64,000 bases of DNA from Firmicutes bacterium CAG:321_26_22 (GTDB taxonomy: Bacteria; Bacillota_I; Bacilli_A; RF39; UBA660), in the NCBI GenBank assembly GCA_001916775.1, contig MNTB01000030.1, forward strand, positions 33,962 through 97,961, given 5' to 3'. A program made the translations under genes and the position numbers. The notes under the pieces are model-generated. The model did no database searches. It was given only the letters and a program-made list of their open reading frames with translations, and was not told where the DNA came from. Numbering within the stretch: the first letter of the stretch is position 1; the number at the start of each line of letters is the position of its first letter. Shown piece by piece: positions 1 through 64,000 of the stretch.

Positions 1-715
1 TTGGTCTATATTTTCTAAATTCTTCTTCAGCTTGTTCACCTAAGTTTTTAGTATCAACTAAGAAAAGAATTCTTTTTGCTTTTGCATATTTTAACAATCT
101 ATATACGGAAGTTATAGCAGTAAATGTTTTACCAGCACCTGTTGCCATTTGAATTAAGGCTCTAGGCTTATTTTCAGAGAATGATTTTTCCAAATTAACA
201 ATAGCATTAACTTGGCAATCTCTAAATCCTTTAGCATCAAGTTCTGGAAATTGCTTCATTCTATTTCTTAAAGTGTCATTATCTTTTAATAATTGTTCTA
301 ATTCTTCTGGTGTATGAAACATAAATATTTCTCTTGATCTTGCTTTTTCATCCTTATAGTCACAAAATCTAATTATAATATTTGTACATTCATAGGCAAA
401 TCTTATTTCAGGTTGTTCTTTTAATCCTCTTAATCCACTCTTAATATATCTTAGTGATTGTTCCGCTACAACACCTAGCGTAGTTCCTCTTTCTTCTTTT
501 TTAGCTTCAATAACACCAACAGGTTTACCTGCTATAAATATTAAATAATCTACAGGTCCACTATTGGTTTGTGCCTCTCTTAAAATAACACCTAAAGAAG
601 CTGTAGGATTAAACGAATCAACATTTTGAATTACAAAACCTGCTTCTCTTAATTTTTTATCAATATCTATTCTTGCTTTGGCTTCGGGATTTAAATTTAA
701 ATCTTCTAATTCCAT
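1..715 (-). CDS. hsdR: Type I restriction enzyme R subunit (HsdR), N-terminal fragment; gene continues beyond window start
   Basis: Manual minus-strand translation from the ATG at 715 gives MELEDLNLNPEAKARIDIDKKLREAGF... (HsdR N-terminal domain), then a Walker A helicase motif (LIQMATGAGKTFTAI). The reading frame stays open to position 1. Confidence 0.75.
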   Translation of the reverse strand, partial: MELEDLNLNPEAKARIDIDKKLREAGFVIQNVDSFNPTASLGVILREAQTNSGPVDYLIFIAGKPVGVIEAKKEERGTTLGVVAEQSLRYIKSGLRGLKEQPEIRFAYECTNIIIRFCDYKDEKARSREIFMFHTPEELEQLLKDNDTLRNRMKQFPELDAKGFRDCQVNAIVNLEKSFSENKPRALIQMATGAGKTFTAITSVYRLLKYAKAKRILFLVDTKNLGEQAEEEFRKYRP

Positions 716-886
716 ACTACTACCTCTTACTTCCCATTTCATCTCACATATTCAATAATAATTATAACATATAATTTGACATTTGACAAATAGATTTTCT
801 CGGCATAAAATCGTATTTGCGACAATTATTATAACTATTCAAAAGTTGCACTTGACTTTTTAATTAATAAGAAAGTTGGTAAAATA

Positions 887-1995
887 ATGGCAGTTTATAA
901 AGAGCCTAAGCCTACTAAAAATGGTAGAGATTGGTATTTTAAGTTTAGCTATAAAGATGAATTTGGTGCTACTAAGCAGTATAGATCTAAAAGATATTTA
1001 ACTAAAAAGGAAGCATCTGATGCGGAGAGAATGTTTTTAGTTACTTCTACTGATAAAGTTGAAGATAATAATATGACCTCTAAGGATTTATATGATGAAT
1101 TTAGAATGCATAACGATGAAATAATGAAAGATGCTACTAAGTATGGTTATGATAATAAAGAAAAATTTATAGAATGCTTCTATACTGTTAAATTGAAAGA
1201 TTTTAATATCATGCAGTTTGAACAATGGAAACGAGAAATAAATAAACTTAATATATCTCTTAGATATAAAAATGATATTTATAAATTTCTTAAATCTATT
1301 TTAAACTTTGGTGTTAAATGGCATAATTTAAACTTTCAAGCAGTATATAATAAAATGACAAAGTCCCAAGATCCTAATGAACGTAAAAAAAAATGTCTTA
1401 TTATACTTATGATGAGTTTAAAAAGCTTATTTCTTATGAAGAAGACTTAAGATGGAAATGTGTATTTGAAATATTATATTACTGTGGATTACGTAAAGGT
1501 GAATTAAAAGGACTTACTTGGAAAGATATTTATTTTGATAAAAAAGTTTTATCTGTTAATAAACAAATAACCCAGAGAAATAACCGTGTTAAGTTTGAAT
1601 TTTCAGATACTAAGGCAAGAGATAGTAGAAGAATAGTTCCTATTACTAAAGTCTTGCTAAATGACCTTAAAATGCTCTATGAACAGGATAAAAAAGATTA
1701 CTATGGATTTAACGACAATTTCTTTGTCGTTTCTGATTCTAAACCTATAGCTGATTCTAATATATATCTTAGAAGAACTAAATTAGCTACTCTTGCTGGT
1801 TTAAAAGTTATTAGGATCCATGATTTTAGACATTCATGCACATCATTACTTATTAATAATGGTGCTAATGTTACATTAGTTGCAAAATATTTAGGACATA
1901 CAAAAATCGAGGAAACACTAAATACATATTCACATATGTTTAGTACTGCCCTCGACTCTGTTGTTTCTGTTATAGATAGCTTGGAAGATAACTAA
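887..1995 (+). CDS. Tyrosine recombinase / phage-type integrase, split into two ORFs (887-1450, 1393-1995) by a frameshift inside an A9 tract (1385-1393); pseudogene or slippage-prone
   Basis: ORF1 is an N-terminal SAM-like domain. ORF2 carries the catalytic box (HDFRHSCTSLLINNGANVTLVAKYLGHTKIEETLNTYSH). Adding one A (A10) fuses the frames as ...NERKKKMSYYTYDEF... Confidence 0.7.
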
Positions 1996-1996
1996 G

Positions 1997-2887
1997 CTAT
2001 TTTTCTTTTATCATTTTATTAACTAATAATCCCACATTAGTTCCTAACCCATTTTTAATCTTTGTAATATCTTCTGCTAAATCTTTTTCTCTTCTGATTG
2101 CATTTTTTATTCCAGGTTCAAACTCTTTAAAATTTAAAGAGTTTTTTCTATAGCCACATGCATCATGCAATCTCTTTTCAATATATCTTCTTCCAGAGTT
2201 ATTCATTTTTTTATTTATTATCAAATCTTCTTTGTTTTCAGAATCAAATTCATCAAAATGCATATATAACCATAATTCAAAGCTTGGATTACTAACATAC
2301 AAATTAACATTATTCTTCTTGCAGAATTCAACTACTTTATCATATTGTTCTTCTGTAAAACTATCTTTATCTCTATCGACTACCATATTAAGTGAATCAA
2401 CATCAGACGAATAAGTAACATCCTGCGCCTCAAAATACTTTTCAAAGTTTTTAGCCATATCTTCGTATGCCTCATTTTTAAATAGATACATAAATACTGA
2501 ATCTAAATCTTTATACGGTATTCTATAATTATCACCTTTATACATTTCATCTAATTTTGTAAAAGCACTATCTAAATCAATTTTACCAGGATTTTCATGA
2601 TCCCAATTTGATAATTTGTTTTTCAATTCTCCTACTGTTACTTCATTAGCAGAATTATCAATAAATGTTTGCAGTAATTTAATGACATGTGTTGGATTAC
2701 TGTGTCCTTGATTTGCATAATCTCTCAAAATATTAATAACAGTTACATTTTCTTTTATTAGTGATTCATTCAGTTTTTCAAAATATTTTGGTTCAGTTGC
2801 AGAACCTTCGGAAGCTATAAAATACTTTTTTCTATAATCACTAATTTCAGATTCTCTTTCTGTAGCAAATGGTTCTTTAATCCTCAT
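1997..2887 (-). CDS. RloB-like (Toprim-like) protein, AbiLii-like partner of the upstream ATPase
   Basis: N-terminus MRIKEPFATERESEISDYRKKYFIASEGSATEPKYF is typical of the RloB family. The gene is translationally coupled (11-nt overlap) to the AAA_21 ATPase gene. Confidence 0.55.
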   Translation of the reverse strand: MRIKEPFATERESEISDYRKKYFIASEGSATEPKYFEKLNESLIKENVTVINILRDYANQGHSNPTHVIKLLQTFIDNSANEVTVGELKNKLSNWDHENPGKIDLDSAFTKLDEMYKGDNYRIPYKDLDSVFMYLFKNEAYEDMAKNFEKYFEAQDVTYSSDVDSLNMVVDRDKDSFTEEQYDKVVEFCKKNNVNLYVSNPSFELWLYMHFDEFDSENKEDLIINKKMNNSGRRYIEKRLHDACGYRKNSLNFKEFEPGIKNAIRREKDLAEDITKIKNGLGTNVGLLVNKMIKEK

Positions 2888-4193
2888 AATTAGTATCTAT
2901 GTTGGCTATAGCACCAAATCTACCTTCCAAATATGCTTTATCAATTTTTCTATCAAATCTTGCTACATCTTTGAATTCTTCTAGAGAGAATATTCTTGTG
3001 TTTCCTTCTTCTGATTTTTCTGCAAACCATATTTCATCACGTCTAACTAAGTCAAAATCTAAAGTCTTTAATTCATGCGTAGTTATTATCAATTGGTTAG
3101 TATTATTTGACTCTAAAAATAATTTTAGTAATCCCTCAACAAGCAATGGATGTAAGCTGCTATCTAATTCATCTATTAAATAAACTTTATTATCAGTTAA
3201 TAGTATATCAAGTAATTCTAATACTCTAATTGTACCATCTGATTCTTCATATGCTCCAAAAGAATATTCACTATTATTGTGCATGAATTTTAAACTTTTT
3301 ACTTCAAATTTATTATTTTCATCTTTCTTAACAAGATATAAATCATTTTCAATTCTCAATGTACAACTATTTATTTTTGCCTTTTTAGAAATCATTTCGA
3401 AGTCATTAATAAAATTAGCAAAATCAACATCTGACATTCTTGATCTAATGCTATTAATATCATAATCATCAGCTTTAATATTATTAATATTTATATCCAT
3501 TTTATTTAAATACTTAATTATTTTATCTTTTTTATCAACATAATCTAATGGTAATAATTTATGTGATGCAGGTCTAATAATTATCATTTCATTCGCTAAA
3601 AAATTAAATACATTTATAATATCTTTAAAGAAAATATCATTATTTTTTGACATTATTAATCTTCTTGACATTTCAAGTAAAAATAAATCTGAATTATTAT
3701 TTTTCATTTCCTTTAAACAAGTATTAAAATATTCATTTTTTTCTTTTATATCTGATCCAATTGTCTTTTTCTTTAAATCTCTTTCAAAAATAATTTTTTC
3801 TGTAGGTTTAGTCATATCAATCAACCATTCAGAAACTAACTCATTTCTTGAAAAATTTAACTCAAATCCATATGAATATAATTTTTTGTCTATTTCTATC
3901 TCATATTCAAAGTATGAATCCTTATTTGGATCACCATTTTTTCCTCTATAAAATTGATTATTTATTAAAGTTCTTATTCCACCATTAAAAATACCTTTAA
4001 TAATACTTATAGCAATTATTAAATTAGACTTTCCTGAACCATTAGCTCCAAACAATCCAGAAAATTTTAGAATCTTTTTATTATTTGTTTCAATAATATG
4101 ATTCTCATTATTTCTAACCTTCCCTGCCAACATTGAAAAATGTTGTAATTCATCAAAAGATCTAAAATTCTTAACTTTAAATCCCATTAGCAT
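2877..4193 (-). CDS. AAA_21-type ABC-like ATPase (AbiLi / RloA-like)
   Basis: Walker A GANGSGKSNLIIAI, Walker B LIDELDSSLHP, and an ITTHE motif. It forms an operon with the RloB-like gene. Confidence 0.65.
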   Translation of the reverse strand: MLMGFKVKNFRSFDELQHFSMLAGKVRNNENHIIETNNKKILKFSGLFGANGSGKSNLIIAISIIKGIFNGGIRTLINNQFYRGKNGDPNKDSYFEYEIEIDKKLYSYGFELNFSRNELVSEWLIDMTKPTEKIIFERDLKKKTIGSDIKEKNEYFNTCLKEMKNNNSDLFLLEMSRRLIMSKNNDIFFKDIINVFNFLANEMIIIRPASHKLLPLDYVDKKDKIIKYLNKMDININNIKADDYDINSIRSRMSDVDFANFINDFEMISKKAKINSCTLRIENDLYLVKKDENNKFEVKSLKFMHNNSEYSFGAYEESDGTIRVLELLDILLTDNKVYLIDELDSSLHPLLVEGLLKLFLESNNTNQLIITTHELKTLDFDLVRRDEIWFAEKSEEGNTRIFSLEEFKDVARFDRKIDKAYLEGRFGAIANIDTNYED

Positions 4194-4516
4194 ATTAACA
4201 ATCCTCCTATTCTTAATATAATTATATTACAATTTTTCTCATTTGTGAAGGTTATTATACATCTTTTTTATAAAAAATCAATACTTTTATGTGATTTTTC
4301 CACATTTAATGCTGTTTTTTTAATTATGTTGTGATATAATTGTTATGAGGAAATAAAAAGAAGTTCTGCAAAACTTCTCCTCAATGTGTAAGATAATACA
4401 TCTCGCAAACTAATTTTGGATTAACATCCTATTATTAGTATATCACACTTTTGTGATCTTAAAACATTTTCTTTTAATAGGATTGTAAATTCATTTTAAA
4501 GAAAGGAAGTGTTATT

Positions 4517-4732
4517 ATGGCAACAGTTAAGGCTATACATCAAACAAGTACAGGCAAAAACGATTTGTTCATTAACACTGGGAATCATCACAAAATGACA
4601 CTTAATCAATTTGTAAAAAGAATTGAAAGTGACAGCTCTGTTTATAGTGATAGATATTACATTAAACATGATAGCAGTGGTAAAACTCCAGTATCAAAAC
4701 CAAACGGCAATAAAAAAGACAATCTCGAATAA
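4517..4732 (+). CDS. hypothetical small protein (71 aa)
   Basis: Shine-Dalgarno GGAAG sits 8 nt upstream of the start. A clean rho-independent terminator follows at 4757-4781. Confidence 0.45.
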   Translation: MATVKAIHQTSTGKNDLFINTGNHHKMTLNQFVKRIESDSSVYSDRYYIKHDSSGKTPVSKPNGNKKDNLE

Positions 4733-4756
4733 CTGTGGTTTATTATCTTACACAAG

Positions 4757-4781
4757 CACTAGCTTTGGCTAGTGTTTTTTA
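4757..4781 (+). terminator. rho-independent terminator (cactagc-tttg-gctagtg followed by T6)
   Basis: 7-bp GC-containing stem followed by a T-run, directly after the stop of the 71-aa ORF. Confidence 0.6.
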
Positions 4782-4963
4782 ATTATAGATAATTCTTTGT
4801 AATCTTCTTCATTACCAACTCTTTTTAAATAATCTATACCGCCATCAACTGCTACTGCTCCACATGAACATCTTTTATAATCATTAGTACTTTTTGATTC
4901 TATAATATCTCCACATTTTTTACATTTAATTTTATTTCTAATTATTTCTTCTTTCTTTTTCAT
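4769..4963 (-). CDS. small zinc-ribbon protein (CxxC...CxC), 64 aa
   Basis: The motif CKKCGDII-x15-CSCGAVAVDGG has four Cys. AAGGAG-like RBS is present upstream. Confidence 0.5.
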   Translation of the reverse strand: MKKKEEIIRNKIKCKKCGDIIESKSTNDYKRCSCGAVAVDGGIDYLKRVGNEEDYKELSIIKKH

Positions 4964-5218
4964 AAGTCATCTCCTCATAATGTATTATACCATGATCTTA
5001 TAACAATTATATCCTACCGTTTGCGGTATAATACCACTGCAACCATACGGATAAAATCTATATTGTCCATATCACTGTAAAAAAATCCATTGAGAATTTT
5101 TGCCACTTTCGGCACTTTTTCTCAATGAACTATTTTAAAACTCAATTTTTTTGTACCTAAATTGTACCTAAAATTATTTCAGCAAAACTGATGCCTTGCA
5201 ACCCCTTATAAAATGGGC

Positions 5219-5249
5219 ATAAAAAATGAGAGCACGGTTAAATGCTCTC
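5219..5249 (-). terminator. rho-independent terminator (gagagca-loop-tgctctc, then U-run on minus strand)
   Basis: The hairpin overlaps the stop codon of the Mrr-like ORF and is followed by TTTTTT on the minus strand. Confidence 0.6.
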
Positions 5250-5525
5250 TTCAGGGGGGCAACTTAGTTCTAATTCTTTTTTTAAAATAGACTTTAGATC
5301 CGAAAATTTCTTAATATGTTTGCACTGGCAAATTATGCCATTTTCTTTATTTCTTAAATCAATTCCACCATCCTTACCCATTTTAAAACTTTTAAACTCC
5401 AAATTTAACTTTTTTGAAATAATATCCTTTGACAATTTTTCAAACTCCAACGGACTTAGTACATCTAAATTGTATTTCATACATATAACACTTCCTTTAC
5501 TACCAAAAAACCTGTAAATTAACAA
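5238..5525 (-). CDS. mini Mrr-type restriction-endonuclease-fold protein (Mrr_cat N-terminal core; possibly truncated)
   Basis: LSPLEFEKLSKDII...GKDGGIDL...ICQCKHIKK matches the Mrr_cat catalytic core (D-GGID ... QxK). The likely start is the internal Met (MKYNLDV). It is the last gene of a three-gene operon and is followed by a terminator. Confidence 0.5.
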   Translation of the reverse strand: MLIYRFFGSKGSVICMKYNLDVLSPLEFEKLSKDIISKKLNLEFKSFKMGKDGGIDLRNKENGIICQCKHIKKFSDLKSILKKELELSCPPEESI

Positions 5526-5557
5526 AACTATAATATAATTCTATTCTGTCATTCACT

Positions 5558-6343
5558 TTATCTCTCCAAGCTTTCTAATTCATCTAATTCATACTTAATA
5601 TTTTTATTAAACTTAATTTTGGAAACATTATATATAGCTGCTAATGGATATCTTACTTTAGGAAATGACTTAAATATTTTAAATGGTGTTATCCATATTA
5701 AATAATCTATATTTGAATCTTTTAATATATTTAACATGTTACTATCCTTCCACCAACAATGTAGGTCTCCTGTCATTAGTTCGCCCGGCCCTTTAGGAAC
5801 TTCGCAATCTATAAGTTTAATATATGGTGTTGATTCATCAAAAACAAAAAACATTGTCTTAAATCCTGGATGATTATTTTTATATTTTTCTATTTTTTGT
5901 ATATGTTTTTCTATTACCCTTTTAAAATTATCAACATAAAGTTTATAGTTATGATCATTATGTCCTTCAAGTCCACAATAAGGATTTATGAACAAATTAC
6001 CAGCTTCTGCTATTTCCTTAATGGTTTTATTTTTATCTATTAATTGTTTTGTTATTTGACTTTCTTGCTCATTATGTCGATTAATTACTCTACCATTTTT
6101 ATCAACAAATGTATGATCATCAATTCTCATTACATCCATCATTAATTTAAATTTATTATTATAAAAGTCCGGCGGTAAAGCATTTTTAGAAGAGGCATCA
6201 GTCCATGTTTTCCATAACAATTTATTATGTATTAATCTATATAATAGTATATTATTAAAATTTAATGGAAATATTTTTATCCTCCTTCTTTTTAAGTCTT
6301 GAAAAGTTTGTATTATTCTTTCTTCTTTATCATACCTATTCAT
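5558..6343 (-). CDS. hypothetical protein (261 aa), middle gene of the TM-protein / unknown / mini-Mrr operon
   Basis: Long ORF lying 16 nt downstream of 6359-7132 on the same strand. No recognisable motif. Confidence 0.55.
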   Translation of the reverse strand: MNRYDKEERIIQTFQDLKRRRIKIFPLNFNNILLYRLIHNKLLWKTWTDASSKNALPPDFYNNKFKLMMDVMRIDDHTFVDKNGRVINRHNEQESQITKQLIDKNKTIKEIAEAGNLFINPYCGLEGHNDHNYKLYVDNFKRVIEKHIQKIEKYKNNHPGFKTMFFVFDESTPYIKLIDCEVPKGPGELMTGDLHCWWKDSNMLNILKDSNIDYLIWITPFKIFKSFPKVRYPLAAIYNVSKIKFNKNIKYELDELESLER

Positions 6344-6358
6344 TTATACCACCCCTAA

Positions 6359-7132
6359 TTATGCAGAAAAGCACTGATATTTTTTTCTTGTCTCTAGCTT
6401 TAGAGATTCAAAAAATTTATATGGCTTAAATTTAATATTATTGTAAATTTTTATATCTTGCCACTGTTCAATATATTGTGTGATATCCTCATTTATTACA
6501 TCAAATATTTTAAAAAAACTTTCTGTTTCTTTATTTATTTTCAACTCTTCCTCTGCGCAATAAAATTCAAATTTAAAATCTTTTATAATAAAATTAAGAT
6601 CATTATTATACAAATCATGAATTTCAAGTATATTTCTTTGTGACATTATATAATTGATATGTTCATTAATATATTTTATATTGTTACTTAATATATTTTT
6701 TAAAAAGTCTAATAGTTCGGGCTTTTTATTTTCACCGTAGTCAGCAAAGATTTCTTTTGTTATTTCATACCATTCTTTCCATTTGAATTCTTTATTGCGA
6801 TAGTCTTTTTTTCTTCCTGCTACTGAGCAAAATTCTGACCAACCTTCTATATATTTCATAATACTAAATTGTAAATCACTATAAACTAACATATAAATAT
6901 CATTATGTTTTTCATTTTTTTCCTTAACATTTCCAAATTCAATAATTAAGGCTACTATTGTTGATGCAAAACAACCTAACCCTATATTTAAAATTATATC
7001 TGCTAATATTTTGTCTTTTGCTTCCTGTAAGTAAATCCCCCATACCATAAGCATTATGGACATAAACAGCAAGCTTAAATATAAATGCCAATTTAGTTTG
7101 TATGGTTTATTTATTTTATTATTCATTTTCAA
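6359..7132 (-). CDS. hypothetical membrane protein (2 N-terminal TM helices, 257 aa)
   Basis: Hydrophobic segments LYLSLLFMSIMLMVWGIYL and LGCFASTIVALIIEF, followed by a soluble domain. Confidence 0.55.
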   Translation of the reverse strand: MKMNNKINKPYKLNWHLYLSLLFMSIMLMVWGIYLQEAKDKILADIILNIGLGCFASTIVALIIEFGNVKEKNEKHNDIYMLVYSDLQFSIMKYIEGWSEFCSVAGRKKDYRNKEFKWKEWYEITKEIFADYGENKKPELLDFLKNILSNNIKYINEHINYIMSQRNILEIHDLYNNDLNFIIKDFKFEFYCAEEELKINKETESFFKIFDVINEDITQYIEQWQDIKIYNNIKFKPYKFFESLKLETRKKYQCFSA

Positions 7133-7144
7133 CTTCTCCTACTT

Positions 7145-7206
7145 CTAGTTAATACAAAAAGACGCAGTACAAAAAATCTATTAAATAGACCTGTACTAGC
7201 GTCTTT
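7145..7206 (-). terminator. long-stem rho-independent terminator downstream of the acidic micro-protein gene
   Basis: aaagacgcagtac...gtactagcgtcttt nested stem, followed by a U-run on the minus strand. Confidence 0.55.
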
Positions 7207-7267
7207 CTTTAACTAAATTAAGTATATCAAATTATTTTTATTTATTCAATATATTTTGACAAATTTC

Positions 7268-7450
7268 TTATTCATCATCATCTTCTGAATAATAGTCATC
7301 ATCTTCTAGTTCTTCCTCTTCAAAGTTAAATGTATCATACTTCTTTTCTTTTACTAATTCTTTTTGCCAATCTTCTAAATAATTATTATCTTTTTTATTA
7401 TCATCTTCTGTATCTGCAAATGCTTTTATTAAGTTCCATATTAAACACAT
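7268..7450 (-). CDS. highly acidic small protein (60 aa, C-terminal EEEELEDDDYYSEDDDE)
   Basis: ORF with its own terminator. Extreme Asp/Glu content. Confidence 0.45.
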   Translation of the reverse strand: MCLIWNLIKAFADTEDDNKKDNNYLEDWQKELVKEKKYDTFNFEEEELEDDDYYSEDDDE

Positions 7451-7726
7451 AATCTCACCACCTGAAATTATTATATCATAGTTTTTCGTTATGTATGACT
7501 ATATGCTTATTTTTCTACTCTTATTTATATAATTACTTCTTTATACTAAAATAATATTAGTATATATCTACTGCTTATATATAATAAGTATCTTGGATAC
7601 TTTTAATTAAGATAAGTTTACTTAGCTTAATTAAACACTAATAAGACTTACATAGTAAGGCTTATAGTGAATATAATAAAGATAATATATAGGTATATTA
7701 AAACTAAGACTTGATATCTTAGTTTA

Positions 7727-8530
7727 TTATTTAGTCAATGTTAATGTTTTTACTTTGAATTCTTTAGTATCATAACCCCATGGATTAGATACTAATCTTG
7801 TATTATTTATTATTATGTCTTCTTCTTTATGATCATGACCATATATCCATACTGGTGATTTATATTCTTTTACTTCTGTATAATAACAAGAGTTATTACC
7901 CCTACTATTACTTTTATTTCTAAATGGTGGTACATGAGTTATTATTAAATCTATATTATTTGGTAAGTTATTATACCAAGATATGCTATCATTATGTAAT
8001 TTTAATATTTTATCTTTCTTAGATAATTCTGATAAGATAAATCTTGAATCATTCTGCATAGGATAGTTATATAGTTTATCTACTAATGTTACTGGTTTAT
8101 ACCAAAGGGTATCTCCCGCTAATAAGAAGGTATTATAGGTATATAGTCCTTTAGTATTATTTGTTTTATCTAGTATGATTATATCGTTATTATCTTTAAA
8201 TATTTCATTTAATCTATATACTTTATTCATACTATTATAGTTATATTCTTTAGCCATAGGATTAGTATAGATATATTTTATTACTGGTATATAGTATTCA
8301 TGATTACCTAGGACGAATATTATTTTTTTATAGTATTTTGAACATGAATATAATAGTTCACTCACTCTATTTATATCTTCATCGATATCTCCCGCTACTA
8401 CAAGGATATCTCCTTTTACTTGCATACTTATTTTATCTTGGACTAATTTATCTATTTTAGTTATGCTTTCTTTTTTACTTATGTAGTGAGTTAAGTGTAA
8501 ATCAGATACGTAGTCAATGTTTAATTCCAT
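7727..8530 (-). CDS. calcineurin-like metallophosphoesterase
   Basis: Motifs DLHLTH, GDIDED, GNHEYY and GHDH. Confidence 0.75.
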   Translation of the reverse strand: MELNIDYVSDLHLTHYISKKESITKIDKLVQDKISMQVKGDILVVAGDIDEDINRVSELLYSCSKYYKKIIFVLGNHEYYIPVIKYIYTNPMAKEYNYNSMNKVYRLNEIFKDNNDIIILDKTNNTKGLYTYNTFLLAGDTLWYKPVTLVDKLYNYPMQNDSRFILSELSKKDKILKLHNDSISWYNNLPNNIDLIITHVPPFRNKSNSRGNNSCYYTEVKEYKSPVWIYGHDHKEEDIIINNTRLVSNPWGYDTKEFKVKTLTLTK

Positions 8531-8633
8531 GGTATTTTTCCTTTCTAGATGCTTATATTATATAGAAAGATGCAAATTATGTCAAATAAAAAACTATTGA
8601 CACTTTTGCCTGTCAACAGTTTCTGTGGATAAG

Positions 8634-8744
8634 TTATTTATTATTACATTTACTTATAAACTCTTCTTCATGTTCTTTTATTTCTTTAATAATAGTTTCT
8701 TCAAGAGTTAAATATTTAAATTTTAATTTTGGTATGTTATTCAT
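8634..8744 (-). CDS. small ORF (36 aa, MNNIPKLKFKYLTLEETIIKEIKEHEEEFISKCNNK) with a perfect AGGAGG RBS
   Basis: Found by manual translation. SD aggagg lies 7 nt upstream of the ATG. The ORF is too short to appear in the ORF track. Confidence 0.35.
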   Translation of the reverse strand: MNNIPKLKFKYLTLEETIIKEIKEHEEEFISKCNNK

Positions 8745-8765
8745 ATTTCCTCCTATTTAATTATA

Positions 8766-10409
8766 TCATATTTTGTTTATTTTCTCACGATAATCATCAT
8801 AATTACCAATATATTTAGTGATGTTTTTATTTTTTATTTCGATTATACTAGTGGCTATTTTATTTATGAAATATCTATCATGAGATACAAATAATATAGT
8901 ACCAGTAAACTCCCTTAGTGACTCTTCAAGCATTTCTCTTGTATCAATATCAATGTGATTAGTTGGTTCATCTAGAATTAAGAAGTTATATGAATTTTGG
9001 ATTAGACAGAATATTTTTAATCTTACTTTTTCTCCTCCGGATAAATATTTTATTTTTTTATGAATGTTTTCTCCTGCAAAGAGGTATTTGAATAAGGCAC
9101 TTCTTAAATATTGTTCTGGTCCAATGAAATATTTTCTGGCTTCTTCTAGTACTGATAAATTAATATCTTCAAACTCTATCTCTTGAGGAATATAACCTAT
9201 CTTGATATTACTTCCTAGTTTTATACTATTATTTCCTTTTAATATTTCTTTGATTAAGGTTGATTTACCGACTCCATTATCTCCGACTAGACATAGTCTA
9301 TCTTGATATTTAATACTTAGATTAAGATTATTAAATATTTCTTTAGTACCATAAGATAGATTTAGATTATTTATTGTTAATACATCTTTTCCTGATCTAC
9401 TAGCGGTATCAAAAGTTATATTTAGTTTTTTCTTGTCTTCTGGTTTATCTAACTTTTCTAGTTTTTCTAATCTTTTTTCGATACTAGCGGCTCTTCTAAA
9501 AAATATTTCTCCACCACTTGGTCCACAAAGCTTACCATACTCTTTTAATCTTTTGATACTATTTTCCATAGCGGTTATTTGTTTTTGTTGGTCTTTATAG
9601 TTTTTTAATTCTAGTAATAGTCTATTTTCACTTTCTTTAATATAGTAACTATAATTACCATGATATACTTCTATTCCTCTTTTGGTTAATAAATATACTT
9701 TGTTTATGACATTATCCATGAAATAGCGGTCATGGGATACTAGTATTATTGTACCTTTATAGTTCTTTAATGTTTTTTCTAACCAAATCATTTTATTTAT
9801 ATCTAAATGGTTAGTTGGTTCATCTAATAATAAGACATCTGGTTCTTGTAATAATAATCTTATTAGAGATATGATGGTTTTTTCTCCTCCAGATAAGGTA
9901 TTGAAATTTCTATTTAATATTTCTTCAGTTATATTAAATACTGGTAGTATTTTTTGAATCTTTGTTTCGTATTCATATCCTCCTAGTGAGATAAACTTCT
10001 CTTGCAGATTCATATACTTTGTTATTACTTTATAATCCTCAGTTAAGAGTTTATCTTCATATCTTTCTAATTTTTCTTTTAGTTCTATTATTTCTTTAAA
10101 GGCACTATTTATATAGTCTTTTACTATTATATCTTTTTCTTCAGGTATTTGACTTAAATAGCCTATACTTATATTATTTCTTATTGAAAGGGAACCGGAA
10201 TCTATACTTTCTTGGCCTGCGATTATTTTTAGTATAGTACTCTTTCCACTTCCATTTGTTCCAATTAAGCCTACTTTTTCTCCTTTTTGTACTGTTATAT
10301 CTATATTATTTAATACTAAGTCAAAACCAAATGACTTACATACTTTACTTATATTTATATCTATCATAATATTCCTCCCATCAAAAAAAGTTATATGAAT
10401 ATATTGCAT
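8766..10409 (-). CDS. ABC-F family ATPase (two ABC domains, no TM); probable true start at 10367 (MIDINISK, RBS GGGAGG)
   Basis: Two sets of Walker A, signature and Walker B motifs (GTNGSGKST / LSGGEK / LLLDEPTNHLD and GDNGVGKSTL / LSGGEKVRL / LILDEPTNHID) joined by a charged linker. Confidence 0.85.
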   Translation of the reverse strand: MQYIHITFFDGRNIMIDINISKVCKSFGFDLVLNNIDITVQKGEKVGLIGTNGSGKSTILKIIAGQESIDSGSLSIRNNISIGYLSQIPEEKDIIVKDYINSAFKEIIELKEKLERYEDKLLTEDYKVITKYMNLQEKFISLGGYEYETKIQKILPVFNITEEILNRNFNTLSGGEKTIISLIRLLLQEPDVLLLDEPTNHLDINKMIWLEKTLKNYKGTIILVSHDRYFMDNVINKVYLLTKRGIEVYHGNYSYYIKESENRLLLELKNYKDQQKQITAMENSIKRLKEYGKLCGPSGGEIFFRRAASIEKRLEKLEKLDKPEDKKKLNITFDTASRSGKDVLTINNLNLSYGTKEIFNNLNLSIKYQDRLCLVGDNGVGKSTLIKEILKGNNSIKLGSNIKIGYIPQEIEFEDINLSVLEEARKYFIGPEQYLRSALFKYLFAGENIHKKIKYLSGGEKVRLKIFCLIQNSYNFLILDEPTNHIDIDTREMLEESLREFTGTILFVSHDRYFINKIATSIIEIKNKNITKYIGNYDDYREKINKI

Positions 10410-10804
10410 CCATATAACTTCTATTTATATATATAGATGCAGGCACGACAAAAACTCACACCCACATCTCATTTTTTTTACTTTTATTTTTGATGAGATA
10501 AAGGTGTGATATTTATAGTAAACATGATTACATTACCTACATATTTATACATAAATATCCCTCCACTTATAATATATTATAGTTTTTTATTTTTGTCAAT
10601 TGTTTTTACACTGCAAGCCATTTGTCTTGCTAGTGTTATTTGGAGTCTTTGGTCTCCAAATAAGTATTAATTATACTTATTATATATAAGTATGAAATAT
10701 ATACTTAAAGTAGTTTATTATTGGTATTTTTTTTGTTATTTTGAGTATAATAATAGTGCAATATACTTGACTTTTTATGATAGTTATAGTATCATTGTAT
10801 TACC

Positions 10805-10917
10805 GGAGAGAAATCTCGTCAGGTCGATAGCTCAATGTCGATTTTATTAAATTAAGTGTATGTTAAGTACACCGCTTGAGTTGGGGAGAGACTACTAGAT
10901 AGTCTCTTTTCTTTTTA
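10805..10917 (+). ncRNA. candidate ~110-nt small RNA (promoter TTGACT-17-TATCAT at 10769-10797, terminator at 10888-10917)
   Basis: Promoter-like hexamers and a terminator bracket a non-coding stretch. Convergent with the DUF3800 gene. Confidence 0.3.
10888..10917 (+). terminator. plus-strand rho-independent terminator (agagact-actagat-agtctct + TTTCTTTTT)
   Basis: Hairpin followed by a T-run on the plus strand. No plus-strand CDS ends here. Confidence 0.55.
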
Positions 10918-11703
10918 TGGGAATAATAGTTTATGATCGATAATATCAATATCAGAATCAATATTTGATAATGCTCTTCCTCTAGTAGTACCTGCTATTA
11001 AATCTGCTGCTTGCACTAAGTAACTCTTACCTGAATCTTGATATGTTAATCTTATTTCTAATTTTCCATATAATATATTTTTGTATATTATGTCATAATT
11101 AAAATTAGATATTCCATGTAGTAATTCTTCTGTTAGACCATCTTTTAAATTATAATAACCATTACTTTTTGTAGATTGTTCATCTATATTTATTATTAAT
11201 CTCACATTTTTATGTGGGTCTATTTTTTTATCTTTTATTAATTCTTCAATGGTACTTTTAATTAGTCTTCTTATTGTGTAATCTATGTATCTTCCTTTTG
11301 AGGCTTTATTATTTATAATATGATTATATACTTTTGTATTATTTATTACTAGGGCAATAGTATAATATTTACTTATGTAGTTCATAATCCTTCTTTTATG
11401 ACCTTTCTTGATATTTGTATTTTTTATTTCTTTACATTTTTTAGTACATTCTCCTTTTGTTTGGTCACAGTAAGAACATTTTATTTCATTTATTATTTGG
11501 CGATACTGCGTTATAAATTTATCTTTTTCTTGTTTTGATAAAAAGACTATTCCTGCATATACTGATACTTTTTCTTTTTTTGTTAATTTACCTGAATCAT
11601 CTAAATTTATATATATTTCTTGATATTCTTCTTTTTTATTCATGTAAGCGCTCCCTTCAATTGTTTTAATGTTTATTATAGCACTTACTTTTACTCTTGT
11701 CAT
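10915..11703 (-). CDS. DUF3800-family protein (likely start at the internal Met, MNKKEEYQEIYINLDDSG)
   Basis: N-terminal INLDDSG motif and C-terminal LVQAADLIAG motif, both hallmarks of DUF3800. Confidence 0.55.
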   Translation of the reverse strand: MTRVKVSAIINIKTIEGSAYMNKKEEYQEIYINLDDSGKLTKKEKVSVYAGIVFLSKQEKDKFITQYRQIINEIKCSYCDQTKGECTKKCKEIKNTNIKKGHKRRIMNYISKYYTIALVINNTKVYNHIINNKASKGRYIDYTIRRLIKSTIEELIKDKKIDPHKNVRLIINIDEQSTKSNGYYNLKDGLTEELLHGISNFNYDIIYKNILYGKLEIRLTYQDSGKSYLVQAADLIAGTTRGRALSNIDSDIDIIDHKLLFP

Positions 11704-11789
11704 TAGTTTTTAAGTAATTTTGTTTATCAACAATATATGTGGATATAAGAAAAACTATAGACATTAATCTATAGCTTATATAAATACTT

Positions 11790-11877
11790 TTATTTCAGAG
11801 ACATTTGGCCCAGTAAATTTTTTTGAAAGACTTTTGGCTTTCAAAAACCTCGAACAATGTAATGTGAGAGGGATATA
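11790..11877 (+). repeat. intergenic double-hairpin repeat, copy A (core CGAACAATGTAATGTGAGAGG)
   Basis: Shares the hairpin-T-run-hairpin-core architecture with copies at 17160, 21431, 43073, 48870 and 51867. Confidence 0.7.
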
Positions 11878-12303
11878 TTACCTTCTACTTTTTCCTTTAG
11901 AAGATAATAGTTCTTCTCTTAAACATCTATAATATTCAATACAATTAACATATCTATTTTCTTTTTCATTAAATATCCATATAGCAGTTAAATCTTCTAA
12001 CGAGATAGCTCCCATTTGACCATCTTGTACTTTGGTATAAGGTGCTTCTAGTACTGGTCTTTTATCGTAGTAAAATAGTTTATCTCCACCTCTAGTCCAA
12101 AATAATTCATTATTATGACCACCTTTTACTTTATCTTTACTTCTTGCATATCCACTAGTTATAATATCTTCTACTTGATCCATACCGGTTACTCTATATA
12201 CAAAATTATCATTTGTCTTCATAGCAATAGGACTATCTTTCCCAAAAGCTAATTCTCGGACAAATACTCTATTTCTAGTAGTTTCTATTCTATCGTCTTC
12301 CAT
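11878..12303 (-). CDS. hypothetical protein (141 aa), last gene of the Ca-ATPase operon
   Basis: ORF lying 3 nt downstream of 12306-12680. Confidence 0.5.
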   Translation of the reverse strand: MEDDRIETTRNRVFVRELAFGKDSPIAMKTNDNFVYRVTGMDQVEDIITSGYARSKDKVKGGHNNELFWTRGGDKLFYYDKRPVLEAPYTKVQDGQMGAISLEDLTAIWIFNEKENRYVNCIEYYRCLREELLSSKGKSRR

Positions 12304-12305
12304 AT

Positions 12306-12680
12306 TTATTCCTTTTCTATAGTAGTTCTACCACTTATTCTATTATCACTATCTTTAATCCAAAGATAATATTTTTTATATGTAAAGTAATTACTCTCTA
12401 CTTTATTATTTTCTATTTTATTCCAGCATAATGAATCTATACTGGGAACACTCTTAGTTGTTTTTAAACAGTATTCAGTTGGATCTCCTGTTGTTGTTAT
12501 TATAAGTTTATTATTTTCTTTAGTAATACTTTCTATTTTAGCTATCATATTTTCATTAGGTTTAGCATAATACTGATTATTATCACTATCTGGTAAGATA
12601 TTTTTTGCTACAATGAAACTAAATACTGATAAGATGAATATACCTCCAAGTACTATAAATGTACTATTATTATTTTTCAT
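12306..12680 (-). CDS. hypothetical secreted or membrane-anchored protein (124 aa, N-terminal signal/TM)
   Basis: N-terminal hydrophobic segment. Overlaps the ATPase stop. Confidence 0.5.
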   Translation of the reverse strand: MKNNNSTFIVLGGIFILSVFSFIVAKNILPDSDNNQYYAKPNENMIAKIESITKENNKLIITTTGDPTEYCLKTTKSVPSIDSLCWNKIENNKVESNYFTYKKYYLWIKDSDNRISGRTTIEKE

Positions 12681-15285
12681 TTTTAACCTCCCTGTAATCT
12701 TTAAATAATTTTGTATATATTGGTTTTACTAACTCTCCTAATACAAACATTATAAAACATATTCCGATAGTTATCAAGATATAATTTATTTTTATATTTG
12801 GTACTATAAAGTATTTACTTATTGGGGTTACTAATACTATGATTTGAACTAATAGTATTAAGAATACTCCTAATGTTAGTTTTTTATTTGAAAAGATATT
12901 TTTATTTAGTACTGACTTTTTAATATTACGACAAGAGAACGAGAATAGTAATTCATGAGTTACTAAGTAGATAAATAATAATGAACCTGCAGTATTTACA
13001 TCTGCTTCTTTTGCAAAATAGATAAATATTATTAACATTACTATTGATTTTATGATTGCTCCGATTACTATTTTAGCTGTTAATAATGGGGTGAAGAAAC
13101 TTTCATTGTATTTATTAGCAAGAGTATTTTCCATTTGGTCTTCTGTTTTCTTTTCGAAAGCTAACATAATAGCAGGTATACTATCTGTTACTAGGTTTAT
13201 CCATAGTAGTTGTAATGTTGTAAACATTTCCATATTTAGTACCATGGATATGAATACTAGTATTACTTCGATTATATTACCTGCGAGTAAGTATAGTATT
13301 ATTTTCTTGATATTAGAAGTTATTCTTCTTCCTTCTTCAACTCCATCTACGATGGTTGAAAAACTATCATCTACAAGAATACAATCTGCTACTTTTTTTA
13401 CTACTTCAGTTCCGGTTATGCCCATGCCTATTCCAATATCAGCTTTTTGAATAGCGGGTGCATCGTTTACGCCATCACCGGTCATAGCTACAACATAACC
13501 ATTACTTTGAAGTGCATCTACTATCCTTAATTTGGTACTTGGTGATATTCTAGCATAAACATTATATTTTTTTACTGCTTCTTTTAATTCATCGTCTGTT
13601 AACTTATCTATTTCTTTTCCTGTTGTGGCTCCTTCATCGGTATCGATAATACCAACACTTTTAGCTATTGCACGAGCAGTATTTATACTATCTCCAGTTA
13701 TCATAACTATTTTTATACCAGAATTTTTACAAGTATTAATAGCATTTGGTACTGATATTCTTGGTGGATCCATCATTCCTATTAATCCTATAAATATCAT
13801 ATTATGTTCTGGATCACTTGTGTTTTCTGTTTTATAGGCTAGTGCTAAGATACGAAGGGATTTTTCTGATTCTTCTTCTTCTATTTTAAATATTTTTTCT
13901 TTATATTCAGTAGTTATATTATATAACTTATTATCTTCTAGATAATAGGAACAGTTTTGTAATACTGAGTCTAAACTTCCTTTAGTAAATGAATATTCTT
14001 TACCTTCAATGGTATTGATAGTACTCATCATTTTTCTATCTGAGTCAAATGGATACTCTTTCACTCTTGGAATATTTATTAATATATTTTTTTCTTCAAG
14101 GTATTTATAGATGGCTACTTCGGTTTCATCTCCTAGATATTTGTCGTTATTCTTTGTTACATTTTGACAACTTGATAAACAATAATTATATAGATTTATG
14201 TTTTCGATATTATCTTTTTCGGTATATAATTTATTGTTTACATAGATACTTTTTACTTGCATTTTGTTCTCAGTAATAGTTCCTGTTTTATCAGAACAGA
14301 TTATGTCAGTAGAACCTAGTGTTTCAACAGAAGCCATCTTTCTTATGATTACATTTCTTTTAGCCATTTCGGACATTCCTAGAGATAATATTATGGTTAT
14401 TACTGATGACATTCCTTCAGGGATAGCTGCTACTGCTAGGGAAATGGATAACATTAGGATATCAAAGAAATCATTCTTTTTAAGTAGGCCTACGGCCATC
14501 ATAACTATTATTATTGCTATTATTATATAGGTTAATACTTTACTTATTTGATTTACTTTCTTTTGGAGTGGAGTTAGTTCATTCTTATTATTCATAAGGC
14601 TTGCTCCTATTTTACCTAGTTCTGTATTCATAGCGGTACTACATACTACTACAAAGGCATGTCCATTTGTTACATTACAGCCAGCATAAACCATATTTTT
14701 TCTTTCGTATAATTCTTTTTCTTCGGTTATATCTATATTATCTTTCTTGATACTTTTTGATTCCCCAGTTAGGGTTGATTCATTTACTTCTAAGGCTTCT
14801 GATGATATTATTCTAGCATCAGCAGATACATAGTCTCCTGCTTCTAACTCTATTATATCTCCTGGTACAATCTTTCTTACATCAATTGTTTCTTTTTTAC
14901 CATTTCTTATGACATTATTATTTGTTATAAACATTTTATTTAGTTCTTCGATTGCTTTATCGGCTTTCTTCTCTTCAATATAACTTAGAGTAGCATTTAT
15001 TATGACGATTATTAGAATTATTACTGAGTCAGCATATGATTCTTTTTGAATATAAGATATTACTGCAGAAAATACTGAAGCAAAGATAAGTAAAATTATC
15101 ATTAGATCATTAAACTGATTTAAAAAGATTATTAAATTTGATTTTTTCTTTCGTTCTGCTAATTTATTTTCGCCATACTCCTCTAATCTCTTACTTGCTT
15201 CTTCTTCAGTTAATCCATTTATATTGGTATCTAATTCTTTATATAGTTCTTCAACTTTTTTATTATAATAATTATTTTCTTTCAT
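12670..15285 (-). CDS. P-type cation-transporting ATPase (P2-type, Ca2+-ATPase-like)
   Basis: DKTGTITENKM phosphorylation site, MITGDS, GDGVNDAPA, about 10 TM segments, 871 aa. Confidence 0.85.
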   Translation of the reverse strand: MKENNYYNKKVEELYKELDTNINGLTEEEASKRLEEYGENKLAERKKKSNLIIFLNQFNDLMIILLIFASVFSAVISYIQKESYADSVIILIIVIINATLSYIEEKKADKAIEELNKMFITNNNVIRNGKKETIDVRKIVPGDIIELEAGDYVSADARIISSEALEVNESTLTGESKSIKKDNIDITEEKELYERKNMVYAGCNVTNGHAFVVVCSTAMNTELGKIGASLMNNKNELTPLQKKVNQISKVLTYIIIAIIIVMMAVGLLKKNDFFDILMLSISLAVAAIPEGMSSVITIILSLGMSEMAKRNVIIRKMASVETLGSTDIICSDKTGTITENKMQVKSIYVNNKLYTEKDNIENINLYNYCLSSCQNVTKNNDKYLGDETEVAIYKYLEEKNILINIPRVKEYPFDSDRKMMSTINTIEGKEYSFTKGSLDSVLQNCSYYLEDNKLYNITTEYKEKIFKIEEEESEKSLRILALAYKTENTSDPEHNMIFIGLIGMMDPPRISVPNAINTCKNSGIKIVMITGDSINTARAIAKSVGIIDTDEGATTGKEIDKLTDDELKEAVKKYNVYARISPSTKLRIVDALQSNGYVVAMTGDGVNDAPAIQKADIGIGMGITGTEVVKKVADCILVDDSFSTIVDGVEEGRRITSNIKKIILYLLAGNIIEVILVFISMVLNMEMFTTLQLLWINLVTDSIPAIMLAFEKKTEDQMENTLANKYNESFFTPLLTAKIVIGAIIKSIVMLIIFIYFAKEADVNTAGSLLFIYLVTHELLFSFSCRNIKKSVLNKNIFSNKKLTLGVFLILLVQIIVLVTPISKYFIVPNIKINYILITIGICFIMFVLGELVKPIYTKLFKDYREVKNEK

Positions 15286-15297
15286 CTTTTTACTCCT

Positions 15298-15474
15298 TTA
15301 TATTAGATATGATAGAACAAACATTACTATCATTATTATTAAGATTATTATTAAGAGTACTTTGGTTATGTTTATTAAGATATTTTGATATGGTTTTAGT
15401 ACTCTTATGCCACAGTTACGACAATACTTATCACTATCTCTTACTACTTTTTTACAATTTATGCATTCTTTCAT
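15298..15474 (-). CDS. small zinc-ribbon + TM protein (58 aa, MKECINCKKVVRDSDKYCRNCG...), start overlaps the upstream stop (ATGA)
   Basis: Found by manual translation. CxxC-x10-CxxC followed by a hydrophobic helix. ATGA coupling to 15471-16592. An AAGGAG RBS for the ATPase follows. Confidence 0.45.
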   Translation of the reverse strand: MKECINCKKVVRDSDKYCRNCGIRVLKPYQNILINITKVLLIIILIIMIVMFVLSYLI

Positions 15475-16592
15475 TGTTGTAACCTCTCTTTTATGATATT
15501 TATTATTTCTAATGAACTAGGACTAGATAATTCTCTATGTAGGTAATAGTCATGAATGGCTTCGGCGATTACTTCATCATAATTTACACTTTCTTTTACT
15601 TTTTGACTAGCATATCCTGATATATTTTTGGTAAAGTCTTCAAGTGAAATATTGGTATTATACTTTTTGTTATAACTATCTATGGCTTCTTCGACTAGTT
15701 CTTTTGAGTATGTTCCTTCTTTTAAGATATTTAGAATATTTTGATAACTATTTATATTATCTTTTGTTACTAGTGTTATGTTATCAATATTATTTTGTTT
15801 TAATAATGTTACAAATGTTATGTAATGGCCTAATTCATGGGCTATTAGTGATTCATAACTGGCATTATTTGGATACCAGTTTTCTTTTAATCCTTTACTT
15901 AGGATATCTTTATTTAAGAAATAATAACTATTTAATAAGATTTCGGTTTTATTTACTTTGTTATATTCTTTTATATCTAAGTTATTATTTACAAAAGTAT
16001 TAGTAGGATTAAAATAAGCTATATAATCCTCATTACTTGGAGCATTGGTTACTGTTATGTTTGTTAGATAGCCTTTTATATTAGGAAATAACTGATAGGT
16101 TGCACTTATTACTTCTTTTATTTTGTTTGATACATCTTCATCAACATCGCATAAACTTACACTGGGAATGTTATAGCTTTCACTTATTTCTTTTTCAATT
16201 ATGGATACATTTATATTTCTTTTACATTTCCAAGATTGTTTTGTGATATCTTGTTTTATTAGGTTTATGGCTTCTTCTTTGGTACTCAAAGTTACATTTG
16301 TATATTTATTATTGGTATTCATAATGGATACTTTATAACCATATTTTAAGCTAGATATTTCTTTTTGTAATTCTATGTATGGTCTAAACATATCTTTACC
16401 ACTTATTAAAGTCATAGTAATAAAACTTATTATGATAATAGAAGTTAAGGTAAATAATGAGCCAATATTATTTTCTTTATATCTTAATTTATTATCTTTT
16501 AGAGATAAATAACCATGAGGAGTTAGTTCTCCGCAGGTGGGACAGAAGTTATCATCTACTTCTAGTTCTTCATTACACTTTATACATTTCAT
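15471..16592 (-). CDS. membrane-anchored zinc-ribbon protein with an HExxH zinc-metallopeptidase motif
   Basis: N-terminal CIKCNEELEVDDNFCPTCG, one TM helix, and HELGHYI near residue 243. Confidence 0.6.
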   Translation of the reverse strand: MKCIKCNEELEVDDNFCPTCGELTPHGYLSLKDNKLRYKENNIGSLFTLTSIIIISFITMTLISGKDMFRPYIELQKEISSLKYGYKVSIMNTNNKYTNVTLSTKEEAINLIKQDITKQSWKCKRNINVSIIEKEISESYNIPSVSLCDVDEDVSNKIKEVISATYQLFPNIKGYLTNITVTNAPSNEDYIAYFNPTNTFVNNNLDIKEYNKVNKTEILLNSYYFLNKDILSKGLKENWYPNNASYESLIAHELGHYITFVTLLKQNNIDNITLVTKDNINSYQNILNILKEGTYSKELVEEAIDSYNKKYNTNISLEDFTKNISGYASQKVKESVNYDEVIAEAIHDYYLHRELSSPSSLEIINIIKERLQQ

Positions 16593-16690
16593 AAATACCT
16601 CCTTTGCTACTTTATTTAATTATATCATATTTTGTCGTATTTGTTTGTAAAAAAATGATATTTTTATTTTTAATGGGAAAATTATATTAG

Positions 16691-17137
16691 GTGTTAGATA
16701 TGAATTTTCAAAAACTAATAGAATTAAGAGAAAACTTTAATCTTAAACAAAAGGATATTGCTAAGATATTAAACATTACTCAGCAGACTTATTCACTATG
16801 GGAAAATGGCAGTAAAATTATTCCTTTAAAGCATTTGAATTCTTTATGTAACTATTATAATGTTAGTATGGATTATATGCTGGGGCTTTCTAATAAGAAT
16901 AGTTTTAATAATGGTAAATATAATATTGATAAAAAGATTATTGGTAGGAGATTAAAAGAATTTAGAAAAGAAAAAAATATTACCCAAGAAGAACTAGCTA
17001 GTACTCTTAATACTACTCATTCAACGATTAGTGCTTATGAAAGTGGTAAAACTACTATTCTTACAGCTTTTGCTTATGAGATATGTAAAAGATATAACAT
17101 TTCTATGGATTATTTATGTGCTAGAATACTTATTTGA
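16691..17137 (+). CDS. tandem HTH_XRE transcriptional regulator (two Cro/C1-type HTH domains); start probably at 16700
   Basis: Two repeats of the QxxLAxxLxxSxxTISxxExG pattern. Divergent from the metallopeptidase/ATPase operon. Confidence 0.75.
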   Translation: MLDMNFQKLIELRENFNLKQKDIAKILNITQQTYSLWENGSKIIPLKHLNSLCNYYNVSMDYMLGLSNKNSFNNGKYNIDKKIIGRRLKEFRKEKNITQEELASTLNTTHSTISAYESGKTTILTAFAYEICKRYNISMDYLCARILI

Positions 17138-17159
17138 TATTTTTTATATTATATATACT

Positions 17160-17241
17160 TTTATTTCAGAGACATTTGGCTCTGAAATTTTTTTGAAAGA
17201 CATTTGGCTTTCAAAACCTCGAACAACATAGTGTGAGAGGC
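17160..17241 (+). repeat. intergenic double-hairpin repeat, copy B (core CGAACAACATAGTGTGAGAGG)
   Basis: tcagag-ACATTTGG-ctctga, then T7, then gaaag-ACATTTGG-ctttc, then the core. Confidence 0.75.
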
Positions 17242-17382
17242 ATATAATTTTTTTATTCATATTTTTTTGTGAAGATATTTATAAATGAGAATTAAGGTTT
17301 ATGATAAAGTTTAAGAAACATCTATAGTTTTTTGCAATTTTATTATATACAATTATTTATTTATGTGGTAAAATTATAATAG

Positions 17383-19155
17383 GTGAAGAAGAATATGCTG
17401 GGGAGAATTATTGCTATTAATGATAATATTGTTTCAGTACAATTATCTGTTAATATTTATGATTATGATAGTTTAATTAGTAAGAATGTTATATTTAAAG
17501 ATACTACTGCAATTAGTATTGGAGAAGTTATTGCTATCGGTAATGGTATTATGCAGGTATCTTTAGTGGGAGAAATTAGGAATAATAAGTTTTTATTTGG
17601 AGATATTTCTAAGCCTTCTTTTAAGGCTACTTGTAATTTGATTGATAATAGTGTTCTTGATATTATTTTAAATAATGATGGACCTAATAGTATTAAACTT
17701 GGTAAGTCTTTTATTTATCCTGATTATGATATTAAACTTGATGTTGGTAATTTCTTTTCTAATCATTTTGCTATACTAGGTAATTCTGGTAGTGGTAAAT
17801 CTTACTCTGTTGCTAAGATTCTTCAGAGTGTCTTCTACCAATGTAAGAGTTTACCTTTCTATTCTAATATATTCTTATTTGATGCTTATGGAGAGTATCA
17901 AAGAGCTTTTTCTAGGATACATGAAGTTAATGATAATATTAATTATAAGGTATATACTACTGATTTAAATAGTACTGAATTTGATATTTTACAATATCCT
18001 TTTTGGTTACTTGGTATTGATGATTTAGCTTTACTTATGGGTGTTACTTCTAAAGAGCAATTACCAGTTATTGAGAAGGCTTTAAAATTAGTTAGTTATT
18101 TTGCTAGAAAAGAAGAAGAAGTTATTAATCAGAAAAATGATATTATTGCTAGATGTTTATTAGATATTTTATTTTCTGGTAAGAGTGCTAGTATGATTAG
18201 AAATAAGATTGTTTCTATTCTTACTAAATTTAATACTAGTAATCTTAACTTAGAAGTTAAACTTGTTAAGGGTGGATGGACTAGAACTATTAGACAATGT
18301 TTATTCGTAGAGAATACTGGTGAGTTTTCGGATGTTGAGGTTGTTATTGAATACTTAGAAAGTTTATGTTTGGATAATTTTGAGCTTTCTCTTCCTAATG
18401 GGGAATATATGTATACTATGAAAGACTTTAGTACGGCTTTGGAGTTTGCTCTTATATCTGAAGGTACGTTAAATAGTGATAAGGCTTTTGAACTTACTAA
18501 TATTCTTAAAGTTAGATTTAACAATTTAATGAATAGTAATTATGCTAGATACTTTGAATTTGATAATTATATTAATAGAGAGAGTTTTATTAATTTACTT
18601 CTTACTACTAATGATGGTAAGAAAGCACAGATTGTTAATTTTAATATTAATTATGTTGATGATAGATTTGCTAAGAATTTGGTTAAAATATTTTCTAAAC
18701 TTTTATTTGATTATATTGTATCTCTTAATCAGAGGGCTTCAATGCCATTTCATATTGTTCTTGAAGAGGCTCATAGATATGTTCAGAATGATGAAGATGT
18801 CACTATACTTGGATATAATATTTTTGAAAGAATTACTAAGGAAGGTAGAAAATATGGATTACTTCTTGGTATTGTTTCTCAAAGACCTTCTGAGCTTTCT
18901 GAAACTACAATATCACAGTGTAGTAACTTCTTAGTGTTTAAGATGTTCCATCCTAGAGATCTTCAGTTTATTAAAGATATTATTTCTAGTGCAGATATTA
19001 CTTTGACTAATAAGATTAAGACTTTACATCCTGGTACTTGTATTATGTTTGGTACGGCTTTTAAGATGCCTACGATTGCTATTCTTGATAAACCTAATCC
19101 TGAACCTCTTAGTCAGAGTTGTGATATTAATAAGACTTGGTATATTCATAATTAG
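17383..19155 (+). CDS. HerA/FtsK-like ATPase (DUF87, HAS-barrel N-terminus)
   Basis: Walker A GNSGSGKSYSVAKIL, HIVLEEAHRY, and the C-terminal GRKYGLLLGIVSQRPSEL arginine-finger region. Confidence 0.7.
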   Translation: MKKNMLGRIIAINDNIVSVQLSVNIYDYDSLISKNVIFKDTTAISIGEVIAIGNGIMQVSLVGEIRNNKFLFGDISKPSFKATCNLIDNSVLDIILNNDGPNSIKLGKSFIYPDYDIKLDVGNFFSNHFAILGNSGSGKSYSVAKILQSVFYQCKSLPFYSNIFLFDAYGEYQRAFSRIHEVNDNINYKVYTTDLNSTEFDILQYPFWLLGIDDLALLMGVTSKEQLPVIEKALKLVSYFARKEEEVINQKNDIIARCLLDILFSGKSASMIRNKIVSILTKFNTSNLNLEVKLVKGGWTRTIRQCLFVENTGEFSDVEVVIEYLESLCLDNFELSLPNGEYMYTMKDFSTALEFALISEGTLNSDKAFELTNILKVRFNNLMNSNYARYFEFDNYINRESFINLLLTTNDGKKAQIVNFNINYVDDRFAKNLVKIFSKLLFDYIVSLNQRASMPFHIVLEEAHRYVQNDEDVTILGYNIFERITKEGRKYGLLLGIVSQRPSELSETTISQCSNFLVFKMFHPRDLQFIKDIISSADITLTNKIKTLHPGTCIMFGTAFKMPTIAILDKPNPEPLSQSCDINKTWYIHN

Positions 19156-19175
19156 TTATAATAAAAAGATAATTC

Positions 19176-19215
19176 TTGATATTTAGAATTATCTTTATTT
19201 TTTATGCCACTTCAG
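19176..19215. terminator. bidirectional rho-independent terminator (aaagataattct...agaattatcttt flanked by A/T runs)
   Basis: 12-bp perfect stem, T-run on plus and A-run upstream. Serves the convergent genes at 17383-19155 and 19263-20315. Confidence 0.7.
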
Positions 19216-19262
19216 CCTATAGTCTTACGTGGTAAATTAGAGCCCTGTAGTCTCTAATTTAG

Positions 19263-20315
19263 TTATTTGGTTTTTCTTTTTACTTTTATTTTTGATAGTT
19301 CTTCAGCAATATCACTATATAGTTCTTTTTGACTTTGATAGTAGGCTTCAATTATATCTTTATTACTTGAATATATTCTCGTAGTCATGTCTATATATTC
19401 TCTATCTTCACTTGGTGCTGTTACTGCATCAGTTAATGTTGCAAGCACTTTTTTATTTTTCTTTTGTTTTGGTAGTATGTTAGTATATCCTGCTGCTGAT
19501 GTATCTATTAAGATATTTTCTTTTATACTACTTGGTTTATATATTCTAGATTGAGTTGGATCTAAATAATATGTATCTCCTTGGTAGACTGCTGTTGTTA
19601 TTTTATGATTACCTATTATAGTTAGTTTTTTATCTTTTTTAGGTATAGTATACTCATAATATTTATTTAGTTCTTCTTCATATTGATATACTAAATCTAA
19701 AAGATGAATGTTTGTTCTTTGATGTTCATTATGAATTTCTTCTAGCAGACTTATCATATTTTCTACATTATCTTGCATTACATCAAAATCACTTTGATAT
19801 ACAGTTAAAGTATTTCCTTCTATTCCATAAGCATTATATATTTCTTTTAACATAGTAGCTATATGACGACATACTGCTTCACCATTCATTATATTTGATG
19901 AGTATATATCTTTAATATCTCTAACTGTTGCTTCTCCAAAATGAAATTCTTTATTTTTAGATAAATAACCATCATATAACATCTTATTATAAAATGTATA
20001 TATCTCTATAGGATTTTGAAATTCAAATATTCTATTTAATTTTACATATTCAGAAAGAAATTCTTGATAAAGAATTTTTATTTTTTGAACTTCTTTTGTA
20101 TGTGATTCTGAATTTCTTGAAAATATTGCATAACTAACATTTATAATATTTGCTCCTAGTAACAAAAGACTTGCTAATAAACTATCACTTACGTTAGGTA
20201 AAAGAGATGTTCCTATTCCACATGACATGATTGCTATAGTATTAGCTTTAGATATTATTTCATTAGTATTATAACTTATGTTTCCATATATTTTATCTTT
20301 TAAATTATCTCTCAT
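19263..20315 (-). CDS. transglutaminase-like cysteine peptidase-fold membrane protein (paralog 1)
   Basis: NGEAVCRHIA (Cys), a His further on, and YYLDPTQ (Asp), consistent with a TGc Cys-His-Asp triad. N-terminal TM helices. Confidence 0.5.
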   Translation of the reverse strand: MRDNLKDKIYGNISYNTNEIISKANTIAIMSCGIGTSLLPNVSDSLLASLLLLGANIINVSYAIFSRNSESHTKEVQKIKILYQEFLSEYVKLNRIFEFQNPIEIYTFYNKMLYDGYLSKNKEFHFGEATVRDIKDIYSSNIMNGEAVCRHIATMLKEIYNAYGIEGNTLTVYQSDFDVMQDNVENMISLLEEIHNEHQRTNIHLLDLVYQYEEELNKYYEYTIPKKDKKLTIIGNHKITTAVYQGDTYYLDPTQSRIYKPSSIKENILIDTSAAGYTNILPKQKKNKKVLATLTDAVTAPSEDREYIDMTTRIYSSNKDIIEAYYQSQKELYSDIAEELSKIKVKRKTK

Positions 20316-20316
20316 A

Positions 20317-21345
20317 TTATCTTTTTTCCTTTCTCTTTACTTTTATATTTGACAATAGATTTGATATATAATTATATAATTCTTGATGTTCTTTATAAAA
20401 TCTTTCTAATATATCTTTATTTTGTTTATAAATATTAATAGTGCTTTTGACATATTTTAAATCTTCACTAAATGGTGTTGATGGATTTGCTTTCATTGCT
20501 TTAGAAGAATTTGCTCTTGGTATTATTTTAGTATCTATTCGACCATCTTCAGATATTAAAATTTTTTGATTATTCATACTTGGCTTATACATTCTTGTTT
20601 GAGTTGGATCTAAATAATAGTCTTTACCTTGATAAGTGGCTTTAGTTATACGATGATTTGTTAATTTACCTATGTCTTCTGGTGATATATAATAACTAAA
20701 AGCTTCCTGTATTTTATCTTCGAGTAAGTAGGTTAAATCTTCTACTGGGATACCTTTTATATCACTTACTTTTTGTAATTCTTTTTGATAATATGATAAC
20801 ATACTTTTATCTGTTGTAGTATCTTTTTGAAATACACTAATATCATAACTTGTTATGCCATAGTCTAAATAAATATCTTTTAACATTTGTGCTATATGAC
20901 GACATACTGCTTCTCCATTTATTATATTTGTTCCTTGTATAGTCGTTATGTCTTTAACTTTATCTTTTCCAAAGTGAAATTCTTTATCTTTAGATAAATA
21001 TCCAGCATATAACATTTTATTATATAATGTATATATTTCTACAGGATTTTGAAAGTCAAATATTTTATTTAGTTTATTATAGTCCTTTATTAAATTATTA
21101 TATAATTTTCTTATTTCTATTATATCTTTTGTATGTAATGATAATCTTTCTTCTTCACTATATATATAATATATCATATTTAATATGCTTAACATCATTA
21201 ACGATGCGGCATTATTTAAATTTGCTCCTAGTGAGAAGAAGCCTGTACCAAAGGTTGTTAATATTAGTCCTAGATTTATATCACTTATTAATTCACTAGT
21301 ATTATAGTTTATATTACTATATATTTTCTTTATTATTTTATCCAT
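20317..21345 (-). CDS. transglutaminase-like cysteine peptidase-fold membrane protein (paralog 2)
   Basis: Same motifs (INGEAVCRHIAQ, HRITKATYQGKDYYLDPTQ). Tandem paralog with conserved motifs and the same domain order. Confidence 0.5.
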   Translation of the reverse strand: MDKIIKKIYSNINYNTSELISDINLGLILTTFGTGFFSLGANLNNAASLMMLSILNMIYYIYSEEERLSLHTKDIIEIRKLYNNLIKDYNKLNKIFDFQNPVEIYTLYNKMLYAGYLSKDKEFHFGKDKVKDITTIQGTNIINGEAVCRHIAQMLKDIYLDYGITSYDISVFQKDTTTDKSMLSYYQKELQKVSDIKGIPVEDLTYLLEDKIQEAFSYYISPEDIGKLTNHRITKATYQGKDYYLDPTQTRMYKPSMNNQKILISEDGRIDTKIIPRANSSKAMKANPSTPFSEDLKYVKSTINIYKQNKDILERFYKEHQELYNYISNLLSNIKVKRKEKR

Positions 21346-21430
21346 AACAATTCCCCTTCATATGTGCTGGGTATTATACCATATATTATAAAAAAAAGCA
21401 AATTTTTGTTTGCTTATGATAAAACTTAAT

Positions 21431-21506
21431 TTAAAGACTTTGGCTTTAAATTACTATAGAAAGACCTTAGGCTTTCTATAGCAGTGAACAACGAAGTGTG
21501 AACTCT
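21431..21506 (+). repeat. intergenic double-hairpin repeat, copy C (core GTGAACAACGAAGTGTGAACTC)
   Basis: ttaaag-ACTTTGG-ctttaa, then ctatagaaag-ACCTTAGG-ctttctatag, then the core. Confidence 0.75.
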
Positions 21507-21539
21507 AAAAAAATAGTCTAGTATAATTTACTAAACTAT

Positions 21540-24395
21540 TTACTTTTTTAATATTTCTTTTAAGAATTCCCCAGTATAAGAATTTGGATTATCGGCGACT
21601 TGTTCTGGAGTACCTACTGCTACTACTGTACCTCCACCAGAACCTCCTTCAGGACCTAAATCAATTATATAGTCTGCTACTTTGATAATATCTAGATTAT
21701 GTTCTATTATTATTACAGTATCGCCATTATCAACAATTCTCTCTAGGATAGCAAGTAATTTTTTGATATCGGCTTGATGTAAACCAGTAGTAGGTTCATC
21801 TAGAATAAAGACAGTCTTACCAGTAGGTTTCTTTTGAAGTTCTTTGGCTAATTTGACACGAGCAGCTTCTCCTCCGGATAGCGTTGGAGCACTTTGACCT
21901 AGGCGAACATAACTTAAACCTACATCATCTAGTACTTTTAATTTATTTAATACTTTAGGATGATTTTCAAAGAAAGGTATAGCTTCTTCAACACGCATAT
22001 TTAATACATCATATATATTTTTTTCTTTATATTTTATTTCTAATGTTTCACTATTATATCTTGTTCCATTACATACTTCACATGGTACATAAACATCTGG
22101 TAAGAAGTGCATTTCTATTTTTTTAACACCATCACCCCAGCAAGCTTCACACCTTCCACCTTTAACATTGAAACTAAATCTTCCTTTGTCATAACCTCTT
22201 ATTTTAGCTTCTTTGGTTTCAGCAAAGATATCCCTTATATCATCAAATACTCCAGTATAAGTAGCGGGATTACTACGAGGTGTTCTTCCTATTGGTGCTT
22301 GAGATATTTGAACTACTTTATCAACATTCTCTAAGCCTTTTATTTCTTTATATTTACCTGGTTTATCTTTAGAACCATATATTTTTTGAGCTAAGGCTTT
22401 ATATAGTATTTCATTTATTAAACTTGATTTTCCTGAACCTGATACTCCTGTTACGAGAGTCATTGTGCCTAGTGGTATTTTTACATTGATATTCTTTAAG
22501 TTATTTTCTTTGGCACCTTTTATCTCTAGATATTTTTTATTACCTTTTCTTCTTACTGAAGGTACTTCAATTCTCTCTGTTCCTTTTAGGTATCTTCCAG
22601 TAATACTATTTTCATTATTCATTACTTCTTCAGGAGTACCTGCCGCTACTACATTTCCACCTTCTAGTCCAGCACCTGGTCCTATATCAATTAGGTAGTC
22701 TGCTGCTAGCATTGTATCAGTATCATGTTCTACTACAATAAGGGAATTGCCTAAGTCACGCATTTCTAATAGAGAATTTATTAGTCTTTGGTTATCTCTT
22801 TGATGTAAACCTATACTTGGTTCATCTAAGACATATAAGACTCCTGTTAATCTTGAACCTATTTGAGTAGCTAATCTTATTCTTTGACTTTCACCACCGG
22901 ATAAGGTGCCAGCTTCTCTTGATAGTGTTAGATATGATAGGCCAACATTTATTAAGAAATTTAATCTTGAATCTATTTCTTTTACTACTATTTCAGATAT
23001 TTCTTTTTGTTCTTTTGTTAATTTTAGATTAGTTATAAATGTTCTTAGATCTCCTATTGACAGACATGTTACTTCATAGATATTTTTGTTATTTATTAGA
23101 ACATTTAATACTGATGGTTTTAGTCTTGAGCCATGACAAGTAGGACACTCTAGTTCTGTCATATAGCCTTCAATCCAATCTCTTATCCAAGTACTTTTGG
23201 TTTCGATATATCTTCTTTCAAGATTAGTTATTATTCCTTCATAGTAACTTGTTGTCTTTCTAGTATTTCCATTTTTGGCTTTATAATTAAAAGTTAGAGG
23301 TTCGGTTGAACCATATAATATTAAATTTAATTCTTCTTTGGTTAGGTCTTTAACGGGTTTACTCAAATCAATATGATAATAGTCCGCTAGTGTTGTTAGT
23401 TCAGTATACATAATACTTGATTCTTCATCTAGATTTATTGGTTTGATAGCACCATCTAGAATAGAGATATCTTTATTTGGTATTACTAAATCAACATCTA
23501 TTTTATATTTTACTCCTAAGCCTTTACAATCAGGACATGAACCATATGGAGCATTGAAAGAGAAGATTCTTGGTTCTAGTTCTTCAAGAGAATAATCACA
23601 ATATGGACAAGCATAGTCTTCACTCATGGTTATTTCTTCTTTACCTACAACATCGATTACTACTTTACCATGACTTAATTTACTAGCAGTCTCTAGTGAT
23701 GAATATAGTCTACTTCTTATTCCATCTTTGATTACTAGTCTATCAATTATTACTGATACATTATGTTTTTTATTTTTTTCTAATTCTAAATCGATTGTTA
23801 GTTCTTTTATTTCACCATCTACTTTTATTCTTATATATCCTTCTTTTCTTAGCTTTTCAAATAAATCTTTTTGAGTTCCTTTTTCACCTTTAACTACTGG
23901 TGACATAACCATTATCTTGGTATTTTCTTCTAGTTCTAAGATTTTATTGGTCATTTCTTCGATTGACTGAGATGAAATAGGGATATGATGATTAGGACAA
24001 TGGGGAACTCCTACTCTAGCAAACAATAGTCTTAGGTAATCATATATTTCGGTTACGGTTCCAACAGTACTTCTGGGATTTTTGTTAGTGGTTTTTTGGT
24101 CAATAGAAATACTTGGGGATAGACCTTCGATGACATCAACATCAGGCTTACCAGATGAACCTAAGAATTGTCTAGCATAAGCAGATAAACTTTCAACATA
24201 TCTTCTTTGGCCTTCGGCATAAATTGTATCAAAGGCAAGGGATGATTTTCCTGAGCCTGATACGCCAGTCATTACTACTAGTTTATTTTTAGGTATTTCT
24301 ATATTTATATTTTTTAAATTATTTTCTCTAGCACCTTTTATTATTATTTTATCCATATTATCACTGCTTCCTTTTCCTTTGGTATTATACCACAT
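21540..24395 (-). CDS. uvrA: Excinuclease ABC subunit A (UvrA); likely start at 24356 ([13 protein letters not shown])
   Basis: Two ABC ATPase halves ([27 protein letters not shown]), zinc-finger Cys clusters and LSGGE signatures. About 940 aa. Confidence 0.95.
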
Positions 24396-24449
24396 TTTTT
24401 TAAATTTTTAAACAAGAAAAAAATGCTAATTGATAGCACTTTATATTTA

Positions 24450-24995
24450 TTAAAAATTTAATTCGCCAGGGGATACGGTTCTAGCACCAGAGTCGGCCCA
24501 TGGGTTGTTTATTTTTCTTTCTAGTACTTTATGTTCCTCTTGCTCTTCAGGAATAAAGTTTTCTAGGTCTGGGCTTGTGTAGTTTGCTTCTTTTGTTTCT
24601 TCTTTTACCTTGCTAGAATCTTCTTTATCTGAATTATCAAGTTCTTTATCAAAAGTAACCGCAAGTTCATTTATAGGTTCTTCTGGTATATCCATGGTTA
24701 GAACTTCATCACGAGGATGAGTTAATTTATCTTGGTTTACTAAGTTAGTATATTTTGAATCATAAATACTTGCTTCACCTGGAGTACTTGATAAAGGTTC
24801 TTCTTTAGGAGAATCCTCTAATACTTTGGTATCTTCAGGTAATGGTATACTCTCTTCTTGTGGAGGCAATGTTTCTTTTTTTGATTTTTCAGATAGTAAT
24901 TTATTTACTGCATCTAAAAATTCTTCTTTACTTTGAGTAACCGCTAGTAAATCTATTATTCTTAACTTTTCTTCTGGGGTAAAATTATTATTCAT
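24450..24995 (-). CDS. acidic low-complexity hypothetical protein (181 aa)
   Basis: ORF rich in E/D/P/S. No recognisable domain. Confidence 0.4.
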   Translation of the reverse strand: MNNNFTPEEKLRIIDLLAVTQSKEEFLDAVNKLLSEKSKKETLPPQEESIPLPEDTKVLEDSPKEEPLSSTPGEASIYDSKYTNLVNQDKLTHPRDEVLTMDIPEEPINELAVTFDKELDNSDKEDSSKVKEETKEANYTSPDLENFIPEEQEEHKVLERKINNPWADSGARTVSPGELNF

Positions 24996-25055
24996 ACTTG
25001 TGCCTCCTTTACACTTATAGTATATATTAGAAAAGAAAAAAAGTAAATATTATAG

Positions 25056-25637
25056 TTAGTAATTATTTTTATTTGACACTATACTTGATACTTTTTTTCT
25101 TATCTTATTAATTATATTATATACAGTTCTTTGATTATTATCTATTATTTCAGATATTTCTTTTGGTTTATAGTTTTGTTCTTTTAATTTAAAAACTAAT
25201 TCTTCTTGCCAAGTTAATTTACTTATGATTGTTTTCTTTAATTTATTATAGTTATATTCTTCAAATACTTGTAGTTCTGGGTCATACTTTTTATCATATG
25301 AGGCTATATTTAAATAATCAGTACTATTAAGTGATGTTGCTTCACTTAGAATTCTACTCTTTTTGGTATTATTTTTTCTAAAAGCATTTTTTAAAGCATT
25401 ATCTAAGCATCTATTTAAATAGATATTATAGGGAGTAGTATCGCGATAATTATCTATTGTTTCATATAATGCTAAAGTTCCTTCACTTATATAGTCCTCT
25501 AGCTCATTATTAGTGTTATTTCTTTGTGAATATTTTCTAGCTTTATAATAAATTAGATTTTTATATTTTTGATAAATTAGGTCTTTTACTTGATCATCAT
25601 CTTTAGCTAAATATAATAGTTCATAATCATTATCCAT
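25056..25637 (-). CDS. sigH: sigma-70 family RNA polymerase sigma factor, SigH-like
   Basis: Region 2 (QKYKNLIYYKARKY...EDYISEGTLALYETIDNY) and a C-terminal region 4 HTH. Lies downstream of rlmB-mrnC, the usual sigH position. Confidence 0.55.
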   Translation of the reverse strand: MDNDYELLYLAKDDDQVKDLIYQKYKNLIYYKARKYSQRNNTNNELEDYISEGTLALYETIDNYRDTTPYNIYLNRCLDNALKNAFRKNNTKKSRILSEATSLNSTDYLNIASYDKKYDPELQVFEEYNYNKLKKTIISKLTWQEELVFKLKEQNYKPKEISEIIDNNQRTVYNIINKIRKKVSSIVSNKNNY

Positions 25638-25638
25638 A

Positions 25639-26346
25639 TTATACTCCTCTTGATCTATTTATTTCTGCTAGAAAGATGCCACAAGCTACGGAAGCATTTA
25701 AACTATTTACTGTTCCACTCATAGGTATTTTGGCTAAGTAGTCACAATTTTCACTTACTAATCTACTTATTCCCTTACCTTCATTTCCTATTATTAGAGC
25801 AGTTTTCATTTTATAATCAATATCGGTATAGACTGTTCCTTCCATATCAGTACCTACAACCCAATAACCATAGTCTTTTAATTTTTTGATGGTATTATTT
25901 AGATTTGTTACTTTGATTATTTTTACTTTTTCAATGGTACCTACTGATGCTTTTACAACAGTTCCGGTTATATCTACTGAACGATCATTAGGTATTATTA
26001 TGGCATCTACGCCAAAGGCTTCGCATGATCTTATGATGGCTCCAAAGTTATGAGGGTCTTCAATATGATCTAATAGGACCACTAGTGGATACTCTTTATC
26101 GATATTTGGTATGATATCTTCTAGTGAATAGGTTTTAACATCTTCTACTTCTAATATTATACCTTGATGTAAACCTTTACACATTTTATCTAAATCACGC
26201 ATATCTAGAAGAATAGGATTTATATTTTTCTTTTTGATTAGAGTGATTATTTCATTATCTTTAAATTTATTACTTAGATATACTTTTTTTATTTTATCTT
26301 TTGTTTGTAATTTTTCTCTTGCTACATTCTTTCCATATATTTGCAT
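25639..26346 (-). CDS. rlmB: 23S rRNA (guanosine-2'-O)-methyltransferase RlmB/TrmH family (YacO)
   Basis: SpoU motifs (VVLLDHIEDPHNFGAIIRSCEAFG, LIIGNEGKGIS, SLNASVACGI). Confidence 0.8.
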   Translation of the reverse strand: MQIYGKNVAREKLQTKDKIKKVYLSNKFKDNEIITLIKKKNINPILLDMRDLDKMCKGLHQGIILEVEDVKTYSLEDIIPNIDKEYPLVVLLDHIEDPHNFGAIIRSCEAFGVDAIIIPNDRSVDITGTVVKASVGTIEKVKIIKVTNLNNTIKKLKDYGYWVVGTDMEGTVYTDIDYKMKTALIIGNEGKGISRLVSENCDYLAKIPMSGTVNSLNASVACGIFLAEINRSRGV

Positions 26347-26726
26347 TATTTCACCTCTATTTGCTCTAATATTTCTTTTAATCTATCTTTATTATTTAAG
26401 TATAAGTCTCCTAGTAAAGCTTCAAAACCAGTAGATAATTTATAGGTTATGATATCGGTATTTTTGGGGTGATTTTCTTTTTTGTTATTTCTTCCTCTTT
26501 TTACGATATCTAATTCTTCTTCAGTTAAGAAGTTATCTTTAGTTAATTTATCTAATATTTTTACTTGTCCTTTAGCGGATACATAAGGAACTGCTGATGC
26601 ATTTAATTTATTGGCATTATTGATACCTTGTTTTAATAATTTTTCTCTTATATATAAGGATAATACAGCATCTCCTAGCAAGGCTAATACTTGAATATTT
26701 ATTGTTTTAGTATTCATTTTATACAC
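26346..26726 (-). CDS. mrnC: Mini-ribonuclease 3 (MrnC)
   Basis: ALLGDAVLSLYIRE matches the RNase III-like catalytic helix. 126 aa. Sits directly upstream of rlmB. Confidence 0.75.
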   Translation of the reverse strand: MYKMNTKTINIQVLALLGDAVLSLYIREKLLKQGINNANKLNASAVPYVSAKGQVKILDKLTKDNFLTEEELDIVKRGRNNKKENHPKNTDIITYKLSTGFEALLGDLYLNNKDRLKEILEQIEVK

Positions 26727-26840
26727 TTCTTTCTTTGAAAAAAATATTGTTTTTCTTCATATTTAAATGACACATATAGTTTATCATATATAGTTATCTT
26801 TGTCTATAATTTGGTAAAAGAAAAGTAGCATTTTTATCTG

Positions 26841-27641
26841 CTACTGATTATTTTGCATTATTTGTCCAAACATTGATGGTCCAGTTGTTGTTTGTCCTCC
26901 TACTGGGATGGGATTATTTACTTGATTAGACTCATTTACTGGATTACCAAAGAATGGATTACTATTTAAATTAGTATTAACTCCCGAATTCATGTTTGGA
27001 GTACTATTTATATCTATTTTGAAATTATCTGTTGTATCCATTAGATTGGTTGGTTCTGGCGTAGGTTGTTGATACAAATTACCACTGAAGTTTACTGGTT
27101 CATTACTTTGATTATTTACTACTTGATTATCTAATTTAGGAATTTGTTCTCCCATCGGTTGATAATTAGTTGGTTCTAGAACTGGTGTTGGTACTTCAAA
27201 GTTATTTGTTTGTAAATTTGGCATAGCCTCAGTTTGATTCATGTTAGGAATATTTAAATTATTTGGTACTTGTCCTTTTTGACTTGATACTTCTACTGGT
27301 TCTGGTGTTGACATTTGAGGTGTTACTTCTACAGCAGGACTACTTGGAGCATTAAATGCTGGTACTTCAAAACTTGGAGTACTTACAGGAATACTTTCTG
27401 TATTTACTGGTTTCTCTTTTGGCATATCGAATGCTCCTGAATTAAATGTAGGAACTTCAAAACTAGGCATGTTATTTGCTACACTTTCTTTAGGTGGATT
27501 AAATACTGACTCCTGAACAGGTAACTCTACTTTTTCTTCTTTATTATATTTGTTATTAAGATTTTTTAATGTCTCACGAGTAGGTTCTTGTAATAACTCA
27601 TTCGTTATATCCTCTAACTCTTCTTTTGTAAAATATTTCAT
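26841..27641 (-). CDS. Pro/Asn/Thr-rich low-complexity protein (266 aa) with repeated PSFEVP(T/A)FN motifs
   Basis: ORF with a terminator hairpin at 26815-26838. Confidence 0.45.
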   Translation of the reverse strand: MKYFTKEELEDITNELLQEPTRETLKNLNNKYNKEEKVELPVQESVFNPPKESVANNMPSFEVPTFNSGAFDMPKEKPVNTESIPVSTPSFEVPAFNAPSSPAVEVTPQMSTPEPVEVSSQKGQVPNNLNIPNMNQTEAMPNLQTNNFEVPTPVLEPTNYQPMGEQIPKLDNQVVNNQSNEPVNFSGNLYQQPTPEPTNLMDTTDNFKIDINSTPNMNSGVNTNLNSNPFFGNPVNESNQVNNPIPVGGQTTTGPSMFGQIMQNNQ

Positions 27642-27732
27642 ATTAGGCCCCTCCTTATTATAAATAAATTATAATATAAAAAAGATAAAAAGTAAATAGA
27701 AATATCACTTTTTATCTAGAATAATTTTTGAA

Positions 27733-28935
27733 TTAGTCTGCTAATTTTTTGTTATGCTTTATTTCTTCCCAACCTAAATTTCTTTTAAATATTGATATCA
27801 TAAGGCATAAGATATAGCTTAATAAAAATAATGGGTTATATAACGTTAATTTTGTTTTTGATACATTTAAATTTAATTTATTTTTTTCACTTTTAATTAT
27901 TATATAGGTTATACCCGCTAATTCTAAGTAGATTAGTAATAAGACTACTACTAAAGTTTTTATAAATGCTGTAATATCATTTATTGTTAATGAACTTACT
28001 ATTAATAAAAGAACTCCTATTAAAAGGTATATTAGTGGTTGTACTCCTATTACGGTACTTATTTTTGAACCATAGTTTTTATCTTTATAATCTAGACTTC
28101 TTCTAATTTCTTTGATATATATTTTACGAGCTTCAAAATAACCTTTTACCCATCTTGTTCTTTGTTTCATAGATACTTTAAAACTATCTGGTTGTTCATC
28201 ATAAAAGATAGCTTTCTCATTATAGGTTGTAGTTAAGTTATTCAAAGTACTATATAGAGTTAATTCATAATCTTCAGTTAAGGTATTAAAAGGGAAACCT
28301 TGCCAATCTTCCACTAAAGAACCTTTGATATAATATCCTGTTCCTGATATGGTTAAATTATTGGTATATTTACTTTTTAATTGATTACCAATTGTATTTA
28401 TCATAGAAAAGGTTAAGGCAGAAGAAGCTGCTACTAAGGTAGAACTATTTTTAGTATTACGATAACTTATGCCAATATCATAACCTTCTTCAATACTATT
28501 TATCATTTCTTTGATATAGTTTTTATCTAAGATATTATCGGCATCAAAGATAAAATAGGCATCATATTTTTTATTTTTTGATAATATCTCTTTAATAGCA
28601 TCATCTAAGGCATAGCCTTTTCTTTTTTTAGTTAAATCTTTTCGATAGATGATATTCATATTATGTTTTTTGACTATTTCTACTGTAGGATCTTCTTTTG
28701 ATTCTACAATTATATAGACATCTTTGGAATTTATTTTTTTAGTTTGCTTTTCAATACTAATTAGAAGTTGTTCTATTACTTGAGATTCGTTACGTGCAGG
28801 TATTAAAATACAATATTTATTAGTTACTGTATCTGACTTCTTGGGACTATTGTTATTTCTTGTCATTACAAAGAAACTATATACTAACAAGAATAGTGAA
28901 TAAATTATTAATAAAAAACTTATTATTGTTGTCAT
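27733..28935 (-). CDS. family 2 glycosyltransferase, membrane-bound
   Basis: ILIPARNES and FDADN (DxD) motifs. N- and C-terminal TM helices. Confidence 0.7.
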   Translation of the reverse strand: MTTIISFLLIIYSLFLLVYSFFVMTRNNNSPKKSDTVTNKYCILIPARNESQVIEQLLISIEKQTKKINSKDVYIIVESKEDPTVEIVKKHNMNIIYRKDLTKKRKGYALDDAIKEILSKNKKYDAYFIFDADNILDKNYIKEMINSIEEGYDIGISYRNTKNSSTLVAASSALTFSMINTIGNQLKSKYTNNLTISGTGYYIKGSLVEDWQGFPFNTLTEDYELTLYSTLNNLTTTYNEKAIFYDEQPDSFKVSMKQRTRWVKGYFEARKIYIKEIRRSLDYKDKNYGSKISTVIGVQPLIYLLIGVLLLIVSSLTINDITAFIKTLVVVLLLIYLELAGITYIIIKSEKNKLNLNVSKTKLTLYNPLFLLSYILCLMISIFKRNLGWEEIKHNKKLAD

Positions 28936-28981
28936 CTTACCACCATATTCGTATAACCATTCTTCATTCTGCTAACTCCTT

Positions 28982-29959
28982 TTATATTAAATTATTTCTT
29001 TCATATATATTGATATCATATTTAGTATATATATCAACTTTTCCTTTTTTAGTAAACTTTATGAAACATAAATCTTCAATTACGATATCTTTATCTTTTT
29101 CTAGATTGAATGTTATTTTTTTACATTCTTTTAATTTTGGATTATTATGAGTCATTTTTGTTATATTTAAGTTATTAGCTATATATATAGTAATATTATT
29201 ATCTGTATAATAATCTAATCTAATATAGTCTTCAATTACTAGAGAACCTTTTCCTTTTAACTGATAACTTCTTGGTTTTATCTCTTTTTTAGGAGTTATT
29301 TTTTTTATTTCTTTTAGAGATAGACTATTTAGAATACTACCTTCATTTAATAAGCCCGGTGTATCTATTATTTTTAAATTATCTAAGTTTATTTCTATTT
29401 TATTTAGGGTTGTTGAAGGATATAGACTAGTTGTTATTTCTAGTTGTTTGTCGGTATAGTTTTTTATTAGTTTATTTATTAGAGTTGATTTACCTGAATT
29501 AGTCATTCCTACAAAGTATATTTCTTTATTACTTTTATTATATTTTTTTATTTTGTTTAATAAGCTATCTAGATTGTAATTTTTTATTGAACTTATTATT
29601 TCAATATCTAGATAGTTATTAGTTATATTAGATATATAATTTATTAATTTATAGTCCTGAACTGATTTTGGTAATAAATCTTTTTTGGTTAATACTAATA
29701 TTACATTATTAAATTTATTTATATATTCTAAATTAATATTTAATAATGATGTTAAATAGACTACTAACGCATCTTTAGGGATACTATTTAAAATATCAGT
29801 ATAGTCTTTATTATTTAATGTTACAGCTTTGTATTCACCATAATTTTTTAATTTAAAGCATCTTAAACATAGTTCATTATCTATATTTTCTGTATATCCT
29901 TCTTTATTTATATCTTCTGTTTGAAGAGTAATGCCACATCCTGTACACTTCTTAATCAT
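28982..29959 (-). CDS. yqeH: ribosome biogenesis GTPase YqeH (zinc ribbon + circularly permuted GTPase)
   Basis: N-terminal CTGCGITLQ...CLRCF, GMTNSGKSTLIN and DTPG. Overlaps yqeG. Confidence 0.8.
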   Translation of the reverse strand: MIKKCTGCGITLQTEDINKEGYTENIDNELCLRCFKLKNYGEYKAVTLNNKDYTDILNSIPKDALVVYLTSLLNINLEYINKFNNVILVLTKKDLLPKSVQDYKLINYISNITNNYLDIEIISSIKNYNLDSLLNKIKKYNKSNKEIYFVGMTNSGKSTLINKLIKNYTDKQLEITTSLYPSTTLNKIEINLDNLKIIDTPGLLNEGSILNSLSLKEIKKITPKKEIKPRSYQLKGKGSLVIEDYIRLDYYTDNNITIYIANNLNITKMTHNNPKLKECKKITFNLEKDKDIVIEDLCFIKFTKKGKVDIYTKYDINIYERNNLI

Positions 29960-30473
29960 AATATTCTCCTACTTTAAATATTCCTTTTTTATTCATTTTA
30001 TTTATTTCTTTTCTTTCTATATAACGATGTATTTTAGTAAATGGCATATCAATATCAGACATTGGATTTACTAATACTGTTGTTATACCTACTCTATTAC
30101 CACCATAGATATCTGTTACTAATTGATCTCCAATGATTGCTACTTCAGATAAGTCTAATTTGTATTCTTTTAATACTTTTATGAATTTTGCTTTTCTTGG
30201 CTTTCTAGCAGATGGGCAACAATCAACATTTAAATATTTTTTAAATGGTTCAAGTCTATTTCTTGGTGAATTAGAAAATATTATTACTGTAAAACCTGAA
30301 TCTTTTAGTTTATCAAAATGATTTTTTAATTTTTTAGTTGGTTTTTTATCTACATATGGTACACAAGTATTATCTAAATCAAAGAGTAAACATTTTATAC
30401 CGTTTTCTTTTAATTTATCATAGTTTATGGTATAGATACTTTTTTGATAAACATCTGGATAAAAATAATTCAT
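29952..30473 (-). CDS. yqeG: HAD-superfamily phosphatase YqeG
   Basis: LLFDLDNT and IFSNS motifs, then GDQLVTD. Conserved yqeG-yqeH pairing. Confidence 0.75.
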   Translation of the reverse strand: MNYFYPDVYQKSIYTINYDKLKENGIKCLLFDLDNTCVPYVDKKPTKKLKNHFDKLKDSGFTVIIFSNSPRNRLEPFKKYLNVDCCPSARKPRKAKFIKVLKEYKLDLSEVAIIGDQLVTDIYGGNRVGITTVLVNPMSDIDMPFTKIHRYIERKEINKMNKKGIFKVGEYYD

Positions 30474-30526
30474 ATATAATTCACCTCACTATAAATATTA
30501 TACTATATTTTTTTTATTATTGAAAG

Positions 30527-31759
30527 TTAATAGTTATTTTTCTTTACTTTAGTTAAATTTATGCTCATAACTAAAAGGGATAAAGTTAAAATTATAGTAA
30601 CTATATTTAATACTACCGCACTTTGAGTTAAACCCGCTAGTAGGAGGAGAGTATAACCTGTAACTCTTCCAACATTTAATGTTACTTCTCTTATGGCATT
30701 AAATTCACATTGATTACTTTTATTTACTATTTTGCTATTAGATAAATTAAATATTTTAATTTTTCTAACTAGAGATAGTATTTCTGCAAATATTACATAA
30801 CTAAATTTATATATTATTACTGTAGTATTTGTTTTTAATATTAAAAATATTATTAAAGATATTACTGGTATTATACTTGATATTATTATTACTTTTTTAT
30901 CATCTCTTTTATTATAAATTAAACCATATATTTTTACTACTAATATTGATAATAATGTTGCTATGGAGGTTATTATTCCTAGATTGATATTTGTTTTAAA
31001 GGAATTTAATATTAAAATTACCATTACTGTTTCTAAAGCACCATTACAAATATTCATACCAATAAAGAATTCTCCTGCTAAGCAATTTATTACTTGTTTA
31101 TTCTTTTTGAGTTCTAGCCAAGCTTTTTTTAAATTGTACTCTTCTAAATCTCCATTATGATTATCAGTTATGAAAAAAGATAATATTATTTGGATAAGTG
31201 ATATAAATAATACTATAACTGCTGTTAATATATAATTGGTTATAGTTATTATACTACCGAAAATTATTGGAAATAGAATACCTACTACTGATATGGTTAT
31301 AAATAATTTTACCATGTAGTTTGTTCTTTCGGTATTTTTTACTTTATTTATAATGAATAAATTATATGGAAAATAATAACAACTTGCTGATATACCATAT
31401 AGTATTGATATGATTGGTAAATAATTTATTATTTTTTCTTTTAATAATATTATTATTAAAATACAAATAAAGTTTAATATTATTCCTATTCTAAATATTT
31501 TAATTCTATTTCTTTTTTCTGCTAGGACTGCTACTACTAACGTGCTTAATGCCATTGTTGCATATGTAAATATATAGTATATAGCTATATTTAATATACT
31601 ATTAGTAGATGGACTTATAAAGTACGCTGTTAAGAATGGGCCAAGAAATATGGTCATTATTTTTTTGATTGCATCCATTATTATTATTATATTTTGTTCA
31701 CTTTTTATTTTTTCTTCATTGTTATACCTCTTATTTAATATATATTTATATTGTATCAT
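30527..31759 (-). CDS. polytopic membrane transporter (MFS-like); likely start at the internal Met (MDAIKK)
   Basis: About 12 hydrophobic segments. Confidence 0.55.
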   Translation of the reverse strand: MIQYKYILNKRYNNEEKIKSEQNIIIIMDAIKKIMTIFLGPFLTAYFISPSTNSILNIAIYYIFTYATMALSTLVVAVLAEKRNRIKIFRIGIILNFICILIIILLKEKIINYLPIISILYGISASCYYFPYNLFIINKVKNTERTNYMVKLFITISVVGILFPIIFGSIITITNYILTAVIVLFISLIQIILSFFITDNHNGDLEEYNLKKAWLELKKNKQVINCLAGEFFIGMNICNGALETVMVILILNSFKTNINLGIITSIATLLSILVVKIYGLIYNKRDDKKVIIISSIIPVISLIIFLILKTNTTVIIYKFSYVIFAEILSLVRKIKIFNLSNSKIVNKSNQCEFNAIREVTLNVGRVTGYTLLLLAGLTQSAVVLNIVTIILTLSLLVMSINLTKVKKNNY

Positions 31760-31808
31760 ATATTTTGGTATAATTAAATGTTTATTTTTATATTATTTAA
31801 TAGGTGGT

Positions 31809-32510
31809 ATGATGTTATTTAATTTATTTAATCTTTTATTTGGTAACCTTACTTTTTTTAGTGGTGCTTACTCTAATAATGTTTTTCCTGATCCTTTATC
31901 TAAAGAAGAAGAGGAAAAATATATAGAAAGAATGATAAATGGAGATAAGGAGGCTAGAAGTAAACTTATTGAACATAATCTTAGACTAGTAGCACATATT
32001 GTTAAAAAATTTGAATCTACTTATAATGATGTTGATGATCTTATTGGGATAGGAACTGTTGGACTTATTAAGGGTATTGATAGTTTTTCTCCTAACAAGA
32101 ATGTAAGACTTACTACTTATATTGCTAAATGTGCAGAAAATGAAATTCTTATGCATTTTAGAGCAGATAAAAAGAATTCTAAGAATGTTAGTATTTATGA
32201 TGGTATTAGTTATGATAAGGAAGGAAATGAGGTTACAATACTTGATGTTTTAAAAACTGAAGATCCTGATTTTAATGAAGAAATATATAAAAATGATAAT
32301 ATTAAATTATTAAAAGAATATATGAATATTCTTTCTCCTAGGGAGAGGGATGTTCTTACTAAAAGGTATGGTCTTGATAATAACGATGAAATAACACAGA
32401 AGGAAATTGCTAAAAATTTGGGTATATCGAGAAGTTATGTTTCAAGAATTGAAAAAAGGGCAATAACAAAAATTTTAAGAGAATTTATTAAAAATGATAC
32501 TAAGAAATAG
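31809..32510 (+). CDS. sigK: RNA polymerase sporulation sigma factor pro-sigma-K (intact, no skin element)
   Basis: YSNNVFPDPLSKEEEEKYIERMINGDKEARSKLIEHNLRLVAHIVKKF...GISRSYVSRIEKRA aligns closely with B. subtilis SigK including the pro-sequence. RBS TAGGTGGT upstream. The ORF-track start at 31650 is an upstream extension. Confidence 0.9.
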   Translation: MMLFNLFNLLFGNLTFFSGAYSNNVFPDPLSKEEEEKYIERMINGDKEARSKLIEHNLRLVAHIVKKFESTYNDVDDLIGIGTVGLIKGIDSFSPNKNVRLTTYIAKCAENEILMHFRADKKNSKNVSIYDGISYDKEGNEVTILDVLKTEDPDFNEEIYKNDNIKLLKEYMNILSPRERDVLTKRYGLDNNDEITQKEIAKNLGISRSYVSRIEKRAITKILREFIKNDTKK

Positions 32511-32586
32511 TAAAATCATAAATAATTGTTGACTAAAAGGCAATTTTATGGTAAAGTTAATTACGAACTGATGAGGAGGGAATACG

Positions 32587-32766
32587 ATGAAGAAAGTAAC
32601 AACTAAAAAAACTAGATCTGTAAATAATAGACCTAACTGTTTAAAAATAACTAAAGGTACTCAAAAAGTTAACTTTACTACTGTTACTGACAAAGATGGT
32701 AACAAAATTAAGACTAGTGTTAGAGAAGCTAGAACTATGAAGAAGAATAATAAGAAAGATGCTTAA
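32587..32766 (+). CDS. rpmB: small basic protein (59 aa), possibly a divergent ribosomal protein L28 (bL28)
   Basis: RBS GAGGAGGG and a terminator at 32768-32797. TTKKTRSVNNRPN resembles the L28 TGKKTRAGNNRSH motif. Synteny matches (rpmB lies opposite the rpe operon in Bacilli). Confidence 0.4.
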   Translation: MKKVTTKKTRSVNNRPNCLKITKGTQKVNFTTVTDKDGNKIKTSVREARTMKKNNKKDA

Positions 32767-32767
32767 T

Positions 32768-32797
32768 GAAATGGATTTATATCCATTTTTTTATTTA
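32768..32797 (+). terminator. rho-independent terminator (aatggat-tta-tatccatt + T7)
   Basis: Hairpin followed by a T-run after the 59-aa ORF. Confidence 0.6.
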
Positions 32798-32845
32798 TCC
32801 ACAGAAGTTGTTGATAAATAAAAAGAAGACTAGTTACTAGTCATT

Positions 32846-33433
32846 CTATTTAAAATACTCATCAAATATACTTTCATTATATTCTTCTATTGAATAGTAA
32901 TAGAAGGCACCTGCTTGATTTTTATATTCTGTATTTCTTTCTTCATAGTTACTATTATTAAAAATATTTTTTATTTCTTCATCAGCAGAATCTAATACTA
33001 TTGAACCTGCAAATACTTCAAAAGTATAATTTTGATTATTTATTTGATAAGATACAGTTAAGTGATCTCTATCTTGTCCACCCCTTCCTAGACTATATGT
33101 TTTTACTAATTTATTTGTACTTATTTTATCTAGTATTTGTTTAAGTTCTTCTTTAGATAAAGTTACTTCTTTATCTATATCTTGAGAGTCTCCTAACTGA
33201 GTATTTCTTTTTCTAGATAATTTTATTTCTGATATATTATAAGATAATAATTTTTCAGCCCAGTTTACTTCAGTATTATTATTTTCTATTACATCATTTT
33301 TATTGTCTAATTTGTCATTTTTATTATTTACATTTACTTTACCAGTTAATACTAATGTAAGAATTATTAATAATAAAATTATAATTATTGTTAGCATTAT
33401 GATTATAACATTTTTACTTTTATCTTCTTTCAT
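32846..33433 (-). CDS. membrane-anchored hypothetical protein (195 aa)
   Basis: N-terminal TM helix, then a soluble domain. Confidence 0.5.
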   Translation of the reverse strand: MKEDKSKNVIIIMLTIIIILLLIILTLVLTGKVNVNNKNDKLDNKNDVIENNNTEVNWAEKLLSYNISEIKLSRKRNTQLGDSQDIDKEVTLSKEELKQILDKISTNKLVKTYSLGRGGQDRDHLTVSYQINNQNYTFEVFAGSIVLDSADEEIKNIFNNSNYEERNTEYKNQAGAFYYYSIEEYNESIFDEYFK

Positions 33434-33525
33434 TTGCTTTTATTCATCTCCTTACTTTCTTTTATTTTATTATATCATATTATAATTATAATTACCAGTG
33501 TTTATAAAAAAAATATGACTATTTT

Positions 33526-33648
33526 CTAGTCATACTTTTCTTTATCTTTTGGCATTTCTTTTAATAGTTTGTTATAGTATTCTTTACCTAGTCGATATTC
33601 TTCCTCAATTATTTCTTTACTTGGTTCCTTTTTATTTTCATTATTCAT
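33526..33648 (-). CDS. small ORF (40 aa, MNNENKKEPSKEIIEEEYRLGKEYYNKLLKEMPKDKEKYD) with an AAGGAG RBS
   Basis: Found by manual translation, located between rpe and the downstream membrane protein. Confidence 0.3.
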   Translation of the reverse strand: MNNENKKEPSKEIIEEEYRLGKEYYNKLLKEMPKDKEKYD

Positions 33649-33693
33649 ATTAAAAGCTCCTTTCTTTATTTATTATAAAGAGAGGAGCTATAT

Positions 33694-34317
33694 TTATACT
33701 AGTGTTTTTACTTTTTCTATCATGTTATCACTAGTAGTTATGTATGAACCTACTACTGCTATGTCAGCAGTATTTACTAAGTTTATGGTTTTATCATTGA
33801 TACCACCATCTACTTCTAATAAAATATTTTTATCTTTTATTAAGTTCTTTATTTCTTTTATTCTATTTGGACTGTTTTCTAGGAATGGTTGGCCACCTTG
33901 ACCTGGTTCGACAGTCATTATTAATATTAAATCGATATTATCTAAATATGGTATTAACTTATTTATGTCAGTATTTGGCTTAATCGATATTCCTCTTTTA
34001 AAACCATATTCTTTTATTTTGTTTAATATATTTTGAATATTCTCTTCTATTTCTAAATGAATTGTTATATATTCAATATTTTTTAAGTCTTTTATTTGTT
34101 CGATATATGATAGAGGTCTACTATGCATTAGGTGGATATCTAGTTTTTTTTCTGATACTTTAGATAGTTCTAATGTTTCTTTTGCTGGTATAGATATTTG
34201 TTTAACAAAATTACCATCCATTACATCGACATGAAAATATGATATATCAGTGTTATTTAATATTTTTATTGTTTCTTTTTTATCTTTGGCATTTAGTATC
34301 GATACTGATATTTTCAT
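33694..34317 (-). CDS. rpe: ribulose-phosphate 3-epimerase
   Basis: HVDVMDG..., HLMHS and MTVEPGQGGQPF motifs. Confidence 0.9.
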   Translation of the reverse strand: MKISVSILNAKDKKETIKILNNTDISYFHVDVMDGNFVKQISIPAKETLELSKVSEKKLDIHLMHSRPLSYIEQIKDLKNIEYITIHLEIEENIQNILNKIKEYGFKRGISIKPNTDINKLIPYLDNIDLILIMTVEPGQGGQPFLENSPNRIKEIKNLIKDKNILLEVDGGINDKTINLVNTADIAVVGSYITTSDNMIEKVKTLV

Positions 34318-35150
34318 TTTTGACCTCCTATAAATGATTTATAATTGTTATATCTAGATAATAATATTTTATTTTGTTCTACTAGTTTCTTTACTTCACA
34401 GTCATCTTCTTTGATATGCATACAATCTTTATACTTACAATTATGTAAGTTATCAAACATATCTTTCATATTATCACGGATATCTATTTTAGTCATTCCA
34501 CGGAAATCTACTGATGAGAAACCAGGGGTGTCTGCGACTAAAGATGAATCTATATCATATAAAGTTGTACATCTTGTTGTATGTTTTCCACGACCTAGAG
34601 CCTTGGATATTTCATTTGTTTCTAGATTTAGATTTTTATCTAGTTTATTTAATAGAGATGATTTGCCTGCTCCTGATTGACCAGCAAAGACTACTATTTT
34701 ACCTGTAATTAGTTTTTTTATTTCTTTGATATCATTATTTGTTACTACTATGTAACCAATACTTTGATAGTAGTTAAATATCTCTTTAATATTCTTTTCT
34801 TCCTCTTCATTTAGTAAGTCTGTCTTTGTTAAGCATATTATTGGTTCTATATTATTATAAGATATTATTGTTAGTAGTTTATCTAACAAGTTGCTATCAA
34901 AGTTAGGCTCTTTTACTGATGTTACAATTAATGCTATATCAACATTAGCTATTTGAGGTCTTATTAGGGAGTTTTTTCTAGGTTTTATTTCTAGTAAGTA
35001 ATTATTTATATCATCTATTATTACTTTATCTCCTACTAAAGGAGTTATTTTATCTAGTCTAAACTTTCCTCTTGGCTTACAGATATTTATCCCCTTATTT
35101 GTTCTTACTGTATAATTATTACTTTCGTTTTTGATTATTATACCTTCCAT
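34314..35150 (-). CDS. rsgA: ribosome small-subunit-dependent GTPase RsgA (CpgA)
   Basis: Circularly permuted GTPase (VFAGQSGAGKSSLLN; TKTDL) and a C-terminal zinc-finger Cys/His cluster. Confidence 0.85.
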   Translation of the reverse strand: MEGIIIKNESNNYTVRTNKGINICKPRGKFRLDKITPLVGDKVIIDDINNYLLEIKPRKNSLIRPQIANVDIALIVTSVKEPNFDSNLLDKLLTIISYNNIEPIICLTKTDLLNEEEEKNIKEIFNYYQSIGYIVVTNNDIKEIKKLITGKIVVFAGQSGAGKSSLLNKLDKNLNLETNEISKALGRGKHTTRCTTLYDIDSSLVADTPGFSSVDFRGMTKIDIRDNMKDMFDNLHNCKYKDCMHIKEDDCEVKKLVEQNKILLSRYNNYKSFIGGQK

Positions 35151-35159
35151 ATTTTATTC

Positions 35160-36935
35160 CTATTCTGTTTTTTTATCTTTTTTATCATCTTTTGGCATTA
35201 ATGAATCTGTTGGTTCTGTTTTATCTTCTGGTTTCTTTGATATAGTTATTTTTAAAGTATAACCATTATAAATTGGATCTCCAGGATCTCTGCCTTGTGA
35301 TAATACGATATTTTCTTCTACATCTGTTGTTTCTTTATATGTTATATCTAACGTTAAATTATTTTCTTTAGCAAAATCTTGTACCTTTGATAAAGTCCAT
35401 TTTTCTTTAACCATATCTGGATATACATCTACTTCTGGTATGTATAGTATTACTGAATCATTAGCATATAATTTTGTTTCTTTTTCTTTATCAAGTTTTG
35501 GCTCTTGATCTATTATTTGTTCTTCTTTGTCTTTATAATCAGATGTATTTTCTACTTCTTTGGTTTTCATTTCTACTTTGATACCTTTTAATTCTAGTTT
35601 TGCTTTTATTTCATAATAATTTTTACCAGTATAGTCTTCTAGTAATAGGTATTCTTTACCAGAAGATTCTACTATTGTGATAGTACTTCCTTTGGTTTTT
35701 GTTGAACCAGCTTTTGGTTCTGTTCTTATTACCTTTCCTTCTTCAATATCAGCATTTTCTTCATCTTTTGTAGTATATTTTAAACCTTGTTTTTCTACTT
35801 TCTTTATGGCTTCTTCTAAGGTAAGACCTGTTACATCTGGTACTTTTACTTCTTTAACATCATGATTACTTATTAGTAGATATACTACTGCTAATACTAT
35901 TAGGAAGGCTAATAATATACCTGCCAATATAATTGGTAGTTTATTTTTTTCGTCTTTTTCTTTTAGTATTGAATCATCTGTTTCAGTAGTTTCTTCTTTA
36001 TCAAGAGGTTTATCTACGACGGGCTTCTTTGGCTCTTTTGGTATAGGAGCTATTACTTTGGTTTCCTCTAAATCATTTTCAGGATATTCATATACTATTC
36101 TTTTTTCGTTATCTCTTTCTAAAGCAGTTTGTAAATCATTATACATTTCTCTTGCAGAGTCATATCTATTTTTTGGATTTTTAGCAGTTGCTTTTAGAAT
36201 TATATTTTCTACTGATTGTGGTATTGTTGGGTTTTGCTTTCTAACACTAGGAATTTTTTCTTTCATGTGTTTTAAGGCTATTTCAACAGCAGTGTCTCCT
36301 TTGAATGGTACGGAACCGGTTAATAACTCATACATTAATATTCCTAATGAATATATATCACTTTTTACTGTTGATCCCTTACCGTTAGCCTGCTCCGGTG
36401 GTAGATAGTGGACTGAACCCATTACTGAGTTTGTTTGAGTTAATTGGGTTGAATTTAAAGCCATTGCTATTCCGAAGTCGGTTATTTTGATACGACCATT
36501 ATCTTCAATCATTATATTTTGTGGTTTTATATCTCTATGAATTATATAAGCTTCATGAGCGTGAGCTAAACCATCTGTTAACTGACTCATTATATCTATT
36601 ACTTCTGTTAGGGTTAAGGCTCCTCTTTTTTGAAGTAATTGTTTTAATGTCTTTCCTTCGATATATTCCATTACAATATAATAGTTTCCATCTTCTTCTC
36701 CAACATCATATACTTCAACGATATTTGGATGTGATAGGTTTGATACTGATAAGGCTTCTCTTTTGAAACGGCGAATAAATTTTTCATCGTTTGAAAGATC
36801 ACCTCTTAAAACTTTTATAGCTACTTTTCTTTCAAGAATGGTATCTTCTGCTAGATAGACATTGGCCATTCCTCCTTCACCGATGGTTTTTATTATTTCA
36901 TAACGATCATTTATTTTTTGACCTTTAGTTAGCAT
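35160..36935 (-). CDS. prkC: Ser/Thr protein kinase PrkC (kinase + TM + PASTA repeats)
   Basis: HRDIKPQN, DFG and GSVHYLPPE motifs. Extracellular PASTA-like repeats. Confidence 0.85.
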   Translation of the reverse strand: MLTKGQKINDRYEIIKTIGEGGMANVYLAEDTILERKVAIKVLRGDLSNDEKFIRRFKREALSVSNLSHPNIVEVYDVGEEDGNYYIVMEYIEGKTLKQLLQKRGALTLTEVIDIMSQLTDGLAHAHEAYIIHRDIKPQNIMIEDNGRIKITDFGIAMALNSTQLTQTNSVMGSVHYLPPEQANGKGSTVKSDIYSLGILMYELLTGSVPFKGDTAVEIALKHMKEKIPSVRKQNPTIPQSVENIILKATAKNPKNRYDSAREMYNDLQTALERDNEKRIVYEYPENDLEETKVIAPIPKEPKKPVVDKPLDKEETTETDDSILKEKDEKNKLPIILAGILLAFLIVLAVVYLLISNHDVKEVKVPDVTGLTLEEAIKKVEKQGLKYTTKDEENADIEEGKVIRTEPKAGSTKTKGSTITIVESSGKEYLLLEDYTGKNYYEIKAKLELKGIKVEMKTKEVENTSDYKDKEEQIIDQEPKLDKEKETKLYANDSVILYIPEVDVYPDMVKEKWTLSKVQDFAKENNLTLDITYKETTDVEENIVLSQGRDPGDPIYNGYTLKITISKKPEDKTEPTDSLMPKDDKKDKKTE

Positions 36936-37675
36936 TACTTATCACCACTTTCCTTCTTCAGATAAGCTATTGATATGTTATCTGTTCCGCCTCTTATATT
37001 ACTCTTTTTTATTAATTTTTCTACTTGTTCTTCGATTGAAGATTTACTATTTAATACTTTTTCTATTTGTTCATCTGTTACCATATTAGTTAATCCATCA
37101 CTACATAGGAATAAACCGTTTATGGTATTATCGATATCGAAGATATCTATTTCGATTGGATCATTAGCTCCTAGTGCTCTTGTAAGCAAGTTCTTTCTTG
37201 GATGAAACTTGGCTTGTTCAGGAGTTAGTTCTCCGGTTGAGACTAATAAATTTACTAGGGTATGATCTTTGGTTACTTTATGTAATTTTTCATTTTTTAC
37301 TACATATCCTGATGAATCTCCTATATTTCCATAAAGGATATAGTCATCTGTTTTGATGGCTATTACTAGAGTTGTTCCCATTCCTTTACTTTCTGGATGA
37401 ATAGAGGTATATTCAAATATTTTTTCATTTATTTCTTTTACTATTTTTCTTAACCAATCTATTCCTTCTTCTTTTTTCCCTATTGTTTCCATACTTTCGA
37501 AACTTTGAACAATATGTTCTATTGCTATATTTGAAGCTATTTCTCCAGCTTTATGTCCACCCATTCCATCTGCTACTGCGAGAATGAATTCATTATTTTT
37601 ATTGCCAACTATTATTACACTATCTTCATTATGTGTTCTTACTTTTCCGGCATCTGTCATATAAAATGTTTGCAT
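36935..37675 (-). CDS. stp: PP2C-family Ser/Thr phosphatase (Stp/PrpC)
   Basis: AVADGMGGH, GMGTT and CSDGL motifs. Confidence 0.85.
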   Translation of the reverse strand: MQTFYMTDAGKVRTHNEDSVIIVGNKNNEFILAVADGMGGHKAGEIASNIAIEHIVQSFESMETIGKKEEGIDWLRKIVKEINEKIFEYTSIHPESKGMGTTLVIAIKTDDYILYGNIGDSSGYVVKNEKLHKVTKDHTLVNLLVSTGELTPEQAKFHPRKNLLTRALGANDPIEIDIFDIDNTINGLFLCSDGLTNMVTDEQIEKVLNSKSSIEEQVEKLIKKSNIRGGTDNISIAYLKKESGDK

Positions 37676-37689
37676 TATTTCACTTCCTC

Positions 37690-38703
37690 TTAATTATTGG
37701 CTCTTAGTTGACCACATGCGGCATCAACTGAACCTCCAAATTCTTTTCTTATTGTTACATTTATCTTATTTTTCTTTAGTATATCATAAAACTTCATAAT
37801 TTTCCACTCTTTTGTTCGTTTAAATTCAATATTTTCTGTTTCATTATATGGTATTAGGTTAACATAGCAATTTATTCCTTTTAATAATATGGCTAATTCT
37901 TTAGCATTTTCTTCGCTATCATTTACATTATCAAGCATTATATATTCAAAGGTTACTCTACGATTTGTCTTATTTATATATTCTTTTATTGTTTCCATTA
38001 ATTCATTTAAAGGATATGCTTTATTGATAGGCATTATTCTACTTCTAAGGGTGTCATTAGGAGCATGTAAGCTTATGGCTAGGTTTACTTGGCCTTCTTC
38101 ATTCATAAACTTCTTTATACCAGGGATTACTCCACATGTTGATATGGTTATATGTCTTGAACCGATATCGATTCCTTTACCACAGTTTATTATTTTTACA
38201 AATCTTAAAACATTATCATAGTTATCAAATGGTTCTCCTATTCCCATTAATACTACATGAGTTATTCTTTTATTTATGTCTTCTTCTATTTGAAGTATTT
38301 GCTGTACTATTTCATAAGCTAATAGATTTCTTACTTTTTTTAATCTTCCGCTTTCACAAAAAGCACACGTCATATTACAACCTACTTGAGATGATACGCA
38401 GATACTTGTTCCGTAATCGTGAAACATTAATACGGATTCTATCTTGTTTCCATCTTCTAATTCAAATAAATATTTATTGACATTCTTGCCTTGCTGTTTT
38501 ATTAACATTTTTATTTTATAGAAAGAGAAATCTTGTTTTAGTTTTTCTCTTACTTCTTTACTTATATTGGTCATATCATCAAATGATGTTATTCTTCTTT
38601 TATATAGGGCTTCATATACTTGAACTGCTCTAAATTTTTTTTCATTTATTGATATGAAATAGTCTTCTAATTCTTTTATTGTTAAATCATATATATTTCT
38701 CAT
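37690..38703 (-). CDS. rlmN: 23S rRNA m2A2503 methyltransferase RlmN (radical SAM)
   Basis: CNMTCAFCESG radical-SAM cluster, MGIGEP, and GQL near the C-terminus. Confidence 0.85.
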   Translation of the reverse strand: MRNIYDLTIKELEDYFISINEKKFRAVQVYEALYKRRITSFDDMTNISKEVREKLKQDFSFYKIKMLIKQQGKNVNKYLFELEDGNKIESVLMFHDYGTSICVSSQVGCNMTCAFCESGRLKKVRNLLAYEIVQQILQIEEDINKRITHVVLMGIGEPFDNYDNVLRFVKIINCGKGIDIGSRHITISTCGVIPGIKKFMNEEGQVNLAISLHAPNDTLRSRIMPINKAYPLNELMETIKEYINKTNRRVTFEYIMLDNVNDSEENAKELAILLKGINCYVNLIPYNETENIEFKRTKEWKIMKFYDILKKNKINVTIRKEFGGSVDAACGQLRANN

Positions 38704-38768
38704 TTTTTCACTTCTAACTTTCCATTATTATTATACCAAAAAAAATATGTTATTAAAACATATTTTGA

Positions 38769-39308
38769 TTATTTTTTTTTATGTTCATGATGAGAATGTC
38801 CTCTTATTCCATATCTTTTGGTTATTGGATCTTTGAATAAGAAGTTTTTTATTGGTAATAATGTTAATACCATATAGGAACCGAATATTATAAATAATAC
38901 TATTACTGATATGTATGTATAGAAGAAATGTAATGATTCCATATTTATTATATAGTAAAATACTAGATTACTTATAATAATAGTTAAATAGAATATTGTG
39001 ATATCTATTGGTAATATGGCTTTTTTGGTTATTAATTGATAGGCATAAAATAGTAATGGTATTAGTACTATTATTACTAATATACTTAAGGCTTTGGCTT
39101 CAAAGTAATTGGGATTAAGGCCATATACTGCTCCATCATATAATGTCCATATAAAGGTTGGTGTTAAGGCTATTTTGATATGTTCCCAAGTACTTTCATT
39201 AACTGCGGCAAAAAGGGATACTACTTTATTATGTCCTGACCATTCATACATGAAATGTAAAAGTGTTCCTATTACCGATATAAAAATTATGGCTATTACT
39301 ATATTCAT
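38769..39308 (-). CDS. polytopic membrane protein with a His-rich C-terminus (GHSHHEHKKK)
   Basis: Five to six TM segments. Confidence 0.5.
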   Translation of the reverse strand: MNIVIAIIFISVIGTLLHFMYEWSGHNKVVSLFAAVNESTWEHIKIALTPTFIWTLYDGAVYGLNPNYFEAKALSILVIIVLIPLLFYAYQLITKKAILPIDITIFYLTIIISNLVFYYIINMESLHFFYTYISVIVLFIIFGSYMVLTLLPIKNFLFKDPITKRYGIRGHSHHEHKKK

Positions 39309-39444
39309 ATATCCTCCTATTTATAATATAATTATATATTATTTTTTTATTTATTACAACTAGTTATTTTAATGAAATCACAACAATTAAAAAATGAGTA
39401 ATTCCTTATGATATATGGTTTTACTCATTTTTGATGTCAAATAG

Positions 39445-41481
39445 TTATTTATTATTCTTTAATAATCTTAGAGTATTTAGAATACATAATACTGTTACTC
39501 CGACATCAGCAAAGACAGCCTCTAGCATTGTTGATACTCCTAGTAGAGTTAAGATTAGTACTAATAGTTTTATGCCTATAGCAAAGATTAGATTTTGATT
39601 TATTATCTTTCCTGTTTTCTTAGATATGTTTATAGCAGTTATTATTTTATCTAGGTTATCATTCATTATTACGATGTCTGATGCTTCGATAGCAGAGTCT
39701 GTTCCTAGATGCCCCATAGAAATACCTAGATCTGCTAGTTTTAGAACTGGGGCATCATTGATACCATCTCCAACAAAGGCTACGATGGTTCCTTCTTTTT
39801 TGTTTGTGATTATTTTTTCTAAATAGTTATATTTATCATTTGGTAACATACTATAGTTTACATCTTCGATATTTAGTTCTTTTGATATTTCTTCGGCTTT
39901 TTCTTTGGTATCTCCAGTAAACATATGAACTGTTATATTCATATCTTTTAATTTTTTTATTGTTTCTTTAGCAGTACTTTTTATTTCATCTTTTATTTCA
40001 ATATCTGCAACTAGACTATTATTTATTGTTAGATATATATTACTACTTTCTTCTTTGATACCACAGTATTTAGGGTTTCCTATTTTTACTTTATCTTTTT
40101 TATAAGTAAATTCTATTCCTTTTCCTGATACTTCTTTGAAATCTTTGATATCATTATGTGATACTTCTTTATTATATTTTTTTAATACTGATTTGGCAAT
40201 TGGATGGTTTGAAAGTGATTCTCCTTTAGCAAAAATTTCCATTATTTTATCTTCAGTATATTCTTTGTTATGGATATTTATTTTTGATATATAGAACTCA
40301 CCTGTTGTGATAGTTCCTGTTTTATCAAAAGCTATTTCTTTGATATTTTTGATACTATCTAGGTAATTACTTCCTTTTACTAGTATTCCTTCTCTAGATG
40401 ATGCTCCAATACCTGAAAAATATGATAATGGTATTGATATGGCTATAGCACATGGACAAGATATTACTAGTATTGTTAATCCTTTATAAATACTTTCACT
40501 ATATGTTAGACTTGTAAATAATGGTAATAAGACTGCTGTTAGAATGGCAATTATAATTACTCCTAATGTATATTTAGATGAGTATTTGGATACTACTTTT
40601 TCGGTTTTGGTTTTTCTTTCGGTAGCAGTTTCTACTAATTCTAGTATTTTATTTACTGTTGAATCTTTATAGATTGATGTTACTTTTACTTCTAGTAGGC
40701 CTCCTTTATTTATACTTCCCGACAGGATATTATCACCAACTTTTACTGATATTGGAAGTGATTCTCCGGTTAGAGCACTTGTATCTAACATGGAAGAACC
40801 TTTTACTATGGTTCCATCTAGTGGTACTCTTTCTCCTTCTTTGACTACGATTATATCTCCGACTTTTATTTCGGTTGTTGGAACTACTATTATTTTATTA
40901 TTTTCTTTTAGATTTGATGTTTCTTCTTTGATATCCATAAGTTCGGCTACTGAGTTACGACTTTTATTTACAGCCATGCTTTCTAATACTTTTCCTAAAT
41001 CATATAAGAATAGGACCATTAATCCTTCATGGGAATCTCCTAGAGCAAAGGCACCGAGAGCAGATATTGTTACTAGGAAGTTTTCATTTATTACTTTCTT
41101 TCTTAATTGTTTAATAGCGGTTAATAGTGTTTTATATATTAGGATTATGTAGGCTACTACTATTAAGATAGTACTTAAATAGTTTGGTAATTTTAGTACT
41201 ATTCCAAGTAATCCTATTAATCCTCCTAGTACTATTCTATAGATATCTGTATTTTTATTTTCTTTTATTTTATCTTCACTTAAAATAGCATCTGGTTCTA
41301 TTTCACTTACTATTTTTTTTATATAAGTAAAAGCATCTTTTAAGTCTGTCTCCACAGTTACTGTTGATGAATTAAAATTAACGATTGCTTTTTTGATATT
41401 TTTATCTTCATTTAATTTATTTTCAATGGTTTTAGCACAATTAGCACAGTCTAGATTTTTGATATTATATTTATATTTCAT
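39445..41481 (-). CDS. cadA: P1B-type heavy-metal ATPase (Cd/Zn/Pb-type, CadA/ZntA-like)
   Basis: N-terminal HMA domain (CANCAKTIE), CPC transduction motif (SCPCAIAIS), DKTGTIT, GDGINDAP. Confidence 0.85.
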   Translation of the reverse strand: MKYKYNIKNLDCANCAKTIENKLNEDKNIKKAIVNFNSSTVTVETDLKDAFTYIKKIVSEIEPDAILSEDKIKENKNTDIYRIVLGGLIGLLGIVLKLPNYLSTILIVVAYIILIYKTLLTAIKQLRKKVINENFLVTISALGAFALGDSHEGLMVLFLYDLGKVLESMAVNKSRNSVAELMDIKEETSNLKENNKIIVVPTTEIKVGDIIVVKEGERVPLDGTIVKGSSMLDTSALTGESLPISVKVGDNILSGSINKGGLLEVKVTSIYKDSTVNKILELVETATERKTKTEKVVSKYSSKYTLGVIIIAILTAVLLPLFTSLTYSESIYKGLTILVISCPCAIAISIPLSYFSGIGASSREGILVKGSNYLDSIKNIKEIAFDKTGTITTGEFYISKINIHNKEYTEDKIMEIFAKGESLSNHPIAKSVLKKYNKEVSHNDIKDFKEVSGKGIEFTYKKDKVKIGNPKYCGIKEESSNIYLTINNSLVADIEIKDEIKSTAKETIKKLKDMNITVHMFTGDTKEKAEEISKELNIEDVNYSMLPNDKYNYLEKIITNKKEGTIVAFVGDGINDAPVLKLADLGISMGHLGTDSAIEASDIVIMNDNLDKIITAINISKKTGKIINQNLIFAIGIKLLVLILTLLGVSTMLEAVFADVGVTVLCILNTLRLLKNNK

Positions 41482-41797
41482 TTATATGTTCCTTTCCAAT
41501 ATTAAATAGTTTTTTCACATGATCATCACTTAGTTTGTAGTAGACTGTTTTTCCTATTTTGGTATATTTTACTAATTTTGCTGATTTTAGTATTCTTAGT
41601 TGATGTGAAATGGCGGACTGTGTTCCTCCAACTAGTGTTGCTATATCACTAACACATAATTTATTTTCTAATAGAACATTTATTATTTTTACTCTTGTTG
41701 AATCTGCAAATACTTTGAATAGTTCTGCTATATCAATAATTGTATCTTCTTCAATTAATTCTTTTTGTATTTTATTTATATCTACATTATCTATCAT
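41471..41797 (-). CDS. cadC: ArsR/SmtB-family metalloregulator (CadC-like); start assigned to the Met with an AAGGAGG RBS
   Basis: ELFKVFADSTRVKIINVL...CVSDIATLVGGTQSAISHQLRILKSAKLV matches the ArsR HTH. The ORF-track start at 41851 is an upstream extension. Confidence 0.8.
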   Translation of the reverse strand: MIDNVDINKIQKELIEEDTIIDIAELFKVFADSTRVKIINVLLENKLCVSDIATLVGGTQSAISHQLRILKSAKLVKYTKIGKTVYYKLSDDHVKKLFNIGKEHINEI

Positions 41798-41812
41798 ATT
41801 ATTCCTCCTTAT

Positions 41813-41840
41813 TATATATGAATATATATTCATATATTTA
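41813..41840. promoter_or_regulatory. perfect palindrome ATATATGAATATA/TATTCATATAT, probable ArsR/SmtB (CadC) operator
   Basis: TGAA-N6-TTCA in 12-2-12 style inverted repeat, about 15 nt upstream of the cadC start. Confidence 0.55.
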
Positions 41841-41948
41841 AATAATATCACTGTTACTAAAAGATGTCAATATGTTTATATTATTTTTTATCAACCATAT
41901 TTATTATATATAAGTTAATTATTATATACTATTATATGTTAAAAATAA

Positions 41949-41976
41949 AAACCACTTGTATTTTTTTACAAGTGGT
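41949..41976. terminator. bidirectional terminator (aaccacttgt-T7-acaagtggtt)
   Basis: 10-bp stem flanked by A/T runs on both sides, just downstream of the lipoprotein gene stop. Confidence 0.65.
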
Positions 41977-41984
41977 TAATTTTA

Positions 41985-42923
41985 TTATCTAGTTAATGTT
42001 CTTGTTTTAGCTTTTTCTACTGTATTAATATCATTAGATAATGATAATTCTTCTAACTCTTCTTTTGTTAAATCACTTAATGGTACTATGTAAAGATTAT
42101 CGTTAGTTATAAATCCTCTTACTACATTAGTATTAGTTTTCCATATTCTTGTATAATAGATACCATCATTGTCATAGTAGAAAGAAATGTCTGTAGCAGA
42201 ATTTATTGGTGAAGAAAGGTTTTCTTCTGTACCAAAAAACTCATATTGAACTGAATTACTATTAAATAATACACCTATTGCTTCTAAATAACTACCTTTC
42301 AATAATATGTATTTTGGTAATTCTCCTTCATACTCAAGAAAATCTTTATTATTTAATCTATTTTCATAACTTTCTCTCAATTTTAGAACAAAGTACTGTC
42401 CATCTATATCTTCTTTTTTACCTGTATTTAGTATATTATTGATGCCTTTGTCTACGTATTTGCTAGTACTGATATTATCAATTATCATACAGTCGCTTTT
42501 CCATCCAGATGATGGATTGATAGTCCAAGTATTTTTATTTCCTGCAACCACATAACCTTCTGGTGCAGCAACTTCAGTTAATGTATACAATCCATCCTTT
42601 ATATTTTCTATTCTATGTGCTTCTTTTGAACTACTAATCCAACTTTCTATTAAGTTATTATTTTCATCTCTAAGTTCAAATTTAGCACCATCTAGTAACA
42701 TACCATTTTCAACGTCTGTAACGGAAACTTCGCAAAACCAAGATTCTTCTATTTTAGTGTGACCTTCAATTGTTTCTTGTTTTGTTGTTGGCTCAAAAGA
42801 ATCACTTTCTTGTTTCTTTTTGCCACATCCTGTTAATCCAAATGAAGTTAATGTTAAACTAGATGCAAGCATTAATGATATTAGTCTTCTTCTTGTAGTT
42901 TCATTAATATAATTATTTTTCAT
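41985..42923 (-). CDS. lipoprotein (lipobox LTGC), 312 aa
   Basis: Signal peptide followed by Cys (SLTLTSFGLTGCGKK). Confidence 0.6.
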   Translation of the reverse strand: MKNNYINETTRRRLISLMLASSLTLTSFGLTGCGKKKQESDSFEPTTKQETIEGHTKIEESWFCEVSVTDVENGMLLDGAKFELRDENNNLIESWISSSKEAHRIENIKDGLYTLTEVAAPEGYVVAGNKNTWTINPSSGWKSDCMIIDNISTSKYVDKGINNILNTGKKEDIDGQYFVLKLRESYENRLNNKDFLEYEGELPKYILLKGSYLEAIGVLFNSNSVQYEFFGTEENLSSPINSATDISFYYDNDGIYYTRIWKTNTNVVRGFITNDNLYIVPLSDLTKEELEELSLSNDINTVEKAKTRTLTR

Positions 42924-42989
42924 TTTTTATCTTCTCCCTCTTAAAGTGATTAGTATTATATATTAATTTATTTGTTTTGTCAAGGTATC

Positions 42990-43037
42990 TCCGCTTATTT
43001 CCACTTATTTATCTCCGCTTATTTCCACTTATTTAGC
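42990..43037. repeat. tandem direct repeat, 2 x 24 nt (TCTCCGCTTATTTCCACTTATTTA), upstream of the lipoprotein gene
   Basis: The two 24-nt units are identical (position-by-position check), about 70 nt upstream of the start at 42923. Confidence 0.6.
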
Positions 43038-43072
43038 AAATAAATGAATTATTCTAAGAAAAAATAATTTTA

Positions 43073-43151
43073 GTTTTGAGATGACAAGCTCAAAACTTTT
43101 TTCTAATGACCTTAGGCATTAGAAAACGGCGAACAACATAGTGTGAGACGA
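43073..43151 (+). repeat. intergenic double-hairpin repeat, copy D (core GGCGAACAACATAGTGTGAGACG)
   Basis: tttgag-ATGACAAG-ctcaaa, then T6, then ctaatg-ACCTTAGG-cattag, then the core. Confidence 0.7.
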
Positions 43152-43165
43152 TACTGAAAAAGAAT

Positions 43166-43723
43166 CTATTTAATAGACTCTTTATCTTTATATTCTTCTA
43201 GTGTTAGGTTATTGTTATAAATACTACTAGCTATATTTCCTACATATCTTAAATGCCATGGTTCATAACTATATTTGGTTATATCTTCTTTTCCTTCGGG
43301 ATATCTTATGATAAAACCATATCTATGACTATTTTGATGTATCCATTTGGTTTCTATTTTATCTTCAACATCATGTTCTATATAACATTTTCCATCTTTA
43401 TATATACAAAAATCTAAAGCTAATCCTGTTTGATGTTCACTCTTACCAGGAGATGCTATTCTTGTTATGGCATAGGTAAATCCTTTTTCTTCTAGTAATT
43501 TATTATATATTTTTTCTTGATAATCATAGTCTCGATAGCCACTTACTATATCAATATGATATCCATATCTTAAGGCTTCTCTTTTTAGTTCTTGAAATGC
43601 TTCTAGGGCTTTATTGTCTAGTAATATGTTTTCTTTATATTCACTATGAACATTTTCTAATGTATTTGGTATATATGCTCTTGGCAGGGGATTATCTTTA
43701 TTTACTAAAATACTATAATCCAT
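43166..43723 (-). CDS. VanY-type D-alanyl-D-alanine carboxypeptidase (peptidase M15B)
   Basis: SGYRDYDYQ, SEHQTGLALD and EPWHLRYVG, the LAS metallopeptidase His/Asp/His ligands. Confidence 0.75.
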   Translation of the reverse strand: MDYSILVNKDNPLPRAYIPNTLENVHSEYKENILLDNKALEAFQELKREALRYGYHIDIVSGYRDYDYQEKIYNKLLEEKGFTYAITRIASPGKSEHQTGLALDFCIYKDGKCYIEHDVEDKIETKWIHQNSHRYGFIIRYPEGKEDITKYSYEPWHLRYVGNIASSIYNNNLTLEEYKDKESIK

Positions 43724-43768
43724 AGATACCTCCTACTGTATTATATGTTATAAAAAAAGAAATAGATA

Positions 43769-44086
43769 CTATTTTAATTTATCTATATCTTTCTTTACTT
43801 TATTTATTTTTGTATTTAGAGTAGTTATTTTATCTTCTAAGTCTTGTTTTTGTTTTTCCAGATTTTGATTATTTTCTTTGATTAATTCATAATTTTCTTT
43901 AATGTTTTTTAGTTCTTCTATCTCTTCAGTTAATTCTTGATGTTCTTTTAGGTAGTTATTTAATTCTTTATTTTTGTTATTTAAATTTATTTTTTGATAT
44001 ATGGTATATACTAGAAGGCTAAATATTATTAGGGTTATAATTATGATGATAGGTGGTAATATTTTGTTTACTTTTTTATTTCTCAT
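43769..44086 (-). CDS. membrane-anchored coiled-coil protein (105 aa)
   Basis: N-terminal TM helix, then heptad-rich K/E sequence. Confidence 0.45.
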   Translation of the reverse strand: MRNKKVNKILPPIIIIITLIIFSLLVYTIYQKINLNNKNKELNNYLKEHQELTEEIEELKNIKENYELIKENNQNLEKQKQDLEDKITTLNTKINKVKKDIDKLK

Positions 44087-45039
44087 TAGTAATATAACGC
44101 CTTCTTTCCATAATAGTTATATCTTTCTTTGAAGATAATTTTTGATTGGTATTTGGCTTTACCATTTATTGGGTCTGATATTATGACTTTATCTTCGGTA
44201 TAGCCTATTATTACTACAGCATGCTCATTGGCCTTCCAGTAAATTGTTTCTCCTGTTGGTTCATATATCCAAGACTGTGATATATAAGGTACTGCTAGAT
44301 ACATGGAAGTCCATACCATAACTGGTTTGCCTGTTTTTACTACTTCTAGTATTTTTTCAAAACTTGTTCCTGTTGCTATTTTGATACCGCTTTTATATTG
44401 GTTGGCAACATTAGCAATTGGTTTTTCATATACTCCGTAAGCATTTAAACTATAAGGATTACCTATAAACTCTACCTCAGGATTACCTCCATATAGTTTG
44501 CCATTTTTGGTTACGGGAACACTTCCCTTTGGTAATTTATTTATGATATCGTCAGGAGTTACGGATACTCCATAGTATTTTAGAAGAATAGTTAAGGCTA
44601 CTGATTCACAACCAGTTGGATAGTTGGGATACTGATTGATAAAGGGTACATTTGAGATATAGAAACTATTTTTTTCAGCATTCTCTTTGACTAGTTTATA
44701 GTATTCTTTTTGAAGACTTGATAATTTGTCTTCGAGGTCTATGATGGTATTTTCTAGTGATGTTATATTGTCTTCAAGATCTTTTGAGATTGTTTTTTCA
44801 CTAGTCATTATTTCTTCTATATCTTCATCACTGAAGGTAGAGACTGCGAGTAAATTGGATACTGAGGTATTTAATTCTTCTTTTTCTTCTTTTAAAGTAC
44901 TTATATTTTTCTTATCTTTTAGGTCCTCTTGTAATATCTTATTTGATGCTTTTAGTGATGCTATATCGTTATTTAGTATTAGTATTTCTGATATCATTAA
45001 TAGTAATACTATGGTAAAACCTAGTAGTGTTTTTTTCAT
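44086..45039 (-). CDS. C39-like (YvpB-type) papain-fold cysteine peptidase domain protein with an N-terminal TM/coiled-coil
   Basis: Cys in YPTGCESVALT and His in HAVVIIGY. Confidence 0.55.
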   Translation of the reverse strand: MKKTLLGFTIVLLLMISEILILNNDIASLKASNKILQEDLKDKKNISTLKEEKEELNTSVSNLLAVSTFSDEDIEEIMTSEKTISKDLEDNITSLENTIIDLEDKLSSLQKEYYKLVKENAEKNSFYISNVPFINQYPNYPTGCESVALTILLKYYGVSVTPDDIINKLPKGSVPVTKNGKLYGGNPEVEFIGNPYSLNAYGVYEKPIANVANQYKSGIKIATGTSFEKILEVVKTGKPVMVWTSMYLAVPYISQSWIYEPTGETIYWKANEHAVVIIGYTEDKVIISDPINGKAKYQSKIIFKERYNYYGKKALYY

Positions 45040-45059
45040 AACTACTCCTCTTTTCTTTT

Positions 45060-47141
45060 TTATAATTTGGTTATGTTTGGATGGCCTTTCATTAGTTTTC
45101 TTATACCAAATGGATGTGGAAAGGCTACGGTTATGATGGATTTATCAACACTTATTACTATTCCTTCACCAAACTCAGTATGTAAGATATGTTCTCCTAC
45201 TTCATAAGTGGCATTTTTGTCGACAGTCTTTTTTACTTTAGTTATTATTTTTTCTAGTTTTTTTGGTCTTTCTTTATCGATATATTCTTTATCTATTTCA
45301 TCAATAAATCTACTAGGTTGATTTCTCATTGGATTACCAAATAACATTCTGGTATCTGCTGATGTTATATATAATTCTTTTTTGGCTCTTGTTATAGCGA
45401 CATAACATAGTCTTCTTTCTTCTTCAATAGCGGAATTACTTCCATCATTAATAGCATTATAGTGAGGGAATATTCCTTCTTCCATACCGACAATGAAGAC
45501 ATAATCAAACTCTAGTCCTTTTACTGAATGAACGGTCATTAGGCTTACTCTATTTGAACTATCTTGATGTTCGGACATGTCACTTACTAATGAGATTTCG
45601 TCTAGGAAGTCTCCGAGTGAGGCAGTTCCGTATTCTTCTTCATAACTTTTGGTTACACCTTTGAACTCATTTAGGTTCTCTAGTCTTATTTCATCTTCGA
45701 GTAATTTGGATGTTGATAGTTCTTTTTTGATACCGGTTTTTTCTAAAATTTCATCTATTAATTCAGTTAGTGATAATGATTCACTAGCTTTTGTTAGGTC
45801 TTCGATTAGGTTTTTGAACTCTAGTTCTTTTCCTTTACTTATTGTTTCATATAGAGATAATTCTCTAGTTGTTGCTTCTTCAGTTAGAGTCTCAATTGTT
45901 TTATCTCCGATTCCTCTTCTTGGGGTATTTATTACTCTAAGCAAACTTACATCATCTTTATGATTATTTATTAGCCTTAAGTAACATAATAGGTCTTTTA
46001 TTTCTTTTCTGTTATAGAAGTAGAAACTTCCTACGACTCTATATTTAATATTTTTCTTTAGCATTTCTTCTTCAATAACACGAGACTGGGCATTAGTACG
46101 ATATAATACCGCTATATCTTCTTCGTTTATGCCTTCACTTAATAGTCTTTTTATTTCAGTTCCGACGAATGATGCTTCTTCTTTTTCGTTTGCTACTTCT
46201 TTATATTTTATTTTATTACCAGTTGCATTATTACTCCATAGGTTTTTATCTTTTCTTTCATGATTGTTTTTGATTACGCTATTAGCGGCATTTAATATGG
46301 TTTTGGTTGAACGATAGTTTTCTTCAAGTAGGATTGTTTTGGCCTCAGGATAATCTTTTTCGAAGTTTAGGATATTCTTGTAGTTGGCTCCTCTAAAGGC
46401 ATATATTGCTTGATCATTATCTCCTACTACGAAGATATTTCGATACTTTGCTGATAGTAATTTACTAAAGGTATATTGGGCTTCATTGGTATCTTGATAC
46501 TCATCTATTAGGATGTATTTATATCTATCTTGATATTCTTCTAATACACGAGGATAGTTTCTGAATAGTTTTATTGGTAGTATTAGTAAGTCATCAAAAT
46601 CTACGGAATTACCATTTTTTAGTTTTTGCTGATATTCTTTATAGACTTCTACTACTTTGTGATCAAACTCTACTTTAGCAAATGAATCTATACTCATCAT
46701 TTCATTTTTAGCAGAACTTATTTTATTTTTTATTTCTCTTGGGTTATATCTATCTTTAGACATATTTTTATCTTTTAATATTTTCTTTATGATTGTTAGG
46801 ACATCATCGCTATCTATAATAGTAAAGTTTTTTTCATAGCCTAACATGCTATAGTTTTCTTTTAATATTTTTAGGCCTAAGGAATGGAATGTTGATATTT
46901 GGATATTATAGGCTTCTTTTCCTATTAATCTTACTACTCTATCTTTCATTTCTTTAGCGGCTTTATTAGTAAATGTTATAGCTAATATGTTATATGGACT
47001 TATACCATTTTCGATTAGATTTGCTATTCTATTTGTTAATACTTTGGTTTTTCCTGAACCAGCTCCTGCTAAAACAAGCATTGGTCCATCTATATGATTA
47101 ACTGCTTTTTGTTGTTCTTTATTTAATTCTTGTATTTGCAT
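45060..47141 (-). CDS. pcrA: ATP-dependent DNA helicase PcrA (UvrD family)
   Basis: AGAGSGKTKVLT, DEYQDTN and VGDNDQAIYAFRGA helicase motifs. C-terminal Tudor-like domain. Confidence 0.9.
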   Translation of the reverse strand: MQIQELNKEQQKAVNHIDGPMLVLAGAGSGKTKVLTNRIANLIENGISPYNILAITFTNKAAKEMKDRVVRLIGKEAYNIQISTFHSLGLKILKENYSMLGYEKNFTIIDSDDVLTIIKKILKDKNMSKDRYNPREIKNKISSAKNEMMSIDSFAKVEFDHKVVEVYKEYQQKLKNGNSVDFDDLLILPIKLFRNYPRVLEEYQDRYKYILIDEYQDTNEAQYTFSKLLSAKYRNIFVVGDNDQAIYAFRGANYKNILNFEKDYPEAKTILLEENYRSTKTILNAANSVIKNNHERKDKNLWSNNATGNKIKYKEVANEKEEASFVGTEIKRLLSEGINEEDIAVLYRTNAQSRVIEEEMLKKNIKYRVVGSFYFYNRKEIKDLLCYLRLINNHKDDVSLLRVINTPRRGIGDKTIETLTEEATTRELSLYETISKGKELEFKNLIEDLTKASESLSLTELIDEILEKTGIKKELSTSKLLEDEIRLENLNEFKGVTKSYEEEYGTASLGDFLDEISLVSDMSEHQDSSNRVSLMTVHSVKGLEFDYVFIVGMEEGIFPHYNAINDGSNSAIEEERRLCYVAITRAKKELYITSADTRMLFGNPMRNQPSRFIDEIDKEYIDKERPKKLEKIITKVKKTVDKNATYEVGEHILHTEFGEGIVISVDKSIITVAFPHPFGIRKLMKGHPNITKL

Positions 47142-47213
47142 CTTGTTACCTCACTTTTCTCTATTTCATTGTATCATATTTTAGAGATATTATAAAGGGT
47201 AAGATGTTTATTT

Positions 47214-47268
47214 TGTTATTTTTTGTCACTTTAAGTCTTGAGTCTTAAAGTGCTATTTAAAGCCAATT
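47214..47268. repeat. hairpin repeat, family 2 (cactttaagtcttgagtcttaaagtg-CTATTTAAAGCCAATT); second copy at 56567-56617
   Basis: About 80% identity over roughly 50 nt between the two intergenic copies. Confidence 0.5.
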
Positions 47269-47382
47269 TTTTTATTGTCTTTAAATAGGATATCAGCCAT
47301 ATTTATTATAGAGTAGTTAGGGTTATATACTCTTTTTATTGGTTTATTAATAAAAAAACTTAATAGTTTGTTGTCTATTAAG

Positions 47383-48423
47383 TTATTTTTTACTTTTTTT
47401 GTAATGGCATTTCGGATAATTACTGCAGCCAATGAAAATTCCATATTTTCCTTTACGCTCTATTAATTTACCTCCACAATCTGGACAGATCATACTATTT
47501 TTCGAACTATAATCTTCCATTTTATTACTTTTACCCATATTACATCTATCACATAGGGTTTGAAGATTACTCATGACAGTTTTTCCGCCTTTAGATACTG
47601 GAATAATGTGATCAACGTGAAGTTTTGCTCCGTCTTTAGCTGATATACCACATAATTTGCAAGTAAAGTTATCTCTTTTCAAAACATTATATCTAATATC
47701 ATCATTCATAATTTTTCTTTCCTGCTTTATGGTTTCTTCGTATTTATTACCATTTTGCCATTCTTTATACAATTTAACTAAATCTTCAAAAGAATAGTTT
47801 CCATATCTAGTTTCATTAACCTTTCCTGCATTACTTCTATAATAAACTTCTAGCTTTAATTTTATTAAAAACTCTTTTCTTTTATGAATAGAATCATTTA
47901 ATACTCTATTTTCTATTTTTTGAAATTTTTTTGATGAATAATTTGTTTTATTTTTAGATTTATAATTAATAATTTTATCTACTTCTTTGGTATATTCTTC
48001 TAATAAATCGATATTATATATAGCATTTTCTATATCAGTTCTAATTAAATCAATATTATTTTCTATATGATATTTTATAATACTTGATCCTGTCACTCTC
48101 TCTAAACTTTTTCTTGAGTATTCGCGGTCTATAATATTATGTTTTTTCTTTGTTATCCTTTTAAAATGATATTTTTCGTTTAATTTATTCAATTCTTGTA
48201 TTTTTATACTTGATTTTGATACTTCTTCATTTTCTTTTTTTATCATTTTTCTTATTACAAATATATATAATATTAGTGGAAACAATCCTATCAAAGTGCT
48301 GATGACTACAATTGTTTGTTCATTTAATGCTAATAATTTAAATAATATATATGATGTATAATAACTAATATAACCACTAATGATAATTAATGTTGTTTTT
48401 TGCCATTTCTTCATATTTGACAC
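47383..48423 (-). CDS. membrane-anchored HNH endonuclease with a C-terminal topoisomerase-type C4 zinc finger
   Basis: Two N-terminal TM helices. HNH motif LHVDHIIPVSKGGKTVMSNLQTLCDRCN. CPDCGGKLIERKGKYGIFIGCSNYPKC matches the zf-C4_Topoisom pattern. Confidence 0.65.
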   Translation of the reverse strand: MSNMKKWQKTTLIIISGYISYYTSYILFKLLALNEQTIVVISTLIGLFPLILYIFVIRKMIKKENEEVSKSSIKIQELNKLNEKYHFKRITKKKHNIIDREYSRKSLERVTGSSIIKYHIENNIDLIRTDIENAIYNIDLLEEYTKEVDKIINYKSKNKTNYSSKKFQKIENRVLNDSIHKRKEFLIKLKLEVYYRSNAGKVNETRYGNYSFEDLVKLYKEWQNGNKYEETIKQERKIMNDDIRYNVLKRDNFTCKLCGISAKDGAKLHVDHIIPVSKGGKTVMSNLQTLCDRCNMGKSNKMEDYSSKNSMICPDCGGKLIERKGKYGIFIGCSNYPKCHYKKSKK

Positions 48424-48514
48424 CTCTTTTTTATTATAACATACATTTTAAATAATCAATATATAATTTAACTAAGCAATTTGACAAAAGTATATATTTA
48501 TGCTATTATTAGTA

Positions 48515-48628
48515 TGTAAGCAAGGGAACTTGCATAAAATAAAAATAGGAAACATTCAATAGTCACAATTGAGTGTTGCCAATAATTTGGTTTCACCTGA
48601 CTTAAAGCATTAAGTTAGGTGATTTTCT
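48515..48628 (+). ncRNA. candidate type I antitoxin antisense sRNA (promoter TTGACA-17-TATTAT at 48481-48509; terminator hairpin 48585-48614 + T-run)
   Basis: Promoter and terminator bracket about 110 nt of non-coding sequence. Its 3' end lies 3 nt from the stop of the convergent 27-aa hydrophobic ORF. Confidence 0.45.
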
Positions 48629-48630
48629 TT

Positions 48631-48714
48631 TTAATTAAATGTTTTAAATAACAATATAATCAAAAGGAAGATTGTCATAGTTTGAAAGAAAATTAAAAAA
48701 GCTTTCTTGCTCAT
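48631..48714 (-). CDS. candidate type I toxin: 27-aa hydrophobic peptide MSKKAFLIFFQTMTIFLLIILLFKTFN
   Basis: Found by manual translation. Strong RBS GGAAGGGAGG 7 nt upstream. Promoter TTGTTT-18-TATAAT at about 48781-48815 (minus). Single predicted TM helix with a KK N-terminus. Confidence 0.5.
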   Translation of the reverse strand: MSKKAFLIFFQTMTIFLLIILLFKTFN

Positions 48715-48869
48715 AATATCGCCTCCCTTCCTTAATAGAAGTTCGGCAAGCACCCAACTTATTTGAATATCTCCTAATACAATTATAACATTTTTTATAT
48801 CTTAAAAACAAGCGAACACCTTAATATTTATGGTGTTTTCTTTAATATTTACTATAACTTTACAAACAA

Positions 48870-49009
48870 TGTAAATAATTCATAGACTTCTACTGATGGC
48901 TATGAATTACTATAGAAAGACATTAGGCTTTCTATAGCAGTGAACAACGAAGTGTGAACTCTAAAAAAGAAGGATTTATTTTTTCCTTCTTTTAAATATT
49001 TTTACTAGT
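48870..49009 (+). repeat. intergenic double-hairpin repeat, copy E; 48910-49009 is 100% identical to 51899-51998, and 49010-49046 is a degraded copy of the amidase 3' coding end
   Basis: Base-by-base comparison with copy F. Includes the last 6 codons plus stop of the Amidase_2 gene. Confidence 0.8.
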
Positions 49010-49040
49010 CTCTCTAATTATTTATCTAAGTCATTATTAT

Positions 49041-49934
49041 TTATATTTTTTCTAAGACTCCTAATTCTAAATCTTTTATTGTATATAAGTGCTCAATTTT
49101 ATCATAGGCATCTTCTAGATTCAGTCTAGATTTGTTCCAACCATTTCCATCTGTAATCCAAACAAATTTAACACCATTTAGTTTATTAATTTCATTATTT
49201 AGTTCTACATAACTTTTTGCAGTTTCATTCGGTTTAGATCCTTGTGTTCCATAAAAATTCACTTCCATTACTATTAATTCGTTATTTGAAGGACTCTTAA
49301 AAACAAAATCAAACTTCTTTGTTGCCTTTCCTATTGCACATAGATTTGTTCCATATTCTTTATCAATATCTTTATATTTCATTTGTTTTTGATATGGTAC
49401 TCCAAGTTTTTTTATGAATTCCTCTACTAAGTCTTCCATTATTTTTCCACTGCGATTTTTTCTACTATTTGAATCTAATCCCACTTCTATCCCTATCGCA
49501 TAATCAACAAGATTCTTAATTTTTCTATTACTTATTAAGTCAAATAATCCACTATTTTTTAAAAAATCTGCATAATTGTTGATCGGCTTGTCAATTTCTT
49601 TAAAATCGTAACAAATAAATTTTTCTTCTAGAAATTTAAAGTCCATATCTTTTATGGAATTTAACATATCTACTGTTGATGCATTAATTATATGAAATTT
49701 ATATTCGTGAGTTGCTAATAAAATCGGTATTGATTTCATTATTTCTGGATACTCATTTATTAAGTCAACAAATTCTTCCTCTATATTTTCTTTTCCAATC
49801 AGGCTATTTAATAAGTTTAAATGTCTTTCATAATCTTTGATATTTAAATAAACTTTAGAAAAATCAACAAAAAAATCCGCTGGGGTTATACTTTTTTTTA
49901 ATGATAACATTAGGTCATTAAAATTTCTTTTCAC
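49041..49934 (-). CDS. putative Type II restriction endonuclease (DpnII/MboI-like, GATC-specific) - third gene of the R-M cassette
   Basis: The gene order Dam-like MTase, N6_N4 MTase, then a roughly 290-aa protein mirrors the S. pneumoniae DpnII cassette (dpnM-dpnA-dpnB). Start overlaps the upstream MTase. Confidence 0.5.
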   Translation of the reverse strand: MKRNFNDLMLSLKKSITPADFFVDFSKVYLNIKDYERHLNLLNSLIGKENIEEEFVDLINEYPEIMKSIPILLATHEYKFHIINASTVDMLNSIKDMDFKFLEEKFICYDFKEIDKPINNYADFLKNSGLFDLISNRKIKNLVDYAIGIEVGLDSNSRKNRSGKIMEDLVEEFIKKLGVPYQKQMKYKDIDKEYGTNLCAIGKATKKFDFVFKSPSNNELIVMEVNFYGTQGSKPNETAKSYVELNNEINKLNGVKFVWITDGNGWNKSRLNLEDAYDKIEHLYTIKDLELGVLEKI

Positions 49935-50697
49935 TTATATCACTTTCCTTTCTTCTTATTGTTAAATCTAAATATTCTTTTTCTTTTTCTATTCCTATAT
50001 ATCTTCTTTTTAATCTGCTTGCCGCTATTCCTGTTGTACCGCTTCCATTAAATGGATCTAATATTAAATCATTTTCCTCTGTAGAAGCAAGTATTATTCT
50101 TTCTAATATTTCAATTGGTTTTTGTGTTGGATGTTTACCACAAGTCTTTTCGCTAGGCTTTGTTAAACTAGTTTCCCATACATCTTTCATTTGCTTATTA
50201 TTATTTATTTTTTTCATTAGTGAGTAATTAAACTTATGTTTATTTTTTTTGTCGGCTTTTTTAGCCCAAAGTATTGTTTCAGTAGAATGAGTAAATGCTC
50301 TGCAACTAATATTTGGCGGTGGGTTTAATTTTCTCCAAGTAATGTTATTTATTATTTTAAATCCCTCTTCTTCTAATGCCATTCCTATTGAATAAATATT
50401 ATGCATGGTTCCACTAATCCAAATAGTACCATTTTCTTTTAGTATTTTTTTACATAGTCTAATCCATTTTTTATTAAATTCGTGTTTTTCTTTTATACTA
50501 ATTGCATTGTCCCATGGACCTTTATTAACTGATACCATCTTTCCAGCACTACAAGATATTCCATTATTTGATAAAAAGTATGGTGGATCTGCAAATACCA
50601 TATCAATACTATTTGGCTCTATATTTCTTAGTACTTTTAATGAATCTCCTTGTATTAATTTGAAATTATCTTCTTCATAATAATATTTTTTTATCAT
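49918..50697 (-). CDS. DNA methyltransferase, N6_N4_Mtase family (DpnA-like second methylase)
   Basis: Motif IV DMVFADPPY precedes motif I ILDPFNGSGTTGIAA (beta-class order). Confidence 0.8.
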   Translation of the reverse strand: MIKKYYYEEDNFKLIQGDSLKVLRNIEPNSIDMVFADPPYFLSNNGISCSAGKMVSVNKGPWDNAISIKEKHEFNKKWIRLCKKILKENGTIWISGTMHNIYSIGMALEEEGFKIINNITWRKLNPPPNISCRAFTHSTETILWAKKADKKNKHKFNYSLMKKINNNKQMKDVWETSLTKPSEKTCGKHPTQKPIEILERIILASTEENDLILDPFNGSGTTGIAASRLKRRYIGIEKEKEYLDLTIRRKESDISEKKF

Positions 50698-50714
50698 ATT
50701 ATTTATCCTATATA

Positions 50715-51569
50715 TTATAGGTCAAAGCCTCTTTTATTTTCATAATTTGTAATAATAACTTCTTCTACTTTGCCTCTTTTTTTACCATTGGCGTTGATAC
50801 TTCTCTTTGCTTCTATTAAATGTATATTATAATCTTTATAAAGTTCATTTATTAGTTCAGTATTATGATTAGATAACATTACGTAGCAGCCTTTGTCTGA
50901 TAATTCCCTATATACTCTGGCTAACCTCTTTTGTTGTTCTTTACCAAAGCCATCCTCTGTATAACTATTGAAAGTTGAGGTATCTGAATCATATGGTGGA
51001 TCAAAATATATAAAATCTCCTTTTTTTGCTTCTTTTACTGCTTCTTCAAAATCTGTTGATAATATTTTTATATCATTGTAATTTAAAAATCCACATATAA
51101 TTCCTAAGTTTTGTCCTTCATAGGTATTTACTTTTGTTTTTTTACCAAATGGTACATTAAATTCGTTTTTACTATTTACTCTGTATAATCCATTAAAACA
51201 AGCTTTATTTAAATAAATTGTTCTTGCTGCTCTTTTATAATCTACTACTTTATTAAATTTTTTCTTATCTCTATCCATATTCCTTATTGTATAATAATAT
51301 TCTTCTGAATGTTTCATTTCATGATTATTTAGTTCTCTGCACATTGCTTCAAATTTTTTTTCATCTTTAATGCATTCGTATACATTCATAAGTTCTTTAT
51401 TTGAGTCATTAATAACTGCATTCTTTGGAGATAATTCAAATAGTAATGCTCCCCCTCCAACAAATGGTTCATAATATGTATTAAACTCATCAGGAACATA
51501 TTTTTTTAATTTATCTATTATTTGTCTTTTTCCGCCTGCCCATTTTACAAATGGCCTTCCTTTTATCAT
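50715..51569 (-). CDS. Dam-family (D12 class) DNA adenine methyltransferase, GATC-type (DpnM-like)
   Basis: FVKWAGGKRQI N-terminal hallmark, EPFVGGGALLFEL SAM site, IYFDPPY motif IV. Confidence 0.85.
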   Translation of the reverse strand: MIKGRPFVKWAGGKRQIIDKLKKYVPDEFNTYYEPFVGGGALLFELSPKNAVINDSNKELMNVYECIKDEKKFEAMCRELNNHEMKHSEEYYYTIRNMDRDKKKFNKVVDYKRAARTIYLNKACFNGLYRVNSKNEFNVPFGKKTKVNTYEGQNLGIICGFLNYNDIKILSTDFEEAVKEAKKGDFIYFDPPYDSDTSTFNSYTEDGFGKEQQKRLARVYRELSDKGCYVMLSNHNTELINELYKDYNIHLIEAKRSINANGKKRGKVEEVIITNYENKRGFDL

Positions 51570-51866
51570 TATTTCACCATCCTATGTTTATTATAATCTT
51601 GCTTTCTATACAATTATAACATTTTTTACATGCTAAAAACAAGCGAACACCTAATATTTATTATATTTTTTGCTATGTTTGATAAATGTTTTTATTTATC
51701 CTATTATTTATTAGTATGTAAACAATAAAATTTATATAAAATAAAAAACAGGAAACGTTTAATAGTAATAATTGAGTGTTATTAATAATTTAGTTTCAAC
51801 TGTAAATGCAATATAGTCAATCACAATTCGGTTATTTGTAGAATTTATAATAATTAATATATACTT

Positions 51867-51998
51867 AAAATCAGAGACTATTAAGAGGCTCTGATTTTCT
51901 ATAGAAAGACATTAGGCTTTCTATAGCAGTGAACAACGAAGTGTGAACTCTAAAAAAGAAGGATTTATTTTTTCCTTCTTTTAAATATTTTTACTAGT
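51867..51998 (+). repeat. intergenic double-hairpin repeat, copy F (100-nt perfect direct repeat of copy E)
   Basis: aatcagag-ACTATTAAGAGG-ctctgatt, then ctatagaaag-ACATTAGG-ctttctatag, then GTGAACAACGAAGTGTGAACTC. Confidence 0.8.
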
Positions 51999-52664
51999 TT
52001 TATCTATAAACCATAACAATGGATTTTGTCTCTCTAATTCTTTATCTAAGTTATTATTATTTGTATCTTTATTATCTTTATTGTCATTTCTTTCTCTATT
52101 TTCATCTTCTTTTTCTGGCTCTTTAGTTGTCTCTTTATTATCTTCTTTTAGTTCTTCTACTGGTGGTTTAGTAGTTGTAAACTTACTATAATTATTAGTC
52201 CATGCTGCATCATAATATGTATTTTCTGTTCCTAATGCCATATATAATCCTTTATTATAGTGGTATTTTTTTACTATTGACTCAGTATTTTTAGTTAGTA
52301 ACATTTGCCCTCCGCCATAACCTGCAGTTTCAGTTAGGTAGATATCTTCAGTGTTATATATCTTTGTTCCTACTATGAAAGGTCTGGCTCTAGTTTCTGA
52401 TAGTTTTTCATTTATCATATTTAGAAATCTATCCCACCCCATATCTAGTGTTCTATGAGGACAATATTTATTAGTGTAATCCTGGTGTTTTGTTACTTTA
52501 TCGATATCCCAATTATATCTATTTAATATGTCTACGATTAGGTCAACTGCATTCTGTTCGGCTTTAATAAATCGGTCTCCTCCTGATAATGAATAACATA
52601 TTTCAATGGCTATTCCTTCTCTATTTCCTTTACCATTTCCATCCATATAATCTAATGTTTCCAT
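51981..52664 (-). CDS. N-acetylmuramoyl-L-alanine amidase (Amidase_2/PGRP), exon 2 (C-terminal part) of an intron-split endolysin
   Basis: REGIAIEICYS and KYCPHRT continue the Amidase_2 fold that begins in 53462-53698. The C-terminal linker is rich in K/E/D/N. Confidence 0.7.
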   Translation of the reverse strand: METLDYMDGNGKGNREGIAIEICYSLSGGDRFIKAEQNAVDLIVDILNRYNWDIDKVTKHQDYTNKYCPHRTLDMGWDRFLNMINEKLSETRARPFIVGTKIYNTEDIYLTETAGYGGGQMLLTKNTESIVKKYHYNKGLYMALGTENTYYDAAWTNNYSKFTTTKPPVEELKEDNKETTKEPEKEDENRERNDNKDNKDTNNNNLDKELERQNPLLWFIDKTSKNI

Positions 52665-53467
52665 TAGTACTGACTATCTCTTACATTTTAAAATGCACAC
52701 CCGTTTCGAGTTATGTATCAATAATAACCCTACGAAGCGATTGGGCTTCTAGTCGATACAGGTTCCTTTTTGACAAATTTATATCCACCAATTTGTTTTC
52801 CTATACCATTTATATTTCTTGAAATATGTCTTATATCTAAATTTGTTTCTTTACTTGCTTCATTAATACTCTTATATTCTCTTATAAAGTTGCCTTCTAA
52901 ATCATATTGTAGAATCGGTGTAATATCGGTTGATTTTCTCAAACCAGTCTTATAAGCATGAGTATTATTTTGATAAAGAGTACACCATTCCAAATTATCA
53001 ATATAATTATTTTGTTTATTTCCATCTATGTGATTTACGTATGAATAATTATTTGGATTGGGTATAAACGCTTCAGCCACAAGTTTGTGAATATGTTTGT
53101 TTTTTTCTACCTTGTTTTTTGTTAAACATATTCTCCTGTAGCCTCCATTTATTGTTCCTTGTGTTATTTTTTCTTTTACTTTTATAATATTATATCTTTT
53201 TGTCAAATAATTATATCTGGTGTAATTTCTAGCAAGTATTTTTACATTTCCAAAGTTAGATATTTCGTATAGTCCTTCATAATCTTTTATAGGTTTCCAT
53301 ATTTCTTTCATCACCATCACCCATAAAGATTATATAAAAATAGTAAATATATGTCAATAGGCTTCCCACGGGATTGCCATATCTTAAAGACTTAGGTTTC
53401 CCCGTTAGCACACAAAAATGTGTACCCCACTGATTAATGGAAAAAGTGTGTTCAGGCAATGTTACTT
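52662..53467 (-). mobile_element. group I intron (about 806 nt) carrying an HNH homing-endonuclease ORF, inserted in the endolysin gene
   Basis: Exon 1 ends ...CAGGU. The intron segment GCCUG 10 nt downstream forms P1 with a terminal U-G wobble. The intron ends in G (omega) and an exon 1 + exon 2 join is in frame (...NGWHAG/ETLDYMDGNGKGNREGIAIEI). A P7-like GACTA/TAGTC pair and an AAGAgATAGTC S-like element sit near the 3' end. Confidence 0.65.
52730..53320 (-). CDS. HNH homing endonuclease (NUMOD4 + HNH_3), intron-encoded
   Basis: WKPIKDYEGLYEISNFGNV (NUMOD4) and HIHKLVAEAF...VNHIDGNKQNNYIDNLEW (HNH). Confidence 0.8.
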   Translation of the reverse strand: MMVMKEIWKPIKDYEGLYEISNFGNVKILARNYTRYNYLTKRYNIIKVKEKITQGTINGGYRRICLTKNKVEKNKHIHKLVAEAFIPNPNNYSYVNHIDGNKQNNYIDNLEWCTLYQNNTHAYKTGLRKSTDITPILQYDLEGNFIREYKSINEASKETNLDIRHISRNINGIGKQIGGYKFVKKEPVSTRSPIAS

Positions 53468-53698
53468 ACCTGCGTGCCAACCATTTCTATTTTCAGCCAA
53501 TCCTTGAACTATTTCTTTATCATCTACAGCATAATGAAATGATGTTTCATAGTCATTATTTGTCATATAACTTATTTCATTTCGAGCAGAAGCATCGTTA
53601 GCGGTATTATGAACTACTATTCTAGTTGGTGTCATTTCATAAGGGCATTTTAGATAATATCTACTCTCTGGTACTATCTTCTTTACTATGTTTACCAT
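53462..53698 (-). CDS. N-acetylmuramoyl-L-alanine amidase (Amidase_2), exon 1 (N-terminal part)
   Basis: RIVVHNTANDASARNEISYM...SFHYAVDD...GWHAGK matches the Amidase_2 N-terminus. It stops at a TAA immediately after the predicted 5' splice site. Confidence 0.7.
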   Translation of the reverse strand: MVNIVKKIVPESRYYLKCPYEMTPTRIVVHNTANDASARNEISYMTNNDYETSFHYAVDDKEIVQGLAENRNGWHAGK

Positions 53699-53975
53699 TA
53701 TTTCCCTCCTTTATTAATTTTTCTATATTATGAATAAGATTATATCCTGTTTCGGCGAATAGTCCACTTAAGGTTATGGCTAAATTGAAGTCTTTGGTTA
53801 TTATAAAATAGAATATTGATACTGATAGTCCAATTACTATGTTTTGTATTATTATTAGATTGTTATTTACATAAGGACATCTTTTAGAAATAAAACCAAG
53901 TATCCATGTTAATGTCATAGTAAGTAGGGTTATTACTAGTTCGGTATTTTGATTTATGAATTCCATGTTTTTCAC
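53661..53975 (-). CDS. phage-type holin (104 aa, 2-3 TM helices, charged C-terminus)
   Basis: Hydrophobic helices plus a KEGNNGKHSKEDSTRE tail. Overlaps the amidase start by 38 nt, the classic holin-endolysin arrangement. Confidence 0.6.
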   Translation of the reverse strand: MKNMEFINQNTELVITLLTMTLTWILGFISKRCPYVNNNLIIIQNIVIGLSVSIFYFIITKDFNLAITLSGLFAETGYNLIHNIEKLIKEGNNGKHSKEDSTRE

Positions 53976-54032
53976 CTCTATTCATAATCACTTTATTTTA
54001 TGTGAAATTATTTTTTATTGTAATAGAGATTG

Positions 54033-54062
54033 TCCTTAGAAATAAAAAAAGATTATATTTCT
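54033..54062 (-). terminator. rho-independent terminator downstream of tsaD (ggattata-gaaa-tataatc, then U-run on minus)
   Basis: Hairpin followed by TTTTTTATTT on the minus strand. Confidence 0.55.
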
Positions 54063-54069
54063 ATAATCC

Positions 54070-55086
54070 TTATTTCCACTCTTTATATATGGTGTCTGTT
54101 GCCATAGCATTTAATGTTAGATCAGCAAAGATATTTTTTTGATATGCAAAGTAGGCAGCAGCGGCGATCATGGTAGCGTTATCTGTACAATATTTTAGTT
54201 CAGGGAAAGATATGTGAATGTTTTCTTTTTGACATTCTTCAGTTAGTTTTTCTCTTAAACCGGAGTTTGCTGACACACCACCCGCTACGACAAGATTTGA
54301 TACTTTATATTCTTTTATAGCTTTCATTGTTTTCTTTGTTATTATTCCTACGACTCTATTTTGGAATGTCGTACATAAATTTTCTTTGTTTATGGTGTTT
54401 CCTCTTTGTTCTTCGTTATGTACAAGATTTATGACAGCGGATTTGATACCACTAAAACTAAAGTTATAGGTACTATCGTCTAGAGGATATGGTAAGTTAT
54501 AGGTATCTTTTCCTAGATGGGCTAGTTTATCTACTTTTGGTCCTCCTGGATATTCTAGACCTAATACTTTGGCTACTTTATCGTAACATTCTCCAACAGC
54601 ATCATCTAGAGTACCTCCTATTTTGATAAAGGAATAGTCTTCTTTCATATAGATTAGTTCGGTATGTCCTCCACTTACTACTAAGGCTATTAGAGGGAAT
54701 GTTAATCTTTCTTTTAGGTTGTTGGCATAGATGTGTCCTATGATATGATGAACTGGTATTAATGGTTTTCCTGTTACTAAAGAGATTGTTTTAGCGGCTT
54801 GTACTCCTATTAAAAGACTACCTATTAGTCCTGGACCATATGTTACTCCGATAGCGGTTATGTCTTCTAATTTCATATTTGCTTTAGATAGAAGTTCTTC
54901 TAAAACAATTGTTATGTTTTCAATATGGTTACGACTAGCTATTTCAGGGACTACTCCTCCATAATTTTTATGAATATCTATTTGACTTAGCACAATAGTG
55001 GCTATTTCTTCACTACCATTTTTAACAATACTCATACTTGTTTCATCACAACTTGATTCTATTCCTAATATATATACATCTTTCAT
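54070..55086 (-). CDS. tsaD: tRNA N6-adenosine threonylcarbamoyltransferase TsaD
   Basis: GIESSCDETS, HHIIGHIYAN and VSGGHTEL motifs. Confidence 0.95.
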   Translation of the reverse strand: MKDVYILGIESSCDETSMSIVKNGSEEIATIVLSQIDIHKNYGGVVPEIASRNHIENITIVLEELLSKANMKLEDITAIGVTYGPGLIGSLLIGVQAAKTISLVTGKPLIPVHHIIGHIYANNLKERLTFPLIALVVSGGHTELIYMKEDYSFIKIGGTLDDAVGECYDKVAKVLGLEYPGGPKVDKLAHLGKDTYNLPYPLDDSTYNFSFSGIKSAVINLVHNEEQRGNTINKENLCTTFQNRVVGIITKKTMKAIKEYKVSNLVVAGGVSANSGLREKLTEECQKENIHISFPELKYCTDNATMIAAAAYFAYQKNIFADLTLNAMATDTIYKEWK

Positions 55087-55440
55087 TTACATCACCTGTT
55101 TTTCCATTAGTATAGCATCTTCATCCCCATAATAGAACTTTCTTAGGGCTACTTCTCTAAAGCCAAACTTTTTATAGAGATTTCTGGCTATTTCATTACT
55201 TACTCTTACTTCTAAAGTTATATTTACGACATGTTCTTCGATTGCTATACTTATTAATCTACTCATTAATTTGTTTCCTATTTTTTGACCACGATATTCT
55301 GGCTCAACAAGAATATTATCTATTTCCATGCGATCATAAATAAGGGAATATTTTAGATATCCTAATACTTTATCTTCTTCAATATATTCTATATATTTTA
55401 CATAGGGACTTGGGTCTTCTTTTATTACTTCTCTTAACAT
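55087..55440 (-). CDS. rimI: ribosomal-protein-alanine N-acetyltransferase RimI (GNAT)
   Basis: GNAT acetyl-CoA motif RGQKIGNKLM. Positioned between tsaB and tsaD. Confidence 0.8.
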   Translation of the reverse strand: MLREVIKEDPSPYVKYIEYIEEDKVLGYLKYSLIYDRMEIDNILVEPEYRGQKIGNKLMSRLISIAIEEHVVNITLEVRVSNEIARNLYKKFGFREVALRKFYYGDEDAILMEKQVM

Positions 55441-56018
55441 TTTTTCTCCATAGCTTCGGGTAATTTTAGATAGATTGGGTTCACACCATGTGGATTTTCA
55501 CTTTTTAGTTTCTTAGTATATGATACAATTTGTTCTACTTGATATGGTGTTGTTTGGTCTATAACTACTGGAGAATATTTTTCTTTTAGTTCTTCTACTT
55601 CTTTAAAGGAAGTAAACTTCTCTTCAATAGTATTATATTCTTTGTCATATACGCCAACATAATAATTATTATGTTTGGCATCTATTGTTGTTAGTAAATA
55701 ATTTCCGGTATGACCTAGTACTCTTGCTTTTAAAGATGTTATGGTTACGATTCTTATTTTTTTGATATAAGCAAACATCTTGGCTATGGTTACTCCTATT
55801 CGGATACCAGTAAATGACCCCGGTCCATTTACGACGATTATTTCATCAACATTATCTGGGGATAAGTTATTATTTTTTAGAATATCACTTATATACTTAG
55901 TTACATATATGGAATGTTTTCCTGGTATGTATTCATGTATTTGAGATAATTCTTTTCCTTCTTTTACTAAGGCAATAGATACATCTTCAAGTGATGTATC
56001 TATAAATAAACTTATCAT
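55434..56018 (-). CDS. tsaB: tRNA threonylcarbamoyladenosine biosynthesis protein TsaB
   Basis: N-terminal YgjD-like fold (LFIDTSLEDVSIAL, GPGSFTGIRIGV). Confidence 0.85.
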   Translation of the reverse strand: MISLFIDTSLEDVSIALVKEGKELSQIHEYIPGKHSIYVTKYISDILKNNNLSPDNVDEIIVVNGPGSFTGIRIGVTIAKMFAYIKKIRIVTITSLKARVLGHTGNYLLTTIDAKHNNYYVGVYDKEYNTIEEKFTSFKEVEELKEKYSPVVIDQTTPYQVEQIVSYTKKLKSENPHGVNPIYLKLPEAMEKKC

Positions 56019-56524
56019 ATTATGGCCTCACATATATTTACATATTTTTCCCCATGTGGTTTTAATATTAATACTCTTGTATTATCATCTGCTATTTTGA
56101 TTTTGATATCTAATCTTTCTTCTGGTAAGATATCTTTTATCATATCAGCCCATTCTATTATGGTTACTCCACCTTTATCAAAGTATTCTTCTATTCCTAT
56201 ATCTTCATGTGAATCTTCTAATCTATATACATCCATATGATATAATGGTAATTCTCCGACATACTCTTTTATTATTGTAAATGTTGGAGATGTTATATCG
56301 TCTATTCCCATAGCATGAGCAAATCCTTTAGTAAACATTGTTTTTCCACTACCTAAATCACCATTTAAGCATATTACCATATTAGGAAACTTTTCTGATT
56401 CTATGTTTTGAGCTATTGCTATTGTTTCATTATCACTATGTGATGTTATTTTGTATTCTTCCATCTTTTTTTCACCTTTCTTTTTGTCATATTTATTATA
56501 ACAAATATTACATACAAAATACAA
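56015..56524 (-). CDS. tsaE: tRNA threonylcarbamoyladenosine biosynthesis ATPase TsaE (probable start at the internal Met, MEEYKI)
   Basis: Walker A LNGDLGSGKT, followed by TSPTFTI and YHMDVYRL. Confidence 0.85.
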   Translation of the reverse strand: MYFVCNICYNKYDKKKGEKKMEEYKITSHSDNETIAIAQNIESEKFPNMVICLNGDLGSGKTMFTKGFAHAMGIDDITSPTFTIIKEYVGELPLYHMDVYRLEDSHEDIGIEEYFDKGGVTIIEWADMIKDILPEERLDIKIKIADDNTRVLILKPHGEKYVNICEAII

Positions 56525-56566
56525 TAGTTTTATATTTTTTTTACATTATTATTTTATTTTTAATAT

Positions 56567-56617
56567 CACTGTAAGTCTTAAATAGTCTTACAGTGCTACT
56601 TATAGCCAATTAAATTG
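56567..56617. repeat. hairpin repeat, family 2, copy 2 (cactgtaagtcttaaatagtcttacagtg-CTACTTATAGCCAATT)
   Basis: See 47214-47268. Confidence 0.5.
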
Positions 56618-56779
56618 TCTATAAGTAGTATATCAACCATATCTATTATATAGAAGCAAGAAATATATACTTAAATATTGTTTGTTAGGGAGATAAATAT
56701 TTTTGGCTCACTAACACCACGGAAAACTTAAATTTATTTAAGGCTCCCGTGGAAAAAAATAACCTAGAATTAATCTAGA

Positions 56780-57904
56780 TTATTTTGATTCTTCAAGTGT
56801 TACTTCAGAAGTTAACTCTTTACCATTTCTATTATAAGTAACTGTTACTTTATCTCCTGGATTATGTTTATATAATTCATAACGAAGTTCTGCTACTGAA
56901 GATATTTCTTCTTTTTCTAGTTTAGTTATGATATCACCTTTCTTTAATCCGGCTTTTTCTGCTGGTGAAGATGATACTACTTCTAGAATTGCTACTCCTT
57001 TTTCAACGCCTTTTGGTAAAGTTATTCCAGCCTGCCATAAGTAATAACTATCTGTTATATCTAACATACTTATTCCAATATATGGTCTCTTTACTGATTC
57101 ACCTTTTTCAATGATACCAGCATATGATAGAGCGTCTTCTATTGGGATAGCAAAGCCCATTCCTTCGACACTATAACTTGTTGTTGAACTTGTTTTTTCT
57201 TCTGTAAGCTTTAAAGATGTTACTCCTATTACTTCTCCATTTACATTACATAATGGACCACCACTATTACCTGGATTTAAAGCAGCATCTGTTTGTAATA
57301 CTTTCATATAGTAATCAGAATTACTTCCGGAGAATGATACTGCTACTAAACGATCTTTTCCTGATAGGATTCCTTTAGTTACTGTACCACTATAAGTATC
57401 TCCAAGTGGGGCTCCTACGGCAAAGGTGGTGTCTCCTAATTTTATTTTATCAGTGTTTCCTAACGTTGCTACTTGCTTTATGCTTGCAGCACTTACTGTT
57501 AATACTGCTATGTCTGAATATGTCTCTCCTCCTAAGATTTGAGTATCTGCTGATGTCCCATCACTAAAGATTACTTTAGCAGAATCGCCTCCTGATATAA
57601 CATGATTGTTTGTCATTATATAGGCTGTTGACCCTTCTTTTTTATAGACAAAGCCTGTTCCTGTTGATACTGCTTTACCGTCTTTATAAGTGGCTACTGT
57701 TACAGTGGCATCATATATTTTATCTACTGCTCCGGATATGCTATTTTCGTTTATTGTGTAGTTTCCCCCTTTAGTTACTGAATTTGTTGTACCTCTATTT
57801 AATTGATTTATTACTAGATATGTCCATACTGAACCACCAATAAAAGCTACTAATACTAAAAGAGGTATTATTATTTTATTATTTTTCTTATTCATTATTA
57901 TCAC
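56780..57904 (-). CDS. htrA: HtrA/DegP-family serine protease with a PDZ domain (likely start ATG at 57895)
   Basis: N-terminal TM anchor, GNSGGPL catalytic Ser motif, C-terminal PDZ. Confidence 0.85.
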   Translation of the reverse strand: MIIMNKKNNKIIIPLLVLVAFIGGSVWTYLVINQLNRGTTNSVTKGGNYTINENSISGAVDKIYDATVTVATYKDGKAVSTGTGFVYKKEGSTAYIMTNNHVISGGDSAKVIFSDGTSADTQILGGETYSDIAVLTVSAASIKQVATLGNTDKIKLGDTTFAVGAPLGDTYSGTVTKGILSGKDRLVAVSFSGSNSDYYMKVLQTDAALNPGNSGGPLCNVNGEVIGVTSLKLTEEKTSSTTSYSVEGMGFAIPIEDALSYAGIIEKGESVKRPYIGISMLDITDSYYLWQAGITLPKGVEKGVAILEVVSSSPAEKAGLKKGDIITKLEKEEISSVAELRYELYKHNPGDKVTVTYNRNGKELTSEVTLEESK

Positions 57905-58846
57905 CTACTTATCTATTATTTCTATATAATTTTCTGGAAATCCCATTCTATCTAATACTTTACTTATTGGAATGGTATCCACTCTTCCATCTAACAATTC
58001 TATTTCATATTCTATTTCTTTCATCATTAAACGAAAGGCTTTTTTATTTAGTAATATTTTAAAGATTATAATTACTGCAAATAAGTCATTTTTACCATAA
58101 ATATATTCGCCATCCATTTTTGGTATTTCCATCATATCATGATATTCTGTATCCGGTATTACCCTTTCGGTTTTATGTTCAAACACGATATCTTCATGAG
58201 CACATAAATTTCGATAGTTGGATAATATTATTAGTATATCTGATAAGACACTTGGTGTAGTATCAAAAACTTCTGCCACTTCAATTTGGTCTTCTTTCTT
58301 TAATATGGTATATAATTCACAAACTATTCCGAATGATAATACTTTTACTAAAACCCATAAGGGAATATAACCGTAGTTATTTATGTAGTGTATTGTAGCA
58401 TTATGGGTTGTAGCATTGATTCTTATTTGTCTTTTCATCTTATCAATTAAGTCACGAACACGGCGTGCTTTATCATGATCTTGAGTGAAGTTTTTAGGAT
58501 TTAAATAATCTTTTTCACGATATCCATACTTCTTGGATAATTGATATGATATTACTGATTTTAATTGATTTTCGATAACAAGTACATTTTTAAATATTAT
58601 ATTTCTAAAATTCCTATCAAATGTGAATAATGAGTATATTTCATCAAAAGTTGTACCGGGTATGAATTTTCTTTCTTTTTGTGATATAAGGAAGGCGTGA
58701 CGATAGCCCATTAAAAAGAAATAGTTTTCTCTGAGTAGGGTATCTTTAACGACATTTTCATCTTCAATTATAAGACCTTTGTTTTTTAATATTTCTACTT
58801 GTTCATTTATTGTCTTAAAATTTTTCTCCACAATATCAACTCCCAT
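57905..58846 (-). CDS. Abi_2-family abortive infection protein (AbiD/AbiF-like, HEPN-type RNxxAH motif)
   Basis: YFFLMGYRHAF and the YRNLCAHED motif. 313 aa. Confidence 0.7.
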   Translation of the reverse strand: MGVDIVEKNFKTINEQVEILKNKGLIIEDENVVKDTLLRENYFFLMGYRHAFLISQKERKFIPGTTFDEIYSLFTFDRNFRNIIFKNVLVIENQLKSVISYQLSKKYGYREKDYLNPKNFTQDHDKARRVRDLIDKMKRQIRINATTHNATIHYINNYGYIPLWVLVKVLSFGIVCELYTILKKEDQIEVAEVFDTTPSVLSDILIILSNYRNLCAHEDIVFEHKTERVIPDTEYHDMMEIPKMDGEYIYGKNDLFAVIIIFKILLNKKAFRLMMKEIEYEIELLDGRVDTIPISKVLDRMGFPENYIEIIDK

Positions 58847-58930
58847 TATTCTGTATTAAAGTATATCATAGTTTTGAAAAAAATGATATATTTTTTGTTA
58901 TTTTTTTGAAAAATAAAAGGAATACATCTA

Positions 58931-59287
58931 CTACTGGAGTTTAAAGTATATTCCTTTTTTTATTAGAATATCTGAAGAATTATAGTCTAATGGGACATAG
59001 CCATCTTTTAGTAGTTCTTCAATTACTATCATGTTATAGTTGGCTGCGAATAAGAGATTTATGACAAATAACATTGCAATACATATGATTATACCAATTA
59101 TAAAGGGAATGAAGCACATTATTAGGGTTGAAACTGCTACTTCAGTCATTAACATGATATAAAACATTTTATAATTCTTTTTCTTGATTGGATATAAGAA
59201 TCCTAGGTAAACCATTTCTGGTATAAAACCATAGTCGCATTCTACTGGTGGTGTATATTCATCATATTTTAAATATATTTTTTGCAT
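58931..59287 (-). CDS. small membrane protein (118 aa)
   Basis: Two hydrophobic helices. Confidence 0.4.
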   Translation of the reverse strand: MQKIYLKYDEYTPPVECDYGFIPEMVYLGFLYPIKKKNYKMFYIMLMTEVAVSTLIMCFIPFIIGIIICIAMLFVINLLFAANYNMIVIEELLKDGYVPLDYNSSDILIKKGIYFKLQ

Positions 59288-59352
59288 ATATTATCACCCT
59301 TCTTAGTCTCTATTAGAAGTATACACTATTTTTGTATTTTTTGAAAGTGTTT

Positions 59353-60015
59353 TTATTTATTTTGATAATATTTTTCGATTGAATCACTAATTAGAGTTAT
59401 TAATTTATTTTGATAATTGATATCTCTTAAAAGATAGTTATCGTTTGGATTGGATATAAATCCGGCTTCAATTAATACTCCTGGAAACTTTATATATTTA
59501 TACATGTAGTAAGTATTATCTTTTTTTATTTCTCTAACATTAGATATGTTTTCTTTTAGATGATTAGTTATGGTTTCAGCGATAATTTTATTTTCTTTAT
59601 TATTACCTGTATAAAATACTTGAAGACCTCTCCATGAAGGGGATGGTGAAGCATTTAAATGGATGGATATATACATATCAGGAGAAATATCATTTATATA
59701 TTTAGCTCTATTGTATAAGTCGTTTCGTTTTCTATTAATAGTTGTTGTGGATAAGTCGTTGTTATCTTTACGAGTTAGGTAAACGGTTGCTCCTCTTGAT
59801 ATTAATTCTTTTTCTAATTTTTTTGTAAGAATTAAATTAAGTTTGCTCTCTTTGATGGGACCACTGCTGGCACCTTCATCCTTGCCACCGTGTCCGGCAT
59901 CTAAAATTATTACCTTTCCCAGTAAATTTAAATTTTTTACAGTAGCAGTTACTCTGGGTAAACATAATGTGACAAGAAAAAAGCATATTATTATAAGTAG
60001 TTTATATTTATTCAT
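59353..60015 (-). CDS. cwlD: N-acetylmuramoyl-L-alanine amidase, Amidase_3 family (CwlD-like, germination-specific)
   Basis: Signal peptide, then ILDAGHGGKDEGA...HLNA...IEAGFISN. Confidence 0.75.
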   Translation of the reverse strand: MNKYKLLIIICFFLVTLCLPRVTATVKNLNLLGKVIILDAGHGGKDEGASSGPIKESKLNLILTKKLEKELISRGATVYLTRKDNNDLSTTTINRKRNDLYNRAKYINDISPDMYISIHLNASPSPSWRGLQVFYTGNNKENKIIAETITNHLKENISNVREIKKDNTYYMYKYIKFPGVLIEAGFISNPNDNYLLRDINYQNKLITLISDSIEKYYQNK

Positions 60016-60045
60016 ATTACACCTACTTAAATATATGCTTTTTAT

Positions 60046-61698
60046 TTATTCAAAATAACTTCCTCCAATAAACTCTCTTAATATTGAAGTTTTTGGTACA
60101 GTTTCACTTGGTATTGGTAAAACGAACTTTAATAATTCTATTAGTCTTTGAGCTAATTGATAGTTAGGGTCATCTTCGGATATGGTAAATAACAATGGCT
60201 CAGCATATGTTTTGATGACTGCTAGTTCATAGGCTAGACTGGTGTTAAACATAACATCGGCATTATCTTGATATGGGAAGACATATTTTTCTTCTCCATC
60301 ACGAACATCAGACCATGATTCAAGCGTTTTTGATGGATTATATCCTCTTGTTCGATTATCTCTTACAATTCTTCTTAATAATCTTAAATCAGTCATACCA
60401 ATACGATTATCATTATCAATATTTAGATATATTAATGGACTTATGTATACTTTAAACTTTTTCTTTCTAGGTATATTAGTTAATAATTCTTCATTTAAAG
60501 CATGTAAGCCTTCAATTATTAGAATATCATTATCTTTTAACTGAACTGTTCTTTTATATTCTTTTTTTCCTTCAATAAAGTTAAATGTTGGTACTGTTAC
60601 TTTAGTTCCCTTTAACATTTTACTAACTTGACTATCAAATAATTTTACATCAATAGCATTAAGAGACTCGAAATCCGGCTTACCATTTGGTCCTAATGGA
60701 GTTTCTGATCTTTCTAAGAAATAGTCATCTAATGATAGATGAGTGGGATTTAATCCTAGACTTCTTAAATATAAAGATAATTTCATGGCACTAGTTGTTT
60801 TACCTGAACTTGATGGTCCTGATAATAATATTACTTTATAGTCATCTTTATTTAAAACTATCTGCTCTGCGATACTAAGTAATTTATAGTCCTGCATTAT
60901 TTCTGATAACTGAATGATATCTCCGGCATTATTATTAGTTATAAATTCATTTAATTCTCCTAGGTTGTTTATATTTAAATTATTTCCCCATGTTCCATAT
61001 TCTTCAAGACTATTGAAATAATTCTCATGATGGGTATATTTTACTACTTTGTTATTATCATATATTGATGGGAATCTTACTACGACACCATGGCCTTTAA
61101 TTAATGATAGGTCAAAATATTTTAAAGAACCTGTTGTATATGGAAGGTCTCCAATTATATAGTTATAGGTATCTTCTAGTTTATATAGTGTTACAAAATT
61201 TGTTTTTATATAGAATAATGTTCTTACTTTATCTTCTCTTTTTTTATTCTTGAAATATGCTATGGCATCTGATTTAGATGTTTCTATTTTTGTAAAAGGT
61301 ATATTTTCTTTTATTTTTTCTTTCATTATCTTTTTTATTTTCGTTATATCTTCAGTAGTTAATGGTTTGTTTACTTTGCAATAAATTCCTTTATCAATTG
61401 AATGTTTAACTATTATTTGAGTATCTTTACCTAAAGCTTCAACTGCTGATACTTCAAATAGATAAAGTAATCCTTTTTCATAGATTTTATTTCCTTCTTT
61501 GGTATTTAAATCATATATATATAGTTTACCATTTTTAGTTAGTGTTTCTTCATAGTCAATCATATTATTGTTATAAAGGGCTCCTACTACGGTATTTGTT
61601 AATTTATCTTTTTCTTGTTCAATTATCTCTTTTAATTTTATTCCTTTTACATATTCTTTCTTTTTATTATTATCCAAAGTTATTATTATTGTTTCCAT
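60046..61698 (-). CDS. uridine kinase-like P-loop kinase fused to an N-terminal TGS/ThrRS-like domain
   Basis: Walker A LSGPSSSGKTTSA, followed by ILIIEGLHALN. N-terminal TGS-like region. Confidence 0.65.
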   Translation of the reverse strand: METIIITLDNNKKKEYVKGIKLKEIIEQEKDKLTNTVVGALYNNNMIDYEETLTKNGKLYIYDLNTKEGNKIYEKGLLYLFEVSAVEALGKDTQIIVKHSIDKGIYCKVNKPLTTEDITKIKKIMKEKIKENIPFTKIETSKSDAIAYFKNKKREDKVRTLFYIKTNFVTLYKLEDTYNYIIGDLPYTTGSLKYFDLSLIKGHGVVVRFPSIYDNNKVVKYTHHENYFNSLEEYGTWGNNLNINNLGELNEFITNNNAGDIIQLSEIMQDYKLLSIAEQIVLNKDDYKVILLSGPSSSGKTTSAMKLSLYLRSLGLNPTHLSLDDYFLERSETPLGPNGKPDFESLNAIDVKLFDSQVSKMLKGTKVTVPTFNFIEGKKEYKRTVQLKDNDILIIEGLHALNEELLTNIPRKKKFKVYISPLIYLNIDNDNRIGMTDLRLLRRIVRDNRTRGYNPSKTLESWSDVRDGEEKYVFPYQDNADVMFNTSLAYELAVIKTYAEPLLFTISEDDPNYQLAQRLIELLKFVLPIPSETVPKTSILREFIGGSYFE

Positions 61699-61817
61699 AT
61701 TATTCCTCCTTTTGGATAGTCTATATTATTATTATATCATAGTTTGTTATATTTTGTCATACTTTTTTTGTTATGAATAGACTATCTATATATTATACTA
61801 ATTATGGGTGACTAATT

Positions 61818-62390
61818 ATGAATTTAATTCCTACGATTATTGAAAAGAATGATATGGGCGAGAGAGCATATGATATTTATTCGAGATTATTAAAAGATAG
61901 AATTATTATTTTGAATGGAGAAATTAATGATAATACTGCTAATGTTGTGGTAGCAGAGTTTTTATATTTAGATAGTTTAAATAGTGATGATATTTGTTTG
62001 TATATTAATTCTCCTGGTGGTTCTATTACTGCGGGTATGGCTATCTATGATACAATGAATTTTATTAAAAGTGATGTATCCACAATTTGTGTGGGAATGT
62101 CGGCATCAATGGCTGCTTTTCTATTGGCTGTTGGTAAAAAGGGTAAAAGATGTATTCTTCCTAATGCTGAAGTTATGATACACCAGCCTCTTGGAGGAGC
62201 ACAGGGCCAGGCAACAGAAATAAAAATTGCCGCTGAAAGGATATTAAAACTTAAGAAAAAACTTAATAAAATTTTAGCCGAAGTTACTGGTAAAGATATT
62301 ACTACAATTGATAATGATACGGAAAGGGATTATTTTATGGATAGCAAGGAGGCTTTAAACTATGGTATTGTTGATAAAATATTAAAATAG
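61818..62390 (+). CDS. clpP: ATP-dependent Clp protease proteolytic subunit ClpP
   Basis: GMSASMAAF (Ser), MIHQPLGG (His), and Asp in a TERDYFM-like segment. Confidence 0.95.
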
Positions 62391-62406
62391 AACTTCTATT
62401 GAAGTT

Positions 62407-63546
62407 CTATTCTGTTTTTGTATTTCCTGTTTTAGTATATCCTTCTAATGATGTTTCTGTTGACCATTTTATTTCTTTATTTTTTTCAACATAACGATAG
62501 TATGTTATGGTATCATAATCTCCTGATGGTTTTTCTTCTGTTATTTTAGGAGACATAAATTTAACTGTTACTTTTAATGGTACAAAGTATACATTATTAT
62601 AAGATGATATGGTTGTATTTATATCATTTAATGTAACATCTATGTAGAAAGATCCTTTACGATAGTATGGAGATAATTTATATGTAAAATTGTCTTCAGT
62701 TAATGAGTAATTTTTAATACTATCTGGTAATTTATTTATTTTTGTTCCTTTAGATATTGATGTATTATTACTAGATAAGAATTCTTTTTCATTATTTGAT
62801 AGGAATTCTACCTCTTTAACTATAGTAAAGTAGTAATCTTTATTTGGAACTTTATCTAATTTTATGGTGTAAGAAGCTGATGTGCTGTTTTTAGATACTG
62901 CTCCTAATGTGTAGTATTCTTCAGTTGCAGTACTATAATACTCATACTTATTTTCTATATTATCGCCAGTTTTATTGCCTTTTGCCCATTTACTATATGT
63001 TGTTGTTTCTTTTACATATTCGTAATATGTTGTTTTTGTAGTGTTTGTGCTAGTGTTAGTACTGGTTGTATCTTTGTTAGTATTCTTATTTGTATTATCT
63101 TTTGTGTTATCTTTAGTTTCTGTTTTTGTATTACAGTTTTTGCAATCTTTAAAACTAAATTTTCTTGTTATGGTATCTTTTTCTTTACCACATACTAAAG
63201 TAGTTTCTACTTTATAATCTTTTTTATTTCTAGTTATTTTGGAGTAACTTTTTTTTACGTCACAAGTTGATTTTTTATTTTCATTGATAGAAACAATTAA
63301 TTTTTTTTCTATCATTTCCTCTAATGTTATTTTAGTACTTTTTCCTTTTTCTTGTGGTAAATCTATTTCTTTAAAATAAGAAACTGCTACTTCTTCCATA
63401 TTATTAATATTGTTTTTAAATGTCTCTGATGGTTTACTACTATTTATTATTTTTGATACTAACCATATTAATATTATAGCAAATATGAATATGATTATTA
63501 TTTTAATAAATAAGCTTAACCAATTTATTTGTCTTTCATCTTCCAT
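62407..63546 (-). CDS. membrane-anchored Thr/Asn/Lys-rich protein (379 aa)
   Basis: N-terminal TM helix, then a low-complexity T/N/K region and a C-terminal domain. Confidence 0.45.
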   Translation of the reverse strand: MEDERQINWLSLFIKIIIIFIFAIILIWLVSKIINSSKPSETFKNNINNMEEVAVSYFKEIDLPQEKGKSTKITLEEMIEKKLIVSINENKKSTCDVKKSYSKITRNKKDYKVETTLVCGKEKDTITRKFSFKDCKNCNTKTETKDNTKDNTNKNTNKDTTSTNTSTNTTKTTYYEYVKETTTYSKWAKGNKTGDNIENKYEYYSTATEEYYTLGAVSKNSTSASYTIKLDKVPNKDYYFTIVKEVEFLSNNEKEFLSSNNTSISKGTKINKLPDSIKNYSLTEDNFTYKLSPYYRKGSFYIDVTLNDINTTISSYNNVYFVPLKVTVKFMSPKITEEKPSGDYDTITYYRYVEKNKEIKWSTETSLEGYTKTGNTKTE

Positions 63547-63739
63547 TATATAAAACCTCCCTATTTTGGTGATATTATATTAATTCAACAATGAATATTA
63601 TTAAACATATTATTAATAAAAATATTAGCAGTATGATTTCTTTTATGATGGTATTTATTTCTTTTATCTGTTTAATTATTTCTTTATTTAGCATATAATA
63701 TCTTCCCTAAAATTGTAATTTATTATAGCATAGAGATAA

Positions 63740-64000
63740 TTAGTTGTCAACAGATAAATAAACTATTGTGCATCCATCATTTAAGTTATCGGTATGATAT
63801 TTTGTTACTTCTTTTCTTTTACTTAATACATTATGAACTGATTTTCTTACTACTCCTAGCCCTTTACCGTGTATTATTAATATTTTATCATTTTTTAGTA
63901 TTATATTTTCATCTATAAAATCTTCGGTAGCTACGCGTGCTGTTTCTCTATCATAACCATGAAGATCTAGAGATGGTAAATTCTTTAAAAATATATCTTC
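63740..64000 (-). CDS. mutS2: Smr domain, C-terminus of endonuclease MutS2 (partial; gene continues beyond window end)
   Basis: Manual translation gives LDLHGYDRETARVATEDFIDENIILKNDKILIIHGKGLGVVRKSVHNVL..., the Smr consensus (LDLHG...IIHGKG). Confidence 0.7.
   Translation of the reverse strand, partial: EDIFLKNLPSLDLHGYDRETARVATEDFIDENIILKNDKILIIHGKGLGVVRKSVHNVLSKRKEVTKYHTDNLNDGCTIVYLSVDN

Follow-up and report, generated by a model that had tools for sequence, protein, structure and literature searches.

A predicted AbiL-family anti-phage gene pair in the cargo slot of a phage-like integrative element from an uncultured gut Firmicute

The two genes at positions 1997-4193 of the window (the whole 64,000-nucleotide stretch of DNA that was analysed) form an intact but ordinary AbiL system, which can be called by standard annotation databases. 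On the sequence evidence, membership of the AbiL family is very probable, and the locus is probably a functional two-gene anti-phage module, a prediction that also draws on analogy with characterised relatives. It adds one AbiL to the thousands already called by defence-annotation tools; this one is intact and well conserved and comes from a human-gut Firmicute lineage that is uncultured. The parts of the pair are the following:

2877..4193, minus strand: abiLi-like gene, 438 aa, ABC-type (AAA_21, Rad50/SMC-like) ATPase
AbiLi motifs: Walker A G49-S56 (GANGSGKS, residues 49-56); Q80; signature-like S318-x-G320-T321; Walker B L339-D344 (DELD 341-344); H-loop H373
1997..2887, minus strand: abiLii-like gene, 296 aa, RloB protein, Toprim-like predicted nuclease
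AbiLii motifs: E27-G28...E32; D171-R-D173; S199-N-P-x-F-E204; H210
2877..2887, minus strand: gene overlap of 11 nt, ATGAGGATTAA, abiLi stop over abiLii start
4249..4221, minus strand: likely promoter, TTCACA-17-TATAAT, consensus match only
4208..4203, minus strand: likely ribosome-binding site, AGGAGG, consensus match only

An earlier note on this DNA, made without database searches, had proposed an AbiL-like pair of an AAA_21 ATPase and an RloB/Toprim-like protein and had named HMM searches as the check. Both domains were found, and Pfam and PADLOC match both genes at the positions given above. AbiLi scored 107.3 bits against Pfam AAA_21 (cut-off 27) and its best PADLOC match was the AbiLi profile (3.4e-73, 244.5 bits), while AbiLii scored 96.7 bits against Pfam RloB (PF13707, cut-off 31.5) over model positions 1-195, which is the whole model, and matched the PADLOC AbiLii profile at 6.6e-18. 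These scores far exceed chance. The next-best PADLOC profile on AbiLi was AriA (1.7e-30, score 105, residues 212-376); for AbiLii, neither Pfam nor PADLOC gave a match to DUF4435 or AriB. The kinship with PARIS and Gabija that the note had pointed out is borne out by the HMM searches, the fold search and the literature (PMC11464382, PMC13064643).

The genes are adjacent and co-oriented in one operon, and the 11-nt overlap that had been noticed is the ATGAGGATTAA of positions 2877-2887. No strong Shine-Dalgarno sequence was found upstream of the abiLii start, which suggests that abiLi and abiLii are translationally coupled within this operon. Pairs with AbiLii identity down to 56-64% keep the identical 11-nt overlap. 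As to the promoter assigned to abiLi, promoter-like sites in the AT-rich DNA of the window showed no enrichment over shuffles. In pairwise comparisons with seven homologous loci, dN/dS was 0.07-0.25 for AbiLi and 0.08-0.30 for AbiLii, and these low values indicate that both genes are under purifying selection.

The residues expected of an active pair, namely Walker A and B, the H-loop and the Toprim E and DxD, are intact and invariant in the alignments. The Walker A GANGSGKS and the DELD named beforehand in the ATPase are residues 49-56 and 341-344. All 17 AbiLi homologues compared (64-95% identity) share the Walker A residues of G49-ANGSGKS56, Q80, E317-S318-x-G320-T321, L339-x-D341-E-L-D344 (Walker B) and T371-T-H373-E; likewise, E27-G28...E32-P33, D171-R-D173, S199-N-P-x-F-E204 and H210 are invariant in AbiLii homologues of 51-90% identity (34 of 34). 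Even plasmid RloB proteins from Fusobacterium and Persicobacter, at 23-40% identity, retain E27, E32, D171, D173, P201, E204, W206 and H210. In both proteins the catalytic core is most conserved. Variability is highest in AbiLi residues 241-300 and in the AbiLii insert at 101-140, which makes these two regions candidate recognition surfaces.

At the level of structure, AbiLii contains a Toprim beta-alpha core with the conserved E and DxD, as in the OLD/Toprim nuclease fold, and its best neighbours in the fold search were DNA-cutting OLD nucleases and GajA. This modelled fold gives moderate support for AbiLii as a Toprim/OLD-like protein, and a 2026 review describes a fold of the lactococcal AbiLii that agrees with our result (PMC13064643). 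In its ATPase core, the AF2 model of AbiLi had a poor pLDDT of 66, and it was used for class-level structural matches only; in Foldseek, all matches of this low-confidence model were Rad50/SMC/RecF/JetC heads, and the AriA structure 8V49 was marginal against it (E 0.11). When AbiLi and an AbiLii profile were compared with PDB sequences, only SMC1 P-loop matches and chance troponin matches were returned, and no solved RloB structure was detectable by such a search. A helical insert of about 75 aa between Toprim strands 2 and 3 makes AbiLii longer by that amount than the plasmid RloB proteins, which have 212-219 aa. This insert was considered as a novelty and rejected: an exhaustive RloB search returned 1,235 representative clusters, and in a length check on the best 150 of these, many were 300-325 aa long and aligned end to end with AbiLii, so that RloB proteins of this kind are common.

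The closest named system is AbiL of the Lactococcus lactis plasmid pND861. Both are two-gene operons on mobile DNA with an AAA_21-type ABC ATPase first and an RloB/Toprim-like protein second, and AbiL is the best PADLOC match for both proteins, although the relationship holds at the level of profile HMMs only. In tblastn against PLSDB, AbiLii had a single match, in Fusobacterium and none lactococcal, and all AbiLi matches were below 37% identity. The lactococcal operon lies on a plasmid, whereas the present one lies in a chromosomal integrative element of a gut Firmicute, with these features:

869..5258, no strand: conserved block of 4,390 bp (integrase, AbiLii, AbiLi, two small ORFs and the element end)
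887..1995, plus strand: tyrosine integrase (Arm-DNA-bind_4 and Phage_integrase), convergent with abiLii
4517..4732, plus strand: 71-aa ORF with weak DUF3892 similarity, divergent from abiLi
4769..4963, minus strand: 64-aa zinc-ribbon-like DUF7695 protein (Pfam 1.1e-28), followed by a terminator-like hairpin
5218..5258, minus strand: element end, CCCCCTGAAG plus hairpin GAGAGCAtttaaccgTGCTCTC plus T-run, terminator-like
5259..5525, minus strand: Mrr_cat nuclease N-terminal remnant (PADLOC PDC-S73 positions 1-74 of 752), truncated at the block end

The block at 869-5258, whose last part is about 300 nt reaching up to the terminator-like hairpin, has identical ends in four other loci (L002, L011, L019 and L035) at 96-98% nucleotide identity. 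It is found at 93-100% identity in many human-gut metagenomes and is therefore ecologically widespread and recently mobile. At 5258 the homology to all other block copies ends exactly, and this right end interrupts an Mrr_cat gene resembling the N-terminus of the PADLOC candidate PDC-S73. Beyond the integrase, L002, L011 and L019 carry no hsdR; instead, they encode a CI-like S24 repressor, a Cro-like HTH protein, a phage replication-organiser protein and an HNH protein. Since repressor and replication genes follow the integrase in these sister copies, the carrier is a phage-like integrative element in which AbiL occupies the classic cargo position between integrase and element end. We had also considered 869-5258 as a self-contained mini-element. 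This was rejected because L002 and L011 share DNA past the integrase, so that the boundary at 869 is specific to this genome lineage and only 5258 is a true element end.

The integrase reported near the pair is indeed present at 887..1995, but it is not intact, being split into two frames at an A9 run (1385-1393) where intact 369-aa copies have A10. The same homopolymer is A9 in L014 and A11 in L012. The comparison with the sister copies indicates that the repressor and replication module has been lost or replaced in the lineage of the window, and with the frameshifted integrase this makes the element appear immobilised in this genome. Direct repeats (att) flanking the block were sought around 869 and 5258, with only AT-rich chance matches as the outcome, and no consistent target duplication was found at the block junctions. 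Megablast of window positions 1-12000 against plasmids and phages gave no match; tblastn of AbiLii against sequenced phages found nothing and a scan of IMG/VR with AbiLii no relative, so the carrier cannot be called a sequenced phage.

The two small ORFs appear to be accessory, outside the core system. The 71-aa DUF3892-like ORF is retained in block copies of 93-99% identity and missing from an AbiL copy of 81% identity (L065) and from distant pairs, while the DUF7695 ORF accompanies the element end even where there is no AbiL and does not adjoin distant AbiL pairs.

Among metagenome loci, 39 carry the 41-nt end sequence, and upstream of it they show about 21 flanks that are unrelated to one another. 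Comparing those loci in which a related integrase (50-97% identity) follows this end, we found that the slot between element end and integrase, of 2.2-3.4 kb in these loci, holds differing cargo among sister elements:

Window, L035 and L065: AbiL
L032 and L057: AbiEi/AbiEii plus a 362-aa protein
L043: Fic plus PDC-M11A
L051: Fic plus a 578-aa protein
L050: Fic plus DUF4145 plus DUF4238
L030: 587-aa DUF4209 protein plus a 158-aa protein
L041 and L066: 255-aa protein plus a PDC-M36A-like 479-aa protein
L059: 208-aa protein plus a near-identical 479-aa protein (assigned by likeness)
L055: 253-aa plus 405-aa proteins
L061: HigB-like protein (by eye) plus a PD-Lambda-2_B-like HTH/ImmA protein

This gene content indicates that AbiL is a swappable cargo in a slot that otherwise holds other defence or toxin-antitoxin systems. 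Several of the cargos had no Pfam or PADLOC match, and a fixed slot with interchangeable contents would lend itself to the search for new defence genes. For P2/P4-like and other integrative elements, defence hotspots were reportedly described by Rousset et al. in 2022 (cited in PMC13064643 and PMC11464382). The present slot resembles such hotspots in being a fixed place by the integrase and att end in which related elements carry alternative defence systems; it differs in that the element family is a distinct one from uncultured gut Bacilli/Erysipelotrichales-like hosts and that the apparent target is a candidate small RNA gene, not a tRNA.

As regards this target, 19 of the 39 loci have the same layout in the upstream flank: a TTGACA-17-TATAAT-like promoter, two hairpins, a single-stranded UUCAACCAAAACCCCCUGAA and the terminator borne by the element. 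The parts of the candidate RNA gene would be a promoter, two hairpins whose sequences co-vary completely between species, the C-rich single-stranded UUCAACCAAAACCCCCUGAA and a terminator. In single-sequence folds the three-hairpin shape was seen in 19 of 19 candidates despite entirely different stem sequences; such folds were used instead of RNAalifold, which on a MAFFT alignment gave a partial structure only, the hairpin sequences being too divergent. The candidate gene follows recG in several diverged species, whereas in one other species it follows murD and in yet another an acetyltransferase gene. This is the pattern to be expected if an integrase acts on the 3' portion of a small RNA gene and a substitute 3' end is brought in by the element. 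Rfam returned no family for the candidate either at the gathering threshold or at E<=10, and a search of the window found no 5' part of the RNA, only its 3' end being carried there. Taken together, 5218-5258 could be the element-borne replacement 3' end of an undescribed small RNA gene of about 95 nt into which phage-like elements of gut Bacilli insert, with the slot of 2-3.5 kb as a defence hotspot and AbiL as one of at least eight cargos. We consider this joint reading tentative, its chances falling somewhat short of even, and the small RNA gene as integration target is a lead from sequence comparison, not a finding; if real, it may be a new class of integration site.

With respect to how the pair might act, AbiL is known from Lactococcus as an abortive infection system that acts after phage transcription, with no mechanism demonstrated for any member (PMC13064643). 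In a published tree of AAA15/21+TOPRIM systems AbiL groups with PARIS, Gabija and MADS3-4 (PMC11464382). PARIS, from which the mechanism proposed here is taken, likewise splits ATPase and Toprim into two proteins, its AriA profile is the secondary match on AbiLi (1.7e-30), and both systems are found where integrative, phage-like elements have their defence hotspots. AriB of PARIS is retained by a hexamer of AriA until its release is triggered by a phage protein, after which it cleaves tRNA-Lys (PMC11464382). By analogy, AbiLi would serve as sensor and scaffold and AbiLii as a Toprim nuclease that is released or activated, for which we see even odds or slightly better. In the uninfected cell, AbiLi oligomers would hold AbiLii inactive, by analogy with PARIS and with AAA-antitoxin/TOPRIM_OLD-toxin pairs. 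A phage product or a phage-induced change would be sensed by AbiLi, perhaps via its variable middle region, and AbiLii would be freed or switched on through ATP binding or hydrolysis. The metal-dependent Toprim site of AbiLii (E27, D171, D173) could then cut nucleic acid, be it RNA (host tRNA or another) in the manner of PARIS or DNA in that of OLD and Gabija, so that phage production would halt and the infected cell would be sacrificed (abortive infection). The effector AriB is a DUF4435 Toprim, whereas here it is an RloB protein (PF13707); AbiLii and AriB have no sequence similarity, and published models superimpose poorly (PMC13064643). Given that no AbiL has a demonstrated mechanism, a tractable member would be useful for asking if the PARIS model extends to RloB effectors.

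The pair might instead be chiefly a toxin-antitoxin addiction module, with AbiLii as toxin and AbiLi as antitoxin, which stabilises the element or island and has no dedicated phage sensing. For AAA-antitoxin/TOPRIM_OLD-toxin pairs, toxin-antitoxin behaviour has been validated (PMC10440598), and E. coli is poisoned by AbiLii of F. nucleatum (Dy et al. 2014, PMC3985639). In the slot, classic toxin-antitoxin-like cargo (AbiE, HigB-like/HTH pairs) is also housed, and the block persists in strains with a frameshifted integrase. However, AbiL was found through a phage-resistance phenotype (Deng 1999, as cited in PMC13064643), and F. nucleatum AbiLi supplied in trans failed to neutralise AbiLii (Dy et al. 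2014, PMC3985639). Moreover, the same pair is stable among housekeeping genes, where there is no mobile element to stabilise. We regard the addiction module as unlikely, perhaps a one-in-several chance, and observe that addiction and anti-phage roles of AbiL are not mutually exclusive. The L. lactis AbiLii was non-toxic in E. coli in the same study (Dy et al. 2014, PMC3985639), and together with the lack of rescue by AbiLi in trans this leaves a simple sequestration model unproven, also for the sensor and effector reading that we prefer.

Less probable still is a Gabija/OLD-like action, in which a complex of AbiLi and AbiLii would nick or degrade phage DNA under ATP control with neither released toxin nor abortive infection. 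The fold neighbours of AbiLii, DNA-cutting OLD nucleases and GajA, would fit this, as would the Rad50/SMC-like nature of AbiLi, a DNA-clamping class. Yet AbiL of Lactococcus is abortive in phenotype and acts once phage transcription has taken place (PMC13064643), and published trees place the ATPase with the PARIS sensors of the AAA15/21 type (PMC11464382). Furthermore, Gabija GajA and P2 Old (class 1/2 OLD nucleases) have both domains fused, whereas here they are two proteins, and Gabija, defined by a fused ATPase-Toprim GajA and a UvrD-like GajB, requires this helicase, while no GajB-like partner is present here and no helicase gene adjoins the pair.

The remaining question is that of the restriction genes next door:

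2..715, minus strand: type I hsdR, 5' part, 238 codons, cut by the window edge

The promoter and ribosome-binding site of hsdR were located in 716-868. The earlier note had spoken of an hsdR fragment; a type I hsdR is present, but it is a fragment only by virtue of the window edge, as a complete hsdR (918 aa)-hsdM-hsdS operon is found in L010 and L012-L018, contigs 99% identical to the window. The AbiL pair lies 1.3 kb from the start of this operon in this genome, with the integrase gene in between and on the strand opposite to the pair. In other loci the block stands next to unrelated DNA with no copy of this hsd locus. In L011, different type I hsdM/hsdS genes, the sole other hsd genes seen near the block, lie about 4 kb from it, and their HsdM is only 26% identical to that of the window lineage, which argues against a co-inherited partner. 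Among distant pairs (AbiLii identity 56-64%; L020-L027), the core two genes are located between SpoIID/M23 and SpoIIID/MreB or adjoin LemA, with no hsd genes within 6 kb and neither integrase nor DUF7695 beside them. As these distant pairs stand alone, the core system consists of two genes and the hsd adjacency is clustering at the level of the island. We therefore read it from the gene neighbourhoods as defence-island clustering with no functional tie. The suggestion of a restriction-linked pair thus holds in so far as the pair sits near hsdR, but it stands apart from the operon, on the far side of an integrase, in a block that is independent of hsd. That the pair is a functional accessory of the type I system, for example triggered upon restriction inhibition, is very improbable, since its position 1.3 kb from a complete hsdRMS operon, the hsdM/hsdS genes some 4 kb from the L011 block and the triggering of PARIS by the anti-restriction protein Ocr (PMC11464382) are countered by the intervening integrase on the opposite strand, the exact boundaries of a block that occurs beside unrelated DNA, the lack of hsd genes within 6 kb of the 56-64% pairs and the divergence of the two HsdM proteins.

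The same neighbourhoods set the pair apart from RloA/RloB of Campylobacter jejuni. The two domain families and a nearby type I restriction-modification locus are common to both, but in Campylobacter the pair is flanked on both sides by hsd genes of the locus, whereas the present pair is located outside the operon, past the integrase, and can move without the hsd genes. It is therefore not an RloAB arrangement, which is defined by a position within a type I hsd locus and flanked by its hsd genes. With its 11-nt overlap, the pair recurs alone at unrelated chromosomal sites, as would suit a self-sufficient module. Among annotated proteins, AbiLi has an identical counterpart in a metagenome-assembled genome of 'Firmicutes bacterium CAG:321' and one of 95% identity in an uncultured Holdemanella.

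The element end and the integrase are separated by 2.2-3.4 kb, and this interval is a hotspot for cargo, both in the window (869-5258) and at loci L030-L068, a set of related loci on other contigs. Among these, the cargo consists of AbiL, AbiE, Fic together with PDC-M11A (a PADLOC candidate defence profile), or Fic together with DUF4145 and DUF4238, and further cargos found at L030-L068 are a protein with DUF4209, one resembling PDC-M36A and one resembling PD-Lambda-2_B. Several of the hotspot proteins (362, 578, 255 and 405 aa) gave no match in Pfam and/or PADLOC, and they are candidates for new defence genes. Beside the element end, the window carries two small ORFs:

4517-4963: DUF7695 zinc-ribbon-like ORF (64 aa) and DUF3892-like ORF (71 aa)

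Both move with the element end and not with AbiL, and the DUF7695 ORF is kept also at loci with other cargo. The two proteins might be regulators of the element.

The two AbiL partners diverge discordantly across L007-L009 and L024. Compared with the window proteins, AbiLii of L007-L009 shows 81-83% identity and AbiLi only 63-66%, while in L024 it is AbiLi that is closer (80%, versus 64% for AbiLii). Since the identities are discordant in these loci, the sequences suggest either that partners have been swapped by recombination within the family or that the two genes have evolved at uneven rates.

The reading frame of the integrase hinges on a poly-A run at 1385-1393, which is A9 in the window and in L014 and A11 in L012. 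A run of A10 gives an intact frame (L010, L015, L017 and L018); in L013, a G interrupts the run and the frameshift lies at another place. These differences in length reflect either an error in assembling the homopolymer or on/off switching of the integrase by strand slippage.

At the other side of the block, the element end coincides with the 3' end of a candidate small RNA gene and directly adjoins a gene remnant:

5218-5258: candidate small RNA gene of ~95 nt, 3' end only
L001:5571-5671, L011:6875-6976, L032:3184-3289, L061:1614-1721 and 15 more loci: full candidates
5259-5525, minus strand: Mrr_cat nuclease gene, N-terminal part only (~90 codons), with a match to PADLOC PDC-S73

The candidate RNA gene has its own promoter and terminator, two hairpins in which sequence changes between loci are fully compensated, and a C-rich stretch (UUCAACCAAAACCCCCUGAA) that is single-stranded. 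Rfam holds no family for it. Depending on the species, it is located 3' of recG, of murD or of a gene for an acetyltransferase, and integrative elements adjoin it and supply its 3' end. The Mrr_cat remnant aligns to positions 1-74 of the 752-position candidate profile PDC-S73 and ends abruptly, exactly at the element end; the remainder of the gene is absent from the opposite side of the block (869-5258).

Further to the right lie the following genes:

5558-7132, minus strand: two neighbouring ORFs, 261 aa and 257 aa
within 7727-12303, minus strand: metallophosphoesterase, PADLOC PDC-S10-like
within 7727-12303, minus strand: ABC-F ribosomal-protection-like ATPase, 547 aa
within 7727-12303, minus strand: 262-aa protein, whose L014 counterpart is recorded as DUF3800

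Neither the 261-aa nor the 257-aa ORF had a match in Pfam, NCBIfam, PADLOC or PHROGs. The pair lies within a strain-variable island and is kept across strains of the same species, except that the 257-aa gene is absent from L013 and L016; it may be an uncharacterised defence pair. The 257-aa protein may be membrane-associated, as judged by eye from a hydrophobic N-terminal stretch. The DNA of 7727-12303 and its equivalents in L010 and L013 differ among strains, some of the window genes being replaced in other strains by a protein with an MqsA/SocA-Panacea antitoxin domain or by a Bro-N protein.

Follow-up and report, generated by a model that had tools for sequence, protein, structure and literature searches.

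Copies of the element in the window

The window, i.e. the whole stretch of 64,000 nt that was analysed, carries six copies (C1 to C6) of an intergenic hairpin element, here called family 1. All six are co-oriented on the + strand within 40 kb, and their folding strand is opposite to that of most genes. C1 (11789-11871, +) consists of a degenerate hairpin 1 (11789-11817), hairpin 2 (11820-11847) and hairpin 3 (11848-11871), the last of which ends 5 nt short of the stop codon of a convergent 141-aa ORF. C2 (17163-17240, +) is located between two + strand genes, assigned by Pfam to HTH and HerA, and comprises hairpin 1 with a T-run (17163-17188), hairpin 2 (17191-17216) and hairpin 3 (17217-17240). 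C3 (21427-21505, +; hairpins at 21427-21453, 21454-21481 and 21483-21505) is found just past the uvrA terminator. C4 (43072-43150, +) adjoins the 3' end of the VanY gene; its hairpin 1 (43072-43097) is followed by a T-run and was flagged as terminator-like, and hairpins 2 and 3 occupy 43099-43126 and 43127-43150. The remaining two copies form the left and right borders of a DpnII restriction-modification (R-M) block, namely C5 (48876-48961, +; hairpins at 48876-48909, 48910-48937 and 48939-48961) and C6 (51867-51950, +; hairpins at 51867-51898, 51899-51926 and 51928-51950). Both belong to a repeat (D3) that is 97% identical over 112 nt.

An earlier note on this DNA had described six copies in the same orientation, which is borne out by three approaches. 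A pattern search for the core GAACAAY-N(1-3)-ARTGTGA returned six matches in the window, all on the + strand (11852, 17221, 21486, 43131, 48942 and 51931), against 0.01 expected, and the loop AGACNTTNGGC occurs seven times, again only on the + strand, against 0.10 expected. Repeat finding retrieved the same six copies independently (family D2). A covariance model run with filters off gave exactly six matches in the window with scores of 71.7-77.4 bits, while the runner-up reached 22.9 bits. The individual scores are 76.8 bits for C1 (match 11820-11873), 71.7 for C2 (17190-17242), 72.5 for C3, 77.4 for C4 and 71.8 each for C5 and C6. The minimum free energy (MFE) fold of C1 shows the three hairpins; C2 has a fold z-score of -3.5 and was also retrieved by a hairpin scan. 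The ranges originally given for the last two copies (48870-49009 and 51867-51998) do contain the element but also take in the ordinary intrinsic terminator that follows it.

The supposed degenerate seventh copy at 10607-10664 scored only 20.9 bits, on the - strand, and turned out to be a double hairpin of another kind (family 2; 10607-10663, -). Three more family 2 elements are present on the - strand, at 19205-19261 and 47225-47290 (upstream of pcrA), both seen in the covariance model scan and in the sequences, and at 56562-56637 (upstream of tsaE), recognized from the sequences. Family 2 shares the G-C/A•G/C-G hairpin tops with family 1 but lacks the hairpin 3 core and lies on the opposite strand.

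With Rfam 15 at the gathering threshold, the only match in the whole window was a DUF3800-I RNA at 10795-10919, located 0.9 kb from C1. Permissive Rfam scans (E up to 10 and 5) of 10400-22000 and 42900-57000 returned nothing on any copy.

Element structure and covariation

The element is a strand-specific three-hairpin unit of ~55-90 nt, in which hairpins 2 and 3 form the invariant module and hairpin 1 is optional, albeit usually present. Hairpin 2 has 10 bp; at its top, a G-C pair is always followed by an A•G mismatch, a C-G pair and the tetraloop N-U-U-N. Hairpin 3 abuts hairpin 2. It has an outer stem of 4 bp, then an internal loop of tandem G•A/A•G and an inner stem (ACAAY/RUGU) that carries a bulged A and ends in a loop of 3 nt. 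The GAACAAC-GTGTGA core, previously taken for a linear motif, folds instead into this third hairpin with covarying pairs. The top of hairpin 1 is similar to that of hairpin 2 (A-U, G-C, A•G). The AGAC..GG top that had been attributed to all copies of hairpin 1 does not hold for C4 (AGA-TGACAA-GCT), and C1 is degenerate at this position. Likewise, the T-run after hairpin 1 is present in C1, C2 and C4 only; in C3, C5 and C6 hairpin 1 abuts hairpin 2. The complementary stem pairs listed in the earlier note were correct on re-reading of the sequences. The types of hairpin 1, hairpin 2 and outer stem are mixed among copies.

Selection on structure, as claimed earlier, is supported by strong covariation. 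Pairing holds in 96.8% of the cells across 56 distinct sequences, and 13 of the 19 pairs show changes on both sides; none of 500 shuffles reached the observed values, and controls with slid pairings were 31-51% paired. MFE folding yields the three hairpins independently of the hand-built structure. G•T outnumbers A•C among the wobble cells (14 versus 1), which identifies the + strand as the folded strand. The pair closing the triloop is CG in 31, UA in 16 and UG in nine sequences but never CA, although C..A was permitted by the search pattern. The A•G mismatch and the tandem G•A hardly vary. The unpaired U14, U15, A35, A38, A44 and A50 are invariant or almost so in the 56 sequences, with the reservation that the patterns used to gather the sequences had partly predetermined U14, U15 and the core letters. 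The two strands fold almost equally well.

Several other interpretations of individual features were discarded. A small ORF spanning the element is found on the - strand of C2 only, as read from the sequence, and is not conserved in C1 or C3. Closing of a tRNA-like stem by the flanks amounts to A/T-rich chance pairing in C1 and C2. A Mini-III ACCU cleavage site in the loop would need a C that only 25 of 56 sequences have, and comparison of CGAAC with the Cheo box consensus of LexA revealed a half-site only. Hypermutable loop positions were rejected as well: across 41 C1 orthologs the two free letters of the loop do vary, but some flank sites are at least as polymorphic. Compensatory evolution in situ between species at the uvrA site could not be claimed, the hairpin 1 and outer-stem types being shuffled among copies.

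Distribution and genomic context

Further copies, for which the earlier note had proposed to look outside the window, were found in other genomes and loci. Family 1 has no Rfam match and is lineage-restricted: it was found only in metagenome-assembled genomes (MAGs) of uncultured gut Bacilli/"Tenericutes" (Clostridium sp. CAG:302 group). Pattern matches number at most about 8 per genome (7, 4, 4, 3, 2, 2 and 1 per species genome), and use of the covariance model on the first 29 flanking loci brought in only two divergent copies more. At least 14 distinct genomic contexts were observed, in either orientation and mostly just past stop codons. An ortholog of C3 is kept downstream of uvrA in locus L032; hairpin 2 and the core are unchanged there, in a species whose uvrA is only 67% identical in its 3' coding sequence. 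A phage origin was rejected: the matches in viral collections comprised one C1 ortholog on a 38-kb contig and two chance matches.

This scatter over contexts is what a non-autonomous DNA repeat would show, either REP/BIME-like or derived from IS200/IS605 (PATE/MITE-like), whose hairpins form in single-stranded DNA. In such a scenario, a trans-acting HUH (Y1) transposase or RAYT would recognize the mismatched tops and spread or maintain the copies, and effects at the RNA level would be incidental. The element has sharp boundaries, and contigs often terminate within it. Its two hairpins that share a top, both on one strand, recall left-end and right-end hairpins, and the stem types are shuffled as in repeat families. 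Moreover, ATAC|T forms the left flank in 6 of about 15 contexts (counted by eye), and in the related family 2 a stretch of 73 nt (56565-56637) is cleanly absent from L031 without target duplication, and the insertion point is 3' of TATG in three copies that are independent of one another. The G•T pairs and G•A mismatches would suit single-stranded DNA just as well. However, the copy number is low, no clean empty site for family 1 was found in the compared loci, and the lower stems differ between copies, contrary to what copy-and-paste spread predicts. Nothing like the third hairpin is known from IS200/IS605 ends, and no Y1 transposase or RAYT gene was detected in ~1 Mb around the copies (tblastn with an approximate IS200 TnpA query, a weak negative result). 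A bias towards the lagging-strand template is also missing. Element orientation is independent of replication strand and of the neighboring genes, with the GC skew of the element strand being negative in the window, L001, L007 and L027 and positive in L005, L011, L013, L019, L023 and L142. Taken together, a DNA repeat is the foremost alternative to an RNA element, possible but doubtful. A linked gene family was not found either; the downstream ORFs of ~150 aa in same-strand contexts encode unrelated proteins that are not transposases.

Terminators and promoters

Bidirectional intrinsic terminators follow several copies closely. The one after C3 (21510-21549) consists of an A-run, a hairpin (-9.5 kcal/mol) and a T-run (TTTTTT) and overlaps the uvrA stop codon. 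A bidirectional terminator-like hairpin after C4 (43157-43189) overlaps the VanY stop codon, and bidirectional intrinsic terminators are located after C5 (48964-48993) and C6 (51953-51982); these three were identified from the sequence and a terminator scan. On the element strand, a terminator within ~10 nt downstream was found by the scan for C3, C4, C5, C6, L005 and L053 and by eye also for L011, L024 and L032, which corresponds to 6-9 of about 14 contexts. The scan returned no downstream terminator at C2, L001, L019 and L023. Where the neighboring gene is convergent, that gene accounts for the terminator. In L005, the module is located between a stop codon and the terminator of the same gene on the same strand, so transcription in the folding orientation is expected there. 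In L011 it lies in an ORF-free stretch of 1.2 kb and is followed by an orphan terminator. In L001, L020 and L028, the module is squeezed in antisense orientation into a gap of ~95 nt between two co-directional genes, 23 nt from a start codon.

Scans for a sigma-70 promoter upstream of hairpin 1 performed no better than expected from shuffled sequences and revealed no conserved promoter. The left flanks are non-homologous between alleles; homology starts at hairpin 1 or 10-25 nt before it.

The elements themselves might be ordinary palindromic terminators or insulators that do no more than halt stray transcription and in which arm complementarity is maintained by template switching and gene conversion rather than by function-specific selection. 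They occupy terminator-rich gaps, their mosaic copies imply frequent gene conversion, and hairpin 1 with its T-run was flagged as terminator-like; in L013, L023, L160 and C2, hairpin 1 closely follows the stop codon of a same-strand gene. A U-tract directly after the hairpin is present for hairpin 1 of C2 and C4 but not for hairpin 1 of C3, C5 and C6, nor for hairpins 2 and 3. Hairpin 2, with a T-run before and an A-run after it, cannot terminate in either direction, and hairpin 3 lacks a U-tract in copies of the C3/C5/C6 type. The canonical terminators of the same window do not have the G-C/A•G/C-G top. Furthermore, correction by template switching would erase the invariant A•G and tandem G•A mismatches, and the near-constancy of the unpaired positions (in part pattern-fixed, as stated above) also speaks against this reading. 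Terminators of the ordinary kind are an unlikely explanation.

Synteny breaks and recombination

The coincidence of copies with synteny breakpoints, suggested as a check in the earlier note, was confirmed. Several blocks differ between strains, being present in some and missing or exchanged in others, with the breaks located at the copies: the R-M block, the 5.3-kb block between C1 and C2, and the genes left of C3 and C4. Many breakpoints, however, are located away from any copy, in the window at 47345/48480, 52643/53472, 10917 and 19271.

The R-M cassette is indeed bracketed, by C5 on its left and C6 on its right. The block (49029-51886) is absent from L025 and L031, where a single hybrid element is kept, and its flanks contain the repeats D3, D7 and D11, which are longer than the element. 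Two further blocks differ from the earlier description: the DUF3800 gene has a copy on one side only, the presumed copy on the other side being a family 2 element, and the block described as HerA plus TGase contains no transglutaminase according to Pfam. A role as a dedicated marker of cassette borders does not agree with C3 and C4, which enclose 21.5 kb of housekeeping genes (among them uvrA, rsgA, prkC, rlmN and rpe).

C4 is present in 10 of 10 contigs with an identical VanY protein, with four different left-hand neighbors. The distance between hairpin 1 of C4 and the junction on its left varies with the allele (~10, 13 or 25 nt). Breaks fall left of hairpin 1 in some alleles and between hairpin 1 and the right flank in others; in C5 and C6, hairpin 1 travels with the left flank. 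L035 represents a single C1/C2 hybrid without the intervening 5.3-kb block, while the hybrids L090, L107 and L153 show the crossover at other points, inside or beside the element. Variable junctions and differing crossovers fit homologous recombination between repeats, not site-specific cassette capture. The reshuffling of neighboring accessory genes is most likely due to recombination between copies, not to a dedicated cassette system.

Site-specific exchange was considered in the form of attC-like single-strand recombination sites, where gene blocks would be exchanged from site to site by a recombinase bound to the folded strand. Like integron attC sites and CALINs, family 1 elements are folded-strand elements with variable stems and conserved unpaired or mismatched bases that are co-oriented in the window and found at the borders of variable genes. 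A tyrosine recombinase gene is also present at 887-1995. This gene, the only recombinase gene found, is however split by a frameshift into two ORFs (887-1450 and 1393-1995), encodes a phage/ICE-type enzyme with an arm-binding domain (Arm-DNA-bind_4 and Phage_integrase) and is located 10 kb from C1 with unrelated genes in between. RYYYAAC/GTTRRRY core sites (R''/R') are missing on both strands, there are no R and L boxes and no IntI, and the element folds into three distinct hairpins rather than a single long, imperfect one. Given also that no fixed crossover exists, that housekeeping operons lie between copies and that copies elsewhere occur singly and in both orientations, attC-like sites are very improbable.

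A further, likewise very improbable reading is that the G-C/A•G/C-G top could be the recognition signal of an undescribed hairpin-binding enzyme acting on single-stranded DNA or RNA. Families 1 and 2 would then be sites of hairpin-guided block exchange, an integron analogue without IntI, which would explain why defense and accessory genes change precisely beside the copies.

Comparison with known elements

REP/BIME elements and REPINs of Proteobacteria are similar in being short imperfect intergenic palindromes, usually just past stop codons and strand-distinguishable, with conserved mismatches and clusters of two or three hairpins that serve as recombination substrates. Unlike family 1, they are present in tens to hundreds of copies per genome and possess a GTAG-type 5' head along with a cognate RAYT gene; family 1, with at most about 8 pattern matches per genome, lacks this head and has a third hairpin of a different make, containing the tandem G•A loop. 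BOX/RUP-type elements of Streptococcus pneumoniae are modular structured intergenic repeats of a low-GC Gram-positive genome, with modules present or absent. BOX elements exceed family 1 in size and, by far, in number, and G•U pairs do not constrain them to one strand. The optional hairpin 1 of family 1 parallels their modules, but there is no sequence similarity, and Rfam found no BOX here.

The LhrC1-5/Rli22/Rli33-1 group of Listeria comprises 5-8 paralogous three-hairpin RNAs of ~100 nt that are partly clustered and share loop motifs between hairpins, the loops containing the base-pairing seed UCCC. In family 1, by contrast, the letters beside the invariant UU vary freely, which argues for recognition of shape or by a protein rather than for a seed.

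DUF3800-I, drum, FuFi-1 as well as skipping-rope, described in 2017, are compact conserved structured RNAs that are followed by an intrinsic terminator, rarely lie in 5' UTRs and are found in either orientation near accessory and defense-type genes (PMC5737381). Family 1 is similar to these RNAs in compactness, terminators and context. It differs from them in structure and sequence, has no Rfam match even at E<10 and no consistent partner gene, and lacks the terminator at several copies.

A candidate RNA module and its implications

We tentatively read family 1 as a protein-recognized structured RNA module, often located just upstream of an intrinsic terminator, and give this reading somewhat less than an even chance. 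The element would function as an RNA read from its folding strand (+ in the window), either as a short stand-alone transcript or as a 3'-UTR module just before an intrinsic terminator, and a protein partner would recognize the invariant non-Watson-Crick features. The covariation across 56 sequences, the G•T excess, the near-invariant mismatches and the low copy number suggest such a module, as do the retention at the uvrA site (L032), the contexts of L005 and L011 and the frequent downstream terminators. The lack of a conserved promoter, the copies without a downstream terminator, the antisense squeeze in L001, L020 and L028 and the nearly equal folding of both strands point in the opposite direction. 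In addition, hairpin 1 with its U-run is terminator-like and would halt transcription ahead of the conserved module in C1, C2 and C4.

On this explanation, the association with accessory genes is a by-product. The copies would provide portable homology at those few intergenic sites that a compact genome leaves permissive, and homologous recombination between or beside them would delete, insert or swap the enclosed blocks.

The host is a very common, uncultured human-gut bacterium with a small genome; an index of public assemblies lists one of the flanking proteins in 1301 blocks. If it is an RNA, family 1 would represent a compact, covariation-defined class in a lineage without studied RNA biology, and the invariant A•G and tandem G•A features would suggest a specific protein as partner. 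Whether RNA or not, the copies account for the way in which accessory blocks (R-M, DUF3800, HerA-linked and others) are swapped between strains at fixed sites of the chromosome, which is of value for reading strain variation and defense-island turnover in gut metagenomes. The covariance model is directly usable for annotating these genomes.

Structure of the element

Six copies of the element are present in the window, at 11789-11871 (C1), 17163-17240 (C2), 21427-21505 (C3), 43072-43150 (C4), 48876-48961 (C5) and 51867-51950 (C6). In a pattern search of the window, the core GAACAAY-N(1-3)-ARTGTGA gave six matches, all on the plus strand (0.01 expected), and the loop AGACNTTNGGC gave seven, again all on the plus strand (0.10 expected). 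A repeat search grouped the six copies into a single family (D2). With filters off, a covariance model based on related sequences returned six matches in the window at 71.7-77.4 bits, the runner-up reaching 22.9 bits. The six copies described in the earlier note are thus borne out by all three approaches. Its possible seventh copy (10607-10664) is ruled out as a member, scoring 20.9 bits with the covariance model and on the minus strand only.

The copies had been described as double hairpins followed by a separate core. According to the alignment of distinct copies and MFE folds, the element is instead a triple hairpin, the core letters forming the third hairpin in the alignment. MFE folding yields three abutting hairpins from each full copy, with z-scores of -1.6 to -4.0. 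In hairpin 2, the preceding T-run pairs with the following A-run to give a 10-bp stem that is always topped by a G-C pair, an A•G mismatch, a C-G pair and a tetraloop N-T-T-N. Hairpin 3 consists of a 4-bp outer stem (CCTC/GAGG, AGT/ACT, CG.C/G.CG), an internal loop of tandem G•A/A•G, an inner stem ACAAY/RTGT with a bulged A, and a 3-nt loop (GAA, ATA, GTA or AAA). The top of hairpin 1 resembles that of hairpin 2 (A-T, G-C, A•G, then a loop of 5-14 nt). Hairpin 1 is variable, being degenerate in C1 and absent from several related loci in other genomes or metagenomes (L001, L005, L019, L142). In a further such locus (L107, 8124-8174), another hairpin-2-type structure, with stem CCTCATTAA and loop ACTTTAGG, takes the place of hairpin 3, which shows the G-A-C...G-G-C hairpin to be the basic repeat unit.

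Covariation and folded strand

In a set of 25 distinct sequences, pairing extends to 96.6% of cells, and both sides have changed in 10 of the 19 pairs. For a larger alignment of 56 distinct sequences gathered with the covariance model, the values are 96.8% and 13 of 19. None of 500 shuffles of the latter reached the observed values, and sliding the 3' partner reduced pairing to 31-51%. The co-varying stems, previously read as a mark of selection on structure, are therefore upheld, the number of independent events being modest because about six stem types account for all the sequences. In the 56 sequences, G•T cells outnumber A•C cells 14 to 1. The pair closing the triloop is CG in 31, UA in 16, UG in nine and CA in none, all four combinations having been permitted by the search pattern. 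Both asymmetries identify the plus strand of the window as the folded strand. The search patterns prescribed most core letters as well as the loop TT and the GAC/GGC letters, so that their invariance is partly ascertainment; single changes exist in a few copies found by the model alone (CAAAC, GTCC..AAGC, GTGTTA, ACTAC). The fold is thus strand-specific and under selection, and its non-Watson-Crick features are invariant, in part through ascertainment. It is improbable that the copies are non-specific terminators or palindromes.

Distribution and genomic context

The genome-wide search for further copies was productive: a scan of a genome collection brought up 28 true matches, spread over about 13 species-level genomes, and five chance matches in high-GC genomes. 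By title, the carriers are uncultured Bacilli or Tenericutes MAGs, Clostridium sp. CAG:302 and CP091726.1, a 1.46-Mb MAG chromosome. Each genome has 1 to 7 pattern matches, a low copy number. Among the metagenome matches listed are more than 120 loci; nearly all show the same subtypes, and those with a source in the record name come from the human gut. The viral collection yielded a single true copy, an ortholog of C1. Rfam has no family matching the elements.

The window has a G+C content of 26.8% and a negative GC skew of the plus strand throughout. Since nearly all of its genes are on the minus strand, the strand on which the copies fold is antisense to most of them. In a survey of 37 copies, the usual distance of hairpin 3 from the stop codon of a converging gene is 5-33 nt; in about seven cases, the element instead follows a gene of its own strand. 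At six related loci (L005, L011, L013, L019, L023, L142), the element strand has positive skew and is co-directional with the genes; orientation is hence tied neither to replication nor to neighboring genes. The neighbors are mutually unrelated (uvrA, VanY, DpnII endonuclease, amidases, U32 peptidase, NlpC/P60 protein, DNA ligase, parA), and the 21.5 kb between C3 and C4 carry housekeeping genes.

Synteny breaks at the copies

The copies coincide with synteny breakpoints at the R-M block, the C1-C2 block and the left flanks of C4 and C3. The DpnII R-M block (49029-51886), bordered by C5 and C6, is missing from L025 and L031, where one hybrid element is left. Only the Dam methylase remains in L015, and another gene takes its place in L018. 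Similarly, L035 has a single C1/C2 hybrid without the intervening 5.3-kb block. C4 is kept in all ten contigs encoding an identical VanY protein, which show one of four arrangements on its left: a SpaA-domain gene, a 107-aa gene, a 159-aa gene together with a DUF3800 gene, or nothing at all. Two left flanks alternate at C3, and their divergence begins exactly at hairpin 1.

Breaks thus occur at the copies, but a site-specific mechanism does not follow. The left junctions of C4 vary (about 10, 13 and 25 nt from hairpin 1), the left flank and hairpin 1 move together at the C5/C6 locus, where the repeats flanking the R-M block exceed the element in length (D3, 97%; D11, 91%; D7, 93%), and crossovers of C1/C2 hybrids lie upstream of hairpin 1 in L035 and L153 but within or after hairpin 3 in L090 and L107; all three argue against such a mechanism. 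Many other breakpoints are remote from any copy. An attC-like site is very improbable. The copies exchange sequence as mosaics, and we conclude from these comparisons that they act as shared homology in permissive intergenic gaps, the exchange being homology-driven. The DpnI/DpnII cassettes of S. pneumoniae, which are swapped via flanking homology, offer an analogy.

Some copies also have short tandem repeats beside them. TCCGCTTATTTCCACTTATTTA occurs twice to the left of C4 (42990-43035), and one to three TTCGGTTATTTGT-type units lie upstream of C6 (L018, L053, L101), their number depending on the strain. The 40 nt left of C1 (11742-11783), aaaaactatagacattaatctatagcttatataaatac, form a small hairpin themselves. 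In L067, this stretch is present without the element about 300 nt downstream of an HTH gene, which sets the left boundary of C1 at ...aaatac|t. Left of C3, a 342-aa gene bears a copy of the uvrA promoter and first codons (D5, 71%; 21325-21393 versus 24336-24404) and is a paralogue of a 350-aa gene (D1 and D4, 73-75%; 19506-20087 versus 20554-21120). L032 has neither gene.

Other loci in the window

A strong Shine-Dalgarno sequence and a TGnTATAAT promoter accompany a 27-aa hydrophobic ORF, MSKKAFLIFFQTMTIFLLIILLFKTFN (48631-48714, minus strand), whose peptide matches nothing in Pfam. A convergent plus-strand promoter (48481-48509, 11/12 matches) is followed by a 13-bp terminator (48593-48622), and 48481-48815 is a candidate type I toxin-antitoxin locus. 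At 887-4193 lies what is probably a small degraded island: a phage/ICE-type tyrosine integrase, divided between two overlapping ORFs (887-1450, 1393-1995), and next to it an OLD-like pair (AAA_21 ATPase and RloB). Two free-standing HNH endonuclease genes, 47383-48423 (HNH_5 and Top1 zinc ribbon) and 52730-53320 (NUMOD4/NUMOD1/HNH_3), are precisely missing from several related genomes, with breaks at 47345/48480 and 52643/53472. A stretch within the coding region of pcrA, 45355-45458 (minus strand), matches RF03531 n00280, described as 'C. difficile sRNA included into helicase gene', at a sub-threshold 47.1 bits (gathering score 65.2).

A related family of double hairpins

A scan for hairpins that combine complementary flanks with a GAC...G(G/A)C top found 17 in the window versus 2.25 in Markov controls. 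Eleven are on the plus strand within the six copies and five on the minus strand, spread over four sites that each read as a tandem hairpin pair (10607-10663, 19205-19261, 47225-47290, 56562-56637; family 2). A further GAC-top hairpin outside any copy (55809-55842, plus strand) has only six paired stem positions. Family 2 shares the G-C/A•G/C-G tops in opposite orientation, which makes the hairpin top a module common to two families. In the RNAalifold prediction, family 2 has two hairpins, and compensation is seen in 9 of the 17 pairs. Most copies come after TATAAT, a spacer of about 7 nt and a conserved GGYTGATAY leader, and they lie upstream of an ABC-F gene, pcrA, the tsaE operon and, in L002, the arsR operon. 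The copy at 56.6 kb is a clean 73-nt insertion relative to L031 without target duplication and sits 3' of TATG, like two others. These properties hint at either transcription, given the 5' leaders, or single-strand DNA mobility.

Possible mode of action

Copies of the six-copy family are few, and the one at uvrA is retained, with hairpin 2 and core unchanged, in a species with 67% identity at the uvrA 3' end. Tentatively, the element may act as an RNA module, the favored reading among those considered; a REP/PATE-like single-strand DNA repeat appears rather unlikely. In favor of an RNA module, the one in L005 lies between a stop codon and that gene's terminator on the gene's own strand, the one in L011 has an orphan terminator after it and is located in 1.2 kb free of ORFs, and C3-C6 and several relatives have a terminator on the same strand within about 10 nt of hairpin 3. 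Against it, a search for a conserved promoter found none, hairpin 1 and its U-run would be expected to cause early termination, the L001-type copy sits antisense in a tight gap between two genes, and several copies have no terminator. Free loop letters beside an invariant UU argue for a protein that would recognize the shape of the element rather than for a base-pairing seed.

In its way of working, the element most resembles structured repeats of the REP/BIME or BOX type or the "conserved motifs with 3' terminators" described by Weinberg et al. 2017 (PMC5737381), which include DUF3800-I; it is a member of none of these. A DUF3800-I RNA (RF02969; 10795-10919 including its terminator, plus strand, 65.6 bits) lies 0.9 kb away. 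It is convergent with the DUF3800 gene (10915-11703) and overlaps its stop codon; in L021, L030 and L034, the RNA region is retained and the gene replaced. The element represents a new family of a known general kind, a structured intergenic repeat or candidate small RNA, and is restricted to one gut lineage.

Follow-up and report, generated by a model that had tools for sequence, protein, structure and literature searches.

The locus at 48481-48811 of the 64,000-nt stretch of DNA analysed here (the window) is best explained, with a probability of roughly three in four, as a type I toxin-antitoxin module on the chromosome, belonging to a new sequence family. The host is an uncultured member of the Bacilli represented by a Hadza metagenome-assembled genome from the human gut. 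A pair made up of a small hydrophobic membrane peptide and a convergent antisense sRNA had been proposed in a first-pass annotation of the sequence, and the comparative evidence presented below supports that reading as far as the architecture of the locus is concerned.

Putative toxin gene on the minus strand

The putative toxin gene is preceded by a minus-strand promoter (48778..48811), which was found as previously described at 48811-48782 and which consists of a -35 element TTGTTT (48811-48806), an 18-nt spacer, and a TG-extended -10 element TGtTATAAT (48790-48782). Read from the sequence, the TG extension occupies 48790-48789 and the TATAAT hexamer 48787-48782. The mRNA would start at about 48775 (AGGA). 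The strong ribosome-binding site and the 27-codon hydrophobic ORF of the first-pass annotation were both located on this strand: a Shine-Dalgarno (SD) sequence, GGAAGGGAGG, at 48731-48722, 7 nt 5' of the ATG at 48714, and an ORF at 48714-48631 with 27 codons and a stop codon at 48633-48631. The predicted peptide, MSKKAFLIFFQTMTIFLLIILLFKTFN, is 27 aa long and begins with MSKK, continues with a hydrophobic stretch of 18-19 residues, and ends in KTFN, in line with the size (20-60 aa), predicted transmembrane helix, and charged ends expected of a type I toxin. Among strains carrying this version of the module the ORF varies at two positions (A5D and Q11K); both changes are non-synonymous and uninformative.

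The promoters by themselves are no proof of a gene, since promoter-like sites as a class are not enriched in DNA of this composition (25 found against 23 expected at 27% G+C, or 26.8% to the first decimal), and a point against the toxin-antitoxin reading is that promoter-like hexamers and peptides rich in F, I, L, and K arise readily in AT-rich DNA. The combination of GGAGG with a start codon 4-10 nt further on is rare, however, with 24 sites on the two strands of the window, 12 of which begin ORFs of more than 100 aa. A -10-like match at 21095 was discarded as a chance match within an ORF, and no paralogue of the toxin peptide was found in the 64-kb window.

Predicted antisense RNA on the plus strand

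The opposite strand carries the candidate antitoxin gene. Its promoter, TTGACA-17-TATTAT with a TG extension (48481..48509), agrees with the earlier description, scores 11/12, and is the best promoter-like site of a 3-kb scan; it is almost invariant in all module types. The predicted sRNA (48516..48632) folds into hairpin 1 (48520-48533), an A-rich linker, hairpin 2 (48551-48577), hairpin 3 (48578-48591), and a terminator (48593-48622) that is followed by TTTTCTTTTT, with the U-run at 48623-48632. This terminator is the sole terminator-like site in the 3-kb scan. The hairpin and T-run of the first-pass annotation are therefore present, but the stem has 13 pairs, one of them G-U, and not 12; the length of the RNA was revised from about 110 to about 117 nt; and its end, formerly placed 3 nt from the toxin stop codon, was moved to 48632, giving a 2-nt overlap between the U-run and the stop codon. 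A folding energy of -36.9 kcal/mol (z = -6.35) was computed for the 117-nt RNA, a stability reached by 0 of 200 shuffled sequences.

The sRNA sits opposite the toxin 3'UTR (48630-48535) in a convergent 3' overlap. From this geometry about 100 nt of perfect complementarity are predicted between the two RNAs, and the 3' end region of the toxin mRNA lies wholly beneath the sRNA, in accordance with the original proposal that the sRNA covers the toxin 3'UTR. At the level of sequence the antisense RNA gene has a promoter and a terminator of its own, and both are conserved, as in a type I system.

Diverged versions of the module

Related loci were recovered to a total of about 55, including 44 further loci obtained by scanning metagenome contigs with the conserved 5' block of the sRNA. 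They comprise at least five strongly diverged module types, four with intact peptides of 27-30 aa and a fifth that is a pseudogene. The type A peptide, which is that of the window, reads MSKK[A/D]FLIFF[Q/K]TMTIFLLIILLFKTFN; those of types B, C, and D read MKKKDLLITFLILIIILLIVSLLTLIIKK, MKKRIFIIRILRYIAIILFLLSLLVAVIKK, and MKTKTFVIKVLRLIAIILLLSTLLVLAIKK, respectively, are 29-30 aa long, have KK C-termini, and are encoded at the same position as the type A ORF; type E is a type D-like pseudogene. In all four peptides a hydrophobic core lies between basic N- and C-termini. Every intact ORF stands behind GGAGG and stops 102-111 nt before the conserved sRNA 5' block. Both promoters are present in every type and are near-identical in three; the toxin promoter block in particular is near-identical in types A, B, and C despite the diverged sequence downstream of it.

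Type C is represented by locus L019 of a sister lineage (PcrA 94% identical), a whole-locus homologue that is 73% identical to the window and lies directly before pcrA. The two loci are near-identical in both promoters and over the initial ~45 nt of the sRNA, whereas the 5'UTR, the ORF, and the terminator have been replaced: a GGAGG-led ORF of 30 codons, whose peptide is 26% identical to that of the window, occupies the same place as the window ORF, and a new terminator occupies the place of the old one. Types A and B occur in strains whose PcrA is 98-100% identical to that of the window and are therefore regarded as alleles of one locus in one species, while types D and E occupy other genomic contexts.

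From base composition, a random 27-codon frame at 26.8% G+C is free of stop codons with p ~0.09; four diverged intact ORFs are thus unlikely to have arisen by chance, which argues for a translated gene. The retention of ORF, SD sequence, and length through four diverged types supports the toxin-antitoxin reading, as judged from sequence comparison.

The sRNA follows the same pattern. In six diverged versions it is 115-118 nt long and, according to folds computed type by type, shares one plan: hairpin 1 (5 bp, invariant except for its loop, which varies), an A-rich linker, an extended hairpin 2, a spacer, and a terminator. The terminator hairpins of the six versions have 8-13 bp and a U-run and abut or overlap the toxin stop codon. 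Their stems (UCACCUGACUUAA, AGUACUUAAUC, GACACUUAUUCA, GACACUCU) have no sequence relation to one another while the hairpin is kept, so that the structure is conserved and the sequence is not. When the versions were aligned with MAFFT and analysed with RNAalifold, hairpins 1 and 2 were recovered with two pairs changed on both sides; the terminator was missing from this consensus because MAFFT misaligns stems unrelated in sequence, and the comparison of terminators is based on the per-type folds and not on that alignment. Several sRNA helices contain G-U pairs, which on the other strand would turn into A.C mismatches, and the terminator U-run exists on the plus strand only. A point against is that in types D and E the terminator hairpin is no more stable on the sRNA strand than on the opposite one. 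Taken as a pattern of conservation, the constancy of sRNA promoter, length, and terminator position at the stop codon, with the terminator sequence itself replaced, would favour the toxin-antitoxin reading and lends it support.

Predicted structure of the toxin mRNA

The toxin mRNA is taken to end at a U-run, AUUUUUAUUUUA (48546-48535), which is conserved in all types, and from the inferred start to this U-run the mRNA would measure 237-241 nt in every type. Minimum free energy (MFE) folds were computed per type, and in 5/5 types the first ~30 nt pair with the ~35 nt that precede the U-run. In the window the 5' strand of this long-distance helix is AGGAGAUAUUCAAAUAAGUUGGGUGCUUGCC (48745..48775, minus strand) and its partner lies at 48580-48547, so that the 3' strand together with the U-run occupies 48535..48580. 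In addition, the predicted folds contain an anti-SD hairpin (ACUUCU...AGGAAG) that includes the SD sequence (48722..48744, minus strand). A CU-rich anti-SD element (CUUCU, CUUUC, CCUCU, or CCUCC) is found just 5' of the SD sequence in all types, and the SD sequence is unpaired with a predicted probability of 0.0-0.4. By computation, then, every type has the structured, translation-limiting mRNA of a type I toxin, with both the anti-SD hairpin and the closing helix.

The helix covaries. Cognate 5'/3' duplexes range from -29 to -35 kcal/mol (z = -5.7 to -9.3), and most non-cognate ones from -9 to -26 kcal/mol. Three non-cognate duplexes match the weakest cognate one, which is a point against: the type A 5' strand with the type B 3' strand gives -30.2 kcal/mol, and both combinations of types D and E, which are closely related, give -31.7 kcal/mol. 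The RNAalifold consensus structure of the toxin mRNA is the same long-distance helix, with 91.2% of cells paired and changes on both sides in 11 of 28 pairs; none of 500 shuffles reached the observed values, and sliding the helix partners by 1-3 columns as a control left 37-48% of cells paired. This count is drawn from six sequences of five types and is strong but not exhaustive.

Sequestration of the SD sequence and a helix that hides the 5' end are both known from type I toxin mRNAs (PMC7472228, PMC6733600), and the presence here of a covarying closing helix with an SD-masking hairpin supports the toxin-antitoxin reading. The 3' strand of the helix lies wholly beneath the sRNA, and the toxin 5'UTR consequently resembles the sRNA; the repeats shared by the 5'UTR and the sRNA region are inverted, which means that the two RNAs are alike there and not complementary. 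We do not propose a scheme in which binding of the sRNA frees or masks the SD sequence by way of the long-distance helix, as blocking the 3'UTR has hardly any effect on the predicted SD accessibility, a point against the toxin-antitoxin reading.

Loss of the putative toxin gene and orphan sRNA genes

Toxin genes have repeatedly been deleted or broken while the sRNA gene survives. A clean deletion of the type A toxin down to KTFN* was found at seven loci (L032, L044, L045, L053, L055, L057, and L064), all of which are of type B and have, upstream of that module, a type A sRNA gene that is still intact. Two loci (L048 and L058) have a type C-like sRNA gene without a toxin, one (L054) has lost the 5'UTR with the start and first codons, and another (L059) has lost the start codon and acquired a frameshift. 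The window adds a further case, an orphan copy of the sRNA gene in decay at 51678-51802. The reverse arrangement, a toxin gene without an sRNA gene, was not seen among the retrieved loci, of which about 13 were retrieved independently of the sRNA; this absence is only weakly probed, because most loci were fetched with an sRNA-derived pattern. Loss or pseudogenisation of the toxin with retention of the sRNA would be in keeping with an antitoxin function and, from the sequences compared, supports the toxin-antitoxin reading.

The main rival, which we consider unlikely, has no addiction logic: the peptide would be a small membrane protein that does no harm, such as one regulating a membrane complex, and its mRNA would only by chance be under the control of a cis-antisense RNA. 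An ORF and an sRNA that look real would also suit a non-toxic peptide, and weak sub-threshold matches of the type D peptide to small membrane regulators such as MgtR show that non-toxic roles for such peptides exist. Yet hardly any peptide sequence is shared between types whose RNA control elements are fixed, which would be unusual for a protein with a specific partner. The repeated deletion and pseudogenisation of the gene with the sRNA retained, and the coexistence of two very different alleles at one locus in one species, also tell against a harmless protein, and the double lock on translation formed by the long-distance helix and the anti-SD hairpin is a hallmark of toxin mRNAs (PMC6733600, PMC7472228).

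Genomic context

On the minus strand the genes run tsaD, an amidase gene, dpnM-dpnA-dpnB (the DpnII operon), the module, a gene for an HNH/Zn-ribbon protein with an N-terminal membrane anchor, and pcrA. The HNH protein is indexed in 565 blocks of the assembly collection. The module was near-unchanged in 10/10 strain contigs retrieved through it, only two of which (L003 and L008) have DpnII as well. Related lineages keep the frame tsaEBD-amidase-[variable]-pcrA, with cargo that differs or is absent. The module occupies a variable cargo site (here with DpnII and the HNH nuclease) between the amidase gene and pcrA. Searches of annotated phage and plasmid records and of viral contigs turned up no similar DNA.

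The neighbouring nuclease gene raises the question of whether the plus-strand RNA chiefly controls it, as an antisense RNA to read-through from the upstream promoter. The gene (47383-48414) lies 200 nt downstream on the strand of the small ORF, and the 3-kb scan gave no canonical terminator between the two on the minus strand. Such a role is nevertheless the least probable of the explanations considered, and very improbable in itself: HNH homologues (61-67% identity) occur in unrelated contexts without the module, the module lies directly before pcrA without an HNH gene in L019, L032, L052, and others, and the toxin transcript would be ended in all types by a conserved hairpin with a U-run. 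The notion that the module is an appendage of the HNH/Zn-ribbon gene was likewise rejected, as those homologues sit elsewhere and leave no room for it.

Parts of the module recur within the array. The sRNA gene has a degenerate second copy (51678..51802, plus strand; 78% identity over 125 nt) in which a promoter, TTGATA-17-TATTAT, and hairpin 2 survive but hairpin 1 and the terminator are gone. This copy faces no toxin ORF and is found only in DpnII-carrying strains. A copy of the toxin promoter (51608..51669, minus strand; 89% identity over 63 nt) precedes dpnM. The same promoter block thus stands before dpnM and, in part, before the HNH gene, and in many strains copies of the sRNA promoter block lie directly before these promoters. 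Together with the variation of the amidase-pcrA cargo among strains and species, this would suit a region that is mainly a cassette boundary and expression scaffold, in which back-to-back promoters and hairpins insulate the cargo and provide homology for recombination and the ORF is incidental. We hold this to be very unlikely, since an incidental ORF would not keep an SD sequence, an ATG, 27-30 codons, and a hydrophobic core through four replacements (p ~0.09 per type). The covarying 5'-3' helix, moreover, joins the UTRs of that very ORF, and the related modules L046 and L059 lie at unrelated loci without the cargo array.

A toxin-antitoxin module and a junction may also be combined. It is possible, though doubtful, that the module is more than one further type I pair, being at once a portable cassette junction and a pair whose antitoxin acts by mimicry. 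The conserved joint of the module, in which the sRNA promoter block stands back-to-back with the TG-extended -10 promoter, may be the portable junction of a cassette array at the amidase-pcrA site. Defence cargo (the DpnII operon, the HNH nuclease, and others) may gain its expression through this junction and be swapped there by homologous recombination, with the toxin keeping it in place, and orphan sRNA genes may confer immunity against incoming toxin alleles. By mimicry, the sRNA, which resembles the toxin 5'UTR, may displace the 5'UTR from the 3'UTR and so act as a strand-displacement switch and not by masking the ribosome-binding site.

Comparison with known families

The search of the peptide against type I toxin families that the first-pass annotation had recommended gave no match in Pfam or NCBIfam, and this held for all four peptides. 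Rfam gave no match at the gathering threshold and only chance matches at E <= 10. Searches with a 40-aa extended ORF through 5.8 billion and 1.8 billion predicted proteins returned nothing beyond near-identical copies that belong to this species. One near-identical protein copy was located on a contig that appears to be chimeric. A scan for the peptide pattern in one genome per species matched this species only, and a full-text search found no paper containing the peptide sequences in the library covered. The module is therefore classified outside every described family and, by its architecture, as a new sequence family of the type I toxin-antitoxin kind. The lack of homology to known toxins and antitoxins is also a point against the toxin-antitoxin reading. 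The likeness to Fst, TxpA, and BsrG noted at first pass holds for the general physicochemical type of the peptide; there is no sequence relationship, and the features that define Fst are absent.

Among the closest known systems are txpA/RatA, bsrG/SR4, bsrE/SR5, and yonT/SR6 of Bacillus subtilis, whose genes are convergent and whose antisense RNAs overlap the toxin mRNAs in their 3' part (PMC8594479). Such a convergent 3' overlap is common to published Gram-positive type I systems (PMC8594479), the toxins of which are small and hydrophobic with charged ends (PMC6563280). In bsrG/SR4 the first contact is made through the terminator loop of the antitoxin, which both drives decay of the mRNA and blocks its translation (PMC3834814). 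The module shares with these systems a small single-helix membrane peptide and an SD sequence that is partly sequestered in the toxin mRNA; in contrast, no sequence or profile similarity to TxpA/RatA or BsrG/SR4 was found, and none to the B. subtilis systems in either peptide or RNA. Further differences are that the module is not in a prophage and that the stretch targeted by its sRNA takes in the 3' strand of a covarying 5'-3' closing helix. The B. subtilis type I toxins (txpA, bsrG, bsrE, and yonT) are 38-59 aa long, and the module peptide, with 27-30 aa, is shorter. The overlap in type A stops at the stop codon, whereas in the B. subtilis systems it enters the ORF.

The par locus (fst/RNA II) of Enterococcus faecalis pAD1, of the Fst/Ldr family, likewise has convergent promoters. 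Its toxin mRNA measures about 230-240 nt and carries both a 5' stem-loop over the SD sequence, which is thereby masked, and an intramolecular helix (5'-UH) that hides the extreme 5' end (PMC7472228). The module differs from it in several ways. None of the four peptides contains proline or glycine and there is accordingly no PXXXG motif, nor is there a Pfam Fst match. The two RNAs do not share a bidirectional terminator: the hairpin at 48593-48622 has a U-run on the plus strand only, and the toxin mRNA has its own at 48546-48535. The direct repeats DRa/DRb, which in par pair the antitoxin with the translation start, are absent, and the toxin 5'UTR of the module resembles the sRNA instead. The sRNA measures about 117 nt as against about 40 nt in par.

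A 5'-3' long-distance closure combined with local SD-masking hairpins is also found in aapA/IsoA of Helicobacter pylori and hok/Sok of plasmid R1 (PMC6733600). In those systems the long-distance helix itself masks the SD sequence. The antisense RNA there is overlapped by the toxin mRNA over its full length and, once the 3' end has been trimmed, targets the 5' region or the ORF (for Hok/Sok, the leader upstream of the toxin ORF), whereas in the module the SD sequence of types A and B lies outside the helix and the antisense RNA is at the 3' end, opposite the 3' partner of the helix. Their hosts are Gram-negative and their sequences are unrelated to the module. By description, and not by sequence, the module was also compared with CD2517.1/RCd8 and other pairs of Clostridioides difficile, a low-G+C Firmicute, which are convergent and overlapping and whose toxins (34-59 aa) have a hydrophobic helix, a lysine-rich C-terminus, no homology to other families, and linkage to mobile or defence regions (PMC6563280). 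The C. difficile modules lie near prophages and CRISPR arrays, and the present one lies in the amidase-pcrA cargo site beside DpnII.

Proposed mechanism and significance

In the mechanism that we propose, the TG-extended -10 promoter would give rise to a minus-strand mRNA of about 240 nt encoding the 27-aa peptide, a predicted single transmembrane helix with basic ends. This mRNA would be shut twice, by the long-distance 5'-3' helix and by the CU-rich anti-SD hairpin over the ribosome-binding site, and as it folds shut in these two ways the message is probably stable and poorly translated. By analogy with known systems, the closing helix probably hides the 5' end of the mRNA and so stabilises it, like the 5'-UH of par RNA I (PMC7472228); a second possible effect, known from aapA and hok (PMC6733600), is to hold the mRNA in an inert state. 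The strong sigma-70-type promoter on the plus strand would produce the convergent sRNA of about 117 nt that ends at the toxin stop codon. Pairing of the two RNAs would, as in txpA/RatA and bsrG/SR4, form a long duplex that is cut by RNase III and would open the closing helix (PMC8594479, PMC3834814), so that both ends of the mRNA would be exposed to decay and the toxin would be kept off. If the sRNA were lost, the longer-lived mRNA would be translated and the peptide would presumably damage the membrane. The module probably stabilises the variable amidase-pcrA cargo site or competes within it.

To our knowledge, most known type I families come from a few cultured species. The new family comes from an abundant, uncultured, low-G+C gut bacterium, in which natural variation does much of the work of a mutagenesis study: five sequence-replaced versions share one architecture, and the informative variants include a covarying closing helix, clean toxin deletions with orphan antitoxins, and two alleles segregating at one locus. 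Three questions are thereby made testable, namely the silencing of a helix-closed toxin mRNA by an antisense RNA bound to its 3' part, the stabilisation by such a module of defence cargo such as the adjacent DpnII system, and the action of orphan antitoxins as anti-addiction elements. If the peptide is toxic, the repertoire of type I systems would gain very short (27-30 aa) membrane toxins without proline or glycine.

Strain-variable DNA around the candidate toxin-antitoxin module

The DpnII operon (dpnM, dpnA, and dpnB; 49041-52000), approximately 3 kb in length, was identified as a strain-variable insertion when the window was compared with the contigs of other strains. It lies between two direct repeats of 112 nt that are 97% identical and contain a terminator and a hairpin (48898-49009 and 51887-51998). 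Ahead of the operon lie a copy of the toxin promoter, i.e., the promoter of the 27-codon minus-strand ORF of the candidate type I toxin-antitoxin module, and a decaying orphan sRNA gene, which is a degenerate second copy with no toxin ORF opposite. Type I toxin-antitoxin loci are known to be duplicated in tandem, and tandem modules were observed in contig L046 (reverse strand, approximately 2628-3006) and in loci of type B, one of the diverged versions of the module. In these tandems, the sRNA gene of one type precedes the next module's toxin promoter by approximately 100 nt, and the two matches to the sRNA block (the conserved 5' part of the sRNA gene, used as a scan probe) are spaced by 373 nt in the seven tandem type B loci. 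The DpnII operon is arranged as if it had taken the place of the toxin in a tandem module.

The interval between the amidase gene and pcrA was observed to be a hot spot of variable cargo (contigs compared: L019-L022 and L023-L066). L019 has an AAA_14/DUF4143 ATPase here, L020 has a TPR protein together with an SDF fragment, and L021, L022, and L052 have no cargo. Many strains of the species represented by the window carry DpnII, HNH, or both in this interval. Relative to strain L002, the amidase gene in the window is split by an insertion of 828 bp (52644-53471) containing a NUMOD4/HNH_3 homing-endonuclease ORF (52730-53320), which some strains share (L045, L055, and L057) and others lack. Weak, sub-threshold Rfam matches to group I introns (E = 0.006 and 0.05) were obtained on the minus strand on either side of this ORF, and the insertion probably represents a group I intron that carries a homing endonuclease.

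Dispersed repeats and RNA families

A double-hairpin element of approximately 90 nt is dispersed in the window (48876-48968, 51866-51958, 21420-21512, and 17160-17240, described on the plus strand), where it is positioned after terminators. In plus-strand order, it consists of a 7-bp hairpin, a 10-bp hairpin, and CAGTGAACAACGAAGTGTGAAC; the tops of both hairpins share the form ...AGAC-loop-GGCU..., and the stems show compensatory changes between copies (CATAG/CTATG, CAGAG/CTCTG, and TAAAG/CTTTA). An Rfam search of 48380-49060, which contains one copy, returned no match. The element may belong to the REP-like repeats, encode a small RNA, or serve as a binding site for a protein. The only Rfam family at gathering threshold within the window was the DUF3800-I RNA (RF02969; 10795-10919, plus strand; 65.6 bits versus a gathering score of 44.2).

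HNH/zinc-ribbon protein

The HNH/zinc-ribbon protein of 343 aa (47383-48414, minus strand) has two membrane helices at its N-terminus in addition to an HNH nuclease domain and a zinc ribbon of the topoisomerase type, and the promoter of its gene has the ATGTTATAAT -10 block in common with the toxin promoter. The protein is indexed by 565 blocks of the assembly collection. Since its homologues of 55-70% identity are adjoined by recombinases, transposases, and AbiE genes, the protein behaves as mobile cargo.

Follow-up and report, generated by a model that had tools for sequence, protein, structure and literature searches.

A DpnII-family restriction-modification operon between long direct repeats at the 3' end of an amidase gene of an uncultured Bacilli lineage from the gut

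In an uncultured Bacilli lineage of the gut (genome size 1.46 Mb), a DpnII-family operon was most probably inserted as bare ORFs behind a cell-wall amidase gene, with target duplication, by homology-facilitated illegitimate recombination followed by conversion between the repeats. The duplication keeps the amidase gene intact and flanks the insert with direct repeats. The window, the whole 64-kb stretch of DNA analysed, was compared with 30 related metagenome contigs, all from metagenome assemblies.

The operon and its predicted specificity

The operon and the imported block that it forms are as follows.

50715–51569, minus strand: dpnM, Dam-family (D12 class) N6-adenine DNA methyltransferase, first in the operon (Pfam MethyltransfD12, E = 2e-61)
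49918–50697, minus strand: dpnA-like second methyltransferase (N6_N4, beta class; PF01555 N6_N4_Mtase, E = 5.9e-63)
49041–49934, minus strand: dpnB, full-length DpnII-family Type II restriction endonuclease (DpnII PF04556, E = 1.2e-91)
49041–51573, minus strand: imported block of exactly three ORFs, 2533 bp, delimited by DNA homology

The preliminary description had placed a Dam-like methyltransferase, an N6_N4 methyltransferase and a putative restriction endonuclease between the repeats, and all three ORFs were confirmed as intact. The dpnM product scored 283.7 bits against NCBIfam TIGR00571 (dam, cutoff 114.85). Its best PDB relative was S. pneumoniae DpnM (2dpm_A, E = 9.5e-84) over the full length, with about half of the aligned residues identical by an eye estimate from the alignment. 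The dpnA-like methyltransferase, whose reading frame overlaps that of dpnB by 17 nt, matched PADLOC MTase_II with an E value of 1e-102. The best PDB relatives of this enzyme were CcrM (6pbd, E = 7e-58) and chains annotated as DpnA (5hek, E = 2e-32), and its best solved relative being CcrM (GANTC), its assignment to GATC is tentative. The dpnB product covered PF04556 from model position 1 to 278 of 278 with residues 4–296 of 297 and matched PADLOC REase_II (E = 1.8e-88). PF04556 was also found in all of the matches listed for its 6286 homologues. The stretch 49041–49934, earlier suggested for comparison with DpnII/MboI-family endonucleases, thus belongs to the DpnII family by Pfam (E = 1.2e-91).

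The three genes lie on one strand in the order M-A-B (51569>50715, 50697>49918 and 49934>49041, all minus), and S. pneumoniae has a dpnM-dpnA-dpnB operon with this gene order (PMC3812788). GATC occurred 69 times in the window against 161.6 expected (ratio 0.43), making it the second most depleted 4-nt palindrome there. The DpnII-family endonuclease, the DpnM-like methyltransferase, the pneumococcal gene order and the GATC depletion bear out the earlier reading of a DpnII-like GATC cassette. From homology and site depletion, we infer that the operon is a DpnII-family Type II restriction-modification (R-M) system, dpnM-dpnA-dpnB, with GATC specificity. By homology, DpnM would methylate GATC in duplex DNA, the DpnA-like enzyme would add a second GATC methylase, and DpnB would cut unmethylated GATC in incoming DNA. 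Pneumococcal DpnA acts on single-stranded DNA.

Flanking repeats and the limits of the imported DNA

The amidase gene, the repeats and the predicted promoter of the operon are located as follows.

51981–53698, minus strand: Amidase_2 gene, the insertion target, split by an 824-nt intron-like insert
52644–53467: intron-like insert within the Amidase_2 gene, holding an HNH/NUMOD ORF at 52730–53320
51887–52070, minus strand: right (amidase-proximal) repeat copy, from sequence comparison
51867–51898, minus strand: hairpin u1, the second hairpin after the right copy, from sequence and structure comparison
48898–49050, minus strand: left repeat copy, directly after the dpnB stop, from sequence comparison
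48876–48909, minus strand: hairpin h3, the second hairpin after the left copy, also found behind the lone repeat of the empty site
51608–51652, minus strand: predicted operon promoter D3' (TTGTTT-18 nt-TGtTATAAT), a paralogue of the local promoter of the candidate toxin ORF, 93% identical to 48777–48821

An unsplit amidase of 303–306 aa was found in L011–L013, L015, L016, L018 and L021–L030. The claimed identity of 48910–49009 and 51899–51998 over 100 nt, with a spacing of 2989 bp, was reproduced, and the repeat extends to 112 nt at 97% identity (48898–49009 and 51887–51998). The left copy runs on, as had been noted, into a fragment of the amidase 3' end, where 49008–49050 (43 nt) matches 52028–52070 at 91% with a 31-nt offset. 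The right copy consists of the last amidase codons (a), the amidase terminator (51952–51982), a 25-nt core (51927–51951) and hairpin h1 (51899–51926). The corresponding parts of the left copy are the amidase fragment a' (49008–49050), the terminator (48963–48993), the core (48938–48962) and h1 (48910–48937). The repeat had been said to hold six amidase codons plus the stop; it holds five codons plus the stop (18 nt, 51981–51998). Its distal end falls exactly at the h1/u1 junction. No matches were obtained in 100 shuffles, and the dpnMAB genes with their flanking repeats were found again in more than 15 independent assemblies, which together exclude chance as the source of the repeat.

In most strains the duplication is about 195 bp long and comprises the final 75 nt or so of the amidase coding sequence, the terminator, the 25-nt core and one hairpin. 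The other 18 R-M-bearing loci carry direct repeats of 180–272 bp with 93–97% identity, spaced 3031–3066 bp apart in other strains versus 2989 bp in the window. Perfect identity over 100 nt was found in the source strain alone. The right copy of this strain lacks 11 nt that all other sampled strains have, a deletion predicted to frameshift the C-terminal tail of the amidase. The left copy carries a 42-nt deletion, made up of the same 11 nt and a further 31 nt. Across strains, the left copy shows mosaic haplotypes, indicating gene conversion. The longer and less identical repeats of the other strains show that the perfect 100 bp result from recent gene conversion and not from a recent insertion.

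The amidase fragment and the amidase terminator within the repeat are unique sequences. The first 58 nt or so of the repeat, comprising one hairpin and the 25-nt core, have a third copy at 21454–21506, downstream of uvrA, so this segment counts as a dispersed element. Given this copy at 21454, the dispersed element may have had a role in the insertion event.

DNA homology set the limits of the imported block. The identity of 78% to dpnMAB cassettes in unrelated contexts (L037 and L039) covers 51573–49041 and ends there on both sides, that is, it begins 4 nt ahead of the dpnM ATG and reaches as far as the dpnB stop. The closest other cassettes, with endonucleases 78–82% identical, have AIPR, HTH and serine-recombinase genes as neighbours in other genomes. 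The insert thus brought neither a promoter nor a terminator of its own, the three ORFs alone being imported. Transcription of the operon is predicted to start at a copy of the resident promoter of a type I toxin-like ORF and to end at the duplicated copy of the amidase terminator. Promoters of the D3 type precede dpnM in 17 copies and a hydrophobic ORF of 27 or 29 aa in 29 copies.

Strain comparison and the route of insertion

The preliminary description had predicted an empty site with the amidase, a single repeat, the promoter and a small hydrophobic toxin-like ORF, and without R-M genes. Such a site was found in eight contigs (L021, L023–L026 and L028–L030), with the same flanks as the R-M-bearing loci. 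Among the sampled contigs, two repeat copies were seen solely at loci with R-M genes; a locus with the duplicated architecture and without R-M genes, which would have spoken against the cassette reading, was searched for and did not occur among them. The nearest approach was L032, a decay product retaining dpnM alone, whose dpnM ORF was read from an assembly with many homopolymer errors. Both dpnA and dpnB are deleted in the 1.46 Mb MAG chromosome CP091726.1, dpnM alone being kept in one lineage. The 18 R-M-bearing loci share the same junctions, which argues for a single origin. The empty alleles with one repeat and the confinement of two copies to R-M loci support the earlier proposal that the cassette was gained at the amidase 3' end, while the population recombines and does not fix the polarity (gain by the empty allele versus repeated loss from the R-M allele).

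The interval between the amidase gene and pcrA is a hot spot of variation, where several different cargoes occur. The alleles found there were empty or carried a DnaJ-domain gene, an ATPase gene, an HNH gene or small-ORF modules; the DnaJ-domain gene had no PADLOC match. The small modules and the HNH neighbour in the window are the following.

48631–48714, minus strand: 27-aa hydrophobic ORF (MSKKAFLIFFQTMTIFLLIILLFKTFN), candidate type I toxin, behind promoter D3 (48777–48821); ORF kept in 29 of 29 copies
48481–48632, plus strand: candidate antisense sRNA, convergent with the small ORF (promoter 48481–48509, terminator 48593–48632)
51679–51802, plus strand: decayed copy of the sRNA-like module, located between the operon promoter and the right repeat; it retains its own promoter (TTGATA-17-TATTAT) but has lost its terminator
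47383–48414, minus strand: membrane-anchored HNH/Zn-ribbon protein (Pfam HNH_5, HNH and Zn_ribbon_Top1)

The hydrophobic ORF occurs in two diverged versions among its 29 copies and matched no Pfam or NCBIfam family with E below 1. The candidate sRNA has the best promoter match in the region (11/12, with TG), the only terminator match and a fold z-score of −5.9; no Rfam family matched it with E of 1 or less. The decayed module has a promoter match of 10/12 and a fold z-score of only −1.5. The cassette flanks share more than had been listed, since both the promoter module and the sRNA-like module occur on both sides, the latter with 81–83% identity (48506–48599 and 51708–51802). By computation, 48481–48821 is a candidate type I toxin-antitoxin locus. 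It resembles txpA/RatA, bsrG/SR4 and fst/RNAII in its short hydrophobic ORF, strong ribosome-binding site and predicted opposite, convergent, structured RNA of about 120 nt. Like type I toxin-antitoxin loci and the E. coli LDR repeats, it is present in multiple diverged tandem copies in an intergenic hot spot, whereas, unlike the known type I loci, it matches no Pfam, NCBIfam or Rfam family. The HNH/Zn-ribbon gene is missing in L032, L035 and L036, with breakpoints at window positions 47345 and 48480.

No recombinase gene was found near the cassette in the loci examined, and in most loci the genes called within 10 kb of the site included no integrase or transposase. The dpnB/a' junction lies within an AT-rich microhomology of about 10 nt (AAATAATAAT). 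The simplest route would be one homologous crossover inside the amidase gene and one illegitimate joint at the microhomology, a combination that would be called homology-facilitated illegitimate recombination. The donor would have the order amidase-repeat-u1-promoter-dpnMAB and the recipient would be of the empty-site type; a donor allele with R-M genes and without the downstream duplicate was not seen among the sampled loci. Since the insertion, the two repeats have exchanged sequence by gene conversion, as the strain comparison shows, and the repeats of the source strain share the 11-nt deletion. Recombination between the repeats would restore the empty allele seen in other strains.

A Campbell-type integration is an unlikely alternative, in which a circle with dpnMAB and a captured amidase 3' end and terminator enters by a single homologous crossover and excision through the repeats leaves the empty site. 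The direct repeats of 180–272 bp around the insert and the single copy at the empty site are as this route would predict, and it has been proposed that an R-M unit with long direct repeats at its ends can amplify and be released through them (PMC2853133). However, along u1, the decayed sRNA module and the promoter, the identity to allele B, the DnaJ-type allele, is first 98% and then 79%, and this match after the right copy fits a linear fragment of a donor chromosome better than a small circle. Neither a circular form nor a replication gene was seen, and the microhomology joint between dpnB and a' would still require an earlier illegitimate event.

The hairpins bear on three further readings. 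The window holds 12 hairpins of one design, and its nine tandem sites would extrapolate to about 200 per 1.46 Mb genome. They share a conserved AG|CC-loop-GT|CT apex. Three variable hot spots (amidase-pcrA, protease-tsaE and VanY-HTH_5) each lie 10–60 nt from a double hairpin. It is quite improbable that the tandem hairpins form an undescribed REP-like family marking, and perhaps mediating, cargo gain and loss at several hot spots, with the R-M cassette as one cargo. Site-specific recombination, with the hairpins as attachment sites of a postulated integron- or IS200/REP-like recombinase for cargo insertion and excision and a crossover between two hairpins, is very unlikely indeed. It would account for the hot spots beside double hairpins and for the distal repeat end exactly between h1 and the second hairpin. 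Neither the locus nor its vicinity contains a recombinase gene, though, and the proximal repeat boundary falls inside amidase coding sequence at an AT-rich microhomology, away from the hairpins. Indel breakpoints at 56669–56676, 43048–43062, 47345 and 48480 are off the hairpin edges, and hairpins that end conserved transcription units would adjoin variable DNA anyway. A chance landing of the R-M genes between pre-existing copies of the dispersed double-hairpin repeat is hardly credible: the copy after uvrA and the 12 like hairpins speak for it, but the repeat includes about 75 nt of unique amidase coding sequence and the amidase terminator, and R-M-free alleles carry one copy at the site.

Comparison with known systems

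Insertion with target duplication by homology-facilitated illegitimate recombination, the preferred reading, makes the locus a well-resolved natural case of a Type II R-M operon that enters and leaves a chromosome with no recombinase involved. One gut population displayed all of the states, namely empty, full, converted and decayed (orphan Dam). Imported DNA can shrink to bare ORFs that rely on a promoter already resident and on the duplicate of a resident terminator. Within this lineage, GATC methylation is predicted to differ from strain to strain, which would be relevant to methylation-based metagenome binning, phage host range and future genetic work. The case is a clean but ordinary example of defence-gene turnover and leaves knowledge of R-M biology unchanged.

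The operon shares its three protein families, their order and the single strand with S. pneumoniae DpnII (PMC3812788), a relative of MboI and LlaDCHI. It differs in having no evident competence-type promoter before dpnA, in an operon promoter borrowed from a local small-ORF module and in its host, which belongs to an uncultured, small-genome (1.46 Mb) Bacilli lineage. The preliminary description had also likened the locus to the interchangeable pneumococcal DpnI/DpnII cassettes, that is, to the DpnI/DpnII/DpnIII "intercellular cassette" locus as PMC3812788 cites it from Lacks et al. 1986. This likeness stands in so far as alternative gene sets, one of them DpnII-type, lie between conserved flanks. 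It fails in that the alternatives here are empty or non-R-M cargo with no DpnI-like, methyl-dependent enzyme: no mutually exclusive pair of methyl-dependent and methyl-sensitive R-M systems occurred among the sampled alleles. The polymorphism is one of indels, with gain and loss through flanking direct repeats instead of plain allelic substitution.

The closest parallel is R-M "insertion with long target duplication" (Nobusato et al. 2000; Furuta, Abe and Kobayashi 2010, PMC2853133), defined by R and M genes inside an insert of less than 20 kb, a direct repeat of more than 30 bp, a single copy in the insert-free genome, no mobility genes and a repeat other than a multi-copy element (PMC2853133). 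Here, R and M lie inside the insert, the spacing is 2989 bp, the repeat measures 112 bp plus the 43-bp fragment, and the eight empty-site contigs carry a single copy. No integrase or transposase is a neighbour, yet a 58-nt part of the repeat is found again after uvrA and the hairpin belongs to a dispersed family. By the published definition, the amidase-site cassette probably belongs to this class of insertions. The repeat takes in the 3' end of a gene, a feature also of the H. influenzae cases (PMC2853133). In contrast to the published cases, the present one comes from a Bacilli-class MAG lineage, its insert has neither promoter nor terminator, its repeats evolve in concert and are in part a low-copy dispersed element, and its empty, full and decayed states were sampled at the population level.

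The enclosed operon and its flanking repeats

A Dam-like methyltransferase, an N6_N4 methyltransferase and a putative restriction endonuclease had been proposed between the repeats. Family matches confirmed all three, each an intact ORF.

49041-49934, minus strand: dpnB, full-length DpnII-family endonuclease (PF04556, 1.2e-91)
49918-50697, minus strand: dpnA-like N6_N4 methylase (E 5.9e-63)
50715-51569, minus strand: dpnM, Dam-family methylase (Pfam MethyltransfD12, 2e-61; TIGR00571, 283.7 bits)

The best solved relative of the dpnM product was S. pneumoniae DpnM (2dpm), aligned over its full length (E 9.5e-84). For the N6_N4 methylase, CcrM was closest among solved structures, followed by chains annotated DpnA. 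A PDB search returned no solved relative of the endonuclease, and its PF04556 match bears out the suspected DpnII/MboI-type relationship of 49041-49934. The dpnA-like and dpnB genes overlap by 17 nt. Judging from sequence, the enzymes would be specific for GATC. The window contained 69 GATC sites against 162 expected, the second most depleted 4-nt palindrome, and this depletion fits long exposure to GATC restriction. GCGC was depleted beyond GATC (3 observed, 9.2 expected, small counts) and AGCT was also low (observed/expected 0.62). Further R-M specificities, past or present, may lie behind these values, though the numbers of sites are low.

The 100-nt perfect direct repeats of the preliminary description were recovered at 48910-49009 and 51899-51998, 2989 bp apart, within a longer match of 112 nt at 97% identity (48898-49009 and 51887-51998). 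The left copy, which follows the dpnB stop, continues into amidase sequence with a 31-nt deletion, as had been claimed: 49008-49050 and 52028-52070 agree at 91%, offset by 31 nt. The amidase stop codon also lies in the repeat as described, preceded by five codons rather than six. Both copies, the right one being amidase-proximal, carried the following elements.

Each copy, minus strand: final amidase codons and stop
51952-51982 (right) and 48963-48993 (left), minus strand: A/T-flanked terminator hairpin
Each copy, minus strand: 25-nt core, AGAGTTCACACTTCGTTGTTCACTG
51899-51926 (right) and 48910-48937 (left), minus strand: hairpin h1, 10-bp stem

Two more modules were common to both flanks in differing order: a promoter module (48777-48821 and 51608-51652, 93%) and an sRNA-like module (48506-48599 and 51708-51802, 81-83%). 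An assembly artefact was ruled out, the duplicated architecture recurring in more than 15 independent assemblies.

Alleles of the amidase-pcrA site

The source lineage consists of uncultured gut Bacilli, and exact protein matches were human-gut metagenome contigs. The closest genome record was CP091726.1, a 1.46 Mb MAG chromosome 96-97% identical to the window. Because the neighbouring genes are housekeeping genes (uvrA, pcrA, tsaB/D/E), the site is chromosomal; these neighbours rule out a prophage context, and the holin-amidase pair was present in all strains. A tRNA scan found no tRNA genes and therefore no tRNA-type attachment site. Among the comparison loci (L-numbered, on other contigs and genomes), the following arrangements were seen.

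Allele A (window and 18 site-spanning loci): amidase, repeat, dpnMAB, repeat, small-ORF module, HNH gene
Allele B (L001, L002, L004-L006, L008): amidase, one repeat, two small-ORF modules, opposite-strand DnaJ-domain gene
Allele C (L021, L023-L026, L028-L030): amidase, one repeat, small-ORF module, HNH gene, without R-M genes
L032 (species-representative genome of the genome collection): dpnM alone, dpnA and dpnB deleted at a AAAAAATA microhomology
L033 (species-representative genome of the genome collection): 424-aa protein, P-loop ATPase-like by sequence
L035 and L036 (species-representative genomes of the genome collection): small-ORF modules only

L009, where the R-M genes were present and the contig stops inside dpnB, stands outside the 18 allele-A loci. 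The predicted empty site, with one repeat and no R-M genes, was found as allele C, and the arrangement that would have spoken against the cassette interpretation, two repeat copies without R-M genes, was found at no locus examined. L032 (CP091726.1, oriented copy 3028-4100) retained dpnM and both repeat copies; its dpnM frame was broken at homopolymers only, which may be sequencing error. Losing dpnA and dpnB in this way can leave an orphan Dam methylase behind. In the alternative allele, the DnaJ-domain protein showed a J-domain only and no defence family in PADLOC or NCBIfam.

Other genes of the region also varied. The gene at 47383-48414 (minus strand) encodes a protein of 343 aa that combines HNH and topoisomerase-type Zn-ribbon domains, and by eye the protein's N-terminus looks like two hydrophobic helices. 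PADLOC gave it weak, REase-like matches and nothing else, and the gene is present or absent depending on the strain, with breakpoints at 47345 and 48480. Two further presence/absence hot spots lie in the same 20 kb, at 56669-56676 and 41930-43062. One insertion point upstream of tsaE held either a MazG-like 99-aa gene or a 1068-aa gene, and the SpaA-domain gene (41985-42923) was elsewhere replaced by nothing, a 107-aa ORF or an HTH/TM2/Ltp set.

An 824-nt insert (52644-53467, minus strand) interrupts the Amidase_2 gene and contains an HNH/NUMOD ORF (52730-53320). The insert was present in the window, L001-L010, L014, L017, L019 and L020, and precisely absent from L011-L013, L015, L016, L018 and L021-L030, where the amidase has 303-306 aa. 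The last base of exon 1 is U, which forms a U·G pair in a CAGGU/GCCUG P1 helix; the last base of the insert is G, and the spliced amidase reading frame is preserved. An Rfam scan of 47100-54100 gave the insert no match at E up to 1; only in a narrower scan did two sub-threshold Intron_gpI matches (E 0.0054 and 0.044) appear, on the correct strand and flanking the ORF. The insert resembles a group I intron that carries a homing endonuclease.

Anatomy and proposed route of the insertion

The direct repeat measured 180-196 bp at 93-96% identity, or 272 bp at 97%, in the other allele-A strains. There it starts within ~10 nt of the dpnB stop codon, at an AT-rich AAATAATAAT common to the amidase sequence, and ends exactly at the 3' edge of h1. 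Beyond h1, the right copy leads into hairpin u1, the decayed sRNA module and a promoter, the sequences that allele B also has after its repeat. On the left side, hairpin h3, a promoter and the small ORF come next, in full agreement with allele C. The most similar dpnMAB cassettes elsewhere (REase 78-82% identical) sit in other genomes among AIPR, HTH and serine-recombinase genes. Window homology to them runs over DNA 51573-49041, from 4 nt before the dpnM ATG through the dpnB stop, and no further. Since it ends at these two positions, the imported DNA consists of the three ORFs alone. The dpnM promoter (TGTTATAATTG) elsewhere precedes a 27-/29-aa hydrophobic ORF (17 copies before dpnM, 29 before the small ORF), and the operon terminator is the duplicated amidase terminator.

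Criteria for an R-M "insertion with long target duplication" have been published (PMC2853133). The insert carries both R and M genes, is smaller than 20 kb and has no mobility genes; the repeat exceeds 30 bp and one copy stands at the empty site. By these criteria the cassette qualifies as such an insertion, with the reservation that part of the repeat belongs to a dispersed element of low copy number. The earlier proposal of a cassette inserted at the amidase 3' end is supported with refinements.

Two features, flanks of mixed ancestry and a joint at a microhomology, suggest a route of one crossover plus an illegitimate joint. One homologous crossover within the amidase gene would be accompanied by illegitimate joining where the amidase 3' fragment begins, in a recipient of the empty type. 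Donor and recipient copies of the amidase 3' segment would then be left on either side of the insert. We infer this step from the flanks and joint; the donor allele was not found. The main alternative is Campbell-type integration of a circle.

Conversion, hairpins and small-ORF modules

Against 30 other loci examined, the window is alone in lacking 11 nt from the right copy and 42 nt from the left. Both deletions share the end base at which the perfect 100 nt start. The 11-nt deletion (within 51981-52030) frameshifts the last amidase residues, giving …KTSKNI before the stop instead of …KIIKLLVKIFKRRKK. In the simplest history, the 11-nt deletion would have arisen in one copy, a gene-conversion tract over the deletion and the next 100 nt would have made the copies alike, and an extra 31-nt deletion would have followed in the left copy. 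Left-copy haplotypes in other strains were mosaics of a diverged and a common type, which indicates that conversion is recurrent. The perfect identity is therefore no evidence of recent insertion. With gain or loss, conversion and decay all visible, the locus gives a good population record.

Hairpin h1 and the 25-nt core occur together a third time, with one mismatch, at 21454-21506 after the uvrA terminator, and two related MAGs (L031, L034) share this conserved site. Exact matches to a 28-nt core in the genome-collection scan numbered six in five MAGs, all at amidase or uvrA loci, so the core is low-copy and not a genome-wide repeat. Downstream of the uvrA-associated element lie two adjacent paralogous ORFs of 350 and 342 aa (19263-21345, minus strand).

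The h1-type hairpins form a wider family, with 12 strict matches in the window and 0 in shuffles.

11820-11847; 17163-17216; 19233-19261; 21427-21481: hairpin sites
43072-43126: hairpin site, two variant hairpins
47227-47288; 48876-48937; 51867-51926; 56567-56628: hairpin sites

Most have a perfect 10-bp stem and two have 9 bp. Stems are variable and compensating, and the conserved apex, AG|CC-loop-GT|CT, contains a C·T mismatch. They occur mostly as tandem pairs and in both orientations relative to neighbouring genes. Whole-window scanning placed the repeats in no Rfam family at gathering threshold; the sole family at threshold was DUF3800-I RNA (10795-10919, plus strand, 65.6 bits, gathering 44.2). 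Three variable hot spots adjoin hairpin pairs. Hairpin edges as crossover points were not supported, the breakpoints at two other hot spots lying 10-60 nt away, and a causal role of the hairpins in hot-spot variability is a low-probability lead.

Promoter D3 (48777-48821) is followed by a 27-aa hydrophobic ORF (48631-48714), whose ribosome-binding site is strong. It is kept as an ORF in all copies, the allele B version being diverged and 29 aa long. Convergent with it are the region's best promoter match (48481-48509, 11/12, with TG) and sole terminator match (48593-48632); the candidate RNA between them is ~120 nt long and has a fold z-score of -5.9. The module spans 48481-48821, has a second, diverged copy in L001 (13519-13860), and recurs across alleles, where tandem, diverged and decayed copies are seen; in front of dpnM, its copy no longer has the toxin ORF or the terminator (z-score -1.5). 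The 27-/29-aa peptides had nothing meaningful in Pfam or NCBIfam, and the sRNA candidate and hairpin elements had no Rfam match at E up to 1 in 47100-54100. Paralogous leader-like elements were also seen upstream of pcrA and tsaE (47141-47331 and 56540-56690, minus strand), each with a TATAAT box, a 14- or 15-aa ORF (MADILFKDNKKIGFK / MVDILLIDNLIGYK) and a double hairpin whose stem changes are compensatory.

The layout of 48481-48821 is that of type I toxin-antitoxin loci, making the module a candidate only for this class. The R-M operon shares its M-A-B gene order with the pneumococcal dpnMAB operon (PMC3812788). The cassette is a DpnII-family R-M system of the known class that is mobilised through insertion with long target duplication.
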